From Mobula birostris (taxonomy: Eukaryota): DNA of 64,000 bases. Under the pieces are notes generated by a model. The model was not told the DNA's origin and did no database searches. It worked only from the letters and a program-made list of their open reading frames with translations. How positions within the stretch are numbered: the first letter of the stretch is position 1; every line of letters begins with the position of its first letter. The position numbers were made by a program, and so were the translations under genes. The stretch spans positions 30,648,206-30,712,205 of the forward strand of contig NC_092400.1 in assembly GCF_030028105.1 (NCBI RefSeq), read 5' to 3'. Below are positions 1 to 64,000 of the stretch, piece after piece.

Positions 1-318
1 TGATTTCAGGGAGGTAGCACCATCAACTTGCGGGAGAGTTCCGGGAGGGGTGGGAAGTCTGCAATAGAGTAGCTCCTTTGCAGCTGGCCAGCTAGTGTAA
101 ATAACGTTAGCTATGCTAATGAACAAATGACACCTCTTAAACTCATCTCAACATGTCTTTTACAGTCTTAACCCACCATGGGCAACAGAAAAGTCATTGT
201 TGCAAACAGGGCAGCGAGCAACACTGTCATTATTTTGACCCCTATTAGGCAGGGGTACACTTTAGTGTAGTCTGGGGTGACGAACGTTTTATAATTTTTT
301 TGGAACACTCTGCCATGG

Positions 319-370
<52 letters not shown>

Positions 371-608
371 ATCGCTTGCGCTCTCGCTGGCTTTCTCGTT
401 CGCTCGCGCGCTCGCTTGCCTTCGCGCTCTCTCACTTTAGCGCGCGCGCTCTCTCTCTCGTGGACGCTCTCGCGCTCTCTCTTGCTTTTCTCTCGCTTGC
501 TCTCAAAAAAATTGATTTCCGTGATATTGTATATAATTTTCGGGCATCAGGGAGCCATTATTAATATGCGGGAGACTCCTGGAAGTTCCGGGAGAGGTGG
601 GATGTCTG
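1..608. mobile_element. Non-autonomous hAT-like DNA transposon, left end outside the window, with an internal (CT)n expansion
   Basis: Inverted copy of the element at 5133-5640. It ends in the same TIR, GGTGGGATGTCTG (596-608), and shares the subterminal repeats. Confidence 0.7.
319..370. repeat. (CT)n microsatellite
   Basis: Directly visible. Confidence 0.95.
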
Positions 609-736
609 CATCTCCCTCCACATGAACTGCTTGACCCACGGTGTTCCTCAAACAGGAGAAAATCTGCAGATGCTGTATATCCAAAGCAACACACACAAAA
701 TGCTGGAGGAGCTCAGCGTCTATGGAAAAGAGTGCA

Positions 737-774
737 CAGTCGACGTTTCAGGACGTGACCCTTCATCAGGATTG
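737..774 (-). ncRNA. Minimal type I hammerhead ribozyme motif in a Penelope-like element terminus
   Basis: Minus strand reads CAATC-CTGATGA-AGGGTCACGTCCT-GAAA-C-GTC-GACTG. This gives the conserved CUGAUGA and GAAA boxes, stem II AGG/CCT, a GUC cleavage triplet and stem I with one mismatch. Confidence 0.6.
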
Positions 775-1254
775 GGAATAGGGGTGGGCAGGAGGTGGAC
801 TGTCATTTCATCTTTTTTTTTATCCCCAGTCCTGAAGAAGGGCCTCGGCTCGAAGTGTAGGCTGTTCACTCTTTTCCACAGATGCTGCCTGACCTGCTGA
901 GTTTCTCCAGTGTTTTGTGCGTTACGCGATTCCAGCACCCGCTTTCTTTCGCGAAGCCAGTTTACCGAGGCCGACTGTGTAAAATAGCTAAACAAGCATC
1001 GCAAAACCATAAACGTATCGCTGTGGGAAGCAGGAGCGGCCATTTCACCTGCTCTACAGTTCAGTGATAATCCCGATTGACGTTCCCCTTGCCGCCACTT
1101 CTCTGCAGTCACTCCAAATCCATCGAATCCCTTTCTATAAAGTTTCTTTTTCTGATTAACCTTTCTCTCCCTCTATATTGTCAACTGTAACCTGAAGACT
1201 ACGGTTCAGAGAATTGTATGTTATATACAGTACTTTATATTCAAAGAAAAAATC

Positions 1255-1665
1255 AAATGAAAGTGAGAACTTTGAGATTACCAAATAAAGCCTTACAATT
1301 CTTGGCAGTACAGGGAATAGGGACGAATTTATAGAAAGATCTGATCTACAAGATGTCTTCTGTGCCTTTTACTCCGCACCGACTCTCAGCTCTGCGCCGT
1401 ATCTGTGTGGGCTTCTTCTGAGCGCTGCCGATCTACTTTCCGGTGTCAGACCCGTCTCCGCCTTCCTCCGCCCGCTATTTTTTATTTTCCGCGCTGGTTT
1501 CGGACCCTCGCCGAGCCGCTGTCCTGATTGCACAGCCCTGATGGTGACGGTGTCGACAAACAAACCAACCAGATTCCAGCCAGACTTCCCGGGAAATTCC
1601 CCTGCCGTGTTTGGAAAAAGTCTCCATCCTGTTCCAGGGTTGAAGATTATCGGCTATCTCATTGA
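1255..1665 (-). promoter_or_regulatory. Promoter and putative non-coding exon 1 of a third, diverged ISG15-like paralog (coding exon expected left of the window)
   Basis: Colinear homology to about 8240-8650 and 16440-16850. Candidate donor GTAAGG at 1296-1291 (minus). NF-kB site GGGAAATTCC at 1591-1600. Confidence 0.7.
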
Positions 1666-1669
1666 ACCC

Positions 1670-3041
1670 TCAGGAAGGCTAAACGAAGGCATGCTCTAGC
1701 AGATAAACTGAAGAAGAATCCCAAGGGCTTCTACAGATAAATTACGAGGAACAAAATTGGTCCTCTTGAAGATCAGAGTGGTCATCAATGCATGAGGCCG
1801 AAAGAGACGGAGGTGGGGTGGGGGGAGAGATTTTAAACGGATTTTTTTTTTGCATCTGTATTTACTCATGAGACCGATACAGAGTCTTTAGGAATGAGCA
1901 ACACAGCAGTGAGGTCACAGACCGTATACGGATTACAGAGGAGGAGCTGGTTACTGTCTTGAGGCAAATCAGAGTGAATAAATCCCCAGGGCCTGACAGG
2001 GTGTTTCCTTTGACCTTGTGGGAGGCGAGTGAAGAAAATGCAGCGACCTGAGCAGAGATATTGAAACGTCCATAGCAACAGAAGAGGTGTCGGATGACTG
2101 GCTAATGTTTTTCCGTTGTTTAAGAAAGGCGGGAAATTATAGGTCACTGAGCCTGCTATCAGAGTGGGAAAGTGTTTGGAAGTTATTTTACGGGACAGTA
2201 TTGTCACGTACCCGGTGACGGGTTAAAGAACCGGCAGAAATATAAAACACTTTGGAGTCCAGTATTGCTATTAACTAATAATACTTATTAGTAACTACGC
2301 AATACAGTGATATATATGCAGGTAAATCAAACAGGTTAGCAATAATCATATGTAAGTAAGTGTGCAAAAATATATGAAAACCAAGCTTCTTCAAGTGTAG
2401 GAGTAAATAGCCTTACGATGATGAGTAAAGTTCAGTTCAGTTCGTGGTGTTGAGTTGAGTAGTGATGGAGAGAGAGAGGGGAGAGATTTGAGTCTTCAGG
2501 TGAATTGACGCCGTCGATCTTCCCGTCGTCCTCTGAAATCCTTTAAAAGGCACCGACTGTGACTTCAACAAAGGGGACCATTTTTCTGTGGTGGAATCAT
2601 CAACCCAGGCAAAGGTTGGACACATGGATCACTCCCCACGGGTCACTCCTTTTTCTCACTGCAAGAGCCACTGATCGATCCTCCAAAAACCCACTTTTTT
2701 TTGTGGGCACAACAAAGCTCATTCAGTGTCTAAAAACATGAGCCTGAGGTCTATCATCTGACCTCCTATTTATCTCACTGTACTGAGTACCAACTGTCAC
2801 TCAAATAACTCCTCCCATCTCTGTCTGTGTAAGAGTGTACTAGCATGCCATGTCCTTGGGAAGTATAAGCACCCTGCCGAAAAAATCATAACATCGATTG
2901 TCCATCAAATGATGCCGCCCTCGGTCACCATAGCAACTTACGAGCTGCTCAGTGCTCTCTCTCTCCAATTGAGCAGAAATCCAAAAGTTAATCCCAGTTC
3001 CTCCTCGTGCCTTAAAGTGACAGTCCAAAAGTTAGTCTTTG

Positions 3042-3072
<31 letters not shown>

Positions 3073-3430
3073 TTTCAAAACAAGATGTTGGTGTTAAATA
3101 ACTCTCTCTCTTCAAAAACACAGTTCATAGGGGTAATCGAGCACAGTTTCTATTCAGGGCTAATTCAGGACTCCATCACAGTATATATAAGTATTTGGAT
3201 AGGCAAGGATTGATTAGGGATAGTCAACAGGGCTTTATGCGTCGTAGGTCGTGTCTAACCAAATTTATAGAATTTTTGCAGAAAGTTACCAGGAAAATTG
3301 ATGAAGGTAGAGCAGTGGATGTTGTCTACATGAACTTTAGCAAGTCCTTTGACAAGGTCCTGCATGGGAGGTTTGTCAGAAAGATTCAGTCACTTGACTT
3401 TCAGGATGAGTTAGTAAATTAGACATTGGC
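1670..3430 (+). mobile_element. Degenerate CR1 LINE ORF2 fragment interrupted by a solo LTR
   Basis: The 3195-3422 peptide (SQQGFMRRRSCLTKFIEF...VDVVYMNFSKSFDKV) is CR1 reverse transcriptase. It continues the 1670-2201 segment across the LTR. Confidence 0.8.
2202..3180. mobile_element. Solo LTR, about 0.98 kb
   Basis: TGTCAC...ATCACA termini with a 4-bp target-site duplication GTAT (2198-2201 and 3181-3184) inside CR1. Confidence 0.8.
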
Positions 3431-5132
3431 TGCAGATCCCACAGCACAGAAATATACCATTCTATGTCAGCAAATATCCATCCATACTAATCCCACTTTT
3501 CAGTTCCCTGTCTCTGGCCTTACATGACATGCTGCTTCATGCACATTGAAATACAGTGGATTCTAGTTAGTTAGGACACATTGGGACCAAAGTATGTGGC
3601 TGCCCCAATTAGCTGAAGTCTCATGGAAAAGTTAATCTGATAGGAAAGGACAATGGACCATGGAAAGAGATGGGGAACCAGAGAAGTGATGGGCAAGTCA
3701 TGAAGGTGGGGAGGAAGGTGGTGAGAGGATGAACAAAATGGGAAAAACTAAAGGGTGGACACATTGGAGTGATTACTTACCGGAAGTTCAAGGTAAATGC
3801 TGTCAGGTTAAAGACTACACAGACAAAATATGAGGTGTTCCTCTTTCAACTTGTATTTGGCTTCATCATGGCAGAGTCCTAAGTAGTCCTTCCAGGTGAG
3901 GTGGACATTCACATGCATCTCCTATGGCCTTGTTTAATGTACCAGGTGCTTCCGACGTGGTGTTCTCTACATTGGTGAGATCAAGTGCAAACTAAGCCTT
4001 CCTCTCATATCAGATTATATCATCTGCAGCTCTTTATCACCTCCCAGCTTCTGTCACCATTCCCACTCTCCCTCCTCCATCTGCCGCTTCATCCCTTCTC
4101 ACCTGGATCGATCTGTCGTCTGGGGCATCAATGAAGGACCTCCATCTCCATCTGTACAGAAGGTTTCTTCATTGCTGTTTCTGTGACAATTGTTTTTTGA
4201 CCAGTCACTGTTCTTATCCATGAGCTGAACACCTGAACCTGGAAGTATGGTGGTCCACTGTTAGTCTGCCCTCTACCCTTTGACCTGTTTGGCACAGGTG
4301 ACCTTACCTAGAACCAAAGCACAAGGCCCTCACTGCTCTCCAGGTCACTGAGGCACGCAATCCTCCAAACTCTACGACAAGGTTGTGGTCCTCTTAGAGT
4401 AGATTTACCCGAGCAATCATTAACTATTTGAGATGTCAGGTGGGCATTTCTAATACTCAGTGTAAACATTCTAAAAATTGTGGGATCATATAATTTGTAT
4501 AATGATTAAGTTAATATGCAGAATTATCTTCTGGCATGTGTTACTGTCTTAATTATCTTGGGGGCTCAACTCAGAATTGAAAAAATGTTGAACCAAAAAA
4601 TCAGATTCCACCTAATTCTTAAAATGCATGGACTAATTGACAGGTTTGTTTTATTTCACCTCTTCTTGGTCCAACAGAAGTCTTTTAGTTTTTAAAAGAA
4701 AAAATGGGACAATTTTGAAATCATAATTTAAAGTTAATTGATTATTCAGGTTTTAAAAGACAAAAGGATCAGTTTGGCCTCGCTACATCAGCAAAATTGG
4801 AGGTAAGTTTAAATTCAGAACCTTAATACCATCTGCCCCAATCAAACGTGTTTCCATTTCAGTTAGATCTATATCCAAAGCAAGGGGCTGGCATATATGC
4901 AAATGTGTTGGAACAGGAAATTCATACTGCAACTTTCGAAAACTGTTTTCACAATTCCATGCATAATGATGTAGGAAAGGGAGTAAGTGAAGTAGGAGTA
5001 ACACACAGTGGGGAATAGTGACAGTTAAACTTCAATATTTGCTTGGGGTATAATAAGAAATAATGCAGAATAGCTTATATAATAATTCCATTGTGTAAAG
5101 TGTGTAATGTGAATTGGGTTTTTTGGGATTCT

Positions 5133-5640
5133 CAGACATCCCACCTCTCCTGGAAGTTTCGGGAGTCTCCTGCATATTAATAGCGGATCCCTGATGCCCA
5201 CAAAGAATACAAAATGTCCTGGAAATCAATTTTTTTTTGAGAGAGTATGAGAGCAAGAGTGACCATGAGAGAGACAGAACGCATGCCATGGCAGAGTGTT
5301 CCAAAAAAATAAAATATAAAACGTACATCACCCCAGGCTACACTAAAGTGTACCCCTGCCTAATAGGGGTCAAAAATAATGACAGTGTTGCTCGCTGCAC
5401 TGTTTGCAACAGTAACTTTTCTATTGCCCATGGTGGGTTAAGACTGTAAAAGACATGCTGAGGTGAGTTTAACATGTGTCATTCATTCATTAGCATAGCG
5501 AACATTATTTAAACTAGCTGTCCAGCTGCTCAGGAGCTACTCTATTGCAGAAATCCCACCTCTCCCAGAAGTTCCAGGAGTCTCCCGCAAATTGATGATG
5601 CTACTTCCCTGAAAGGAGTTTTTGCAGGGTGGGATGTCTG
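5133..5640 (+). mobile_element. Non-autonomous hAT-like DNA transposon
   Basis: Perfect 13-bp TIRs CAGACATCCCACC / GGTGGGATGTCTG and a 6-bp TSD GATTCT. Absent from the paralogous site near 13840. Carries a remnant BED-like Zn-finger peptide (ARCTVCNSNFSIAHGG). Confidence 0.8.
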
Positions 5641-5764
5641 GATTCTTGTACATGATTCAAATGCTACAATCAAACTTTGGTCAAGATACTTCATCTCTTA
5701 CCAAGGTCTATAGACCTAGATGAAAGCAATCACACAGAAATGCCAGTGTTCATGCATTTAGACT

Positions 5765-5770
5765 TTTATT
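5765..5770 (-). terminator. Putative polyadenylation signal of ISG15-like copy 1
   Basis: AATAAA on the minus strand about 670 nt after the stop, conserved in copy 2 (13964-13969). Confidence 0.55.
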
Positions 5771-6439
5771 AAAAAATCATTTCAAATCATCGTGGAAATT
5801 TCAACAGTGAAAATTGCAAAACATTCAGAACTTCAACTAATCTGATTTCATTAAATTTTAATGCTAAAATGAAAATAAAGATCCATTGGAAGAACACAGT
5901 AACTGAAGCAATTAATTCTTGAGGACATGAAGGTAAAGCAGTACGTCATCTCCCCTCCCCCATCAAACCCAATCTTTTTAGTGGGATTTGTTTTAAAACA
6001 TTGTAATTGCCACAAGTTATTTCTGGGTCTCTAAGTGAGACCCGCTTTGTGTGGGAAGTCATGGACCATTAAATTGTGATCAGCCATTGGGAGTTACATT
6101 GATCTGCACAGGAGGTGCAGGTTGCCAGATTTCCTTTGATCTTGTTAATATCTGGCCTCTGCAAAACTGACAACCCATGTTTTCCAGGCTAAGAAGGCAA
6201 CAAGGTGACAAGTGACAAACCTCGATGGGAATTTATGTCATTGTCCGACAGACACCCCATCAGCATAGCATTAATACACAGCGGAAATTGGTCCTTTGTC
6301 CAAATTGTGAATGCCAGTGTGGAACGTAGCAGATAGACAGGATAATGTAACAAAGTGCTAACGACAGAATATAGGAATGCAATAAAATACCAATAAATTA
6401 TTTTTAATCACAGTTTTCTCAACCGTCCGCAGGAGTAAA

Positions 6440-6907
6440 TCAGCCTCCACGTAGCCGGAGCAACAGAGAGATAGTGGTTTGTGGTCTGATGTTGTAGTCG
6501 GAGAGCAATCGCCCATCCTCCAACTGTTTGCCCTCGTAAATCAGGCGCTGCTGGTCGGGTCTGACCCCTTCCTGCCGATGGACCCGCGCTTTAAAATTCT
6601 GCACGGACTCAGAGGGCATTACGTCGTACGTCGTCGTTTTCCCCTTGTCATTCAGGAGAAATATCTGCATGGATTCCTCTTTCCTGACCAGCAACATGAC
6701 GGTGGGGCTGGGGTTGAGGTTGTAGTAGCTCAGACTTCTCTGGTCCTGCATCTCCACGCTTTGGCCATTTTGCACCATCAGACGCTGTTGCAAAATGGGC
6801 ACCTTGGTCTTTTCCTGGATTTTCATCTTGAGAGTCGACACTTGAATGGAAGGGTCGACATCAAGTTCGAAACCATCGCCGGTGATAAACCTCACCTGAA
6901 GTCTCAT
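6440..6907 (-). CDS. isg15: ISG15-like tandem ubiquitin-like modifier, copy 1 (155 aa)
   Basis: Two UBL domains ([10 protein letters not shown]... and [12 protein letters not shown]...[16 protein letters not shown]). Ends in LRLRGG then stop with no pro-peptide, as in fish ISG15. Acceptor ttctcctttctccacag lies 12 nt before the ATG, and an ISRE lies upstream. Confidence 0.92.
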
Positions 6908-7588
6908 CTTGTCAAATCGCTGTGGAGAAAGGAGAAGTGATTAGAGAGTTTTTACAACAGATGTGCATGAACTATGATGTATTAATATGGCATTGCCTAT
7001 AATATCAACATAATTAGACTATTTACAAAGATCTGTAGACAAGCGGGAAAAGACAGACCCCTCTTTCCCCAGCAGTTCTGAATGTGCGACAGGAATTTTG
7101 AGCCGCAATACTGACAATTGACGGGAGAGGGACTGCGTGAGCCGGTGGGTTTAAACATTTTTGAACTTGATCCGATTAGCGGCAAAAAAATGTGTAAATG
7201 TTACTCATTGGAACCGCAGTAAATGTGCAACTTGTTTAGATTTCTAAACCAGGACCATTCCAACCGCCGCTTAATAGGGAAAAAAATCACTTCTGTCACA
7301 TTGTGTTAATGGTGTACCGGGGAGAGCATTCGGACTTGTTGCATCACCGTCTGATATGGAGGGGCCACGACACAGGGTCAGAAAAAGCTGCTGAGGGTGG
7401 TAAACTCATTCAGCTCCATCATGGGCACCAACAGAGGGTATCTTCAAATGGTGGTACCTCACGGAGAAGGCATCGATCAGTATGGGCCTGCCGGTCATGC
7501 CCGCTTCTCATTGCTACCATCAGTTGGAGCCTGAAGTCTCACGCTCAACGTTTTAGTAACAGATGAACTAATGAACAGTATTTTTGTC

Positions 7589-7592
7589 ACAC

Positions 7593-7632
<40 letters not shown>
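7589..7632. repeat. (CA)n microsatellite in the ISG15 copy 1 intron
   Basis: Directly visible; much shorter in copy 2 (about 15801-15810). Confidence 0.9.
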
Positions 7633-7634
<2 letters not shown>

Positions 7635-8277
7635 GTATATATACTGTGTGTGTGTGCGTGTGTGTGCTATTATAATTTATATTATATGTTATGTACTGCA
7701 TTGTACTGCCGCCCCAAATTCCAAATTTATCGATTTAAATTAGTGGTGATCACCCGAATTCTGATTCTAAATCGATTCTGCTGCGAATGAACTCCATTTT
7801 ACTTTCAACCAAACATTCACCCTCCACCCCCGCTTTCCTGCATAGAAAGTGTTCACTCCTGACCCAGACTTCCCGAGTCACTGAATTCACACGCAAATTA
7901 TTGTCGTGACATGAACGAAGATTTCATGCACCGTTTTAACAAGACCGTCACTCTACATGAGCCGATTGACGGGTTTCACCGAATCGTGAGCCTATCAATC
8001 TGAGAAGCAGGAGTGGCTATTCGGCCTGCACTGCTATTCAATGATATCCCGGATGATCTTTTACCTCGCCGCTAGTTGACAACAATTTGTCGCGTATCCA
8101 TTGCCCCTTTCTGTAAAGTTAGTTTTCTACTAACTTGTTCTCGCCCCGCGTTTTGTCAGCGGTAGAGACTACATTTCCTGCCCGGTTCAGAGGATCTTAG
8201 TAATTTAAATTATATTGTCAATGTTGTAAATAGCTAGATAAAAATGAGAACTTTGAGATAATCAATTAAAGTCTTAC

Positions 8278-8660
8278 ATTCTTTGTCGACAGTACCGGAA
8301 GTCAGGACGAATCTGAAGAAAATCTGATCCGCAGCTTTTTTTCTTTGCCCTTTATTCCGCACCGATTTTCAGCTCCGGTCCGGGTAAATCAATAGAAATT
8401 CTCCAGCTGCTGCTGATCGGTATCACCGCTCCCGCAACTCTGAGTCTCTCCGCCTCCCCCGGCTCGCTTTATCTTCTGCTCCCGTTTCTGAACGTCACCG
8501 CGCCGCTGGGCTGATCTCAAGGCCCGCTGTCGCTGTGTTGACAAACAAACCAATCAGGTTCCAGCCGAAGTTTCGTTTCCGAAAAAATCCCCGCAGTGAA
8601 TTGGAAAAGCGTGCGCCCTGTTACAGGGTTCAACGCTATCGGCTGATTCACTTTCGGATT
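8278..8660 (-). promoter_or_regulatory. Promoter and non-coding exon 1 of ISG15-like copy 1
   Basis: CpG-rich. Candidate donor GTAAGA at 8277-8272. CCAAT at 8550-8554. ISRE AGTTTCGTTTCC at 8569-8580. kB-like GGGGATTTTT at 8583-8592 (minus). IRF-like GAAAGTGAAT at 8646-8655 (minus). The TSS cannot be determined from sequence. Confidence 0.75.
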
Positions 8661-10100
8661 CCGTTCTGGTGTCAGCATCTGCAACAATAACACAGGCACA
8701 GGGAGCCGAGAATGTGAAGCCCGATCTTGACCGAAAAATAACCTGAAACATGTCATCTCTGAATACATTAATCTGGTTCATTCAGTGACGACCTAAGTGA
8801 GAAAATGCACGAATCCACCCAAACAATACAACACAACTGTGCCCAATCCAGATCACCTCTATTTCCCCATCATTCTTGCCCAGATCACCGTGGGCAGACA
8901 GCCGTAGTGTTACCCCGTTTCCCGAGCTTCACCCCATCCAGCATATCAATCTTTTCAACGTCCACCATCTCCACCGTGATTCCACCATTTGTAACAAGTT
9001 CTGCTCAGCACCTCTTTCTGTTTTCGGCATGAACCCCTCGGTCCGTGGCTCACAGGTCCTCAGATCCCTCCCCCCACCCCACCTCCCCCACCCCCACCAG
9101 CGAAACTTCATAGGATGTGTTACAGTTGACCTCTCCAATGGTCAGCCCGCCTCCATCACCAACCAGGTCCCTACAGAGAGACCCAGGAGATCATACAGAC
9201 GCCAGGAATCTTGAAGAGCAGCCAAAATAGTTGGGGGAACTCTGGAGGTCAGGCAGCATCAATGGAGGGAAATGAACATCCATAATTCACTCGAGATCCT
9301 TCATCAGGATTGGAAAGAAAGGGGGTTGAAGCCAGAATAAGGAGGAGGGATGAGAGAGAGGTGGAGTATAAATTAGTGAGGGGGAGAATGGATGGGTGTG
9401 GGAGTGGGGATGATGTGAGAAGATGGGAGGTGATAGGTGTAAGCGCTAAGGGGCTGAAGAAGAAGGAATCTGATCGGAAAGGACAGGAGACCATGGAAGG
9501 AGATGGGGATCCTGGGAGGGTCATGAGGGTGGGGGAGGAAAGAGGTGAGGGGATCACCAAAATAGGAAAAAAACTAAAGGGGGCGTGTTCACCAGAGGTC
9601 AGAGGTTAATGCCATCAGGTTAAAGACTACGCAGACTGAGTATGAGATATTGCCCCCCCCCAGATTGTGTTTGGCTTCATCCTGGCAGTGTCCTAAACTG
9701 CCCTTCCAGGTGAGGCGGACATTCACGTGCGCCTCCCTTGGCTTTCTTTATTGTAGCAACTGCTTCTGATGTGGTGTCCTCTATATTTGTGAGACCAGGT
9801 GGAAATTAGACTGGGAATCTCTTATCAGATTCCATCATCTGCAGCTCTTTATCACCTCCACCCATCACTTCCCAGCTTCTGTCCCCATGTCCACTCTCCC
9901 TCCTCTATCCACCTATCATCCCTTCTCACCTGGATCCTTCTGGTGTTTAGGACAGCAATAAAGGACCTCCATCTCCATCTGGACACAAGGTTTCTTCATT
10001 GCTGTTTCTGTGACAATTATTTTTTGACCAGTCACTGCTCTTATCCATGAGCTGAACACCTGAACCTGGAGATGTGGTGGTCCACTGTTAGAGTGCCCTC

Positions 10101-10652
10101 TGTTAGAGTGAATTTTTTTGGATAGATGATTTGTTTACACTTAAATGACTTTTGCCACCAGACTTCTATTTGACAAAGTACTATGGATTGAGTCCACAAC
10201 AATGCGCTTCCTAAAAAGGTGTGAATACCAGATGCTTCTGGTGCCATAGCTTGACCAGATGCTGTAGTTTCAAAGACAGTATTATCTGTACTTTATAAAT
10301 ATTAATTGTCTTGTATGGTAGCACGTAAAATGCCAGATAAATTTATTGTGGATTTAACTAAAGGCTGTGGATACCAACCCAGACATGCTGGCGTTGGAAG
10401 GAAAGGATGAAATCCAAAGATGTGATGTTTGTATGTAGCTTCAAAAGGAAGTATTGTCTATAACTTTTTAGGTAGTGATGGCCTTTGAGTTTAGCATATA
10501 AATATGTGAACCACATTGGACTAGCAGACCTTTCTACCGGAAGCGTCTCCGTCCATATGATGCCTGCTTGTTGTGTCGAATGTCAAATAAAGAAGCTGGT
10601 TTGAATCTACCAGTGACTCTGACTCTCCAGTAATGTCATCCACGCTACAACA
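10101..10652. mobile_element. Solo LTR, about 0.55 kb, unit 2 only
   Basis: TGTTAGAGTG...CACGCTACAACA termini and a 5-bp TSD CCCTC. The empty site is visible in unit 1 near 4270. Confidence 0.75.
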
Positions 10653-11299
10653 CCCTCTACCTTTTGACCTGTTTGGCACACGTGACCCTACCAAGAGCCA
10701 AAGCAAAAGGCTCTGACTCCAGGCAACATAACTCTCTGGGTCATTGAGGCACACAAGCCTCCAAGTCCTATGACAAGGTTGTGATCCTCTTGGAATAGAT
10801 TCACCTGAGCAATCATTAACTATTTGAGAGGTCAGGTGGACATTGCTAATGCTCAGTGTAAGCATACTAAAAATTGTGGAATCATATAATTTGTTTAAGT
10901 TAATATGTAGAATTATCTTCTGGCATGTGTTAATGCCTTAATTATTATCTTTGGGACTCAGCACAAAATTGAAAAGATGTTAAACCATCAATTTACACCT
11001 AATTCTTAAAATGCACAGACTCATTGATAGATTTGTTTCCTTCGCCTCTTCTTGATCCTGCAGGAGTCTATTAAAGTTCTTAAAGTAAAATTCTAGGACA
11101 GTTAAAGGACAATTTTGAAACCTTTATTCAGGGCTACAGCAATTAATTATTCAGGTTTTAAATGACAAAAGGATCAATTCCACCTCGCTACATCAGTAAA
11201 ATTGGAGGTGAGTTTAAATTCAGAACCTTAATACCATGCGCCCCAATCAAAGGTGGTTCCATTTCAATTAAGATCAATATCTTAAGACAATAATAAGAC

Positions 11300-12092
11300 A
11301 ATAACCTATCCCTCAGCGTCAGCAAGACGAAGGAATTGGTTGTTGACTTCAGAAGGAGTAGTGGACCACACAACCCAATTTACATCGGTGGTGTGCAAGT
11401 GGAACAGGTCAAAAGCTTTAAGTTCCTCAGGGTCAATATCACAAATGATCTGACTTGGTCCAACCAAGCAGAGTTCACTGCCAAGAAGACCCACTAGTGC
11501 CTTTACTTCCTGAGAAAACTAAAGAAATTTGGCCTGTCCCCTAAAACCCTCACTAATTTTTATAGATGCACTGTAGAAAGCATTCTTCTAGGGTGCATCA
11601 CAATCTGGTATGGAAGTTGTCCTGTCGAAGACTGAAAGAAGCTGCGGAAGATCGTGAACATGGCGCAGCACATCACACAAACCAATCTTCCGTCCGTGGA
11701 CTCACTGTACACTGCACGTTGTCGGAGAAGTGCTGCCAGGATAATCAAGGACACCACCCACCCAGCCAACAGACTTTTTGTCCCTCTTCCCTCCGGGAGA
11801 AGGCTCAGGAGCTTGAAGACTCGTACAGCCAGATTTGGGTACAGCTTCTTTTCTACTGTGATAAGACTGCTGAACGGATCCTGAGCTGGATCTGGGCCGT
11901 ACCCTCCAAATATCCGGACCTGCCTCTCAGTTTTTCTGCACTACCTTACATTCCATTTGTCTATTTTATATTTATGATTTATAATTTAAATTTTTAATAT
12001 GTACTAATTTTAACTATTTTTAATATTTAATATTTGTAATCCAGGGAGTGTGAAGTGCAGATTCAAATATCGCTGTGATGATTGTACATTCT
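11300..12092 (+). mobile_element. Rex1/Babar-like non-LTR retrotransposon 3' fragment
   Basis: Decayed ORF2 C-terminus (VEQVKSFKFL...LTNFYRCTVESILLGCITIWYG; SLYTARCRRSAARIIKDTTHPAN). Its 3' UTR is shared with 22250-22727. Confidence 0.7.
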
Positions 12093-13698
12093 AGGTGTTT
12101 GCTGTCTTGAGGAAAATTAAAGTGGAGAAATCCCCAGGACCTGACAGAGTGTTCCCTCGGACCTTGAAGGAGACTAGTGTTGAAATTGCGGGGACCCTGG
12201 CAGAAATATTTAAAATGTCGCTGTCTACGGGTGAAGTGCCGGAGGATTGGAGAGTGGCTCATGTTGTTCCGTAGTTTAAAAAAGGATCAAAAAGTAATCT
12301 GGGAAATTATAGGCCGGTGAGTTTAATGTCAGTAGTAGGTAAATTATTGGAGGGAGTACTAAGAGACAGAATCTACAAGCATTTGGATAGACAGGGGCTT
12401 ATTAGGGAGAGTCAACATGGCTTTGTGCGTGGTAGGTCATATTTGACCAATCTGTTGGAGTTTTTCGAGGAGGTTACCAGGAAAGTGGATGAAGGGAAGG
12501 CAGTGGATATTGTTTTCATGGACTTCAGTAAGGCCTTTGACAAGGTCCCGCATGAGAGGTTAGTTAGGAAAATTCAGTCGCTAGGTATACATGGAGAGGT
12601 GGTAAATTGGATTAGACATTGGCTCGATGGAAGAAGCCAGAGAGTGGTGGTAGAGAATTGCTTCTCTGAGTGGAGGCCTGTGACTAGTGGTGTGCCACAG
12701 GGATCAGTGCTGGGCCCATTGTTATTTGTCATCTATATCAATGAGCTGGATGATAATGTGGTAAATTGGATCAGCAAGTTTGCTGATGATACAAAGATTG
12801 GAGGTGTAGTAGACAGTGAGGAAGGTTTTCAGAGCCTGCAGAGGGACTTGGACCAGCTGGAAAAATGGGCTGATAAATGGCAGATGGAGTTTAATACTGA
12901 CAAGTGTGAGGTATTGCACGTTGGAAGGACAAACCAAGGTAGAACATACAGGGTTAATGATAAGGCACTGAGGAGTGCAGTGGAACAGAGGGATCTGGGA
13001 ATACAGATACAAAATTCCCTAAAAGTGTCGTCACAGGTAGATAGGGTCGTAAAGAGAGCTTTTGGTACATTGGCCTTTATTAATCGAAGTATTGAGTATA
13101 AGAGCTGGGATGTTATGATGAGGTTGTATAAGGCATTGGTGAAGCCGAATCTGGAGTATTGTGTTCAGTTTTGGTCACCAAATTACAGGAAGGATATAAA
13201 TAAGGTTGAAAGAGTGCAGAGAAGGTTTACAAGGATGTTGCCGGGACTTGAGAAACTCAGTTACAGAGAAAGGTTGAATAGGTTAGGACTTTATTCCCTG
13301 GAGCGTAGAAGAATGAAGGGAGATTTGATAGAGGTATATAAAATTATGATGGGTATAGATAGAGTGAATGCAAGCAGGTTTTTTCCACTGAGGCAAAGGG
13401 AGAAAAAAAACCAGAGGACATGGGTTAAGGGTGAGGGGGAGAAAGTTTAAAGGGAACATTAGGGGGGGCTTCTTCACACAGAAAGTGGTGGGAGTATGGA
13501 ATGAGCTGCCAGACGAGGTGGTAAATGCCGGTTCTTTTGTAACATTTAAGAATAAATTGCACAGATACATGGATGGGAGGTGTATGGAGGGATATGGTCC
13601 CTGTGCAGGTCAGTGGGACTAGGCAGAAAATGGTTTGGCACAGCCAAGGAGGGCCAAAAGGCCTGTTTCTGTGCTGTAGTTTCTATGGTTTCTATGGT
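12093..13698 (+). mobile_element. 5'-truncated, relatively young CR1 LINE
   Basis: Long open RT frame and the CR1 3' end with a (TTCTATGG) repeat tail. Absent from unit 1. Confidence 0.92.
12317..13450 (+). pseudogene. CR1 ORF2 reverse transcriptase domain (truncated, frameshifted near the C-terminus)
   Basis: Motifs QHGF, DFSKAFDKV, GVPQGSVLGPLLF and KFADDT. Confidence 0.9.
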
Positions 13699-13963
13699 TA
13701 AGTGAGGTAAAAGTAACACAGTGGGGAATAGTGACAGTTAAACTTCAATATTTGCTTCGGATTAAATAGGAAAGAATGCAGAATAGCTAACATAATGATT
13801 CCATTGGGTAAAGTGTTGAATGTGAATTGGGGTTTTTGAGAATCTTGTGCATGGTTCAAACACCACAATCAAACTTCGGTCAAGATACTTCATCTCTTAC
13901 CAGGGTCTATAGAACTAGATGAAAGCAATCACACAGAAATGCCAGTGTTCATGCCTTTAGACT

Positions 13964-13969
13964 TTTATT
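13964..13969 (-). terminator. Putative polyadenylation signal of ISG15-like copy 2
   Basis: AATAAA on the minus strand at the position paralogous to 5765-5770. Confidence 0.55.
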
Positions 13970-14649
13970 TAAAAAAATCATTTCAAATCATATTGGAAAT
14001 CTCAACAATGAAAATTTCAAAACATTTAGAACTTCAACTAATCTGATTTCATTAAATTTTAATGCTAAAATGAAAATAAAGATCATTGGAAGAACACAGT
14101 AACTGAAGCAAACAATTTCTGAGCTCGTTAAGGTAAAGCAGTAAGTCATCTCCCCCTCCCCCATCAAACCCAATCTTTTTAGTGGGATTTGTTTTAAAAC
14201 ATTGTAAATTGAAATTGCCACAGCAGTTATTTCTGGGTCTCTGAGTGAGACCCATTTTATGTGGGAAGTCATAGACCATCAGATTGTGATCAGCCATTCG
14301 GAGTTACATTGATCTGAAGAGGAGGTGCAGGTTGCCAGAGTTCCTTCGATATTGTTAATATCTGGCCTCTGCAAAATTGACAACCCATGTTTTCCAGGCT
14401 AAGAAGGCAACAAGGTGATAGGCAACAAACCTCGATGGGAATTTATGTCATTGTCCGACAGACACCCCAACAGCACAGCATTAATACAGAGCGGAAATCG
14501 GTCCTTTGTCCAACTTGTGAATGCCAGTGTGGAACGTAGCAGATAGACAGGATAATGTAACAAAGTGCTAACGACAGGATATAGGAATGCAATAAAATAC
14601 CAATAAATTATTTTTAATCACAGTTTTCTCAACCGTCTGCAGGAGTAAA

Positions 14650-15117
14650 TCAGCCTCCACGTAGCCGGAGCAGCAGAGAGATGGTGGTTAGTGGTTTGAT
14701 GTTGTAGTCGGAGAGCAATCGCCCATCCTCCAACTGTTTGCCCTCGTAAACCAGGCGCTGCTGGTCGGGTCTGACCCCCTCCTGCCGATGGACCCGCGCT
14801 TTAAAATTCTGCACGGACTCAGAGGGCATCACGTCGTACGTCGAGGTTTTCCCCTTGTCATTCAGGAGAAATATCTGCATGGATTCCTCTTTCCTGACCA
14901 GCAACATGACGGTGGGGCTGGGGCTGAGGTTGTAGTAGCTCAGACTTCTCTGGTCCTGCATCTCCACGCTTTGGCCATTTTGCACCATCAGACGCTGTTG
15001 CAAAATGGGCACCTTGGTCTTTTCCTGGATTTTCATCTTGAGAGTCGACACTTGAATGGCAGGGTCGACATCAAGTTCGAAACCATCGCCGGTGATAAAC
15101 CTCACCTGAAGTCTCAT
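14650..15117 (-). CDS. isg15: ISG15-like tandem ubiquitin-like modifier, copy 2 (155 aa)
   Basis: Intact ORF ending in LRLRGG. Six amino-acid differences from copy 1 (S20A, N65S, T92S, I123V, R141K, Q143L). Same acceptor 12 nt before the ATG. Confidence 0.92.
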
Positions 15118-16475
15118 CTTGTTAAATCGCTGTGGAGAAAGGAGAAGTGATTAGAGAGTTTTTACACCAGATGTGCATGAACTATGATGCATTAATATGG
15201 CATTGCCTATAATATCAACACAATTAGACTACTTACTAAGATCTGTAGACAAGCGGGAAAAGACAGACCCCTCTGTCCCTAGCAGTTCTAAATGTGTGAC
15301 AGGAATTTTGAGCCGCAATACTGACAACTTAAGGGGGAGGGACTGCGTGAGCCGGTAAACTTAAACATTTTTGAATGTAATCCGATCAGCGGCAAACAAA
15401 TGTGTAAGTGACATTTGTAAATGCACATGTGTAAATGTGCAACTTGTTTAGATTTCTAAGCCAGGGCCATTCCAACTGCCGCTTAATAGGAAAAAAATCA
15501 CTTTTGTCATATCGCTTTAATGGTGTACCGGGGAGAGGATTCGAACTTGTTGCATCACCGTCTGATATGGAGAAGCCACGACAAAGGGTCAGAAAAAGCT
15601 GCGGAGGGTGGTAAACTCATTCAGCTCCATCATGGGCACTAACAGAGGGTATCTTCAAAAGGTGATGACTGAAGGAGAAGGCATCCATCAGTATGGGCCT
15701 GCCGGTCATGCCCGCTTCTCATTGCTACCATCAGCGAGGAGTCTGAAGCCTTACGCTCAGCGTTTTAGGAACACATGAACTAATGAACAGTATTTTCGCT
15801 ACACACACACGTATATATACTGTATCTATATGTGTGTGAGTGTGTTATTATACTTTATATCATATGCTCTGCACTGCACTGTGCTGCCGCCACAAGCTGC
15901 CAAGTTTATCGATGTAAGTTAGTGGTGATCACCCCAATTCGGATTCTAAATCGATTCTGCTGAGAATAAACTCCATTTGACTTTCAAACAAACATTCACC
16001 ACAATCCCCACCCCCCCTCGCTCTCCTGCACAGAAAGTGGTCACTTCCGACCCAGACTTCCCGAGTCACTCATTTCACACGCAATTTATTGTCATGACAT
16101 AAGCGAAGATTTCATGCACCGTTTTAACAAGACCGTCACTCTACATCAGCCGATTAACGGGTTTCACCGAACCCTGAGACGATCAATCTGAGAAGCAGGA
16201 ATGGTCATTCGGCCTGCACCGCTATTCAATGATATCACGGATGCTCTTTTCCCTCGCCGATAGTTGCCAACATTTGTAGCATATCTATTGCCCCTTTCTG
16301 CAAAGTTACAAACGTTTGTAATTTTCTACTAACTTGTTCTCGCCCCGCGTTTTGTCAACCTTAGAGACTACATTTCCCACCCGGTTCAGAGGATCTTAGT
16401 AAGTTAAATTATATTGTCAATGCTGTAAACAGCTAGATAAAAATGAGAACTTTGAGATAATCAAATAAAGTCTAC

Positions 16476-16860
16476 AATTTTTGTCGACAGTACCGGAAGT
16501 CAGGACGAATCTGAAGAAAATCTGATCCGCAGCTTTTTTTCTTTGCCCTTTATTCTGCACCGACTTTCAGCTCCGGTCCGGGTAAATCAATAGAAATTCT
16601 CCGGCTGCTGCTGATCGGTATCCCTGCTCCCGCAACTCTGAGTCTCTCCGCCTCCCCCGGCTCGCTTTATCTTCTGCTCCCGTTTCCGAACGTCACCGCG
16701 CCGCTGCGCCGATCTCACGGCCCGCTGTCGCTGTGTTGACAAACAAACCAATCAGGTTCCAGCCGAAGTTTCGTTTCCGAAAAATTCCCCGCAGTGAGTT
16801 GGAAAAGCGTGCGCCCTGTTACAGGGTTCAACGCTATCGGCTGTTTCACTTTCGGATTCC
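16476..16860 (-). promoter_or_regulatory. Promoter and non-coding exon 1 of ISG15-like copy 2
   Basis: ISRE AGTTTCGTTTCC at 16767-16778. kB-like GGGGAATTTT at 16781-16790 (minus). Consensus IRF element GAAAGTGAAAC at 16843-16853 (minus). CCAAT at 16748-16752. Confidence 0.75.
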
Positions 16861-17787
16861 GGGAATGACACAACAGCTGGAAGCCGAGAATGCGAAGCCG
16901 GATCTGGACTGAATATAACCTTAAACGTGTCATCTCTGAATACAATTACGTGGTTCATGAAATGACTACGTAAGTGATAAAATGTAACACAAGAAAACAA
17001 TTGTGCTCCATCCACAGCACCTCTATTTCCCCACCTCTGTCGCCCATCTCCCCGAGGACAGAACCGAAACAGTGTGTACCCCCGGACCTTAAGCTTCACC
17101 CCATCTATGCTTTGTGACGTGCACCATCTCCAACGTGAGCCCAGCACCTGCCGTACATCCCGCTCTCCACTTCTTTCTGCTTTCGGCATGGAGCCCTCTC
17201 TCTGAGACTCCCTGGTCCTCACATCTCTCTTGCTCCTGCCCACCTGCACTTTGTAACGGTAGGATGTGTTACAGTTGACCTCACCAGTGCTCACCCAGCC
17301 CCCATCACCAACCAGGGCGTCAAATAAGGAAACCCAAAGGAATTCTACAAATGCTGGGAATCTTGAAGAAAGCACAAAAGATGTTGGGGGGGGGGAACTC
17401 AGGAGGTCGGTTAACATCAAAGGAGGGAAATGAACAGTCCATGATTCAGTCCAGATCCTTCATCAGGATTGCACAGGAAACCAGATTAAGAAGAGAGGGG
17501 TAGGAATGGGGAGGAGGGGGTATAAATTGGTGAGGAGGAGACTGGATGGGTGTGGGAGTGGGGATGATGTGAGAAGCTGGGAGGTGATAGCTGGAAGAAG
17601 TATGGGGCTGAAGGAGAAGAAGAAATCTGATAGGAAAGGACAGTGGACCATGGAAGTAGATGGGGAACCACAGAGGTGATGGGCAGGTCATGTGGGTGGG
17701 GGAGGAAAGTGGTGAGAGGATTACTAAACTGGGGAAAACAACTAAAGGGGGGGATCCACAGGGGAGTGGGTACCTACCAGAAGTTAG

Positions 17788-18944
17788 TGTCACAATGGGG
17801 GCATTGAGAACAGATCCAAATGTGAGACACAGACACTGAAGTACAAGGAACAGGACTTGACTAGAGTAGGGACGTGACAGGATACAGACAAGGAGCAGGG
17901 ACAAGAACGCAGACAAGGAGCAAGGACAAAAACGCAGACAAGGGCCAGGACATGGACTAGACAGGGAACCTGGACAAGGAACTATGAACAAGGAGCCTGT
18001 GCTTGGAGTCCGAGCCAGAGCCTGGACAAGGACCTAGAACCTGGGTCTTGCCTCGGGCTCTGTCCCCAGAACCAGGCAAGGACATGACATGGCTACAGGA
18101 CAGGACGTGGCTGGGGTCTTAGTTCTTGAGTCTTGAGGCTAGAAGCTGGGGACTTAGAATGCGGAGGCTGATAACTCAGAGGCTGGAGCTCAGAGACAGA
18201 CTGGGAACTGTACATCAACATAGAGCTAGGACTTATCCATCGAAAAGCCAGGACTCATCTTTAACATGACACCAATACAAGACTGGACAGTACATTGACA
18301 TAGAACCAGGACTCAACTTTACCTCCACACCAAGGTGGGACAGGTCCACTTGCTGGGTAATGGCAGAACAGCCAGACTTACCCAACAGAGGCGAGGACAA
18401 GACATAACAAGACAGGACCCCCCACAGGGCAACGGCAGAATGGCCTGACTTACCCCATAGAGGCGAGGACAAGAAGAGACAAACACCAAAGAACAACAGA
18501 CAGTTTCTTCTCTGCATCGGGGTTGCTCCGAGTCGCAGTTCAGCCAGCAACCTCAGCTGGCTACGGAAACAGCCAGATCCCTACCTAGCTCAGAGCGGCT
18601 GGCAGTCACTCAGCTGGCATGGGAAACAGCCGAATCCATACCACAAAGACAGCTCCGACTGCCGACAGCAGGGCTCCATGAAGCGATGGTTCTCCAACAT
18701 GGCCTAAAGATGACAAGTAGCCGCTCTAGCCTTCCACCAGCAGATTGCTCCTAGGAAATCTTGACAAGACAAACCAGCAGCTCACACTTGAGCCCAAGGC
18801 TACTTATATTCCAAGCCCCAAGATGGGAATCAGGTGCCTATGAATAACTCAAACAAAACAAGGGACAGCTGGAAGACCCGGAATCCTGAGTCCACGGACC
18901 GGACTGTGAACCGGAATGTGGACTTTACGGACCGGACCATGACA
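17788..18944 (-). mobile_element. Solo LTR, about 1.16 kb, unit 2 only
   Basis: TGTCAC...ATGACA termini and a 5-bp TSD GTTAG (17783-17787 and 18945-18949). Internal short tandem repeats. Related to 41880-42646. Confidence 0.8.
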
Positions 18945-21099
18945 GTTAGAGGTTAATGACTACTCAGACAGAGTATGAGGTGTTCCTCCTCCAACTTGTG
19001 TTTGGCTTCATCGTGGCAGTGTCCTGAGCAGTTTTTCCAGGTGAGCCGGGCATCCACATCCATCTCCTATGGTCTTGTTTATTGTATCAAGTGCTTCCGA
19101 TATGACATCTTCTACATTGGTGAGACCAGTGCAAACTAGGCCTTCCTCTCTTACCAGATTCCTTCATCTGCAGTCCTTTATCGCCTCCAGCCATCACCTC
19201 CCAGCTTCTGTCCCCATGTCCACTCCTCCTTCTTCCATCTGCCTATCATCCCTTCTCACCTGGATCCAGTTTTTGGTCCACCCCTTCCCCTCACTTCTTA
19301 ATATTGGCCATCTCTGTTCTGCCTTTCAGTCCAGATAAAGAATGTCACATTGACTGTCCATTTCCACCCATAGATGCTGCCTGACATACTGAGTTCCTCC
19401 AGTATCTCTTCTGGAGCTTCACATTTATCAAGTTCTGAGTTGATTGAGAAGTTTCCATGTTGGAAATTCCTGGGACCCTACACCAGCGGCACAAGTGATT
19501 TGCAGTGAGACTTACCTCACTTTCCCACTCTTTGGTGCTCCTGTGGTCAAGATAAATGGAATGACTCCATCTATCTTCCCTTCTGCTTATTCCTCTGAAA
19601 CACTGAACAGATGTAAATGTTCATTTCCGGGACTTGGTCACTTTGTCAGATTGTACTTGTTCTGTTGTGAAAAAGTCACCAGAGAGACACTAAAGTTTGT
19701 GGATATAGAAGTGTTTTATTCAACAAAAACCAGCAGCAGGCATCATATTGAGACACTTTTGTAAGAGGAGGCCTGCTCGACCCAATATTACATGACATTT
19801 TATATGCTGAAGATCAAAGGTAACAACACAGCAATTCTACCATTTCAATGTATGTACAATACTTCCTTTTGAATTACATATAGTTATCACACGCCATCTC
19901 CTTTGCACCCACACTCCAGATACCCAAAATGAATATTAAACTCCACTGACTCTCGGCTGCATTCATGCATATGCAGGCTTCTGAGGTCTGATTGTTCTGA
20001 GCTGTGCCTTAAATTCAATCTACAATCCACATTCAAGTCTGAAGATTAGTTGCTGGTGAAATTAATATTTGCCAACTTCAGAATACACCCTAACAGTACT
20101 CCTTTAGAGAGTCATTGCAATTCAATGCAGAAATGGCCACCATGTCCATACCAACCACTAAGCTCCGATCTTATACCCATCCTACACTCATCCCTTGTTT
20201 ATTTCATAGGACCTTGTGTGGGAGACCCATATCTCATTCATTAACAAAAAGTCTTGGCAGAGAATGTTGGTAAGATGTTCTTACCCAAAATCTATTGGTG
20301 CAATTCTTCATAGAGAGCATCCTCACATCAGCCATTACTATCTGGTTTGGTGCAATACAGAAAAACTACAGCCAACTGTCAGGTCAGCAGAAAACATTAT
20401 TGGCTGCAGTCTACCAACAATGCAGGGGTCGTATGTGTCCAAAACAAAGAAACAGGCGGAAAAAGTCATTGTGGATACTTCCCACCCAGCAAACGTCCTT
20501 CATTTGTTTGCTTTGATTATGAGAAGATTGGAGTGCAGGAGTAAAGATGTCTTACTCATTTATTTAGTACCATTATTACACCACAGCTGGAGTATTACGT
20601 AGACGATTATCTCTTTAGACAAGAAAGAAAATACATGCTATTGGGGTAATGTGGTGAAGATCAACTCGACTACCTTCTGGGATAGGGAGTTTACCAGTGA
20701 GTATTTATAGGCAAGAAATGAAGGCCCAGAGATGGTCTGTCCTGAGGTTGGAGGCCAGTCTAACTGTGTGAGTGGGTGTGAAAGGGGACTGTTTTGCTTT
20801 TATTGTTGCTGTTGCTACTTTTACTGTGCAGATGAACATTGGTAATTTGTGGGCTGCCCCCAGCACATCCTTGGGTTATGTTGCATGATAACACAAATGA
20901 CACAGTTCACTGTATGTTCCAAGTACATGTGATAAATAAATTTGAGTCTGAAGTCTGCAATCTCCAGACATCAGCAGAATGAAAAGTGACCTCATTTAAA
21001 GTTACCGATTCCTACTGGCCTTGGCAGTTTGTATGCAGAAGGGATGTTTCCTCTGGCTTAGGGCTTTAGAATCTGGGGTCACTGTCTCAGAACAAAGTC

Positions 21100-22185
21100 A
21101 CTTGTAAAAATGCCATCCTCTTCTCTCAATTCCAACACCTCTGCCCGCGCCTGCTCTCAGGATGAGGCTTTTCATTCCAGAAAAAATGAGATGTCTTCCT
21201 TCTTTAAAGAAAGGGACTTCCCTTGCTCCACCATCAATGCTGCTCTCACATGCACCTCTTCCATTTCATGCATGTCTGCCTTCACCCATCCCCCTGCCAC
21301 CCCATGAGGGATAGGGTTCCTCTTGTTCTCACTTACCACCCCATCAGCACAAAATTTTCCATGATTTCCGCCATCTCTAACAAGATTCCACCACCAAACA
21401 CATCTTCCCTCACCTCCACTTTCCACTTTCTGTAGCGATCACTCCCTATGCAATTCCCTTGTCCACTCACCCCTCTCCACTGATGTCCCTCCTTGTACTT
21501 GCCTTTGCATGTGGAACAAGTGCTACACCTACTCTAATGAGGCACTATTCATGGCCCTTTCCAGGGGAGGCGACACATCACCTTGACTCTGTTGGGGTCA
21601 TCTACTGTATCTGGTGTTCCTGGAGTGGCCTTCTGTACATCGGTGAGACCGCTTCACCGAGCATCTATGACCCATCTGTTGGAAAAAGCAGGATCTCCTG
21701 GTGGCCCCCATTTCAATTCTACTTTCCAATCCCATTCCGACGTGTCAGTCCATGGTGTCCTCTACTGCTGCGATGATGCCACACTCAGGTTAGGGGAGCA
21801 ACACCTTATATTTCATTTGGGTAGCCTCCAACCTAAAGGCATGAACATCAATTTCTTGAACTTCAGGTGGTAATTGCTCCCCCCCCCCCGCCCCCGCTTC
21901 ACCATTCCTCATTCCCATTTTCCCCTCTCACTTTATCTCACCTCGCTCTGGTGCTCCTCCTCTTCCCTTTCTTCCATTGCTTTCTGTCCTCTCCTATCAA
22001 ATTCCCCTTCTCCATCCCTTTCCCTCTTTGATCTATCAGTTTCCCAGCTCTTACCTTCACCTCTCTCCCTCTCCCAGTTTCACCTATCACCTACCACCTT
22101 GTACAAACGTTTGTACTTCTTCCTCCCCTCCCCCCACCTTCTTACTCTAACTTCTCATCTCTTTTTTCCAGTCCTGATGAACAGT
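21100..22185 (+). mobile_element. Penelope-like element 3' fragment (GIY-YIG endonuclease remnant)
   Basis: Peptides GVIYCIWCSWSGLLYIGET and LRLGEQHLIFHLGSLQPKGMNINF, followed by a pyrimidine-rich terminus ending CCAGTCCTGATGAA. Confidence 0.8.
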
Positions 22186-22249
22186 CTCAGCAATTTTGGA
22201 CCCCGCCATATCTTCATCTTGGAGTATGACCATCCCACTTCCCCAGAAG

Positions 22250-22727
22250 GTGGTGAATGGCACAGCACATCACACAAACCAATCTTCCATCCTTGGACTC
22301 ACTTTACACTGCACACCGTCGGAGCAGTGCTGCCAGGATATTCAAGGACACGGCCCACCCAGCCAACACACTTTTTGTCCCTCTTCCCTCCGGGAGAAGG
22401 CTCAGGAGCTTGAAGATTCATATGGTCAGATTTGGGAACAGCTTCTTTCCAACTGTGATAAGACTGCTGAACGGATCCTGACCCAGATCTGGGCCATACC
22501 CTCCAAATATCCGGACCTGCCTTGGTGTTTTTTGCACTACCTTACTTCCAATTTTTCTATTTTCTATTTATGATTTATAATTTAAAATTTGAATATTTAC
22601 TATTTTTAATATTTATTATTTGTAATCCAGGGAGTGGGAAGCGCAGAATCAAATATCGCTGTGATGATTGTACGTTCTAGTATCAATTGTTTGGCGACAA
22701 TAAAGTATAATGTATAAAGTATAAAGT
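22250..22727 (+). mobile_element. Rex1/Babar-like 3' end
   Basis: Highly similar to 11650-12092. Ends with AATAAAG and a (TATAAAG)-like repeat tail. Confidence 0.7.
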
Positions 22728-24069
22728 AGCACTGCCCCAATGCTCCCTGTCCTTCCTCTTACTTGCCACACCAGCTGAGAAGGACAAGCTTTGTGGCTTA
22801 CAAGGAATGGACAGCATGCAAAAAGAGCTGGCAATCCCTGAGGAGCATTGTCCAAGGCCACAGATCAATACCCTTTCATTGTTCCAAAGGGAGCCAACGC
22901 TGTGTACCAAATCCCCTTTTGGACCCCACCATATCTTCATCTTGGAGTGTGACCATCCCACTTCCCCCAGAAGGTGGTGAATGGTGATGACAGAATCACA
23001 AGAGGGAATGGCTCCCCACACCGCCCCACTGCAGCAAAATGATCCCCCAGGCTGCTGTTCTCAAAACAGGGGAGCACTTTGTGCGGAGATGAACCTCTGC
23101 TGCTTGACTGACACAGGTAGAAGACACAGGCAGTAGCAGTGAGAGTAGGAAGTACTAGTGGTGGGGACTTGCTGAGTGAACAGGATATTCAGCGCCTTTT
23201 TCTAGTTCCCAGCATATTGTACCGGAGGATACAAAGTCAGCATCAAATAGAGAGTGGTGACGTGGACCAGGTAACGAGAGGGTTTAGGGTTTGGGCACTT
23301 GTAGAGAAAGAAGTGAAAATGATGGGATCAGAATGAAGCAGAGTGTGAGGGATGTGACAGGCATGCCACTGTGAGAAGGGTTTGTAGGTGGTAGAGGAAG
23401 GGAAATCCTATTCTTTGAAGAAGGGAGATATCTCTGATGCTCTGCAGATCTGTTCCTAGGATGAGGCTTTCCTCTCCAGAACCTTGGAGATGTCTCCCCA
23501 CCCCTACTCAACACAGGGATCGGACTCTCCATTATCCTATCTCCTCCAAGCTTCTCACCTCATTCCCTTTCCCCCTCACCTTATAGCTTGCATTCCTCCC
23601 CCTCCCCCAATTTATTATTCTGCATTATTCCCATTTCTTTCCAGTCTGGGCCCCAAACATAGGCTGTTTATTCCTCTCCATAGCTGCTGCCTGACCTGCC
23701 GAGTTCCTCCAGTATTTTACCGTGTGTTGCTCTGGATTTCCAGCATCTGTAGACTCTTGTGTTTAGACTGAGCCTCAGCAATGTGAAGGTCGATTTTAAT
23801 TTCATACGCACAGGTGCAATGAAAAACTTGCGCAGGCACAAAGTACAGACAGGGACAGGAGAGGAACAGTGAAGAGGACAGGGCCCCTGAACAGTGGGTG
23901 GAGGGATTCAGACTCTGACATACAAGTAAGTTCATTTTGAGATGCGAGACGTGTTTTAGAGGAGGGCAGTTTGCCCCGTGGGTTGGAATGTTATTCCGGG
24001 TGTCTGAATAACTAGAGCGAGAGTCTGAAGGAAAGATGCTTTTTAAAAATAAAAACAAGTGATCAGCGC

Positions 24070-24300
24070 ATATTGAGTCAGCATTGATGGGGCCAGGAAA
24101 AGCGATGGAAAGAAAAGGAACCGAAACTACGGCGTTATCCACTGAAATCGAAATGGGCGCGGTGCTGCCATTAATCAGCTCGAGCGATGACAGCCAACCA
24201 GAGCAGTGACGTGCATAAAATGTAATGTACCGGCAAATTTCACCATATTAGAATAATTTGAAGGCGGGGCTGGCGACCGGCTTATAAGGAACTTCTCAGC
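24070..24300 (+). promoter_or_regulatory. OASL promoter
   Basis: AP-1 TGAGTCA at 24074-24080. ISRE-like GGAACCGAAACT at 24117-24128 and GAAATCGAAA at 24144-24153. TGACGT at 24207-24212. GC box at 24262-24270. TATAAG at 24283-24288. Confidence 0.75.
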
Positions 24301-24356
24301 GGTGGAAGCAAGAAGTTTGGACGCCGCCTGTGAGGAAGAACGTACGCTCAGTAACG

Positions 24357-24527
24357 ATGGCGCTACACGAAATAGACCCCAAGAAACTGGACGACTTCAT
24401 TAAAAAGAACTTGGAGCCAAGCGGGTTTAATGTCGAGGTGAGAGAGGCCATGAACAGGATCTGCGAGTTTTTAAGAAATCAGTGTTTCACCAAACAAACC
24501 GACGTTAAAGTGATCAAAGCCGTTAAG
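24357..24527 (+). CDS. oasl: OASL exon 1 (coding part)
   Basis: [21 protein letters not shown]...KVIKAVK. Start context acgATGG; donor AAG|gtgagt. Confidence 0.9.
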
Positions 24528-27500
24528 GTGAGTCGGTTAGTTTTTAAATGAAAAATACTTACCGAGTGGTACTTAACTACAATTCACTTTTTAAAACAGC
24601 AAGCGCTTCTTTTCCTCGTGAATGAAGATGCTGATAAATTAATCTACTCATAAAAATAAGAGATAAGCTTAAGAGTAACAAGGTAAACATTATATAGGAT
24701 AAATTGTAATCCAATATACCGAATTATATAAATGTAATCAACATCAAGAGACATTAAGTAATCCTATATAGTAAGAAAGCCAAATTTAAAAAGTAGTTTT
24801 TTGGAAGTGTTGTGAAACTAGTCTGGCGTATCTCAGTCACTGAGTTTTTTTTTTGCAAGATTTTTGCTGTATCAGAGCAAACGGTCGCATCACCAGTTCT
24901 TGTATGCTTGACTCTAGGAACTTTAAGCAAACCAGTATTCACGGATTTAAGATTACGATTAGGGACGTAAGGGATATATTGAGGAGCTAGATTATTTAGA
25001 GTCATGTATACAGTTAAAATTATTTTTACGTCACCATGTGCTAGACTGGGGCTCATACAATTTAAAGTTTTACACAGGGTATATTTAAGTAAAGCCAGGC
25101 TTGCTGACATATATCCCGGGACAGACGCTGGCTGTGACAGGTGTTCCTTCTCTCCGGCTGGTTTAGTGCATGCAGTTTGGTCTTGCCCTCGGCTTGATGG
25201 CTATGGGACACTGGTTTTTAAATTATCAGAGAGGTTTTGGAGGTGACACTGAAATCTTGCCCGCTTATAGCTGTATTTGGCGTGGCAGATGATGTTTTAG
25301 GTTTAAATGCAAGCCAGTCGGATAGCATTGCATTTACATCGCTATTGGCCCGTAGGAAAATCTTGCTGGTCTGGAAATATGCCACTCCCCCATCTGCTGC
25401 TGCTTGGTTAGAGGACGTAATGTTTTTTCTAAAATTAGAAAATATTAAATTCACTATGAGGGGGTCTGTGAAAAAGTTCTATTCGAAATGGGGACCTTTC
25501 TTGTCATATTTTGGGAGTCTTAAGGAATTACCTACGAGTTGAGGGCATTTGATTGTACTTGGGAAGCTGCCTCCCTCTTAACACGCATATGGTTTACCTC
25601 ACAGGGTGGTTGACGAATTGTAATATGAGTGTATTTTGGATCATCTGACATGTCGTGGATGTGTGTGGGCCTTCGTCTTGAAGTGGTGTGGGAGTATGGC
25701 TGTGAAATGTCCGCACTTGTATTTCTGAATTGTTGTATTGTAAATACATTAGCTGCCATGGTATGTTCGAGGAGGGCGGGTGAGGGGAGGTTTGTTTAGG
25801 GGTAAGATATATTTTAAAAATTATTTTAAGACTAATCCCATAGGACACGGGCAGCCAGTGTAATGATGGCAAAACTGGTGAATGGTTTTCATTTTTTTTA
25901 AAAACTAAAGGCGAAGCTGTCAACAGTTTTGTAATGCAGTCAGTGTGGTTCGGTCCAAAGGTCTTTGTTAAATTGTGTACCTGCCCAGGTCCAATGGGGG
26001 ATCTTATCAACTTGCCACAGCTTTCTCCCTCTTGGGCAGCAATTCAAGACAAATCCGACTTGTTTCCACCACAGGTCTGAGTGCTCTGTGGTGGATGAAG
26101 AGTTCTGAGTGGAAAGCACGGATCTACACTACCGGCAAGAAAATTAATTTCAGGGCAGAATATGGCGACATGTATATGTACTTTGATAATAAATTTGTCT
26201 TGAGCTTTGGAAGTTCCACTGGGAGTAAGTCTGGAGTTCCCGCTTTTTTAAAAAAACTTTCTGCCTCGCTGCTTGAAGTAGGCGCGGTGTATGGCGAGTA
26301 ATTTACGAGGTGGTCCCCTGATCCTTGTGTGAAGCTTCTGTCAGCACCCAGTGCATGACCCCGAGGCGCTTAGCAATGAGTGAAAGGGAAGTGGTCTCCA
26401 GCTGAGTGGCCACTTTGAGAATGTCTTCCTTGAGGTGGAAATGTTGCTGGGCGGTTAACGTGTGCGCGATGATGAACACCGGGCTTCCGTGAGAAAGGCC
26501 AGCAGCGGTGAGGCAAGGCCGGAGAAGAATTTTCTCTTTTCCAAGTCTGCTGTTTATTAAAGGGGCAGGACAGCAGCCGGTGAAGTGATGGAAGCCGGAC
26601 AGATCAGGGAGGGTTCAGCGGGAATGACTCTGCAGGAGTTGTGTCCACCTGACACTCGCAACATCAACAGAAGAAGAGGTGAAGTCCTGCAAGGTCAATT
26701 CAGAAATTTAGGCAGAAAGTCCTAAAAAAAAACAGTACCTTAGGGTTGTAATTTCAGGATTACTCCCAGAGCCCTGGGCTAAGAAGGCAACAAATCGGAA
26801 GATAATAGAATTAAACCTGTGGCTAAGGGGATCGTGCAGGAGGGAGGGCTTTGGATGCATGGATCATTGGGCTCTCTTCCAGGGCAGCTGGGAACTGTAG
26901 ATGAAAGATGGATTACACGGGGGCAAGTAAGTAATCCCGCCCCCCGTTCAAGAATCTGATGGTTGAGGGGTAATAACTTCCTGAACCTGGTGCTGTGAGT
27001 CCTGAGGCTCCTGTACCTTCTTCCTGATGGCAGCAGCGAGAAGAGAGCATGTCCTGGGTGGTGGGGGTCCCTGATGATGGATGCTGCTTTCCTGTGACAA
27101 TGCTCCATGCAGATGTGCTCAATGGTGGGGAGGACGTGACCCGTGTCTTCAGGGCGTAACAAGGCATACATTCGGCTTCAACAAATTGTTGTTTGTCAGT
27201 GAATATGGGCTTAGAATGCATGAAATTATGCTAAATTTTAAAAAAAATGAAATACAAAAAAATTAGGGCGTTAATTTTGGTGGCAGTGTTCTGGATAGGA
27301 TGGAGGTATATACAAAGGTTACCTCTCCATTTCCTTGGAAAGACTGCATTTGTGTCCTCCAGTGAGGACAAGGCTGGATGGTAATAGCGATGACCAACTG
27401 TCAAATGTCTTCTATGAACGTAGTGCATGTCTACTTGGGGATCTCCTTAAAGAGTGTTTGTTCAACTGCCTCCCTTCTGGATTTTCAGGAAAAGGGGAAA

Positions 27501-30500
27501 ATTCTGAACTAAAGGAGCAGAACAAAGCTCCACCATGTTAATCCTGCACACAAAACATATGCTGGCTATGTTAAACGTGATTTCAATTCTAATTCTGGGA
27601 ATGTTTGAAAACAACAATAATTAGATGTGTAACTTTTTTTTTGTTGACAGGGTGGATCATCAGGAAAAGGAACAGCTTTAAAAAATAGCTCAGATGCAGA
27701 TCTCGTCGTCTTTCTCAGTTGCTTCAAAAGTTTCCAGCACCAGAGAGACACCAGGCATGAAATTCTTGAGGGAATTCAGGCAATGCTGGATAAATATTCT
27801 CAAAGCCTTGCATATCAAGTCGATAATATCAATATCAACATCATAAAGCAAAGTACCACATCGCCAAAATCTCTGAGCTTTGAGCTGCAATCAAAGAAGA
27901 GTTCAGAGACCGTGTCGTTTGATGTTCTGCCAACCTATGATGCATTAAGTAAGAATTAATAGCAATGATACGTTGACTATAATTAATAGTAATGTTACAT
28001 CTCAAATGTAATTTTAATTCTTCTGTCACTGCTTCTGTGGATAGGCGGTTTGAAAGGAGCTTGTCTGATTTGCTCTCTTCAGAGTCTTATTCTGAGTCAA
28101 GTTGTTGCTGCTGTTGTTGAGGAAGAAAATGCACTCAGTGACCATTTTATTCAGTACTTCCTGTAATCTTGGCCTTCTGCTGCTGTAGCCCATCCACCTC
28201 AAGTTTCGAAGTGTTGTGCATTCACAAATGTGCTCCTGCATGGCTCTGCTATAACACAAGGCGATTGAATTACTGTCACCTTCCTGTCAGCTTGAACCAG
28301 TCTGGCCATTTTCCTCTGATGTCTCATTAACAAGGAGAGTTCACCCACTGAACTGTGCTCACTGGACGTTTTATCTTTTTTAATGTATTCTAAGCCATCT
28401 CTAGTGACTATTGTACATAAGAATCCCAGGAGATCGGCATTTTCTGAGATACTCAAACCACCCTGTCTGGCACCAACAATCATGCCACAGTCAGTCACTT
28501 AGAATGCATTTCTTCCCCATTTGGATGTTTGGTCCAAACAACAACTGAACCTCTTGACCAGGACTACATACTTTTGTACATTGAATTGCTGCTATGTGAT
28601 TGGTTGATTTGATATTTGCATTAACAAGCAGGTGTACCTAATAAAGTGGCCACTGAGTGTAGATTACAGTTCACTTTTTGTCTGTATATGGCACAGAAGA
28701 TCCTTTCATAGGAGAAATAACAAGGAATATTAACCCTAAATGTTACTGATATTGCTTTACCACTGACATTAAACCAGTTTGATAACAAAATGAATTCCAG
28801 GGGAAATCTTGGGTAGCAAGTCTAAAACTTGCTCTTAAAAGATAATATCTGCCTTTTTCCTTTCCTTTCATAAGAAAGGGATTCATTTTCTTGGCCACTC
28901 TTACCAAGATGCAAAAAGCATTAGGCATTACCTTGGGTTAAATTTACAGGTGATTCTTGGCAGAAATAGAGTCACGGAACACTACAGCACAGAAACAGGC
29001 CCTTCAGCCCATCTACCCCATGCTGAACTATTATTTTGCCCAGTCCTATCAACTTGTACCTGGACCACAACCCTCCATACCACACCCATCTATGTATCTA
29101 TCTGAATTTCTTTTAAATGTTGAAATTGAACCCACAGCCATCATTCTGCTGGCAGCTCATTCCACACACTCACAACCCTCTTGTGTGAAAAAGTTCCCCC
29201 AAATATTCCCCTTAAACCAGGGGTTCCCAACCTGGGGTCCACAGGCCCCTTGGTTAATGGTGCATGACATAAAAAAGGTTGGGGACCCCTGCCTTTAAAA
29301 AAAATTGCTTCTCAACTTTAAACCATAACCTCTATTTCTAGTGTCACCCAACCTCAGTGGGGAAAAAAGCCTGCTTGCTTTTACCCCATCTATACCGGTC
29401 ATTATTTTGAATACCTCTATCAAATCTCCCCTCATTCTCCTTTGCTTGTTATGCAAACTTCAGCAAACTCTTTCTGGGAACCTTTGGGATGGTGGAAAAT
29501 ATCCTGAGGTTAAATAAACTGGAGTGAATCCAATAGAATGGCCTGTTTGGTCTTGGAAGTGATACTTGACCAGATATTAATCAATAGTCTTTTGACCATG
29601 TTCTCATTCATCATTTTATTTCTTGCAGCACCACTGCATAATACAAGCAAAGCACATCTCGAACTAATCCAATTTGCAAACAATAACGAGATGACAGATG
29701 GAGAATTTTCTGCTTGTTTTACGGAACTTCAGAGATCATTTGTGAAGCAGCAATTTCCAAAGGTTAAAGACTTGATTCGCCTGCTGAAATATTGGTACAA
29801 GGAGGTGAGTGACGGAAGAAAGTGATAATGGTTAATCATTGAAAGCCTATAGAAGGGTTGTTGTATCAAACCTAAAATGCTATCTTCCTTTGATATCTCA
29901 GATTACACCTTCTTCCTCTTTGGCATTTCCTCAGGATCATGGAGTAAGTGTGTCCCTAGTCCAATGCATCAGGTTCTCAATACAGTCTTGAATATCCCTT
30001 CTCCAAGTTTGAATGGTTATGGACCGAAGATCCCCAGAATCTTTGGGGATGTTGCTATTTGCTTTTGTCTGCCAAGGACCTGCCCAATAGCCAATGCAGG
30101 AAACCCATGAGATACCATTGTATGTTTGTTGGTAGAACACAGCTCTCCAATGAAATCACTGACTTCCATGGTACAATTTTGGATTGAGTCCCTAGTTTCC
30201 AGAGTATCCTCCCAGCATGCAACCTGCTTCAGGCTAGAAATGGTCAGAAAGACATTTCTAATTGAATTCAAAATTTATTTTTGATTCAATTTCTCATTCG
30301 GTTGAGATTTAACCAAAGGATGTGATGGTCCTCTCTGCTTGACTGATGGCACCACAGCACTATCAGAGATTGGACAACATGTACTCCCCAACTGACTGAC
30401 AATATACAGATCATTTCGTCATTTCCATCATTGCCCTGTGTGAAATCTTGCTTTACACAAATGGGGTACTTAAATCCAAGTCTTTTCTCTATATGTTCTT

Positions 30501-33500
30501 CTGGTACTCTCAGAACATTCATAAGGCCAAGAAAACAGGAGGAAGAGTCAGCCCATGGGAGTTTGACTTCAGGCTGTGATCGTGGCTGACCTGACCTAGA
30601 TCTCAGTGCAGATTCAGCAATTTGTGTGGTGGAGATGTTGAGATAGGGGCCACTCGGGAATGATCCCATGTAGCCATTGGTCTAGGTGTGGTCTTGGCAT
30701 GTAACCTCAGGGAGGCTGTTTCATCAGAGAAAATAATGAAGATTCGAAGTATAGAACCAAAACAGAGGGTAATGAGTGTGCTTAACATCACATTTGCTTA
30801 TTGGTGATTGTCAATAATTCTCCCTAGTATGTCAAGCCACGGAAGTCAGAGCTGAGAAATGGAGCACGACTGCCTGCAAAGTATGCCTTAGAGTTATTGA
30901 CCATTTATGCCTGGGAGGAAAGTAATCATCAAGAGAGATTTGACATGGCTGAAGGGTTCCGCACAGTCCTGGAACTGATCTGCAGATATCAGGATCTATG
31001 TATCTACTGGACTAACTACTATGATGTCAATAATGCAGTTCTTGCAGACTTCATAATCAAGAAACTCCACAACAGAAGGTAAGGTTCCCAACCACACTTC
31101 AAACTATGCCAAATAATGGGACCCTATGTTTTTAAATTGGGTTCACCTTCTGGATTCTTGTACATACAGGTCCAATAGAAAGTATTACATGGCATCACAT
31201 TCTTAAAACATAAGACCACAAGGTATAGGAGCAGAATTAGGCCATTTGGCCCATCAGGTCTGCTGTCATTTTATTATGGCTGTTTCAATTTTCCCCTTAG
31301 CCCCAATCTGCTGCCTTCACCCGTATCACCTCATGCACTGATCAGTCAAGAATCTATCAATCTCTGCCTTAAATATACATAAAGGCTTGGCCTCCACAGT
31401 TGGCTGTGGCAAAGAATTCCACAGTTTCACCACCCTTTGGCTAAAGAAATTCCTCCTTATTTCCAATCTAAAAGGACACCCTTCTATTCTGGGGCTGTGT
31501 CCTCTGGTGTTAAACTCTCCCACCATAGGAAACATCCTCTCCACATCCACTCTATCATGGCCTTTCACCATTCATTAAGTTTCATTGAGATCACCCTCAT
31601 CCTTCTGAATTCTAGTGAGTGCAGGCACAGAGCCATCAAATGCTCTTCATATGACAAACCATTCAATCCTGGAATCATTTTCGTGAACCTCCTTTGAACC
31701 CTCTACATTTCCGAAGGTAACATCTGAATGTATCTCTTAATGTTCCTCATTTCCTAACTAACCACTGTTGCCTACCTTACTGAGATGATTGACTTCAGAG
31801 TCCTCAGCCTTATTTACAATTCTCTACATCATTACAGTCTACCGTCTGTCACCTCACCATTTTTTGCCTCCTCAAGCTCTTTTAGCCAGTGTTTCTATTT
31901 CACTTTTTGGCCATTTTCCATCAGTAGTAGTATTTTCTGTCAGCTTTCTCTCACCTTATGGAGTTTTCCGTAGAGTACTTCCTCATTTCAAAGTTTGACT
32001 CAAAATCTCAGAGTACATTCCTCACATTTTGTGGATGTCCATTTCTGTTTCTGTTGTGATGGCAGATGGGGAATGTCTAGATCTGTATGCATTGTGACAT
32101 GTTTTCAGTGATACATCTGTTTGAATTATTGTTACCATGTTTGGGAATACTGTGATGATTAATGACAAATTCTGAGGCTGCGGAGGAATGGAGAGTTGAG
32201 GCCACAGACACTACCATTGTAGCGGACTAGAGCTGGGCAGGAAAGTTGATTCCTTTTTCTGCTCATTGTGCTGCCTGTGTATGGGATGGGGAATGGGGGG
32301 CTTTGATGTTCTGATGTTCCTGTCATTCATTCGTTTTTTTTAATTTTGTGGATGTCTGTGAAGAGTAAGAATTTCGAGTTGTGTACTGTATACTTTCTCT
32401 GATAATAAATTGAACAATTTTGTCATAAACTGATGGAGGATTAATGCAAATTGATCACAAAGATGGCCATTATACGCAGCGCGTGTACTGTCAGCAAATA
32501 GCTCAAAGTTCAATGTTGTCATTGGAATGGTTTTATTTTTCAGACCGATCATTCTTGATCCAGCTGATCCAACTGGAAACGTGGCTTCATCAGATGGTTG
32601 GAATGTGATGAAAGATGAGGCCAGGAAATGGCTAAGCATGCCTTGTGTCTCTAATGTTGAGGCATGGGATGTCCAGGTAAGAGTTTGAATAATTGATTTT
32701 CAGATATAAGGGAGTGGAGATACATTATTCTCCACTTTCTTTCACCCTGCCAGTGTCTGGCTACTGATAAACATCCCAGACTGCCTCTGCCCAGGGGATA
32801 TGCTACAGTCTGTCGCAGGCCTTCTGATTTTGCACTGCTTGAATTGTCCTCTATGGTAATTTGCAGTCTTTGGTGCTGAAAACCAGTCACCTTACCTCAC
32901 TATGTTGCACATTATTGGGTGGAGTTTCGAGCTAAGCAAGGTCCTGGTGAAGATGACACATGTATTACGTGCAGATTTGAATGCCTTGTGACATGGTTCT
33001 ATTTCATTATCTAGGTTAATCATCCTAAATGTTTAAAGCCTAACCATTTTAAAATACAGTTGATTACTACGTAATACACAACCGAAGCAGGGGGTGACCC
33101 AGCTTTTGGGGTCTTGAACTGTGGATTTATACAACATGTTTAATATTGGAAAAAAACTTCTTGAGGTGGCAATCTTATTGAAACCCCTCAAATATTGAAA
33201 GGGCTAGACTGTGGACGTGGAGTGGATGCTTCCTACAGTGGAGACTCTAGGACTAGAGGCCAAGCCTCAGAATAGAGGGACATTCATTCAGAATGGCGAT
33301 GAGAAGGAACTTCTGTAACCAGAGGCTGGTGAATGTGTGGAATTCATTGTCACAGACAGATGTGGAGGCCAAATCACTTAGTGTATTAAAAGAGGAGTTT
33401 GATTGGTTCTTGATCAGTCAGGGCGTCAAAGGTTAAGAGGAGAAAGCAGAAGTATGGGGTTGAGAGGGAAAATATATCAGCCATGATAGAATGGTGAAGC

Positions 33501-35507
33501 AAACTCAATGGGCTGAATGGCCTAATTCTGTAGCTATGTCTTATGGATTTAAGTTTTCAATGATGTGTTTGGGAAAGCTGATCAGCAGTAGTATCTGGGG
33601 CTGTGGAGGAATGGGCAGTTGAGGTTATAGACATAACTATTTTACCCAGGTCAAGCCAAAAAAGTTCAGTTCTGGTTGATTTCTTTTTCTCCTACTCCTT
33701 GTGTTCGATTCACTAAGTTGCTTGACGACAACTGGTAGAAATGATTATAGAATTCAACAGAAAAACTGAGTTACAACAAGTGAAATTAACAAGTATCTAA
33801 CCTGTAACTTGATGATCACACCAAAGTGGGTTCCTTTTTTGATTGTATCTTCAGCTGTGTAACATTAATGAGACGTGGTTTAATATCACAGGCACATGTC
33901 ATGAAATTTATTATCTTTGCGACAATGCAGTACATAATAGAGGAAAAAATGAACTACATTATGTGTGTGTGTATATTATATCTTAAATAGTTGAATTAAA
34001 TAAGTAGTGCAAAAATGAAAGTTGTGGTGTAGTTTTCGTGGCTTCAATGTCCATTCAGACAGGAAGAAGTTGTTGGGTGTGACCTTCAGGCTTCTGTACC
34101 TCCACCCTGATGGTAGCAATGACAAGAGGGCATGTCCTGGGGAGGAGGTTCTTTAACGAAGGACGCCACCCTTCTGAGGCATCGTTCCTTGAAGATGTCC
34201 TGGATACTACGAAAGCTAGTGCCCATGATGGAGCGGACTAATTTTACAACTCTGTGCTGGTTACCTAATCCTGTGCAGTAGCTCCCCTCCCCCACACCGC
34301 CCATACCAGACGGTGATGCAGTCAGCTAGAATGCTCTGTCGAAATTTGCAGGTGTTTTTGGTGACAGGCCAAATAGTGGAGAATGGAGCTCCAAATGAAC
34401 AGCAAATCAGAGTTGTCTGCTGATTGAGACCATGATATACAAGATATTAAGAGGAATAGATAGAGTGGACAGCCAACGCCTCTTCACCGGGGCACCACTG
34501 CTCAATACAAGAGGACATGGCTTTAAGGTAAGGGGTAGGAAGTTCAAGGGGGATATTAGAGTAAGGTTTTTTACTCAGAGAGTGGTTGGTGCGTGGAATG
34601 CACTGCCTAAGTCAGTGGTGGAGGCAGATACACTAGTGAAGTTTAAGAGACTGATAGACAGGTATATGGAGGAATTTAAGGTGGGGGGTTATTTGGGAGG
34701 TAGGGTTTAAGGGTCGGCACAACATTGTGGGCCAAAGGGCCTGTACTGTGCTGTACTATTCTATGTTCTATGACAGCCTACTCTGCACTATTCTAGCTCG
34801 TATTCCCACAGCACGCATCCACCCTCACTTCAGCCTTTGCAATTTATTCCACAGAGTGCTCTTGGTGCAAGTGTAGTTTTGCACACTAACGACACCCATA
34901 ACTACCCTTCAAGTTGTCGTTTCCCATCTCCCTCTTTTGTTTTCTGTCGCCTCTGAAGTATAAAAGGAACATATTTTACTTCTGCCCATTTTTGTTTTGT
35001 TTACCTCAGCCAGTGAAGACATTCCAAGTCACGGTCACGACCCTGAATGGTAACTCGTTACAGCAAAATGCCAGCATTTACAACAAGGTCTCTGAGATCA
35101 AACGTGGCATCCAGGAAAGGTGGAACATCCCAGCTTTTAAGCAACGCCTGCTATTCAAAGACACCATTCTGGATGATAGGATCACCTTGCTGGATGCCAA
35201 GATCTTCTTTGATGCAGAAATCCAGCTGCTCACCCTGAGTGTAATGGAGATATTTGTCGGGATAGACGGGCGTAACCTGACGATCCAGGTTTTGCCAAGT
35301 GACAAGGTTTCAAGTTTAAAAGCTGAAATTGAATCCCTGGAGCGAATTCGGCGAAGCCAGTACTATTTAACTTTTCAATCAACGCCGCTTGAAGATGAAC
35401 GTACACTGCAATCTTATGGCATTAAGCAATATTCTACCATCCTTGTCAACCTGAGAGTGCGTGGTGGCAGCGAGATTCAACTTTCCAATGCAGAGGATCC
35501 TAACTAA
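24357..35507 (+). CDS. oasl: 2'-5'-oligoadenylate synthetase-like protein with C-terminal tandem UBL (508 aa), join(24357..24527,27651..27948,29629..29804,30828..31078,32544..32676,35010..35507)
   Basis: All introns are GT-AG with compatible phases (0,1,0,2,0), giving a 1527-nt spliced frame with no internal stop. OAS signatures: [66 protein letters not shown]. The last exon encodes two UBL domains. Confidence 0.95.
25000..25800 (+). mobile_element. L1/Tx1-like LINE 3' fragment nested in an antisense L2-like fragment (about 24750-26010)
   Basis: Peptide [15 protein letters not shown]...CDRC...LVHAVWSCP is the C-terminal CCHC region. The flanking minus-strand peptide is [12 protein letters not shown]. 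Confidence 0.65.
27651..27948 (+). CDS. oasl: OASL exon 2 (P-loop and catalytic D72, D74, D148)
   Basis: ttgacag|[22 protein letters not shown]...[11 protein letters not shown]|gtaaga. Not in the ORF track; translated by hand. Confidence 0.93.
28132..28659 (-). mobile_element. Non-autonomous Tc1/mariner element in OASL intron 2
   Basis: TIRs CACTCAGTGACCATTTTATT / AATAAAGTGGCCACTGAGTG followed by TA. Remnant HTH peptide [22 protein letters not shown]. Confidence 0.8.
29218..29291. mobile_element. Tiny hAT-type MITE (74 bp)
   Basis: TIRs CAGGGGTTCCCAACCT / AGGTTGGGGACCCCTG and an imperfect 8-bp TSD. A related decayed copy lies at about 45970-46050. Confidence 0.6.
29629..29804 (+). CDS. oasl: OASL exon 3
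   Basis: ttcttgcag|...[35 protein letters not shown]|gtgagt. Confidence 0.93.
30828..31078 (+). CDS. oasl: OASL exon 4
   Basis: ctccctag|YVKPRK...[16 protein letters not shown]...[10 protein letters not shown]...LCIYWTNYY...KLHNR|gtaagg. Confidence 0.93.
31205..31700 (-). mobile_element. CR1 LINE 3' fragment
   Basis: Peptide [10 protein letters not shown]...TRGH...[17 protein letters not shown]. Confidence 0.75.
32544..32676 (+). CDS. oasl: OASL exon 5
   Basis: tttttcag|(R)[30 protein letters not shown]...AWDVQ|gtaaga. Confidence 0.93.
34432..34771 (+). mobile_element. CR1 LINE 3' end
   Basis: Peptide [16 protein letters not shown]...TRGHGFK...[14 protein letters not shown], with a (TTCTATG) tail. 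Confidence 0.8.
35010..35507 (+). CDS. oasl: OASL exon 6: tandem UBL domains, LRVRGG and a 12-aa tail
   Basis: ttacctcag|[14 protein letters not shown]...QRLLFKD...MEIFV...[39 protein letters not shown]. Confidence 0.93.
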   Translation, partial: PVKTFQVTVTTLNGNSLQQNASIYNKVSEIKRGIQERWNIPAFKQRLLFKDTILDDRITLLDAKIFFDAEIQLLTLSVMEIFVGIDGRNLTIQVLPSDKVSSLKAEIESLERIRRSQYYLTFQSTPLEDERTLQSYGIKQYSTILVNLRVRGGSEIQLSNAEDPN

Positions 35508-36141
35508 GCAGTTTGAAAATCAATGGCAGTGATAAAGACCTGAATTAGTTTTTACATTTAAAGTAGCTTTGGTTAATTACCTTGGTCGAATCAGCACTAA
35601 CTGTAACTGATGTGAGGTAGGAACTCTTGAAACACATATTCCATATTGTGTTCTTTCTGAGGGAACATAGCCCAAGTTAGCTAATGTGACCAATATCTGC
35701 TGTTGGAACTGGGGGTGATTTGGAAGCTTGGATGATTTATGCACCTTGGGTGCCTTGTAAGTGCACAATCCAACCCCCCTCGGACCTCACCAAACCCATG
35801 TGGACACTTCTCCCACGGTGGACTTTAAACTCTGGCAAGCCTTAAGCTTGTCCACAACTCTCATCTCTTACACCACACATGTACAAAGTGGATTGACGTG
35901 CCTATTGATTTTTGAATCTATTCAATTATTATGCCGTTTTTTCCCTCAAGGCACTTCTCTTAAGCATCATAAGTATAATGACTTGAATCGAGTAAATGAT
36001 TTTTCTGCGACTCCACATCGATACAACGTGAAAAATAGCCATTGGCTGTATGGCAGGGAAGAAGCTTTGCTCAAATTATCTGAATAATATTAATTTAATA
36101 TAATGTAAATTCTGTTTTGTACTGTGCAAAATTCAGCAGTC

Positions 36142-36151
36142 AATAAATAAA
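36142..36151 (+). terminator. Putative OASL polyadenylation signal
   Basis: Overlapping AATAAATAAA about 635 nt after the stop, followed by GT/T-rich sequence. Confidence 0.65.
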
Positions 36152-37439
36152 GCTGTTTTAATGTTTGAAGGATTATCGGGCTGGTTTTGCTTAATCGGGG
36201 ATCTTATATTCATTTGCTCAAATTATCTATTGTGGGCTATTTAAACTGATTGACTATAAAAGGTAGAACAGAACTTGGCCATTTGCACCATCGGGCCTGG
36301 TCCACCATTCCATCATGGCCGATTTATTTGCCCTCTTAACCTCATTCTGTTGCCTTCTCCCTGTAACCTTTTATGTTTTTACCAATTGAGAACCTATCAA
36401 TCTCTGCATTAAATAAACCCAATGACCTAGCCTCCACAGCCATCTGTAGGAATGAATTCTGCAGATTTACCACCATCTGGCTGAAGAAGTACCTCCCCAT
36501 CTTTGTTCTGAAGGTTGTGTGCCCTGGTCTCCGAATGCCCCATTATAGGAAACATCCTCTGCACATCCAGTCTATTGAGACCTTTCAATTTTCAATAAGT
36601 TTCAATGAGATTTCCCCCACCTCATTCTTCTAAACTCCAGTGAGTACAACCCCAGAGCCATCATACGCTCTGCATATGTTAACCCTTTCATTCCTGGACC
36701 ATTCTTGTGATCCTCCTCTGGATGCTCTCAAATACCAGCACATCCTTTTCACCGATAATGGGCACAAAACTGTTCACAGAATTCCTAGTGTAGTCTGATC
36801 GATCACCGCTGAATTATTTTCCCATTGTGTTCTAAGTGTCCATTTTGTAAGGATCAGTGTGCTTGGTTTTTTTTATTCACACGATGTGTGTATCTCCAAC
36901 AAGATTGGTATTCAATGACAATCCATCACTACTCCTGAATGGCTTACTGGCCAGTTCAGTGAACAGTTAAAAGTCAACACATTGCTGTGAATCTGGTGAG
37001 GCAGAATGGTTTAGGAAGTCACTGAACTGGTTGGGGGTTTAAACAAGCTTAAACTTTCCTGGCAACCACCTGCAGCACCAGAGTTTACAGAGAGATATTG
37101 ACTGCCCAGTCTTTTCAGTGACAATAGGCCTTATACATTTGGATCAATGTCCAGATCTATGCAATGTCAGTCAGCTTAACTCCTGTGATCATAATCAGCA
37201 TATTTACAAATGATTCAGATGATGAGAAAGAAAGCAAAGTTTATTCATGATTGACAGATTGACACAAGGGTTTTTTTTTATTAATATGGATGCTGTTAAG
37301 GCAATTTTGGAGTTAGGACATATATCAAATAACTTCAGCCACCAATCTTCAGATCTGAATATGGACTGTAGATTGATCGTAAAATGCTCTGGAGCATGGG
37401 ATCGTAGAGGTGTGAAAACAACGATTGATTGAAGGACAG

Positions 37440-39950
37440 ACAATACCAAAATGAACAACGTCACACTTATCTGGGTTGAACTCCATCTGCCACTTCTCAG
37501 CCCTGTTTTCCAACCTATCAATGTCCCGCTGCACCCTCTGACAGCCCTCTACACTATCCACAATACCCCCAACCTTTGTGTCATCAGCAAACTTACTAAT
37601 CCATCCGTCCACTTCCTCTTCCAGGTTATTTATAAAAATCACGAAGAGCAAGGGTCCCAGAACAGATCTCTGAGGGACACCACAAGTCACCGACTTCCAT
37701 GCAGAATATGATCTGTCTACAACCACTCTTTGCCTTCTGTGGGAAAGCCAGTTCTGGATCCACAAAGCAAAGTCCCCTTGGATCCCATGCCTCCTTAGTC
37801 AAGTCAAGTCACTTTTTATTGTCATTTTGACCATAAACTGCTGGTACAGTACACAGTAAAAACAAAACAACGTTCCTCCAGGAACATGGTGCCACATAAT
37901 GCTTAATTTCTCAATAAGCCATGCATGGGGTACCTTATCAAATGCCTTGCTGAAATCCGCATACACTACATCTACTGCTCTTCCTTTCATCAATGTGTTT
38001 AGTTACATCCTCAAAAAATTCAATCAGGCTCGTAAGGCATGACCTGCCCTTGACAAAGCCATGCTGACTATTCCTAACAATATTATACCTCTCCAAATGT
38101 TCATAAATCCTGCCTCTCAGGATCTTCTCCATCAACTTACCAACCACTGAAGTAAGACTCACTGGTCCATAATTTCCTGGGCTATCTCAACTCCCTTTCT
38201 TGAATAAGGGAACAACATCCGTAACCTCCGAAACCTCTCCCGTCCCCATTGATGATGCAAAAATCATTGCCAGAGGCTCAACAATCTCCTCCCTCGCCTC
38301 CCACAGTAGCCTGGGGTACATCTCATCGGTCCCTGTGACTTATCCAACTTGATGCTTTCCAAAAAGTCCAGCACATCCTCTTTCTTAATATCTATATGCT
38401 CAAGCCTTTCAGTCTGCTGCAAGTCTTCACTACGATCACCAAGCTCCTTTTCCATAGTGAATACTGAAGTAAAATATTAATTAAGAACTTCTGGTATTTC
38501 CTCCGGTTCTATACACACTTTCCCACTGTCATTCTTGATAGGTCCTATCCTTTCTTGTCTTATCCTCTTGCTCTTCACATACTTGTAGAATGCCTTGGGG
38601 TTTTCATTAATCCTACCCACCAAGGCCTTCTCATGGCCCCTTCTGGCTCTCCTAATTTCCTTCTTAAGCTCCTTCCTGTTAGCCTTATAATCTTCTGGAT
38701 CTCTAACATTACCTAGCTCTCTGTACCTTTTGTAAGCTTTTCTTCTCGACTAGATTTACTCCAGCCTTTGTACACCACGGTTCCTGTACCCTACCATAAC
38801 TTCCCTGTCTCATTGGAATGTACCTATGCAGAACTCCACACAAATATCCCCTGAACATTTGCCGCATTTCTTCTGTACCTTTCCCTGAGAACATCTGTTC
38901 CCAATTTAAGCTTCCAAGTTCCTGCCTGATAGCCTCATAATTCCTCTTACTCCAGTTAAACACTTTTCTAACTTGTCTGTACCTATCTCTCTCCAAGGCT
39001 ATTGTAAAGGAGATAGAATTATGATCACTATCTCCAAAATGCTCTCCTACTGAGAGATCTGACACCTGACCAGGTTCATTTCCCAATACCAAATGAAGTA
39101 CAGACTCTCCTCTTGTAGGCTTATCTACATATTGTGTCAAGAAACCTTCCTGAACACACCTATCAAACTCCACCCCATCTAAACTCCTTGCTCTGGGAAG
39201 ATGTCAATCGACATTTGGGAAATTAAAATCTCCCACCATGACAACTCTGTTATTATTACACATTTCCAGGGTCTGTTACCTTATCTGCTCCTTGATATCC
39301 CTGTTACTATTGGGCGGCCTATAAAAAACACCCACTAGAGTTATTGACCCCTTCCTGTTCCTAACCTCCACCCACAGAGACTCCGTAGACAATCTCTCCA
39401 TGTTGTCCACCTTTTCTGCTGCCGTGACACTATCTCTGATCAACAGTGCCACGCCCCCACCTCTTTTACCTCCCTCCCTGTCCTTTCTGAAACATCTAAA
39501 ACCTGGCACTTGAAGTAACCATTCCTGTGCCTGAGCCATCCAAGTCTCTGCAATGGCTACCACATCATAGCTCCAAGTACTGATCCACGCTCTGAGCTCC
39601 TCCTCTTTGTTCACAATACTCCTTGCATTAAAATAGACACCGTCGGTCTGAATGCTTCCCTTCTTTATCACCTGCCTATCCTCCCTCACACACTGTCTCC
39701 AAGCTTTCTCTATTTGTGAGCCAACCGCCTCTTCCCCAGTCTCTTCAGTTCAGTTCCCTGACCAGACGAAGGTCATCGAGCTGCATCTCCAGTTCCCTAA
39801 TGTGGTTCCTTAGGAGCTGCAGCTCGACACACTGGGTGCAGATATGGCCATCTGGGAGGCTGGGAGACTCCAGGACTTCCCACATCCGACACTGAGCACA
39901 GAAAACCGGCCTCTCATATATTCTTCCGTTCCGCAATTAACGCAGGTAAA
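37440..39950 (-). mobile_element. Decayed CR1 LINE (ORF1 Zn-finger remnant, APE endonuclease, RT)
   Basis: Minus-strand peptides CAQCRMWEV...CTQCVEL; YFNARSIVNK...AIAETW; VGVFYRPP; FGDSDHNSI; GVPQRSVLGPLLF...KFADDT. Confidence 0.88.
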
Positions 39951-41768
39951 CCTACTTTGCCCCGTCCCATTACCGCCAAAGCCCTCTCACTTCACTGCCC
40001 GCTCCGAACAGAATGTGACAATTATGTGTGGTTCAGAGAAAGCATTGCAAATACATTGTAAATATAGAAGGGTCCTTTTATCTTTAGTGTATAAAACGTC
40101 ATGTTGTCTTGTGTTGAGCAGACCTCTTCCTCTGAAAAGGGCTCAATATGATGCCTGCCATGTCTCATTTTGTTGAATTAAGAGACAGCTTCATATCTAC
40201 CAGCTACTTCTCTCTGGTGACTTTGTTCATGTGACAACAGGAGCAAGATTTACACTGGCAGGTAATATTAATTGTTCAAGCGAATAAGCAATACTTTGGG
40301 AAATAGATATCCATGCAGGAGAATTTAAGTTTATCTACGTTGGCCTAAATATTGGAAGTGCAGCATGAGTATTTAAAAGATGGAATGATTAAAGTAATCT
40401 TTACAGGTTCAGGGTACAGTCAAAGGGCCAGTAGATGGTTGTCCTTTATACTGAGGTATTGAACAGTGGAGGACATAGGATTCATTACGGCTGCACGAAC
40501 TTTGGTTCAATCACCACATGAGTACTTCTGAACAGCACCAGCATAGATGGGATATAATAGCCCAGACAGAGAGAGTGACAAAGACTTAAGTTCAACTTCA
40601 ACTTCAAGTCTATTGTCATTCAACTATACATACGTATACAACTAATATGAACCATCGTTCCTCTGCGGACAAGATGCAAAACACATACAGCACATATAGT
40701 GATGACCAAGCACATAATAACATTAGCACAATGCAGAATGATTGCAGGACTCCAGGGTTAAATTATGAGGTGAAATAACAGTCTCATTTGAAATCCTTGG
40801 AATTTAACAGGGTAAGGATGACTTGGTTTACGTTTCCAAGGTAAAGGTGTATAATTGACAGAGCTATATACGATAATAAGAAGCAGTGATAGAGTAGACA
40901 GCCAGAGCCTTTTTTTTTCCAGAGTGGAAATGGCTAATACAAGAAGAGATAATTTTCAGGTGATTGGAGGTAATTGGCTCCCCACACAGACTTCCAATCT
41001 GCGCCTTGTAAGGCATGAAAATACCCAACACAGGCCTCCCACGGTCTGAGTTAACATTCCCCCCTCCCCTCCCTCTGCTTTTTTGGAGGAATGTGTAGGA
41101 GAGTGGTAATTGTGTGGAACGCATTGCCAGAAGAGCGGGTAAAGGCAATACATTATGGAGATTTACCAGTTTCTTAGGCTACGTCCACACTAGACTGGAT
41201 AATTTTGAAAACGCCGGTTTCGCGTAAAAACGATAGGCACCCACATGAGGCATTCTTGAAAATACCTCCGTCCACATTAAAGCGGGTATTTGGGCAAATC
41301 TCCTCCAACTGGGCGTGCGCAGGACACACAGAAAACAAGCGAAGAGGAAATGGTATACTTGGTGCATGTTTGTCCAGTTACACACTTGAAAAGCTTAAAA
41401 GGAAATTGCGAAATGAAAGACTTGGTGCGCGTTTGTCCAGAAGGATCTCCTACAGCCAGTCTCTTCACCGATGAAAGGGATGACAGCTACAACAAAATGC
41501 ATTAAGGCTTGTTACTGGGCAAAAGTGAAATTTGCTGTTACCTCATTTGTTTGCCTTTACTTTTGCCGTGTCTTTATGTATTATTTTGCTGTATTAACAT
41601 GTGCAATAAAACGAGTTACTGGATAGAAGTGACAATTACATCTATTGAATGTTTGCACAAGCAATACCTTAATAAAGCACCTTGTTAAATGTATAAAATA
41701 TGTCTGCAACACACATCAAAGTTGCTGGTGAACGCAGCAGGCCAGGCAGCATCTCTAGGAAAAGGTAC

Positions 41769-41804
41769 GGTCGACGTTTCGGGCCGAGACCCTTCATCAG
41801 GACT
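41769..41804 (-). ncRNA. Minimal type I hammerhead ribozyme motif in a Penelope-derived repeat (about 41705-41880)
   Basis: Minus strand reads AGTC-CTGATGA-AGGG-TCTCGG-CCC-GAAA-C-GTC-GACC. Core boxes are intact, with stem II GGG/CCC, a palindromic ACGT stem III and stem I GTC/GAC. Confidence 0.65.
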
Positions 41805-41879
41805 AACTGAAAGAAGAGCCAGTAAGAGATTTGAAAGTGGGAGGGGGAGGGGGATATCCAAAATGATAGGAGAAGACCG

Positions 41880-42646
41880 ATTCTAGTTCCGGGCTGGCTA
41901 CATAAATAGCTCCTGGATTCAGCTTGGGGTGCTGGACTGTTCCCTTCCCTCTCCCTTCTGCCTGAAACCTTCAGCTGCAACCTTGTCAGTATCCCCGCCA
42001 AGTGCAACACCACTGGAGTGAGACCAGAGCTTTGCCACGCCAAGATAAGGAGCTATCTAACATTGAGTTTGGGTCCTGGCTCTGTGTTCCATGTTCCTGT
42101 GTTCCTGTCTCTCAAGTCCAGGTGCCATGTTCCAGCCCTGTCTAAGTCTGAGCTTCGTGTCCTCGCCCAGCCCACGAGTGCATCACCCAGCCCGGCGCTG
42201 GAGTTCCCTCGCCCTGTCCAGTCCAAGTCCAGGAACCTCGCCCGGTCCAAGCCAAGTCCTAGAACCTCACCCTGTCCAAGCCAAGGCTTTGTTTTCTCGT
42301 CCTGTCCATGTGCCTCGTCCTGTGCAGGAGTTCCACGTCCAATCTTGAGTCCCAGCCTAGAACCGGGTTCCGGTTCCGAGTCAGGACCCAGGTTCCGAGT
42401 CCCAACCAAGACCCAAGTTCCAGGTCCTTGTCCAGACGCTGGTTCAGGAGTTCCTAGTTCCACGTCCGGGTCCTGTGCTTCTAGCCCAAGTCCTTGCCCA
42501 GGCCCTGAATCCTAGTCTCATCCAGGGCCTGTGTCAATGTCTAGCATTGTTTCTTCCCTTGCTTTCCTGTCAAACCTAGTCCTGTTCCTAGTACTCCAGT
42601 GTCCTTGTCTTGTATTTGGGTCCGCCATCGACGCACACTTGTAACA
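41880..42646 (+). mobile_element. 5'-truncated LTR related to 17788-18944
   Basis: Shared repetitive internal motifs and 3' terminus (...TTTGGGTCCG...CTTGTAACA). Confidence 0.6.
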
Positions 42647-43377
42647 TGGTGTCACTGTTTAATTTGCACATGTGCAAGTTATTGATAATTTATGTAATTT
42701 AAGTTTATTTTAACTTATGCTTCTCCTCATCTTGTAATTATCTGCAAAAAGCTCATTGTTATGGCATTTACACCCTGCCAATGTATGTCTACAATAATAG
42801 CAGACGTGAACTCTACAAGTTCAGAGTAAATTTATTATCAAAGTGTATATGTCAGCATATACCACCCTGAGATTAATTTTCTTGCAGGTTTTAAAACACA
42901 GAAATACATAGAATTAATGAAAAACTACACACTGACAACCAATTTGAAAATAAAAAGAAACTGTTCAAATATAAAATAATACTATAAAATAGTTAAATAA
43001 AGAATACTGAGAACATCAGTGATTGAATTTGAGTCCACAGGCTATGGAATCAGTTCAGTGTTGAGGTGAGTGAAGTGTCGGGGTTAATACTGTCCCTGAA
43101 CCTGGTGGTGTCCGACCTAAAATGACGAAATTTACTGGGTTTCCACATGCCTCCGGGGTAGAGAGTTATCCATTCTCCATCTCAGAGTTCAATTCTTCCT
43201 GTCAACGATGTCTCTTGGTCGCAGGCTACCCAGTAAGAGGAAACATTATCACTGCATCTCACCTGTCAGTCACTTTAACCGTGGCCTCACTCTACCAGAG
43301 ATACAAAATTCCCTTTGTCTGCTCTCTGCACTTAACGATAACTTGTTCTCTCCGATCTCTAACACTTGCTGCCTGCT

Positions 43378-45433
43378 GATATTTTTTCCTACAGTTTCCT
43401 GCTTCTGACTTTGAACGTTTCCTCTGTTAACAGCAACGTCAGATCTCGAAATCGAAACTTAGCCTGAGAACGGGGAAATGAAAACTTGTGCAAAACAATG
43501 TTTGAACTTCAGCCTGTGAATCGACACAAAGATTGTTTACTTGTGTTGAAACAACACCTCTCATCTCCACTCGTTCGATTAACCCTGGGCTGTACTCTTC
43601 GCAGTGAAACTTAACAGGGTTGCTTCCATTTACTGTATTGCTGAGGTCAGAATTTACACAGAGGGGCCACTGCACTCCTGTAGTAATTATGGCGCAGAAC
43701 GCGTCACGGTTATGTCCTGGGCTTTCGGAGCTTTGCAATAAGTGACCTTAATTCTTTTTTTTCACAGTTAGTATCAAACATCCTACTGAGTGTTTAGTTT
43801 CACAGCACATTGCGTATCATTCACTCGGACAAGCCGATCTGTTCCCTTTCTGATTGGATGAGCTGTAAAGATAGGCATGCAAGTTGTCCAATAGAAGAGG
43901 GAGTGGGCTGGATGTTTGGGACAACATAACGCATGAAGAATGAGCCAAAGAGCAGTTTGATAATAGGTTTGTTTTATTCCAGTCCATTTGGACACCTGCT
44001 GCCCTTTCCAACCCAATTCCACAGAACATTTAATTTCAAATTCAAAGAAAATTTTATTATCAAAGTAGATATATGTCATTATATACAATCCTGAGATTCA
44101 TTTTCTTGTCTCTATAATAGTAACTATAACAGGATTAATGAAAGACCAACCAGAGCGCAGAAGACAACAAACTGTGCAAATGCAAATACAGTATAAATAA
44201 ATGGTAATAAATAACAAGAACATGAGATAATGAGATAAAGAGTCCCTAAAAGTGAGATCATTGGTCGTGGGAAGGTTTCAATGATGGGCAAGCACGAGGC
44301 CCTTCATTTTATTCACGAGACTAATGGTTAGGGGGTAGTAACTGTTCCTGAACCTGGTGGTGGGAGCCCAGAGGCTCTTGTGCCTTCTACCTGATGGCAG
44401 AAGCGAAAAGAATGCATGTCCTGGGAGATGGGGATCTCTGATGAGGGATGCTGCTTTCCTATGACAGCATTTCATGTAGATATTTTTTTCTAGAGTTTCC
44501 TGGTTCTGACTTTGAACATTTCCTCTGTTATTTGCAACGTCAGATCTTGAAATCGAAACTTAGCCCGAGAACGGGGTAATGGAAACTTGTGCAAAAAAAT
44601 GTTTGCTGAACACCAGCCTGTGAATTGACACAAAGATTGTTCACTTGTGTTGAAACAACACCGTTCATCTCCACTCCTTTGATTAACCCTGGGCTGTACT
44701 CTTCGCAGTGAAACTTAATATGATTGCTTCCATTTATTGCTGAGGTCCGAATTTACACATAGGGCCACTGCACTCCTGAAGCAATTGTGGTGCAGAACGC
44801 ATCGCGGCTGTGTTCTGGGCTTTCTGAGCTTTGCAATAAGTGACTTTCATTCTCTTTTTACATGCCTGATGTATAAAAAAAGGGATGTAAACAGGATTTG
44901 TTTTATTCCACTCCATTTTGACATCTGCAGCCCTTTCCAGCCTAATTCCACAGAACACTTAACTTCAAATTCAAAGTAAATTTTATTATCAAAGTACATA
45001 TATGCCATCATTTTCATCGTTTTCCCTAAGATTCATTTTCTTGTGGGCATAATCAGCAAATCTATATAGTAGTAACTATAACAGGATTAATGAAAGATCA
45101 ACCAGAGTGCAGAAGACAACAAACTGCGCAAATGCAAATACAGTATAAATAAACGGTAATAAGTAATAAGAACATGAGATAATGAGATAAAGGTTCCCTA
45201 AAAGTGAGATCATTGGTTGTGGGAAGGTTTCAATGATGGGGCAAGCACGAGGCCCTTCATTTTATTCACGAGACTAATGGTTAAGGGTCAGTAACTGTTC
45301 CTGAACTTGGTGGTGGGAGCCCTGAGGCCATTGTGCCTTCTACCTGATGGCAGAAGCAAAAAGAATGCATGTCCTGGGAGATGGGGATCTCTGATGAGGG
45401 ATGCTGCTTTCCTGTGATAGCATTTCATGTAGA
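43378..45433. repeat. Tandem duplication of an ~1 kb unit (43378-44480 and 44479-45433) carrying ISRE motifs and a Rex-like fragment
   Basis: Colinear direct repeat. GAAATCGAAACT occurs at 43448-43459 and 44549-44560. Confidence 0.85.
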
Positions 45434-46339
45434 CGTGCTCAGTGGTCAGCACGGTTTTACCTGTGATGAACTTCCCCATAGAACAAACATGTGTCCATCT
45501 CGGTCTGGGATATATAATCATTCATTCTTCACCTCTCTCCTCATTTTTGAAAATATGCCCTCTCCCACAACTCATGTACTTGTTCACCATCTGTCTCATC
45601 GATTCCTCTCAGACTGTCAGTGAGAAAACCTCTCATCTTTCTGTAACTCCAGTGGGTATAATTTCCAAAGAGGAAATGACCAACCCCTCAACCTTGCCTC
45701 ATAAAACAGCTTTTGATCCCAGGAATCAAGCTTACAAACTGTTTCCCATCTTCCCATGAATAAGCAGACCAGAAAGAATGCTCAGATAGCACTCCACACA
45801 TTGCCTCAGTAATGCTCCGTTGAGTTGTATGGAGACATTTCCTTCTTTCACACTCCACCGCATTGGCTACAAGGTACAGATTCCAATTGTGTTCCCAATT
45901 ACTTGTTGTCCCTGTATGCTAATTCTCATGCTTCCTGTATGGTTCCTCTGCATAACAACATTCTCGAAGACAGACGTTCCCCACTGGGAGTCCACAGACC
46001 CCTCAGTTAATGTTGGGGTCCAGTGCGTATAACAAGCTTGAGATCCCCTGCTCTAGGACCATGTTTTTATCCTTTTCTTCTAAAGTGGACAACCTCATTT
46101 TTCCTATATTTCATTCTGTTTCTCACACATGTAACTTATAACACATCGCTTCACAGCTTCACTGTATTCTCCTCCAATGTGCTTTCCCACTGAAGTATTC
46201 AGCAAATATACATACAACACACTGACATGAACAGAAGTCTGTCCAACTGCTAAAATAGCACTGTCCAGACTCCACCTGTGGAGAGTTTGAACAATGGTTG
46301 CAAGAGGTTGACAGCACTGGCTTTCCAGGGCGGTTTAAG

Positions 46340-49050
46340 GCATGGATTTACCAGCACGGTGTTCTACCAAGAATCCCCTAGGAGTTTCCAGTTTCCACTG
46401 CTGCTGAATTAGAGAGGGTAGTCAGCCAGTTCCTGCGAAGATGGCTGGGTTTACCGAGGAACATCAGCAGCATCGCTCCGTACAGGAATAACTGCAAACC
46501 GAGGCTCCCCCTGAAGTCCATCGAGGAGGAGTTCAAGGTTTGGCGAGCAAGAGAGGTGCTGCAGTTCTGGGAGTCTTCAGATCCAAAAAGGTTGCTGGAG
46601 CAAGAGTGGCAGTGAGAACTGGAAGAAAGTGGAGAGCAGAGGCTGCAGTGGAAGAAGCTGAGGCACGACTGTGCCACAAAGTGCTGGTGGGGACAGTTGC
46701 CAAGGGAAGAGTTGGACTTGGAAGCCTTGAAGTCCCCCATTTTGACAAAGTACAAGGGAAGGAGTCACAAGAACTGGTCCGGAATGAAGTAAGGGCAGCT
46801 GTGGAGGAGGAGAGGATCAGCAGAGCAGTGGCAATGAAACAGCAGGGAGCCTGGACCAAATGGGAGCAGGTGATCAAGCGAAAGATCACGTGGAACGATC
46901 TCTGGAAGGTGGATCCATACTGCATCAAGTTCCTTATCCAGGCTGTTTATAGAGAACAAGGTGGATGATCTTAAAAGGAGACTCACCTAATGCAGGGAGA
47001 TGCAGAACTGCTGTGTATTCTGTTTCACCAAGACCTGGCTCTCCCCTGCCACCCCCGACTGTGCCATCCGACCGGAGAGATTTATGATCCATCGGATGGA
47101 CCGCACGGCATCTTCGGGCAAGACGAAAGGAGGTGGTGTCTGCTTACTGATCAGCACTGGGTGGTGCTCGGACACAGTGGCACGGACAAACTCCTGCAGC
47201 CCAGACCTGGAACACCTGTTGGTGAAGTGTTGTCCCTACTATCTGCCACGGGAATTCACCTAGGTCATACTGACAGCGGTCTACATTCCCCCCCAGGTGG
47301 ACGTGGAGTGTGCTCTGAACATACTGTGTGCCAACATCAGTGAACTTGAGACCAGGTATCTGGAGGCTTTGATCATTACGGCCGGGGACTTTAACCAGGG
47401 CAACCTCAGAAAGGCACTGCCAAAGTTATACCAACATGTCTGCTGCTCCACTAGAGGCCTGAATATACTTGACCACTGCTACACAGCAGTCAAGGATGCC
47501 TACCATTCCGTCCCACGACCTCGCTTCGGAAAATCGGACCATCAGGCCATACTCCTCCTCTCGGCTTACAAACAGAAACTGAAGCGGGAGGTCACGGTGT
47601 CAAAAGTAGTGTTGCGTTGGACGGAGGAAACGGATGAGGTCCTCCGTGACTGCTTTGAATCAGTGGACTGGTTAGTATTCAAGAATTCGTCAGCTAACCT
47701 CGATGAGTATGCCTCAGCTGTCATGGACTTTATTTGGAAATGCACGGACACTGTGAGTCTCGCAAGACGATCCGGGTATTCCCTAACCAGAAACCTTGGA
47801 TGAATTATGAGGTCAAGTCCCTTTTAAAGGCTAGGGCTGCGGCTTTTAGGTCCAGGGATACCAGTTGCTACATGGAATCCAGGCGTGAACTCCGGAAAGC
47901 CATTAAGGGCGCCAAGAGGCAATATTGAGCCTAGTTGGAAGCCCAGGCTTGCATTTGGGTCCATTCCCAACGCCCCCATTGTGAAACTTGAAGTCCCCCA
48001 TTTTGACAAAGTACAAGGGAAAGAGTGACGAGAACTGGTTCAGAATGAAGTAGGGGCAGCTGTGGAGGAGGAGAGGACCAGCAGAGCAGTGGCAATGAAA
48101 CAACAGGGAGCCTGGACCAAATGGGAGCAGGTGATCGAGCGAAAGATCACGTGGAATGATCTCTGGAAGGTGGATCCACACCACATCAAGTTCCTTATCC
48201 AGGCTGTTTATGACATCCATCCTAGCCCATCCAACCTGCACTGCTGGGGCCTTGCAGAACGACCAGCTTGCACCCTCTGTGAGAAGACCAGTACGCTAGA
48301 GTACATTCTGAGCTGCTGCCCCAGAGCTCTTGCCGATGGCCGTTATCAGTGGCAGCATGACCAGGTCCTCCGGACAATTGCTAAAATATCTGCAGCACCC
48401 CTAACATCTGCCGGAAAACAAGTCCGGTCAAGAATACCATCTGCTTTGTCAAAGAGGGGGAAAATCGAACAGAACACCAGAAAGCAACCGGGTTGCTCTT
48501 CACTTCACAGTATTGGAAGCTAAAATCAGACCTGGGAAAACAGCTGCAGTTTCCACCCCACATCACAGAGACTACATTGCGACCTGACGTTGTGTTTGTG
48601 GTCTGACCCATTGAAGCACGTTTTTATGCTTGAGCTTACCGTGCCGTTGGAAGAACGCATGGAGGAGGCCTACGAGCAGAAAAGAGCTAAGTATGAGGAT
48701 CTGAAGAACAACTGCCAAAGAAGAGGCTGGAGAGCAAAGTTTTGGCCCATGGAGGTCGGGTGTCGTGGCTTTGCAGGCCAGTCACGCTCAAAGTATACAC
48801 TGCACTTGGAATCACGGGAGAGACAAGAAGGAGAGCCATTTCTACCGCCATAGATGCAGCAGAGAAAGCGTCAAGATGGCTCTGGATAAAGAGGGCAGAT
48901 CCGTGGATTGCTGCTAGGGCACAGGCCAGGGTCTGATCAACCCCGGTCGGGTCACCTGGGCGAGGGTGTACGATGTTGAAAGACCCAAAACACCTGTTTG
49001 ACCCCAGGTAACATCACTGATGCTGTGTCCTAGCTTAGCATCATACAGAT
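46340..49050 (+). mobile_element. Hero-clade (R2-group) non-LTR retrotransposon 3' part with restriction-like endonuclease, interrupted and partly duplicated
   Basis: CCHC-like CTLC...LEYILSCC, HDQVL, RPD, MLELTVPLEERMEEAYEQKRAKYEDL, EVGCRGF. Confidence 0.8.
46951..47950 (+). mobile_element. Rex1/Babar-like APE endonuclease fragment
   Basis: Peptides CFTKTWL, SGKTKGGGVC, AGDFNQ, ILDHCY, GKSDH. Confidence 0.75.
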
Positions 49051-51419
49051 GTTTCTGTACGAAGAGAAGGATAATGAACAGCAAACTTGTTGTTAGATAA
49101 TTTTCACTACCTGGGCTTTGCTAGCAATGCCTGCTTTTACTATTGATCCCTACTTACCCTTGAGAACTGGGTGCTGATTTACTATTGCAGACCTTCACCT
49201 GCTGTAGGGTGTTCCAGCACTTTGAGACAGAAAAAGATGAAGTATTGGTGTAAAAGGATTGCTTTAACCAGCGATGACAATGACCACTGTCGTGGAATAA
49301 CTTGATGGGTTGAGCTTGGCTGCACCGTAAAGATAGTAGAGCACAGGATGTCTGTGGCAACTTCAGTAACATGGACAGTATGCCCGTCCTTTGTTTTACA
49401 CAGCCTGTGAAATGTTTTGGTTTTGGTGATCTCTGCAGTTAAATCTTTTCTGGTAATATCTTGCTTTACGAATTCTTTTCAACCTATTTATGACATGAAG
49501 CTGAATGCCCCATTTGAAAGCCAAGAAATAACTACTATTGACATCCACCATAAGGCATAGAGTAGGAACAAATTAGGCCATTCAGCCCATCTAGTTTGCT
49601 TCACCATTCTATCATAGCTGATGTATTATCCTTCTAAACTCCATTCTCCTGCCATCTCTCTATAACCTATGCTGCCCTGACTAACCAAGAATCTATCAAC
49701 CTCTGCTTTAAATATACCCAATGACTTGATCTGCACAGCTCCCTGTGGCAATGAGCTGCAGAGATTGAACATCTGGCTAAAGCAGTGTTTTGCCATCTGT
49801 GTTCTAAATGGAGGTCCCTCAGTTCTGTGACTGTGTACTCTGGTCCTAGACTCCCCCACTACAGCAAACATCCTTCCCACACCACCTCTATCTAAGCTTT
49901 TCAATACTTGATATGTTTCAAGAGAATATCGCAAGTGTAGCCTGACCAATGCCTTTTCAGAATCAGAATTAAAATCAGAATCCAAATCAGATTTAATATC
50001 ACCGGCATATGTTGTGAGATTTGTTAACTTAATGGCAGCAATATATTGCTCTGCGATGACACTGGTGCCAAGCTGTATGGGTCCTAGTGCCCTTCCCTTG
50101 GACAACATCGGTGGCGTGGAGAGGGGAGACTTGCAGCATGGGCAACTGCTGGTCTTCCATACAACCTTGCCCAGGCCTGCGCCCTGGAAACCTTCCAAGG
50201 CGCAAATCCACGGTCTCACGAGACTAACAGATGCCCATATATATTTATAGATATAGATGTATATCGACATAGATATATTATGTATCTATTCAATAGTTCA
50301 GTTAAAATAAGTTAACAAAATAACAGAAATAAAAAAGTAGTGAGGTACTGTTCGTGGGTTCAGTGTTTATTTTGAAATCAGATGGCAGAGGGGAAGAAGC
50401 TGTTCCTCAACTGCTGACGATGGGCCTTCAGGGTTCTGTTCCTCCCACCCGATGCTAACAGTGTGAAGAGGGAATGTCCTGGGTGGAGGGGATCCTTAGT
50501 GATGGACACAGCCTTCCGAAGGCACTTCTCCTTGAAGATATTTTAGATACTATGGAGGGTGATAACCATGATGGAGCTGACTAATTTCACAAGTGTCTGC
50601 AACTGATTTCGATCCTGTGCAGTAGCCCTGCCCCATACCAGACTGTGATGCAGCCAGTCAGGTTGTTCTCCACGATACATTTGTAGAAGTTTTGGAGTAT
50701 TTCAGTTGACAAACCAATTCTCCTCAAACACCTAATGTTAGCTTAATGTTAGGAGAGGGGGGAATGGGTAGCTGGGGAGGGAAAGGCTACACTTTGTAGT
50801 GGCTCTTTGGATGTGCCATCTTCCTTTGCCCTGACTGCAGCCCCTGTATAATGTTGGCCATTTACACACTGAAAGCCCCCTTTCCTCCTCTGTGTGAACT
50901 CTCTGCCACTTCACCTTGTAGCTCCCTCCTTTGGCAGGTGAGGGCATTGGCCCGGTCTCCACAATCACTACGCTTCCTGGCAGTGCCCTCTCACGGCTCC
51001 CACCCCGTCTTTCGCCTGGCTGCGTGTAAAAGCATTAATGTATCCCCTCTACCCATCTCCTCACTCGGAAACCTCATAGGACCCAGGAGAGTTGAGCAGG
51101 AGGCTGGAAACAGGGAAGAGACAGTGAGAGAGGAACCGTGATATCTGGGTCAGAAGTGAAAATATTTCCTGTAAGTTCGACAGTGAATAATGAATCAGTT
51201 TGTCTTCCTGATCATTACATCAATAACCTCGGCAGGGTCCAGGCTACCCAACCTCTGTGGATTTGAGTTTGAACATCACTAATCGGTCCACAGAACCATT
51301 CCTGCCTGTGTGCACCCAGTCAGTATGGGGGTGTGGATGCAAGGTCAAGGACATTTATGTCCTTTTTCAATATCATCCCACAGTTACCCACCTGTTACAG
51401 TCAGTTACACCGTATGGAC

Positions 51420-52160
51420 CTGGCCAATACAGAAATGCCACACCTGCACGTTCACCTCCTCCCTCACCTCCATTCAGGGCCCCAAACACTCCACCCAGGC
51501 AAAGCAAGCTTCATCCACAAATCTGTTGGGGTCGCCTATTGTATCCGGGGCTCCTGATGTGGACTCCTCAACACTGGTGAGACCCAACGTATATTGGGGA
51601 CCACTTTGTGGCGCACCTGCTTTGTCCAAAAAGTTGAATTTCCCAGTGGCAAACCATTTGAATTCCCATCCCCACTCCCATTCCAACATGCTAGTCCACA
51701 GCCTCCTCTTCACTCTGAATGAGGCCCCTCTCAGGGTGCAGGAGCAGCACCTCATACTCTGTCTCAGTCGCCTCCAACCTGATGGTATGAACACTGATTT
51801 CTCCAATTTCCAGTAACTTTTCCCTCCCCCTTCCCTTTCCTTCTGTTTCTTACTCTGGCCTCTTACCTCTTCTCTTCACCTCCCCCTGGGTCCCCTCCTC
51901 CTTCCCTTTCTCATGGTCCACTCTCCTCTCCTGTCAAATTCCCTCTTCTCCAGCCCTCTACCTTTCCCACCCACCTGGCTTCACCTATCAGCTTCTAGCT
52001 AGTTCCCCTTCCCCTCACCCCACCTTTTTAATCTTGGGTCTTCCCTCTTCCTTCCAGCCCCGATGTAGGTCCTCAGCCCAAAGCGTCAACTGTTTATTCA
52101 CTTTCATTGATGCTGCCTGACTTGCTGAATTCCTCCAGCACTTTGTGTGTGTTGCTATGG
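51420..52160 (+). mobile_element. Penelope-like element 3' fragment
   Basis: Peptide PVANHLNS...LRVQEQHLILCLSRLQPDGMNTDF and the same terminal repeat as the other copies. Confidence 0.75.
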
Positions 52161-52272
52161 AAACAGGCCATTTGGCTCAGCTCGCCCATGCTGACCAACA
52201 TATCGAACCAGGCTAGTGTTTGGTCCATGCCCCTCTCACCTTCTCCAATCTAAGCACATTTCAAATGTCCTT

Positions 52273-55200
52273 TGTAACCCCCTGGGAAAGATTTCACTGC
52301 TTCCATAATGGTCTTTCTGTAGCAACAGTGTTTGGGTGGTGGTTAGAGATAACGGGTGCTTTGGAATGTGAGCTGTCCAATGAAGGGATTGTGCTTTCAT
52401 GTTGTGTGCTTGACACCGGTAAGAGCTGGATCTTTTGTTCGGCGGGAGATGAAGGGAGAAGACGCCGGAGAGAAGAGGTCGTGGGACTCGACCCAGAGCA
52501 GGAGCCATGATTCGATGAAGCCCGAGGAGATCGAAGGAGGTTCGGTGAAGGGGAAACCATGAGCTCCAACCTGTGCACATTAACATGGGCCCTTTTCTTT
52601 CTTTTGCTTTTTCTTTACTAATCCTTTAGTCAAATTAAGAATTATAAAGCTAAATCATTTAATTGTATGCAGTATACTGTCTGTTATTTCGTGGTACTGG
52701 TTTGTAAAAGGGTAACGAATCACAGAGCATCCACACAAATGGGGATTTCAGGGTGAGCTTTCACCTCAATCTCACACGTTTGGTGGGGCTGGAGATTGTC
52801 TTCCCTAGACGTACGCAGCCAATGGAACCAGAGTGTTTCAATTGTGGGGGCTCATCCGGGATCAATTTCATTGGATGCTGTGTGATTGCCCAGAGGTTGT
52901 GTGTTTAAGTCTGTACTAAACTATTGTCTGGTAAAGCGATTATGTTACATAGGTATGGATGCTGCCAGGGTTGAGCGGTGATGTACATCCGTGTGGTTAC
53001 CGGCAACGAATGTGTGCGTGTTGGGTGGGGTACATATTTGTACTCCTGTTGGATTGTTAATTTGACTTTGAAGTACTGTTAAAGGTATAGGCAAAGTTAC
53101 GATTGTGAGGTGGAGATTTGAAAAAATGGCGGTCAGAGACTGTTTTAGTTCAGACTAGCACTGACGTATTGGCAGTGGAACTGCCTGGTACTACTGGGGC
53201 CCCGGTAGAGTGGGGCCATGGACTGTCCATACTTCCTGGGAGGAGGAGAGTTTAGGGGAGCAGGCCGAATCACAAGTCGAGTCTCCTGTAGCTGGAGGCA
53301 GAGATTTCAAAGACAGGGTTCTCTCGTTTCTTCAGAGCGAGGGGAAGGAGTGGTCTGAATGGAATGTCTAATCAGTTCCCCAGGGAAAAGTGAGAATTCT
53401 GAGTTGGTAGCGGCTCTTACCACTCTGTCGAATAAATGGAAAAATGTCCAGGTTCAGAGTCCTGGCTATCGTAGGCTCCGTTTATTCTCAGGAACGAATC
53501 CCACCCTTAAAGGGGAAGAGGAGTATGAGAGTTGGGCGGAGCAGACTTCTCAGTTGTTAGATGATTGACAGTGCTCTGATGATGTAAGACAGCAGTGATT
53601 GGTTGAGAGTTTGAGGGGGCGGGCTGTTGACGTAGTGAGGGCTGTAAGGCACAGAACCCCCTTGCCACTTCTGCAGCCGACATACAAGCACTAGAGAAGG
53701 TGTTTGGTGCGACTGGAAGCCCAATGGAGATCATGACGGGGTTTCAGAACGTGTCAAGAGAAGGGGGAGAAGCTTTCTGGTGACATCCTTCAGCTGAAGA
53801 GGCAACTAAGTTGCTTGTGGTGCTGAGGGGCCATTCAGACGGCTGAGGTGGATCAGTTAAGAATGGACCAAAGAGCGACAGGCGCCCAGTCCCAGAACTT
53901 GATCGCATGGGGTCCCCGAGTGTCTCATAAGACGTGCACTCCTCCCTTGTTTGTTGAGCTGATCAGAGAAGTACGAGAGAAGGAGAATGCATTGGAGGAG
54001 TGGGAGGACTCCGTCAGCAGGGTACAGTCCCCAGTAGTGGTCCTCTGTGGTAAAGTAACCACAGATAGCCTGCCCCGGGGAGTGGTAGAGGAGATTGTGG
54101 CTGAGTTGAGAACTGAGATATCCCGGTTGTTATCAGTGGGTGTGCCCCCCCCCGTATGATGGAGCTGATAGGGAGGTGGATGGTCTAAGGGCATGGACTA
54201 TGCAGAGGGCTGCCAGCAGCCTGGGTCCCATGAGAAGGGGAGCGGGCGGTGTTGTCTGTTATAACTGTGGTGAAGAGGGACACTTCAGGCGGGAGTGTGA
54301 GCGACAGGAAACCCCTCGGAGAGTGAGCCCCCGGTACCTAAGCTGAGAGAGACGCTGGGAAAGTTATAAGAGACCCAGTGAGGGGATGGTCTGGCATCTT
54401 GGGGGAACATATTCCCAGCAATAGGAATACACTAAAGCAAAAAACCCCATTCCTGAAGGTTTAGTGGGGCCAAGCTCCAGTGTATCACTATGGATAGAGG
54501 GTATCTATGCCAGAGCCATACTTGACACAAGGTCACAGGTCACTCTGCTGTACCGTTTGTTTTACAACCAGTATTTGACGCATTTACCACTGACGCTACT
54601 CAGTGCACTGGAGATCTGGGGTCTTAATGTATCTGCCTCTCTGTATGATGGTTATTTGTCAGTGAAGCTGGAGTTGTCAGAGGCTGATGTGGGAGTGGCT
54701 GAGGTCCTTGGTACATTAACACTAGTTTGTCCGGATCCCGCGAGAAGGGCGGCGTTTCAATTCTTGTGGGGACAAATACTCCTGTTGTGAGGAGACTCAT
54801 GAGGGCCTGCAAGGAGGGAGCTGGAGAGGGCTTCCTAGGAACATTATCCGTTCACCTGGTGGTTCGAGCTGCTTTCGAGGAAGTTCGTGGCCACACCGGG
54901 CCAGATAATGAGCTTAGATGAGGGACTGTGTGGTTCACCCAGTCAAGGTCAATCATGTTACTGCCCAGGGATGCAAGAGTGATGGGAAACCCCAAATTTC
55001 CCGGAATGCCTGAGGCCGAGCTCCTCTTGCTGGATGTTTTGGAAGTTCACCAGGAGGAGTCGGGCTTACCTGCTGGGGTGCTGGTGAGGCCCGAACTGCA
55101 GAAGCTCTCGGTTGTACAGGTGAGCAGGATGGCAGTGATCGTCAGGAACGCTACGAAGAGGGAGGTCACCTTCAAGCAGGGGATGTCCATAGTGCATCTC

Positions 55201-55870
55201 TTCCCGGTGATGGTAATGTCTAGTGTCCCTGTCAGACAAGCTGGGGAGAAACTATCTGCCTTTTACACCTGGGGTGGACTTTGTGCTTTGTATGAAGGGG
55301 TGACTAATTTTGGTGGGGGTGGAGGTGGGGGAGACTGTAACACCCTGGGAAAGGTTTCACTCCTAACGTGTTGATCTTAATGTAGAAGCAGTGGTTTGTG
55401 TTATGGTTAGAGATAATGGGTGCTTTGGAATGTGAGCCGTCCATTGAAGGGAGTGTGCTTCATCCTGTGTGCCTGACATTGGGGTGAGCTGGGACTTTGT
55501 TTGGCGGGAGAAGATGCCAGCGAGAAGAGGTCGTAGGACTTGACCTGGAGCAAGGTCATGATTTGATGAAGCTTTGGGAGATCGAGGGAGGATCGGCGAA
55601 GGGGAAACTGTGAGCTCCAACTTGTCACAATAGACTGTTTCATTAAAATGGGCCCTTCTTTTTTTTGCTTTTTCTTTACGAATCCTTTAGTCAAATTAAT
55701 TATAAAGCTAAATCGTTTAATTGTCTGTTATTTCGTAACAGTAACAAATCACGCAGCATCCACACAAACAGGAGATTTCGGGGTGGGCTCACACCTCAAC
55801 CTCACACGTTTGCTGGGGCTGGAGATTGCCTTCCCCAGACTTACACAGCTGACAGAACCAGAGTGTTTCA
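52273..55870 (+). mobile_element. Internally deleted Ty3/Gypsy LTR retrotransposon with PNMA-like Gag
   Basis: LTRs at 52273-52840 and 55336-55870 (TGTAAC...TTTCA) with a 4-bp TSD CCTT. tRNA-Pro-type PBS TGGGGGCTCaTCCGGGAT at 52845-52862. Purine tract at 55312-55335. Gag motif YRRLRLFSG...GEEEYESW, Zn knuckle CYNCGEEGHFRREC, protease AILDTRSQVT. No RT or integrase is seen. Confidence 0.92.
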
Positions 55871-55922
55871 CCTTCAGATGCTGTGAGTGTATCTGCCACA
55901 ACCCACAACCTCAACCACCGAG

Positions 55923-56362
55923 NNNNNNNNNNNNNNNNNNNNNNNNNNNNNNNNNNNNNNNNNNNNNNNNNNNNNNNNNNNNNNNNNNNNNNNNNNNNNN
56001 NNNNNNNNNNNNNNNNNNNNNNNNNNNNNNNNNNNNNNNNNNNNNNNNNNNNNNNNNNNNNNNNNNNNNNNNNNNNNNNNNNNNNNNNNNNNNNNNNNNN
56101 NNNNNNNNNNNNNNNNNNNNNNNNNNNNNNNNNNNNNNNNNNNNNNNNNNNNNNNNNNNNNNNNNNNNNNNNNNNNNNNNNNNNNNNNNNNNNNNNNNNN
56201 NNNNNNNNNNNNNNNNNNNNNNNNNNNNNNNNNNNNNNNNNNNNNNNNNNNNNNNNNNNNNNNNNNNNNNNNNNNNNNNNNNNNNNNNNNNNNNNNNNNN
56301 NNNNNNNNNNNNNNNNNNNNNNNNNNNNNNNNNNNNNNNNNNNNNNNNNNNNNNNNNNNNNN
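55923..56362. other. Assembly gap (N run)
   Basis: Run of N. Confidence 1.
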
Positions 56363-56799
56363 CAACCCAGAACATTTGCTGCTCGAACTTACCAAAGTTT
56401 ACCTTTCCTTGGGGAATTTGGGTGTCACGGTAACAGTTTTCTACTCCACTCGCCCGTTATGGGGCTGGTGTTGCATAGGGCGCCTGCCAGGCCACTGTCT
56501 CTAGCACAGGGCCACCAGGCACAGATTAACAGCACTTCCGTATTCCGTAACTCTTCATTCCTCTACGTACTGCCGTCCCCAACACTCCTTTTGGCTGCAT
56601 CACCATACCCGCTTGAGCTCCTTGTCCTTTCAGCTACTCACCTCTTTCTTCCTCCCCTACACCCTCTGCAGAATGCAGCATTTACCATGGTCCCAGTATC
56701 CTTGATCACTCCTGGTGACCCCAATGGATCCAGCACCAGCTCCCTTTCGTTTGTAACCTGAGTTTGAATTCCCTGGGACCTTCTCACAACCTGAGCCGT

Positions 56800-56969
56800 C
56801 CAGACTCGCAATGACCGCACTCGCAATGCAGGGACCAGACTCGCAATGACCACACTCGCAATGCAGGGACCAGACTCACAATGCAGGGACCAGACTCGCA
56901 ATGCAGGGACCAGACTCGCAATGCAGAGACCAGACTCGCAATGCAGGGACCAGACTCGCAATGCAGGGA
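56800..56969. repeat. Minisatellite with a 20-bp unit CCAGACTCGCAATGCAGGGA and shorter variants
   Basis: Head-to-tail copies with no unique spacers. Confidence 0.9.
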
Positions 56970-59852
56970 ATGGAACAAAGCCAGGACAGCTGTTAGTGCA
57001 ACACTATTATCGCTTGGGCCGTCAGAGTTCAGTTCGAAAGAATTCTGAGATCCTCTGTAAAAAAGATTGCATCTCATTCTGTGTGGGTGTGGGTTTCCTC
57101 TGGATGCTCGAGTTTCCTCTCACAGCCCAGAGGTATACCGGTTAGCCGGTCACTGTCCTGTATTCGGCTGGGCTGCTGGGTGGTGCGGCTCGTTGGGCTG
57201 GAAGGGCCTGTTTCACACTGTTTCTCGAAATAAATAGATAGAAGTTGGGGCAGCACAGTAACGTAGCATAATGCTCCTACCGCACCAGTGTTCGTGACGC
57301 ATTACAGGGGCACTGACAGCATCAAGTGTTGATGGTCCTGGGACTGTACTGGCTGGAGTTCAGAAAACTAAGGAGGATCTCACTGAAACCTGTGGAACAT
57401 GGAAAGACCTAGACAGGGTGGATGTGGTGAGGATATTTAATATTGTGGGACCAGAGGGCACAGCCTCAGATACAAGCCTGCTTCTTTAGAACAGAGATAT
57501 GGAGGAATTCCTTCAGCCGCAGGGGATGAATCTGTGGAATTCCCTGTCACAAATGGATGTGGAGGCCAAGTCATTGGGATAGTTAAAACAGAGATTGATT
57601 CGTCAGGGCATCAAAGGTTACAGGGAGAAGGTAGGAGAAGGGGGTTGAGAGAGATAATAAATCAGCCATGCTGGAATGGTGGAGCAGACTCAATGGGCTG
57701 AATGGCCTAATTTTGCTCCTATGTCTGATGTTCCCATTGCAGACATTGAGACAGGACACTCTGAGTTCATACCAGACTCTGAAACCCTCATTTCTCTGGC
57801 TTTGTGCTACGCTGTCAAAGCTAGTAATGTACAATCTGCTGCAGGATCTCAGCGGCTCAGGCAGTGGTCCGTGAGAGGGAAGGAACTGTCGATGTTTCAG
57901 GATATCCTGATGCAGGGTCTCGACCTGAACTATCAACACTTCTTTTCTCCTCTGCCACCACAGACGCTGCCCAGGCCACTGAGCTCCTGATTCCAGCGTC
58001 TGTGTCCCCATCCCCAGAGTAAGACAGTGCTAACCGGTGGTGTGAAACGTGATTACTGCAACCTGTTCCTCTGGTTCTTCCTCCTCCTCGTCCTCATGAC
58101 AAATCTCAGCTCCTTCTTCACTGCCAAGGGGTATATTTTGTTCAATTACCTGATCATTTGCCAGCTGTCTATAATTAGTTGCAGATTACCAGCATGAGGC
58201 TGTGAGGATTCGAGGCAGTGAAGATAGAAACATTGCTTATTAAACAGATGTAGACACACGCAGATAAGTGCTGCTCGATTGTGGCCCCATTGTCGCACCA
58301 GTGCCTCAGCGATTCCATTCACCTTGTGAACAAGGGGGAGGGAGGGTGAGATTTATCCTCAAGGATGAGGATTTGTCTCTTTCCCTTCCATGGCCATTAC
58401 TTAAGTCTCCATCCACATCAGCCACTGACCTAACCCAGCACTTCAGCCAGGCACTGATGGCTGGATTTACACGCTCATCCAAGGGTTGTGGACGTTGAGG
58501 GACGTCACTGCAGGAATTCCTCTGGCCCAGTGCCCTGCCTTTCATCCGGAGGTCAGAGTGGGGAGTTCACACACTGATAACTGCATGATTCTCAGTTCCA
58601 CACACAAGTCCCAGGCCTGCGTGCCGCACAGTAGCATGGAGGTTTGCACAAATGCCTTCCAGTGCCAGGGATCACTGACTGGTTACAATTCCCACTGCTG
58701 TCTGTACGTTCTCCTTGTGACCGCGTGGGTTTCCTCCCACATTCCAAAGACGTTGCGGGTTAGATGTAAGCCATGGGCACACTATGTTGGTACCAGAAGT
58801 GTGGCGACATTCATGGGGTGCCTAGCGCAATCCTAGCTGATTTGATTTGAAGCATTTCAACATACATGTGATAAATAAAGCTAATCTTTAGCTAGAGCAG
58901 GGCTACAGTCAGGCACAGGCTGAAGTGGCAAGTAACATTCATGCAATGGAATTGTCAGGAAAGGACCTCCTCCAACAAGAATCCAACCTCCTAATCTTGA
59001 CATTGACATCACCAAGACCCCATCGTCAGTGTGCTGGGAATCACTGTCAACCAGAAACACAGTAAAACCATCACATAAATACCACAGGACTACGGGAACG
59101 GGTCAGACTTGGGGTAAGTTAGTCACTGAGCATGGCAAGAGGCCCCTCAGCACCAAGACTGCCAACTAAGCTTGTCATATTTGCCCATATTTCTCCAAAA
59201 CCTTTCCCATCATCTACCTGTCCAAATGCCTCTTCAATGTTGTTAATGGATCTGCCAAAACCACTTCCACTGGCAGCTTGCTTAGTATACTGACTACTCT
59301 CTTGGTGAAAATGATGCCCTATTAAAGCCCTCCCCCATCACCTTAGACCTCTGCCCTTTGGTTTTTGAGTAGAAATCATCTCTGAAATGTTCTTACATCC
59401 CTCTGACACCCCAGAACCTTTCTGCACTTGCAGGACACACCAGCAGTTTGACAGACTATGGAATTCTCCCCTGCTCTGGCAGCTCCCATTTAAACCTTTC
59501 CCTTCTCAGCCTAAACCTATGCTCCCTAGTTTTGGATTCCCCTATCCTGGGGAAATGACTGTTACCGTCCACCTCATCGATGCCTCTCATTAGTTTAAAC
59601 AGTTCTATCAGGCCGCCCCTCATTCTCCTACGCTCCAAGGAATGGACCCAGCCTGGTCAACCTGTCTGAGAACTCAGGCAACATCCTTCTATATTTTTCC
59701 TACACTCTTTCCAGTTTAACCACATCTTTCCTATAACTTCTTCACTAGAACACAAATACATTGCACTCTGAAGTTGCTGGGAGGAGGGAGGGGGTGAAGA
59801 CTCAGGAATTGTTTGTTTATTGTTGTTAAGGAGATCCAGAGATCTGCTTTGT

Positions 59853-60025
59853 TCAGTCGGAGAGAGACTTCCACCGAGACTGGCAGAGGCCATTGACTGA
59901 TCCCACCCTCATCTCACTGATCTCCCCTCTCAGTGCTAAACCACTCAGTCAGGGAGGGACTTTCACCGAGACTGGCAGAGGCCATTGACTGATCCCACTC
60001 CCATCTCACTGATCTCCCCTCTCAG
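59853..60025. repeat. Local direct repeat, two copies, period 92 bp
   Basis: CACCGAGACTGGCAGAGGCCATTGACTGATCCCAC... starts at 59872 and 59964. Confidence 0.85.
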
Positions 60026-61183
60026 AGCTGTACCCTGAGGAATTCAGACTTTGCTCAAGTCCTAGGACATTTGAATGAACATGGCAGTGGTCTAGACACT
60101 GGAGGAAATCAGCAGAACGGGCAGTATATGTGAAGGCGAGTAAACAGTGGATTATTCCTCTCCACAGATGCTGTCTGACCTGCTGAGTTCCTCCAGCATT
60201 TTGTATGCGTTGCTCTGAATTTCCAGCGTCTGCAGAATCTCGTGTTTATTTTATTTATTTCTTTAGAGAAATGGTGTGGTACAGGTCCTTCCGGTCTAAC
60301 GAGCCATATTGCCCAGCAACCCACCGATTTAACACGGGCATAATCACAGAACACTTTACAATGACCAATTAACTTACTAACTGGTTTGTCTTTGGACTGT
60401 GGGAGGAAACCAGAGCATCAGATAAAACCCACACGTTCATGGGAAGGATGTATAAATTCCTAAAGACAGCAGATATCTTCTCACTGGTTACCCGTCTTTA
60501 CAACTTGACAGTCCAATGGCTACATCCAAGTCCTTTCTCCACTGGGGATCACAGCACCATCGCTGTGGCACAGTACTCATTACTTCTTCCATCCTGTAAA
60601 GGGTCCTGACTCTGTTTGCCAATAATCCATCTCCTGTCCACACTGGAATGTGAGCCCCTGTAACAAGAGCTTTGACTGCCCATCATTGACACTACCCCTC
60701 ATCAGTCTAGTACATCCACCGCTTTGCACGATCCTTCTTCGGGACACCGCAGTACCGTAATGCTATTACAGCTCAGGGCGTCAGGGTTCAGAGTTCAGAG
60801 TTCAAGCTGGCATCTTCTGTACAACCTCCCTGTGGGTTTCCTCCGGTGCCCCAGTTTCCTCCCACAGTCCTGCGACTGTGTCGATTGGTCACTGCAAATT
60901 GTCCTGTGATTAGGCCAGGGTTAAGTAGGTGTGTTGCTGGCCATTGGGGGGGGGGGTGGTGGTGGGGGTCTCAAAGTACCAGCCCGTACCGACCCTCAAA
61001 ATAAACAAACAATTCCAGCAAGTTAGTTAGAGCCTATCACCAGTGTCTGCAGACGATTTTGTGTTCATGTTAGCACTCCATATAGGGTTCAGTCCCAGCA
61101 CTCACCCTCCTCTGTTCAGCCCATCTCCCCACCGGCCCACCTCCGCATTCACCGCATTTACCACTACTTGGGGCTTCCCTCCA

Positions 61184-61215
<32 letters not shown>

Positions 61216-61295
61216 GTGCACACGCACACACACAAGCACGCGCGCACGTGCACACGTACGCACACGCACACACACTCGCATGCATACACTCACAC
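61184..61295. repeat. (CA)n/(CG)-interrupted microsatellite abutting a gap
   Basis: Directly visible. Confidence 0.9.
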
Positions 61296-61453
61296 NNNNN
61301 NNNNNNNNNNNNNNNNNNNNNNNNNNNNNNNNNNNNNNNNNNNNNNNNNNNNNNNNNNNNNNNNNNNNNNNNNNNNNNNNNNNNNNNNNNNNNNNNNNNN
61401 NNNNNNNNNNNNNNNNNNNNNNNNNNNNNNNNNNNNNNNNNNNNNNNNNNNNN
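61296..61453. other. Assembly gap (N run)
   Basis: Run of N. Confidence 1.
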
Positions 61454-61454
61454 T

Positions 61455-62165
61455 TTGCTTACCTGCTAGTTAGTCTTAAGGGAATATTGCATGAGAACTC
61501 CCAAGTCCTTTTGAATGTCTGATTTTTGAAATTTCTTCCTATTTAGAAATAGTCCACACCTTTATTCCTTCTGTCAAAATTCATGACCATGCTCTTCCAT
61601 ACATTTTATTTCATTTGCCACTCCTTTGACCATTCCTCGAAACTGTCTAAGTCCTTTGGCAGACACACCCTGCTTTCTTCGCACTACCTGCCCTTTGCCC
61701 GTCTTTGTATAGCCCACAAACTTGTCCATAAAGCCGTATATCGTGAAAAGAAGCAATCCCAACACTGAACCCTGCAGCAACCGCTACACACTGACAGCCA
61801 ATCACAAAAGGTCCACTTTATTCCCACCCTTTGCCTCATGCCAGTCAGCCAAAAATCTGTCTTTGATAGTACCTTTCCTGTAATACCACGGGCTCTTATC
61901 TTCTTAAGCAGCCTCATCTGTGGCATCTTATCAAAGACCTTCTGAAAATCCAAGTACACAATATCAACCAATTCTCCTTTGTCTATCCTGTCTGTTATTT
62001 CCTCAAAGAATTCCAACAGATTTGTCAGGCAAGAATTCCTCTTGAGAAAACAATGCTGACTATAGCCTATTTTATCATGTGCCTCAAAGAAGTCTAAAAC
62101 CCATTCTTTAATAATACATTCCATCTTTCCCACCACTGAAGTTGGACTATCTGGCCTATAATTAC
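61455..62165 (-). mobile_element. Decayed CR1 RT fragment
   Basis: Peptide SCLTNLLEFFEEITDRIDKGELVDIVYLDFQKVFDK...LQGSVLGLLLFTIY. Confidence 0.82.
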
Positions 62166-62174
62166 TTTTCACAA

Positions 62175-64000
62175 ACAAGAGAAAATCTGCAGATGCTGGA
62201 AATGCAAGCAGTACACATAAAATGCTGGGGGAACTCAGTAGGCCATGCAGCACATATGGAAAAGGGAACAGTCAATGGTATGGGCTGGGACATTTTATCC
62301 AGACTGGAGGAAAAAGGATGAGGAATCAAAGTTGGAATTTGGGGGTAGGGGTGGAGGAAGAAACACAAAGTGATAGATGGAACTGTGAGGGGGTAAGTGT
62401 GAAGTAAAGAGCTGGGAAGTTGATGGTGAAGGGGCTGGAGAAGGGGGAATCTGACAGGAAAGGGCCGAAGGTCATGGAAGAAAGCAAAGGGGGAGGAACA
62501 CCAGAGGAAAGTGATGGGCAGGTAAGAAGATAAGGTGAGAGAGAAAATAGTGAATGGGAAATGGTGAACGAGGCAAGGGGGTGAGTACATTACCGGAAGT
62601 TTCAGAAATCAATGTTCATGCCATCAGGTTGGAGGCTACCCAGACTGAATATAAGGTGTTGCTCCTCCAACCTGAGTGTGGCCTCATCGTGGCAGTAAAG
62701 GAGGCCATCGACTGACATATTGGAATGGGAAAGGGAAGTGAAATTAATATGGTGGCCACGAGGAGATCCGCTTTTTCTGGCGGTTGGGGCGTACATGGCT
62801 GTCAGAGAGATCTCCCAATCTGCGTTCGTCTCACTGATATACGGGAGGCCACACCAGGAGCACCAGATACAGTATTTGACCCCAACAGACTCAAAGATGA
62901 GTGTCACCTCAGCTGGAAGGACTGAATGGTAGTGAGGGAGGAGGTGTAGCCCTTGTTCTGCTTGTAAGGGTAAGTGCCAGGAGGGAAATAAGTGGGGAGG
63001 GAGGAATGGACAAGGGAGACACGTAGGGAGTGATCCCTACAGAAGGAGGAAAGTGGGGGGCGAGGGAAAGATGTGCTTGGGATCCCACTGGTGATGGCGG
63101 AAGTTACTGAGAATTTTATTCTGGGCGTGCGTGGAGGTAGGTGAGGAGAAGAGGAACCCTATCCCTGGTGGGGTGGCAGGAGGATGGTGTGAGGGCAGAC
63201 GTGAGCAAAATGTAGGAGATACAGTTGAGGCAGTGTTGACGTTGGAGGAAGAAAAGCCCCTTTCTTTGAAGAAGGATAATATCTTGTTCGTTCTGCAATG
63301 AAGAGCCTCATCCTGAGAGCAGATGCAGTGGAGATGGAGGAATTGAGAGAAGGGCATGGCATTTTTACAAGTAACAGGTTGGGAAGAGATATAGCCCACA
63401 TAGCTGTGAGAGTCAGTGGGTTTATAATAGACATCAGTAGATCAACTGTCTCCAAAGACAGAGACAGAGAGATTGAGAAAGGGAAGGGAGGTGTTGGAAA
63501 TGGACCAGGTAAATTTGCGGGCAGGGTGAAAGATGGAGGCAAAGTTGATAATGTCGACGAGGTCGGCACGGGGGCAAAAGGCAGCTCCGACACATTCCGC
63601 GATTTAGTGTAGGAAAAGTTGGGGAGTGACACCAGCATGGATTTGAAACATAGACTCGTTCCGCGTAGCCGACAAAAAGGCAAGCATAGCTGTGACCCGT
63701 GTGAGTGCCCATGGCTACACCTTTTGTTTGAAGGGAACGGGAGGAGCCAAAGGAGAAATTATTGAGAATGAGGACGTGTTCTGCTAGATGGAGGAGAGTG
63801 GTGGGCGAGGGGAACTGATTGGATCTGGTGTCCAGAAAAAGACGGAGAGCTTTGAGGCCTTCTTGGTGGGGGATGCAGGGATGCAGGTGTAGAGGGTCTG
63901 GGCAACCATGGTGAAAATAAGATCTTTGGAGCCAGAGAACTTGAAATCATTGAAAAGATCAAGATCTCGTGACTTTCACGGATGTTGGTAGGAAGGGACT
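62175..64000 (-). mobile_element. Decayed Penelope-like element (RT and GIY-YIG), runs off the right edge
   Basis: Peptides MGTHTGHSYACLFVGY (RT), KNAMPFSQFL...ICSQDE, GVKYCIWCSWCGLPYISET, LRLEEQHLIFSLGSLQPDGMNIDF. Confidence 0.82.

Follow-up and report, generated by a model that had tools for sequence, protein, structure and literature searches.

The window, the whole stretch of DNA analysed here, comprises 64,000 nucleotides of Mobula birostris contig NC_092400.1 (positions 30,648,206 to 30,712,205). It holds two intact genes for tandem ubiquitin-like domains (di-UBL genes) on the minus strand and one intact OASL gene on the plus strand, transcribed divergently. The first-pass annotation had described two intact ISG15-like genes and a complete OASL, and both descriptions were upheld: each di-UBL gene has a 155-aa ORF with two Pfam ubiquitin matches, and the six OASL exons, all with GT-AG borders, join in frame to encode 508 aa. 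The features, in window positions, are as follows.

1257..1661, minus strand: promoter and exon 1 homologue of a type-B di-UBL pseudogene (coding exon about 6 kb left of the window)
6440..6919, minus strand: coding exon of ISG15-like copy 1 (155 aa, ending LRLRGG-stop; acceptor 12 nt before the ATG at 6907)
8296..8660, minus strand: promoter and non-coding exon 1 region of copy 1 (exon 1 placed by homology to copy 2)
14650..15129, minus strand: coding exon of ISG15-like copy 2 (155 aa; ATG at 15117; acceptor ends at 15130)
16494..16860, minus strand: non-coding exon 1 and promoter of copy 2 (GT donor at 16493)
16860..24080, no strand: sequence separating the divergent promoters; repeats make up at least half of it
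24100..24356, plus strand: OASL promoter and 5' UTR (near-consensus ISRE-like motifs at 24117-24128 and 24144-24154; GC box; TATA at about 24283)
24357..24527, plus strand: OASL exon 1, coding (gene model, run contigs)
27651..27948, plus strand: OASL exon 2 (P-loop; catalytic Asp72, Asp74 and Asp148; contigs)
29629..29804, plus strand: OASL exon 3 (domain matches, contigs)
30828..31078, plus strand: OASL exon 4 (domain matches, contigs)
32544..32676, plus strand: OASL exon 5 (gene model, domain matches)
35010..35507, plus strand: OASL exon 6, with the whole tandem UBL (its acceptor precedes UBL1 position 1 by 12 nt, in phase 0)

The ORFs of the two ISG15-like copies occupy 6443-6907 (stop codon 6440-6442) and 14653-15117 (stop codon 14650-14652). 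Their coding sequences are 97.6% identical, with 5 synonymous and 6 non-synonymous codon changes, and they sit in units of about 4 kb that are 86% identical. Both proteins have two tandem UBLs with no internal Gly-Gly cleavage site. The LRLRGG C-terminus is present in both and in 8/9 copies of the wider cluster, one type-B copy having LRLCGG, and the position of ISG15 F41 is Leu in the window copies and Phe in sharks and in type-B copies. The gene has two exons, and its intron falls at the ATG or just ahead of it, as in the teleost ISG15 pattern. Contigs of sequencing runs X4 and X6 end at 15129, the edge of the copy 2 coding exon, with their further letters unplaced; a run X2 contig terminates at 16494, the edge of copy 2 exon 1. 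The runs are guessed to be RNA, X2 being probably DNA, and repeats swamp their depth.

The OASL product combines NTP_transf_2, OAS1_C and two ubiquitin domains in one ORF by Pfam. The three aspartates required for 2-5A synthesis are all kept in the translated gene model, and exon 6 ends in LRVRGG followed by a 12-residue tail. Exons 1-4 were joined in contigs of run X6, and exons 2 and 4 were found in those of X1 and X4 (a stretch without exon 6). Run contigs begin at 24322-24335, upstream of the ATG exon.

ISRE-type motifs had been claimed for each promoter, and this was confirmed, the window OASL having one-mismatch forms only. Copy 1 carries GAAACGAAAC at 8570-8579 on the minus strand, beside an NF-kB-like run, and copy 2 carries GAAACGAAAC at 16768-16777 and GAAAGTGAAAC at 16843-16853 on the same strand. 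The strict GAAAN1-2GAAAC pattern occurs 45 times in 564 kb (0.08/kb). Of the 9 di-UBL copies, 7 have it, all of them type A, at 1.6-2.4 kb upstream of the ATG; of the 7 OAS copies that have exon 1, 5 have it, at 257-363 bp upstream. In neither set are the copies independent. In the type-B pseudogene promoter at 1257..1661 the ISRE is absent and NF-kB-like and GAS-like sites are present.

The spacer, earlier given as about 7 kb and mostly repeat, measures 7.3 kb. That description is roughly right because 50% of 16860-24080 matches repeats (sequence matched in 700 kb of other loci), as against 42% of the whole window. By convention, the divergent starts of a bidirectional promoter lie within about 1 kb. 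Here some 7.3 kb separates the two promoters, which carry ISREs of their own, and the pair is therefore not a bidirectional promoter. "Compact" and "head-to-head" were thus overstatements for genes with separate promoters inside a 350-kb birth-and-death cluster. The di-UBL genes and OASL would very likely be co-induced through these separate ISREs.

The full cluster is larger than first described, with 9 di-UBL and 8 OAS-family copies over 350 kb. With 99.5% identity across 58 kb, some OASL copies may be over-expanded in the assembly, yet arrays are present in three other rays. The cluster is flanked by PXMP2-POLE-P2RX2 on one side, with PXMP2-like, POLE and P2RX2-like genes all within 310 kb, and by PLA2G3-INPP5J-like genes on the other. 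The PXMP2 assignment is a probable one, based on the Pfam family, the head-to-head placement with POLE and a resemblance to PXMP2; ESM Atlas gave 0.83 for one exon, a lead only. In a Pfam scan of flanking ORFs 6/52 matched, all to retroelement domains, and in a second scan 5/125 matched, to PLA2 and INPP5/SKICH. A genome-wide UBL search returned 32 matches, and all 9 full-length di-UBL matches fell in this cluster; the 7 other matched loci examined looked like ubiquitin genes or pseudogenes, with no other ISG15 candidate. Searches for E1 and RNase L, too insensitive to judge either UBA7 or RNase L, yielded one locus, which we take to be UBA1-type, and two loci, presumably IRE1-type.

The reading that we favour, with moderate confidence, is that the di-UBLs, likely the elasmobranch ISG15, lie beside OASL within one expanded cluster that likely preserves an ancestral jawed-vertebrate arrangement, and that OASL likely gained its tandem UBL when the di-UBL exon was duplicated locally. 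In 9/9 di-UBL copies and 6/6 OASL UBL exons the acceptor lies 12 nt, in phase 0, before UBL1 position 1. One splice position common to the di-UBL exon and the last exon of OASL suggests one duplicated exon, and a single ancestral exon behind both tandem UBLs is somewhat favoured.

The possibility was considered that these are true ISG15 and OASL, anciently linked, whose tandem UBLs derive independently from polyubiquitin, the linkage reflecting interferon-gene clustering or chance on a small chromosome. Polyubiquitin genes also begin just after a 5'-UTR intron, so the splice position could have been inherited twice. In a domain tree with ubiquitin as the only outgroup the N-domains grouped with support of 97/94, but this fell to 71 when 22 divergent decoy UBLs were added; the domain tree was built without bony-vertebrate ISG15 or FAT10 sequences, and dog OASL, a long branch, was omitted from the decoy tree and the AU tests. 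Under the AU tests independent internal duplications were not rejected (p 0.62 and p 0.67), and their likelihood was above that of the free tree. Moreover, the two di-UBL units are 31-35% identical to each other, less than each is to di-ubiquitin. Against separate origins stand the identical 12-nt phase-0 offset, the physical adjacency of the genes, and the states of Asn7 and Tyr15, in which the C-domains of chimaera and dog OASL resemble the di-UBL and not ubiquitin. On balance independent origins appear unlikely. The earlier proposal of a shared origin for both di-UBL units thus keeps the common splice position in its favour, whereas the domain tree and AU tests do not establish it. A published study finds the OAS-UBL fusion to be ancestral among vertebrates and places the UBL gain ahead of the jawed vertebrates, with no donor named (PMC10400998).

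Linkage in other species was judged by near-consecutive RefSeq accessions on one chromosome, which is a proxy and not a map. In the hexanchiform shark Heptranchias the di-UBL XP_067862044 and OASL XP_067862046/47 share one chromosome. Among the rays, Hemitrygon has accessions 072923051-58 followed by OAS 072923059, Hypanus has OASL 059843979 and di-UBLs 059843993-96, and Mobula hypostoma has 062890250 and 062890253. Linkage beyond a single lineage was thereby borne out, and it very probably predates the shark-ray split.

A second alternative holds that the tight linkage is derived and not ancestral, having come about when one ancestral chromosome was rearranged internally in elasmobranchs or chondrichthyans. 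The chromosome is indeed reshuffled relative to human, with HNF1 at 5.5 Mb, a PLBD-family gene at 13.6 Mb, P2RX4-type and ANAPC5 genes at 19.8-19.9 Mb and the cluster at 30.6 Mb, and no human OAS-locus neighbour is adjacent to the cluster. We take TPCN1 and IQCD-CFAP73 to flank human OAS1-3. In published lists salmon ISG15.2 lies between TPCN1 and IQCD-CFAP73, salmon ISG15.1 directly adjoins PXMP2, and the flanks of human and salmon ISG15 have no gene in common. As PLBD2 lies 17 Mb from the cluster in the ray genome and the salmon flanks are mixed, PXMP2 is the only true shared neighbour. The listing of PXMP2, which is three genes from the ray array, beside salmon ISG15.1 and the lack of a common human and salmon flank both count against rearrangement, which we regard as improbable; the linkage is probably older than the split from bony fishes. 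The idea of an ancestral jawed-vertebrate locus accordingly draws on the linkage in shark and other rays and on PXMP2, while the synteny of zebrafish and human ISG15, stated in passing in PMC5381560, counts against it and favours rearrangement. That statement sits badly with the flanks of salmon ISG15.

Equivalence of the cluster with the human HNF1A-OASL-P2RX7 locus was rejected: the neighbouring gene matches P2X2 best, there was no P2RX7_C match near the cluster, and HNF1 and ANAPC5 lie 11-25 Mb off. Nor do the ray di-UBLs have the HES4-AGRN synteny of mammalian ISG15; AGRN is on a different contig, and the 200 kb above it gave no UBL match. Salmon ISG15 is likewise without HES4-AGRN, and therefore that synteny is not defining across vertebrates.

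The di-UBLs look like true ISG15 and the OASL like true OASL, as first proposed. With polyubiquitins set aside, the di-UBL profile matched ISG15 best in the PDB (107-119 bits; chicken OASL UBL 105), and the OASL profile matched the chicken OASL UBL best (110 bits; ISG15 87-106). These margins, 14 bits and 4 bits, are narrow. The di-UBL N-domain alone scored 45 bits to mouse ISG15 and 38 to ubiquitin, whereas a junction-only query ranked di-ubiquitin (40-45 bits) over ISG15 (33). Of 32 C-domain differences from ubiquitin, 12 are identical in salmon ISG15.1, as against 4 for ray OASL (by eye). The 5'-UTR intron and the missing C-terminal tail are as in teleost ISG15. That the di-UBLs instead derive from di-ubiquitin within elasmobranchs alone, or are related to FAT10, is very improbable: they are 46% identical to di-ubiquitin with raw scores above those to mammalian ISG15, RefSeq names them polyubiquitin-like and ESM Atlas gives 0.93 to a ubiquitin D cluster (0.94 to an ISG15 cluster), but they share the 12 derived residues and an N-domain insertion with salmon ISG15, they have the LRLRGG end and ISREs, FAT10 is missing from the best 60 PDB matches, the genome holds no other ISG15 candidate, and fish ISG15 is known to resemble di-ubiquitin more than it resembles human ISG15. 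We hold with high confidence that they are ISG15 orthologues.

Under the favoured reading of ancestral linkage and exon duplication, virus or interferon would activate IRF/ISGF3, and each gene would be bound at ISREs of its own. The di-UBL would be made with LRLRGG exposed and conjugated without processing. OASL, with its three aspartates, would respond to dsRNA by synthesising 2-5A for RNase L and, once the 12-residue tail was removed, might itself be conjugated, by analogy with chicken OASL. In evolution, an older OAS gene would have acquired a new last exon by capturing a duplicate of the di-UBL exon; OAS would then have disappeared from teleosts, with ISG15 staying in this block, while the mammalian gene would have moved to HES4-AGRN, and rays would have amplified both genes by unequal crossing-over.

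Human OASL has the same domain order as ray OASL and, we assume, the same six-exon layout, and its neighbours are presumably HNF1A and P2RX7, whereas the ray cluster adjoins neither HNF1 nor the P2RX4-ANAPC5 block. Human OASL is enzymatically inactive and is without LRLRGG. Mammalian ISG15 is similar to the ray gene in its two UBLs, LRLRGG, two promoter ISREs and rank as best non-polyubiquitin PDB match; it differs as a single gene between HES4 and AGRN, unlinked to OAS genes, with a precursor tail and an intron after the ATG. Teleost ISG15 (salmon, zebrafish, Asian seabass; PMC12234341, PMC9680060) shares with the ray a tailless di-UBL of about 155 aa ending in LRLRGG, a CDS in exon 2, a 5'-UTR intron, ISREs, tandem copies and, in salmon, the PXMP2 neighbour. 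However, the ray intron is 1.4 kb (about 0.1-0.3 kb in teleosts), the ray protein is nearer ubiquitin, and teleosts, being without OAS (10.1101/693333), have no OASL partner. OASa.U and avian OASL (PMC10400998, PMC8764230, PMC6019448) resemble ray OASL in having NTase, OAS1_C and tandem UBL, three catalytic Asp and, ahead of a short tail, a C-terminal motif of the conjugation type, although in the window OASL Val replaces the second Leu of that motif. Birds have one OASL and no ISG15, whereas the ray has several OASL copies beside an ISG15 array. Chicken OASL conjugates like ISG15, reported with no evolutionary account (PMC8764230). A literature search found no description of ISG15-OASL linkage; the genes themselves are of known kinds.

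The linkage bears on where OASL obtained its tandem UBL and on how ISG15 originated. An ancestral ISG15-OASL pairing would explain where the two ubiquitin-like domains of OASL came from, and the conserved physical link and shared splice position make origin by local exon duplication testable. The linkage also suggests that the mammalian position of ISG15 is the derived one, and elasmobranch ISG15 has been hidden in RefSeq as "polyubiquitin-like" or in fused gene models. A more speculative extension, which we think doubtful, makes the cluster the birthplace of both vertebrate antiviral di-UBLs, where one exon duplicated in place yielded free ISG15 and, once captured as a last exon, OASL, and where the neighbours exchanged sequence, and makes mammalian ISG15 a translocated mosaic with a fish-ISG15-like N-domain and a partly OASL-like C-domain. 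By eye, the C-domain of mammalian ISG15 is OASL-like in having Asn70 and two aromatic residues at ubiquitin positions 41-42. The OASL C-domain scored 56 bits to full-length ISG15 in the PDB, but a C-only ISG15 construct (49.9) was close to ubiquitin (49.2), and therefore the mosaic idea is without support by score. If the birthplace reading were true, OASL would be an ISG15-type modifier with its own enzyme, which would explain how birds could do without ISG15.

Six-frame translation and exon modelling of the window identified the following genes:

6443-6907, minus strand: ISG15-like di-UBL copy 1, a 155-aa open reading frame ending LRLRGG-stop (six-frame translation)
14653-15117, minus strand: ISG15-like di-UBL copy 2, a 155-aa open reading frame ending LRLRGG-stop (six-frame translation)
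24357-35507, plus strand: OASL, six GT-AG exons encoding an uninterrupted 508-aa protein

Two ubiquitin-family matches were found in each di-UBL frame, and OASL has NTP_transf_2, OAS1_C and two UBL domains. The frames, exon model and domain matches bear out the first-pass annotation of at least two intact minus-strand ISG15-like genes and a complete plus-strand OASL, an observation that is real. The di-UBLs are paralogues with 97.6% CDS identity in units of about 4 kb that are 86% identical. The ORF list also includes a 391-aa reverse-transcriptase-like LINE frame between them (12275-13450, plus) and, downstream of OASL, broken non-LTR element frames and a gag/zinc-knuckle/protease-like LTR-element remnant (46380-48940 and 53830-55370, plus). 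The P-loop of OASL is intact and Asp72, Asp74 and Asp148 are all present, the three aspartates being required for 2-5A synthesis according to an excerpt of PMC6019448. OASL ends in LRVRGG plus 12 residues, resembling the avian OASL pro-form, in which a conjugation-type motif precedes a short tail (excerpt of PMC8764230). The nearest named proteins to the window genes are from Mobula rays.

The window corresponds to C36:30,648,206-30,712,205, and its genes belong to a 350-kb cluster of nine di-UBL and eight OAS-family copies. The genome gave 32 di-UBL matches. All nine of full length fall within 30.56-30.66 Mb: seven intact type A copies, including both in the window, a type B copy whose open frame ends LRLCGG (G000:C36:30560586-30561050), and a second type B copy interrupted by an internal stop. 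Of the remaining matching loci, the seven that were inspected look like ubiquitin genes or pseudogenes. The types differ at the residues following the QQRL motif; both are present in Hemitrygon, so the split is older than these rays. OAS1_C matches numbered 23, 21 in the cluster and two in a decayed, stop-carrying locus (G000:C21:16362675-16366083) that is perhaps an OASb-type remnant. Besides the window OASL, the cluster contains three more six-exon OASLs, a copy lacking the UBL exon, a fragment, a divergent frameshifted copy and another that has lost its promoter and exons 1-2. A block of about 65 kb with di-UBLs and OASL was duplicated as one unit. The cluster is evolving by birth and death, the mode described for OAS genes in PMC10400998. 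Three OASL copies at G000:C36:30722388-30813514 are 99.5% identical over 58 kb, reflecting either very recent duplication or assembly over-expansion. Right of the cluster, the flanking stretch carries a Gypsy-like element with SCAN, integrase and RT domains (L064:6188-9423, minus).

In raw similarity the di-UBL is closest to di-ubiquitin (46%), as is fish ISG15 (PMC5381560, in part). Among non-polyubiquitin matches of the di-UBL profile, mammalian ISG15 (107-119 bits) exceeded the chicken OASL UBL (105), and FAT10 was not among the best 60; the reciprocal OASL profile placed chicken OASL (110) above ISG15 (87-106 bits). The N-domain scored 45 bits with mouse ISG15 vs 38 with ubiquitin, and Atlas scores (ISG15 0.94, ubiquitin D 0.93) did not separate the two. 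The strongest evidence for ISG15 identity is the derived residues shared with salmon ISG15. By eye, against the salmon-zebrafish-human alignment in supplement file 1 of PMC12234341, the ray di-UBL departs from ubiquitin at 32 C-domain positions and at 12 of these has the salmon ISG15.1 residue, vs 4 for the ray OASL C-domain control, and an N-domain insertion is common to ray di-UBL and salmon ISG15. Teleost ISG15 has the same layout, in which exon 1 is non-coding and the protein has no tail (PMC9680060). Leu at the F41 position of the window copies speaks against ISG15 identity, although sharks and type B copies have Phe there. Several derived residues of the human ISG15 C-domain are those of chondrichthyan OASL UBL2 (window 35244-35468) and not of fish ISG15, possibly an old sequence exchange.

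It had been proposed that the free di-UBL and the OAS-di-UBL fusion arose next to each other. In both gene types one exon carries the whole tandem UBL, and its acceptor precedes UBL1 position 1 by 12 nt in phase 0 in 9/9 di-UBL copies and 6/6 OASL UBL exons; Asn7 and Tyr15 are common to di-UBL and the chimaera and dog OASL C-domains. In domain trees, which did not include bony-vertebrate ISG15, N-domains grouped at 97/94 and C-domains at 94/85 with ubiquitin as sole outgroup, but support dropped to 71 and 36, respectively, when 22 decoy UBLs from 244 candidates were added. AU tests did not reject independent duplications. Gene structure and position therefore make a common origin likely, though the phylogeny does not establish it. 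OAS-UBL was found to be ancestral in jawed vertebrates (PMC10400998) and a UBL fusion has been proposed for OAS (PMC6307210); the passages concerned name no UBL donor, and their main texts contain the word "ISG15" 0 times.

Splicing, as distinct from expression level or induction, is supported by contigs from runs guessed to be RNA, 0 runs being recorded as such. Exons 1-4 of OASL are joined in X6 record 25, and exons 2 and 4 in X1 and X4 contigs; di-UBL contigs end at the predicted acceptor (15129), beyond which they carry 30 and 73 more letters. ISRE-type motifs, claimed earlier for each promoter, were located above the di-UBLs (8570, 16768, 16843) and before OASL (24117, 24144, each with one mismatch). 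The strict pattern GAAAN1-2GAAAC is found 45 times in 564 kb, a background density of 0.08 per kb, and lies above 7/9 di-UBL and 5/7 OAS first exons, non-independent counts over duplicated copies worth about two observations. The separation of the promoters, put at about 7 kb of largely repeat sequence, was confirmed at about 7.3 kb, at least half of it repeats; this gap rules out a shared promoter, and the genes are simply divergent. In a type B promoter (window 1257-1661, minus) the ISRE is lost and a good NF-kB-like site adjoins a GAS-like site; with a first intron of about 7 kb in type B copies, this hints at divergent regulation.

The neighbours on the cluster chromosome, in order, are:

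30.25-30.27 Mb: PXMP2-like
30.38-30.39 Mb: POLE
30.46-30.50 Mb: P2RX2-like, followed by the cluster
31.05-31.09 Mb: PLA2G3-like and INPP5J-like, beyond the cluster, names inferred from Pfam domains

A non-exhaustive search found no P2RX7_C match beside any of the P2X genes located in this genome, where P2RX7 may be absent or without its tail. Linkage is probably not confined to one lineage: in one shark (Heptranchias) and three rays (Hemitrygon, Hypanus, Mobula hypostoma), di-UBL and OAS proteins have near-consecutive RefSeq accessions on one chromosome, which serves as a proxy for adjacency. Heterodontus and Pristiophorus were represented by di-UBL only and chimaera by OASL only. PXMP2, TPCN1, IQCD and CFAP73 are human 12q24 genes, the last three flanking OAS1-3. 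According to the PMC12234341 supplement, salmon ISG15.1 directly adjoins PXMP2, ISG15.2 is surrounded by TPCN1, IQCD and CFAP73, and these flanks have 0 genes in common with the human HES4-ISG15-AGRN region; teleosts are described as lacking OAS (excerpt of 10.1101/693333). AGRN of the ray lies on contig C32 and no UBL match was found in the 200 kb above it, so ISG15 is not at the mammalian site. The salmon flanks, cluster neighbour PXMP2 and the other 12q24 genes, thus indicate that a teleost without OAS retains ISG15 in the same block. These flanks favour the ancestral jawed-vertebrate locus first suggested, but the cluster chromosome is rearranged, with PLBD 17 Mb away, and PMC5381560 calls zebrafish and human ISG15 syntenic, giving no detail; both count against old linkage. 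On balance, the ISG15-OASL arrangement is probably ancestral.

It was already known that gnathostomes have ISG15 and that cartilaginous fish have OASL. No description of their linkage was found in full-text searches of the literature, although subscription journals or supplements could contain one; passages of PMC11354881, PMC6002735, PMC13030082, PMC9722776 and PMC12737575 have no bearing on it. The lack of a description may be explained by the way RefSeq misnames and fuses these genes: di-UBLs are labelled polyubiquitin-like, model P0257 merges both window di-UBLs and P0121 merges three OASLs. These public models and P0265 fuse adjacent di-UBLs or OASLs into false polyubiquitin-like or OAS3-like proteins. 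The gene families are thus known, their arrangement was not found described, and it allows the question of where the OASL UBL came from to be tested.

What the first reader, a model, noticed from the sequence alone, without database searches (positions are those of the whole stretch)
35451..35507. OASL ends in a masked diglycine motif (LRVRGG plus 12-aa tail): candidate protease-gated, conjugatable 2-5A synthetase
Seen: the second UBL ends ...VNLRVRGG followed by [12 protein letters not shown] and stop. This is the layout of a UBL pro-protein, whereas the neighbouring ISG15s expose LRLRGG directly. Established: human OASL lacks the diglycine motif, avian OASL retains an RLRGG motif and has been proposed as a conjugating ISG15 substitute, and mammalian pro-ISG15 is matured by removal of a short tail. 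Inference: this OASL could be processed by a host USP or a viral deISGylase and then attached to targets, or its UBLs could act as a protease decoy or sensor. It would do so in an animal that also has ISG15. Val at the ubiquitin-L73-equivalent position may change E1 or DUB selectivity.
Basis: partly seen in the sequence, partly recalled or inferred. Interest (0 to 1): 0.8.

Follow-up and report, generated by a model that had tools for sequence, protein, structure and literature searches.

The report
Ray OASL with ISG15-like attachment tail
This manta-ray antiviral enzyme ends in a capped attachment motif already known from birds and shared across sharks and rays, so it is likely trimmed and glued onto proteins; unusually, its docking surface resembles mammalian ISG15.

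Summary
Observation confirmed: an intact six-exon, 508-residue OASL ends LRVRGG + 12 residues + stop. The capped layout is not new: chicken OASL is also made with residues after LRLRGG, conjugates in cells and is cut by viral proteases (PMC8764230). The diglycine is old and conserved: 27 of 30 cartilaginous-fish units, plus lungfish, amphibians and a bird, but none of 4 therian mammals. Tails run 3-21 residues, like a disposable pro-piece. Val73 is probably minor: 2 of 29 units, and published structures say this tail does not choose the E1. At five published positions that keep ISG15 away from UBA1, this OASL has Y/T/P/L/N (human ISG15 W/T/P/F/N; ubiquitin R/I/Q/H/V). The pattern holds across cartilaginous fish, while the neighbouring free 'ISG15s' keep ubiquitin's R and Q. 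A second UBA1-class E1, a UBA7 candidate, is in the genome. Best reading: a likely conjugatable pro-OASL, ancestral rather than a bird substitute for ISG15, probably charged by a dedicated E1. Nothing was tested biochemically and no RNA reads were seen.

The parts
24144..24153 (+). ISRE-like element (GAAA-NN-GAAA) 204-213 bases before the start codon
   Evidence: weak alone: 15 matches in the window against 8.6 expected, 4 of 100 shuffles reach 15
24357..24527 (+). OASL exon 1 (coding part)
27651..27948 (+). exon 2: NTase, GGSSGKGT loop, catalytic D72, D74, D148
   Evidence: pig OAS1 triad D74/D76/D147 in PMC6307210
29629..29804 (+). exon 3: start of OAS1_C
30828..31078 (+). exon 4: OAS1_C
32544..32676 (+). 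exon 5: end of OAS1_C
35010..35243 (+). exon 6, UBL1; ends without diglycine
35244..35468 (+). exon 6, UBL2; 33 of 76 positions equal ubiquitin
35364..35450 (+). ISG15-type E1-contact patch: Tyr (35364), Thr (35370), Pro (35385), Leu (35442), Asn (35448) at ubiquitin positions 42, 44, 49, 68, 70
   Evidence: mapping from PMC10693564 and PMC10409785
35451..35468 (+). LRVRGG motif; Val codon GTG at 35457-35459; predicted cleavage after Gly496
35469..35507 (+). 12-residue tail and stop codon; predicted disordered
36142..36147 (+). AATAAA, candidate polyadenylation signal
6440..6907 (-). free tandem-UBL gene (ISG15-like), 155 aa, LRLRGG then stop, ubiquitin-type R42 and Q49
14650..15117 (-). second free tandem-UBL gene (ISG15-like), LRLRGG then stop

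Best explanation
This is an intact ray OASL, a 2-5A synthetase fused to two ubiquitin-like domains, whose 12-residue tail is likely a disposable pro-piece that a host deubiquitinase would trim so that the exposed Gly-Gly can be attached to proteins, as reported for chicken OASL. Steps: (1) shown: open gene, catalytic aspartates, GG plus tail, conservation. (2) inferred: interferon induction and 2-5A synthesis on dsRNA. (3) inferred: routine cleavage after Gly496, probably by a USP18-like or general USP. (4) inferred: charging by a dedicated E1, most likely the UBA7 candidate on contig C20 rather than UBA1, because UBL2 carries the ISG15-type patch. (5) inferred: isopeptide attachment to itself and to other proteins, concentrating the synthetase; viral deISGylases could reverse it. 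The arrangement is likely ancestral in jawed vertebrates and lost in therian mammals; Val73 is likely a tolerated variant.
For: GG in 27 of 30 cartilaginous-fish UBL2 units found with an anchor independent of the motif; 2 of the 3 exceptions are merged gene models that leave the exon at LRxR. L71 29 of 29, R72 27 of 29, G76 29 of 29 among motif-anchored units, while UBL1 has no GG. All 19 units with their own stop carry a tail, 3 to 21 residues; in paralog L006 a stop at tail codon 4 leaves the old tail visible in the UTR. GG also in lungfish, caecilian, axolotl, zebra finch and coelacanth models, absent in dog, bat and two marsupials. Chicken OASL: pro-form, conjugate bands, GG-modified lysines, cut by 7 of 14 nairovirus OTUs. 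Chimaera OASa works with RNase L in yeast. Patch: Y42 26 of 26, T44 25 of 26, N70 24 of 26, P49 16 of 26; last 42 residues score mammalian ISG15 up to 39 bits against 23-24 for single ubiquitin; swapping these ISG15 positions to ubiquitin's gave UBA1 charging. Three E1 genes of the ubiquitin class found.
Against: No biochemical or RNA evidence for this gene. The chicken work used overexpression, and GG remnants cannot tell OASL from ubiquitin (my inference; the parts I read show no GG-to-AA control). The C20 E1 scores closer to UBA1 than to UBA7 (77.7 vs 37.6 bits; 86.6 vs 59-60) and lacks the aromatic residues that mammalian UBA7 uses against this patch. RNase L was not found in this genome (one search gave two IRE1-like hits, named from recall) and USP18 was not sought. 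The motif is damaged in some paralogs (LQLQSG, LRLLGG, LRLHGG, LQLRGG). Tail positions 4 (Gln) and 8 (Ala) are 12 of 12 in long tails, more than a pure throwaway piece needs.
Confidence: 0.64

Rival explanations
1. The motif is kept for non-covalent mimicry: the UBLs would bind USP18, RIG-I-type sensors or viral proteases as an ISG15 look-alike or decoy, with or without trimming, and are never attached.
For: The ISG15 Trp123 site is a known deISGylase recognition site, and the ray has Tyr there. Avian UBLs bind dsRNA and support 2-5A and RIG-I functions without any role shown for conjugation. Every unit keeps a cap (19 of 19), none exposes GG in cartilaginous fish.
Against: Near-invariant Gly-Gly over sharks, rays and chimaera is what adenylation needs; mammalian OASL keeps the RIG-I role after losing GG; chicken OASL conjugates; lungfish and axolotl models end directly in GG.
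Confidence: 0.17
2. The family conjugates, but this Val copy is drifting under relaxed selection or has become resistant to trimming.
For: The other Val copy has an in-frame stop; three Leu paralogs sit beside it; position 73 is Leu in 27 of 29; substitutions at ubiquitin Leu73 can hinder deubiquitinases (recalled, paper not held).
Against: The gene is intact; Val is also in M. hypostoma and, apparently independently, in a skate; Leu73 changes were the exception that still passed E3 transfer (passage in PMC6136576).
Confidence: 0.1
3. Trimming would expose a C-terminal diglycine degradation signal, so the tail protects the enzyme and cleavage removes it.
For: Free C-terminal GG is a known degron for a cullin-2 adaptor (recalled); all 19 units are capped.
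Against: Does not explain conserved L71, R72 and the E1-type patch; the free neighbours expose GG without a cap.
Confidence: 0.05
4. The exon is part of a long OAS3-like polyprotein, as RefSeq model P0001 (1739 aa) has it, with GG as an internal cut site like polyubiquitin.
For: Several RefSeq models of rays and sharks join 2-4 units.
Against: P0001 bridges units with window text that looks retroelement-derived (46382-46615), joints differ between species, no GT donor lies at the P0001 joint, each gene has an in-frame stop and AATAAA, and a Logan-derived skate protein on a 1997-base contig is a single unit with tail.
Confidence: 0.04

Closest known systems
Avian OASL (chicken; PDB 7SBI; PMC8764230)
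   Same: OAS domain with catalytic aspartates, tandem UBL, LR[L/V]RGG followed by a short tail; 7SBI is ranks 7-8 in the fold search; zebra finch has a 6-residue tail.
   Different: Ray UBL2 has Tyr/Thr/Pro/Asn at positions 42/44/49/70, finch Arg/Thr/Glu/Leu. The ray has nine free ISG15-like genes in the same cluster; birds lack ISG15. Val at 73.
Mammalian pro-ISG15 and the UBA7-UBE2L6 cascade
   Same: Tandem UBL, short removable tail (5-8 residues), 3 of 5 E1-selectivity positions identical and 2 similar; 13 of 13 PDB hits of a 22-residue stretch are ISG15.
   Different: Fused to a 345-residue synthetase. Over both domains the free neighbours match ISG15 better (96 bits) than this exon does (71 bits).
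Jawed-vertebrate OASa.U class (PMC10400998)
   Same: NTase-OAS1_C-UBL, described as the ancient layout; chimaera member couples to RNase L.
   Different: In the sections I read the paper does not discuss the diglycine, the tail or conjugation; its supplement was not seen.
Mammalian OASL
   Same: Same domain order.
   Different: No diglycine; the human protein lacks 2-5A activity.

Membership tests
OASL / OASa.U | NTase + OAS1_C + C-terminal UBL in one open gene | tested here: met
OASL / OASa.U | three catalytic aspartates | tested here: met
   D72, D74, D148 (reference triad)
OASL / OASa.U | dsRNA-activated 2-5A synthesis | not testable with these tools
   shown only indirectly for the chimaera relative
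OASL / OASa.U | interferon induction | tested here: inconclusive
   ISRE-like site at 24144; no RNA data
Conjugatable pro-UBL modifier (avian OASL, ISG15 type) | beta-grasp fold ending in an exposed xRxRGG | tested here: met
Conjugatable pro-UBL modifier (avian OASL, ISG15 type) | diglycine conserved, tail variable | tested here: met
   27 of 30 units; tails 3-21 residues
Conjugatable pro-UBL modifier (avian OASL, ISG15 type) | cleavage after GG, E1 thioester, isopeptide conjugates | not testable with these tools
   needs bench work
UBA7 client (ISG15-type) | W/T/P/F/N patch in place of ubiquitin R/I/Q/H/V | tested here: met
   Y/T/P/L/N: 3 identical, 2 similar, 0 ubiquitin-type
UBA7 client (ISG15-type) | a UBA7 with the matching surface in the same genome | tested here: inconclusive
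   second UBA1-class gene on C20, same contig as two IPK genes, but UBA1-like in score and patch
ISG15 (for the free neighbours) | free tandem UBL ending LRLRGG, N-domain closest to ISG15 | tested here: met
   N-domain: mouse ISG15 46.5 bits against 39-42 for single ubiquitin
ISG15 (for the free neighbours) | mammalian ISG15 E1 patch | tested here: not met
   Q49 in 14 of 14 rows, R42 in 13 of 14 (rows partly overlap)
ISG15 (for the free neighbours) | orthology by tree or gene order with teleost and mammalian ISG15 | tested here: inconclusive
   no teleost or mammalian ISG15 sequence was held for the tree; agrin, the recalled human neighbour, is on C32 with no tandem-UBL hit there

The most novel reading that the evidence does not exclude
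In cartilaginous fish OASL, not the free ISG15-like protein, is the native cargo of the UBA7 lineage; OASL and ISG15 began as neighbours that traded ubiquitin-like exons, and the surface that makes mammalian ISG15 UBA7-specific came from an OASL-type domain. ISGylation would then descend from the covalent attachment of a whole antiviral enzyme.
Probability: 0.15. Interest if true: 0.82.

Novelty: new variant of a known kind. Interest (0 to 1): 0.5.

Why it matters
If true, conjugatable OASL is not a bird workaround for losing ISG15 but an ancestral jawed-vertebrate trait that mammals lost. Sharks and rays would run two interferon-linked modifiers from one gene cluster, with E1-contact surfaces reversed relative to mammals. 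That gives a cheap, direct test of an open question: which E1 charges OASL, and where ISG15-UBA7 specificity came from. The masked tail alone is ordinary.

Tried and rejected
RNA-run search gave no result, so transcript end, splicing and induction are open. Common origin of OASL UBLs and the free tandem UBL: not shown. Shared non-ubiquitin residues were 0.146 for the window against 0.134 +/- 0.041 for 24 control tandem UBLs (at least two controls look like cartilaginous-fish OASL pieces by their high scores); only the coelacanth model stood out at 0.43; OASL monophyly was not rejected, p-AU 0.398. The coelacanth UBL exon may be a mis-joined or captured ISG15-like exon, so it is weak support for ancestry. 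Single-sequence fold failed (pLDDT 35). RNase L family search returned IRE1-like hits only; the E1 UFD search found one of three E1s, so negatives from these searches mean little. The adjacent P2X gene scored nearest P2X2, not P2X7, so fine gene order with human OASL is not claimed. Atlas gave no result. Three papers were not held. No complex prediction: no full-length ray E1 or USP18 was held. Earlier-findings look-ups were empty.

Full report
Observation. The + strand frame reads ...[24 protein letters not shown] at 35451-35507. The exon starts at 35010 behind an AG. With five upstream exons it gives 508 codons, all junctions GT-AG, no internal stop, GG ending at residue 496. The first 507 residues equal RefSeq model P0001, named Mobula birostris. 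D72, D74 and D148 match the OAS triad given for pig OAS1. The folded exon shows two beta-grasp domains and a disordered end from residue 153; top fold matches are linear di-ubiquitin, chicken OASL and ISG15. The two free tandem-UBL neighbours end LRLRGG-stop.

What is already known. PMC8764230 (abstract, passages, parts 4 and 5 of 7 read) states that avian OASLs are translated with several residues after LRLRGG that must be removed, shows conjugate bands and GG-modified lysines for transfected chicken OASL whether or not cells were stimulated, and reports cleavage of the pro-form by 7 of 14 nairovirus OTUs and 3 of 6 coronavirus PLpros. So the capped layout, the conjugation and the viral cleavage are in print for birds. 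PMC10400998 (passages, sections 5 and 7) calls NTase-OAS1_C-UBL the ancient layout and shows a chimaera OASa working with RNase L. Seven searches listed no paper on the diglycine of cartilaginous-fish OASL or on ISG15-OASL linkage; I saw listings for most hits and passages for bioRxiv 693333, PMC6002735, PMC6307210 and bioRxiv 116772. The library lacks most subscription papers and I saw no supplements; the alignments in those of PMC10400998 may show the motif.

Conservation. With an anchor upstream of the motif, 27 of 30 UBL2 units from cartilaginous fish keep GG; two exceptions are merged models that leave the exon at LRxR, one is degenerate. All 18 named species sampled have at least one GG unit. 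Among 29 motif-anchored units (three near-copies in this genome left out; records ending before UBL2 and the single-UBL type not counted) position 73 is Leu in 27 and Val in 2, and all 19 with their own stop have a tail: 3 residues in 7, 12 in 7, 15-21 in 5. In paralog L006 a stop at tail codon 4 leaves the rest of the old tail in the UTR. GG also ends UBL units in lungfish, caecilian, axolotl, zebra finch and coelacanth models (8 motif-anchored units; one further axolotl record ends LREG) and is absent in dog, bat and two marsupials. No reptile tandem-UBL OASL and no monotreme was sampled. Inference: the motif is ancestral in jawed vertebrates and was lost in therians.

The locus. Contig C36 carries a P2X gene at 30.46-30.50 Mb, nine free tandem-UBL genes at 30.56-30.66 Mb and seven OAS units at 30.62-30.91 Mb, six with a GG exon. 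OASL and the free protein share a contig length in 4 of 4 species where both were listed (two Mobula, Hemitrygon, Heptranchias), which shows one chromosome, not adjacency. Agrin, the recalled neighbour of human ISG15, is on C32, where neither UBL search hit.

Val73. It is a TTG-to-GTG change in 2 of 6 copies; the other Val copy has a stop in exon 3. It recurs in M. hypostoma and a skate. PMC10409785 (passages) says the LRLRGG interface is unlikely to set E1 specificity; PMC6136576 (passage) notes Leu73 changes still pass E3 transfer; PMC7047443 (passages) adds that E1 accepts alternative tails. An effect on trimming remains possible.

PMC10693564 (passages and section 8) and PMC10409785 map ISG15 W123/T125/P130/F149/N151 to ubiquitin R42/I44/Q49/H68/V70, and swapping four or five of them lets UBA1 charge ISG15. 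This OASL has Y/T/P/L/N. Across 26 units from other records: Y42 26, T44 25, N70 24, P49 16. The free neighbours keep Q49 in 14 of 14 rows and R42 in 13 of 14; bird, lungfish, axolotl and coelacanth OASL keep R42. The last 42 residues score ISG15 up to 39 bits, single ubiquitin 23-24; the same stretch of the neighbour scores ubiquitin 58, with ISG15 outside the 60 of 332 rows shown. All 13 hits of a 22-residue stretch are ISG15, though each is weak (E 0.19-1) and I chose both stretches after seeing the likeness. Against a simple descent story: over both domains the free protein matches ISG15 better (96 vs 71 bits), and a shared origin of the ray OASL UBLs with the free protein is not above controls. 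Convergence or old exchange between neighbours both fit.

Machinery. Three ubiquitin-class E1 genes were found: C34, UBA1-like; C21, UBA6-like (named from recall); C20, 60% identical to C34 on one exon and on the contig of two IPK genes, which fits the recalled human UBA7 region. It still scores nearer UBA1 and lacks mammalian UBA7's aromatic contact residues. RNase L was not found by a weak search; USP18 was not sought.

Mechanism and verdict. Most likely (0.64) a pro-OASL trimmed routinely, charged by a dedicated E1 and attached to itself and other proteins; avian UBLs also aid dsRNA binding (PMC6019448 passages), so non-covalent use (0.17) is the main rival. The polyprotein model is probably an annotation merge (0.04). 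PMC9680060 (passages) notes that most fish ISG15 lack a tail, so the bare neighbours are ordinary. The finding as written is a known kind. The new part is its age, its coexistence and linkage with ISG15-like genes, and the reversed E1 surfaces. Novelty: new variant of a known kind. Interest 0.5.

Noticed in passing
L033:4844-5119 (C36 about 30.91 Mb): The last OAS gene of the cluster has one UBL and ends CILL-stop, a CaaX prenylation box. CaaX-like ends occur in 34 stored OAS records from sharks, coelacanth, caecilians, turtles, lizards, a marsupial and other mammals, so membrane-anchored OAS (known for human OAS1 p46, recalled) looks as old as the diglycine type.
   Followed up: partly
P0252 / P0390 (coelacanth): The coelacanth OASL model's tandem UBL is 51% identical to a shark free ISG15-like protein but 30% to this OASL: a captured ISG15 exon or a mis-joined neighbour.
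   Followed up: partly
L036 (C36:30.618-30.624 Mb): Near-copy of the window gene (447 of 459 bases in the UBL part) with an in-frame stop in exon 3; likely a pseudogene.
   Followed up: yes
P0131; C36:30.64 and 30.56 Mb: A diverged ISG15-like type (83% identical) exists in two copies, one with an internal stop; RefSeq P0131 ends LRLCGG.
   Followed up: no
window 35464: A GT inside the GG codons matches the point where the M. hypostoma model leaves the exon; real use would remove the diglycine by splicing.
   Followed up: no
L004, L005, L003: Three OASL copies are 449-450 of 450 bases identical in the last exon and 300 of 300 downstream: very recent duplication, gene conversion or assembly duplication.
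   Followed up: no
window 8571-8579, 16769-16777, 16844-16853 (-): ISRE-like sites upstream of both free tandem-UBL genes.
   Followed up: partly
window 46382-48853 and 53827-55374: Retroelement-like fragments (named from recall) in the gap after the gene; parts of them fill the merged RefSeq model P0001.
   Followed up: no

Follow-up and report, generated by a model that had tools for sequence, protein, structure and literature searches.

Splice-acceptor offset common to the ISG15 and OASL genes of a Mobula birostris locus

Gene content of the locus

A plus-strand OASL gene and two minus-strand ISG15 genes are present in the window analysed here, a stretch of 64,000 nucleotides of contig NC_092400.1 of Mobula birostris (Table 1). 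These genes are of known kinds, and the named proteins nearest to them are from Mobula and Hemitrygon. ISG15 copy b and OASL lie head to head in divergent orientation. No DNA similarity between the ISG15 genes and the OASL gene was detected in the window beyond short repeat-like matches. A search of the genome gave nine full-length ISG15 copies and six di-UBL OASL last exons, with the ISG15 copies interleaved with OAS genes. Seven of the eight OAS exon-D matches in the genome were on NC_092400.1, and these seven, the six di-UBL OASL last exons and all nine ISG15 copies fall inside 30.56–30.91 Mb (0.35 Mb). Some 65 kb separate a P2X receptor gene from the first ISG15 copy; this gene points away from the OAS genes, an arrangement like that of the human OASL/P2RX7 pair. 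Agrin, the neighbour of ISG15 in human, is on a different contig from the ISG15 cluster in this genome.

Table 1. Coordinates of the ISG15 and OASL features in the window
Feature	Position	Strand	Remarks
ISG15 copy a, exon 2	6440..6919	-	12 nt 5'UTR, then 155-codon di-UBL to LRLRGG
ISG15 copy a, non-coding exon 1	8278..8580	-	donor 8296 in contigs; candidate donor 8278; ISRE-like motif 8579
ISG15 copy b, exon 2	14650..15129	-	12 nt 5'UTR (15129-15118), then 155-codon di-UBL to LRLRGG
ISG15 copy b, exon 1 (non-coding) with proximal promoter	16476..16780	-	donor after 16476
ISG15 b-OASL intergenic stretch	16781..24356		about 7.6 kb; ISRE-like motif (24144) before OASL
OAS catalytic unit, five exons	24357..32676	+	splice signals and gene model; last exon ends in phase-0 donor
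OAS unit exons	about 24357-24527, 27651-27948, 29629-29804, 30828-31078, 32544-32676	+	splice signals and gene model
OASL last-exon acceptor and spacer	35008..35021	+	AG 35008-35009; four spacer codons P-V-K-T 35010-35021
OASL UBL1 and linker	35022..35243	+	F at residue 1, aligned with ubiquitin M1
OASL UBL2	35244..35507	+	LRVRGG (35468), then 12-residue tail and stop

Both window ISG15 genes encode free-standing proteins of 155 aa with two tandem UBLs of the Pfam ubiquitin family and a C-terminal LRLRGG, of which residues 3–155 form one continuous alignment to human and mouse ISG15. Among the genomic copies one ends in LRLCGG and one carries an internal stop. ISRE-like GAAANNGAAA motifs, called with the ISRE consensus, were found at 16777 and 16853 by exon 1 of copy b. 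The residue equal to F41 of human ISG15, an aromatic interface residue according to PMC8764230, is L in the window copies and F in a divergent paralogue and three sharks. This aromatic was considered as a character shared by ISG15 and OASL but did not prove to be a clean one, with F being present in two ray OASL copies and the position being variable in other sharks.

The OAS unit exons of the OASL gene gave NTase and OAS1_C Pfam matches followed by tandem UBLs, and the gene also matched OAS1, OASL and the chicken OASL UBL structures. Its two UBLs and LRVRGG are encoded in a single open frame. The original prediction had described both UBLs and the RGG as lying in one uninterrupted last exon, which is the case in all three genes of the window; however, this does not by itself tie ISG15 to OASL because it is the ordinary polyubiquitin layout. 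The non-coding exon 1 of ISG15, which had been suggested as one option to be new, need not be so, as polyubiquitin genes have the same layout.

Acceptor offset before the first UBL

The ISG15 acceptors of the window read cag|CGA TTT GAC/AAC AAG ATG, with the exons starting at 6919 and 15129, so that the predicted distance of 12 nt to the first residue of UBL1 was found in both copies. Use of the acceptor at 15129 was seen in some of the contigs examined from four sequencing runs, which were taken as RNA by guess and not by record, and one of which resembled DNA: a joint with the GT donor at 16476 was present in contigs of one of the four (short side of 30 letters), and a joint with the donor at 8296, belonging to exon 1 of the other copy, in contigs of two of the four, from two studies. 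No joint with the acceptor at 6919 was among those listed from these contigs.

In OASL, the acceptor consists of a polypyrimidine tract and a cag ending at 35009, with the exon from 35010 reading CCA GTG AAG ACA and TTC (F) following at 35022. This F is residue 5 of the exon and aligns without gaps to M1 of ubiquitin (HMMER). The exon before it closes with a complete codon at 32676 and is followed by a gtaaga donor, and the last intron is therefore of phase 0, with the acceptor four codons before UBL1 as had been proposed. The 32676–35010 junction was placed by canonical splice sites and gene models; the NCBI model P0123 has the same 35010 junction and may derive from the same assembly. The UBL exon is predicted to splice in frame onto the OAS unit, given the canonical phase-0 donor and acceptor and the conservation of the junction in gene models.

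A common splice phase had also been claimed, and this part has to be withdrawn. The 12 nt of ISG15 are untranslated and without phase, because exon 1 lacks an ATG in both window copies, is closed in frame by a TGA shortly before each donor, and the first of the four pre-ATG "codons" is itself TGA in two of the nine genomic copies. The phase 0 of OASL carries little weight, since it is forced by the upstream OAS exon. The feature common to ISG15 and OASL is the offset of 12 nt and not the phase.

This offset was found in 9/9 ISG15 copies and 6/6 di-UBL OASL exons of the genome, all of which are paralogues. The sole datum independent of the ray paralogues is a single teleost gene, seabass ISG15B, in which exactly 12 nt lie between the ATG and the end of the published GT-AG intron, counted at 115 bp as stated (PMC9680060 supplement 1). 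Human ISG15 is an exception with 3 nt, one codon before the first residue of UBL1; this value follows from the ATG being in exon 1 and from M1 of the ray protein aligning with human residue 3. The expected constancy of the offset across vertebrates thus holds for the ray, for seabass ISG15B and for the OASL spacers, but the human gene shows that it can vary.

Judged by splice signals, four further UBL-first genes in this genome had offsets of 3, 6, 5 and 9 nt, namely two polyubiquitin genes (3 and 6 nt), a ubiquitin-fusion-type exon (5 nt) and a UHRF-type exon (9 nt). Short offsets are therefore normal for genes of this kind, and a chance match at exactly 12 nt is roughly estimated at a few percent.

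With OASL junctions set by protein homology and a W-x-V-x motif, a spacer of four residues before UBL1 was counted in 12 of 13 chondrichthyan di-UBL tails, the remaining one being ambiguous, and in all 11 UBL1 tails of bony vertebrates (two lungfish, three coelacanth, axolotl, amphisbaenian, finch, two marsupials and bat). By these gene models the OASL spacer is kept from sharks to mammals, and visual inspection of the bird and mammal sequences displayed from the PMC6307210 supplement gave the same spacer. Spacers are longer in OAS exons that carry UBL2 alone.

ISG15 and OAS also appear together in other lineages, as judged from gene models and not transcripts in the case of the coelacanth, boa and Pogona fusions. 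In two coelacanth models (P0254 and P0389; UniProt H3BDF0, RefSeq XP_014342322), an OAS unit is followed by four residues and then by a di-UBL of ISG15 type, which has 14/32 and 14/27 ISG15-derived states (null mean about 2, 472 UBL domains), falls with ISG15 for each of its domains (88/82 and 98/94) and has I and not M at residue 1. Irrespective of whether the fusion is real or an artefact of modelling, these sequences place a di-UBL exon of ISG15 type after OAS, in frame and with an identical offset. OAS models of boa and Pogona continue through junk linkers into ISG15, which points to adjacency of the two there. The RefSeq accessions of ISG15 and OASL in Heptranchias are near-consecutive (ending in 044, 046 and 047), on an equally long contig. 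Linkage of ISG15 and OAS is thus direct in the ray, with indirect signs suggesting it in Heptranchias, coelacanth, boa and Pogona.

Domain relationships and probable origin of the exons

To place the domains, a tree of 42 domains, with bony vertebrates included but free of teleost and mammalian ISG15, was used, for which 22 of 64 aligned rows had been dropped (near-duplicates, partial outgroups and a few long or gappy rows). It contained a UBL1 clade (89/93) and a UBL2 clade (93/90), both separate from ubiquitin, from a NEDD8-like pseudogene and from a UBTD-like domain, with ray ISG15 grouping with boa ISG15 in both domains. The foreseen sister relationships of UBL1 with UBL1 and UBL2 with UBL2 are thus present in the best tree, but AU tests did not reject clades of ISG15-UBL1+UBL2 and OASL-UBL1+UBL2 (p 0.22 and 0.28), and the groups were unstable when 14–15 unrelated UBLs were added. 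In three such draws the non-mammalian UBL2 group received 99/96, was broken, and received 72/0, and the UBL1 group received 61/72 and was broken twice; mammalian OASL UBL2 fell outside the UBL2 group in all three. A tree of chondrichthyan domains only was star-like and recovered neither a UBL1 nor a UBL2 group. It should also be noted that the tree is pushed toward the favoured pattern by long-branch attraction and by convergence from common roles (conjugation for UBL2 and packing for UBL1).

Sampling of ISG15 proteins was dominated by polyubiquitin, and a query with UBL1 only gave nine proteins, all chondrichthyan. A metagenome scan for fish ISG15 DNA found one unrelated ubiquitin locus, and a search of the ESM Atlas returned generic ubiquitin clusters.

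A profile of OASL-UBL2 scored eight ISG15-type UBL2s at z 1.7–4.5, with seven of the eight reaching at least 3.0 (the null set had a maximum of 3.4 and ubiquitin scored 0.6), and the corresponding UBL1 signal was patchy. Two rare states, chosen after the alignment had been viewed, were also counted. Y15 in UBL2 occurs in 7/8 ISG15, 11/11 bony OASL, 0/9 shark OASL and 18/470 unrelated UBLs. A loop insertion in UBL1, present in no UBL2, occurs in 7/8 ISG15, 9/10 bony OASL, 0/9 shark OASL and 16/469 unrelated UBLs. The null set of 472 domains included two from P0361, a skate OASL exon, which were removed from the second and third draws of unrelated UBLs and from the Y15, profile and loop-insertion tests. 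The ray OASL itself is the least ISG15-like of the set: its UBL1 and UBL2 show 23% and 36% identity to ISG15 of the same genome against 30% and 41% to ubiquitin. Derivation of the mammalian ISG15 UBL2 from a shark-type OASL UBL2 was considered, the ray OASL UBL2 scoring 49.9 bits with the human ISG15 C-lobe against 49.2 with ubiquitin, and was set aside, as boa ISG15 UBL2 groups with shark ISG15.

Taken together, the tie between ISG15 and OASL is real for the offset and the linkage, and descent of their di-UBL exons from a common exon, in either direction, is considered probable. The structural fossil of a local exon duplication that had been proposed is in part borne out: the 12 nt of seabass, the coelacanth exon, the linkage and the UBL1/UBL2 tree are in line with it, the 3 nt of human ISG15 departs from it, and the AU tests leave independent origins standing. 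As to direction, capture by OAS is favoured, and it is given about an even chance that, early in jawed-vertebrate history, an adjacent OAS gene received at its end a copy of the di-UBL exon of an ISG15-like gene.

The offsets, orientation, copy numbers and ISG15 splice were observed directly, and the following steps are inferred. A polyubiquitin-type gene with a non-coding exon 1, an intron and one coding exon would have given rise to a free di-UBL gene whose acceptor preceded the ATG by 12 nt. A local copy of the di-UBL exon would then have landed after the terminal exon of OAS; as 12 is divisible by three, the phase-0 donor of that exon could have spliced to the copy in frame. The 12 UTR bases would have become four codons and Met1 would have been free to drift (F, I and V, with M in one lungfish copy). 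OASL would have kept the four-residue spacer under coding constraint, and ISG15 would have kept the 12 nt in ray and seabass and shifted to 3 nt in mammals. This direction is favoured by the presence of the ISG15 layout in polyubiquitin genes, by the retention of Met1 in ISG15 and by the position of ISG15 UBL2 nearer to ubiquitin (54%, against 41% for OASL UBL2). A free di-UBL gene of polyubiquitin layout as donor to an adjacent OAS gene is the most economical reading.

The same exon could have travelled the opposite way, with a di-ubiquitin first entering the OAS terminal exon and ISG15 being a later duplicate which gained or borrowed an interferon-responsive exon 1. The OAS with UBL is given as the ancestral jawed-vertebrate OAS architecture in PMC10400998 (section 5), and the spacer could be OAS-derived, as a proline straight after the junction is also present in some OAS exons without a UBL. 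An offset divisible by three would be expected had the 12 nt once been coding, and three Hemitrygon ISG15 models do translate these codons in the frame of a preceding Met. Such a course nevertheless requires Met1 to survive in the fusion and a new exon 1 to be added, although polyubiquitin already has the layout, and ISG15 UBL2 is the less derived domain; this direction is regarded as unlikely. Another view is that ISG15 and the OASL tail each came from polyubiquitin, from which each took over a short distance between acceptor and start, and became neighbours later, with the 12 nt a coincidence. The offsets of 3–9 nt in polyubiquitin and other UBL-first genes, the differing human offset, the separate gene clades left standing by the AU tests and the instability of the domain clades can all be read in this way. 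The exact offset, the tight linkage in several lineages, the rare states and the UBL2 profile signal would then all have to be coincidental or convergent, which makes independent origins rather improbable.

Separate origins followed by exchange, in which linked exons were swapped or converted, the acceptor equalised and the bony OASL tails made ISG15-like, would account for the 7–9/27 ISG15-derived states in bird and lungfish OASL UBL2 against 2–5/27 in shark OASL, and for the full-length match of a shark ISG15 profile to chicken OASL (108 bits); the coelacanth model would be an outright swap. However, shark and bony OASL domains group together and apart from ISG15 (95/97 for UBL1, 82/83 for UBL2) and the four-residue spacer is already present in shark OASL, so that exchange of this kind is very improbable.

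Beyond the favoured capture of an ISG15-like exon by OAS, it may be speculated, with considerable doubt, that the OASL tail and ISG15 represent a single, interchangeable exon cassette of an ancestral gnathostome OAS-ISG15 locus, repeatedly swapped at the same phase-0 junction. The coelacanth would then express a natural OAS-ISG15 fusion, and the "recently acquired" UBLs of squamate OAS would be those of the neighbouring ISG15. Self-conjugating OAS would be ancestral, and not a bird substitute for lost ISG15.

Comparison with known systems

Published accounts, in the parts consulted, describe OAS as having "acquired" UBLs before jawed vertebrates and ISG15 as having "emerged" at that time, with neither origin explained there. 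PMC10400998 treats OAS-UBL as ancestral and squamate UBLs as "independently acquired", and PMC6307210 refers, in the part consulted, to a "domain fusion of UBL" without mentioning ISG15. Within the portion consulted, PMC8764230 reports the structural likeness of OASL to ISG15 and self-conjugation, without exon, synteny or tree evidence. The emergence of ISG15 in gnathostomes is stated in PMC5381560, where zebrafish and human ISG15 are called syntenic; this synteny fits awkwardly with the ray locus, where agrin is on another contig. The consulted parts of bioRxiv 693333, PMC11354881, PMC6019448, PMC13030082 and PMC12234341 contained nothing on the origin of ISG15 or OASL. No statement of a shared ISG15-OASL exon or of ancestral linkage was found in the text of the freely available papers covered, and a prior mention may exist elsewhere.

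A shared exon, if real, would give one origin for the UBLs of OAS and for ISG15, and would explain the ISG15-like appearance and the conjugation of bird OASL. The question can be tested with a plain table of acceptor offsets and neighbouring genes. Shark and ray ISG15 arrays that lack this name also come to attention, most of their copies being called "polyubiquitin-like" by NCBI, as do probable annotation fusions of OAS with ISG15 in reptiles.

The ray ISG15 resembles the teleost type in its two UBLs, LRLRGG, two exons, intron within the 5'UTR and ISRE-like motifs (layout as described in PMC9680060), but differs in its nine tandem copies interleaved with OAS genes. Polyubiquitin of the UBB/UBC type is similar to ISG15 in having all units in one coding exon with the acceptor a few bases before the ATG, whereas the polyubiquitin genes of this genome have five near-identical repeats and other offsets (3 and 6 nt) and lie on other contigs. 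The ray OASL is like the OASL/OASa.U class of PMC10400998, with one OAS unit, two UBLs, an RGG motif and a short tail. Avian OASL, by comparison, has a conjugatable LRLRGG (PMC8764230), and the UBL1 loop insertion present in bony OASL is absent from shark OASL.

Two ISG15/OASL blocks and the intervening sequence

The cluster on the Mobula birostris contig (G000:C36) contains two blocks, each made up of several ISG15 genes on the minus strand and one OASL gene on the plus strand, with six ISG15 copies and OASL in the former and three ISG15 copies and OASL in the latter. These blocks look like a segmental duplication. Each begins with a divergent, damaged ISG15 copy, one ending in LRLCGG (L009) and the other carrying an internal stop (L008). 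Two donors approximately 18 nt apart were detected in ISG15 exon 1, and three Hemitrygon ISG15 models show a 10-residue in-frame N-terminal extension running through the four "codons" that precede UBL1. The space between the genes is filled, at window 12275-13450 and in many other places, by reverse-transcriptase fragments from LINE-type repeats. A UBL-encoding frame, apparently intronless, lies 0.3 Mb from the cluster.

Features of the ISG15/OAS cluster and its surroundings
Feature	Coordinates	Strand	Locus or model
Two ISG15/OASL blocks	G000:C36 30.56-30.69 Mb		
ISG15 exon 1 donors	window 16476-16494 and 8278-8296	minus	
Reverse-transcriptase fragments	window 12275-13450		
OASL LRVRGG end	window 35451-35468		
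UBL-encoding frame	G000:C36:30248213-30248419		L058
Last OAS gene, single-UBL last exon	G000:C36 about 30,895,000-30,905,200		L039, L040; P0124

Variation of the OAS tail exon

The LRVRGG end is common to the window OASL copy and its nearest duplicate, with LRLRGG kept in three other OASL copies. OAS genes of caecilian, axolotl and coelacanth (models P0244, P0261 and P0386) have a last exon with UBL2 only, and other OAS genes have UBL1 only. The OAS tail exon has been trimmed repeatedly.

The squamate OAS+UBL models (boa P0280, and Pogona in the PMC6307210 supplement) look like annotation fusions with a neighbouring ISG15. Such fusions may account for the UBL clade of squamate OAS which PMC10400998 calls "recently acquired".

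CaaX-like end of the single-UBL OAS gene

The final OAS gene in this cluster closes with a single-UBL exon that terminates in a CaaX-like W-C-T-L-L. Further sharks and rays have similar ends, as do coelacanth, caecilian and an amphisbaenian. The ray end is like that of human OAS1 p46, which is prenylated, and this suggests that membrane-targeted OAS is ancient.
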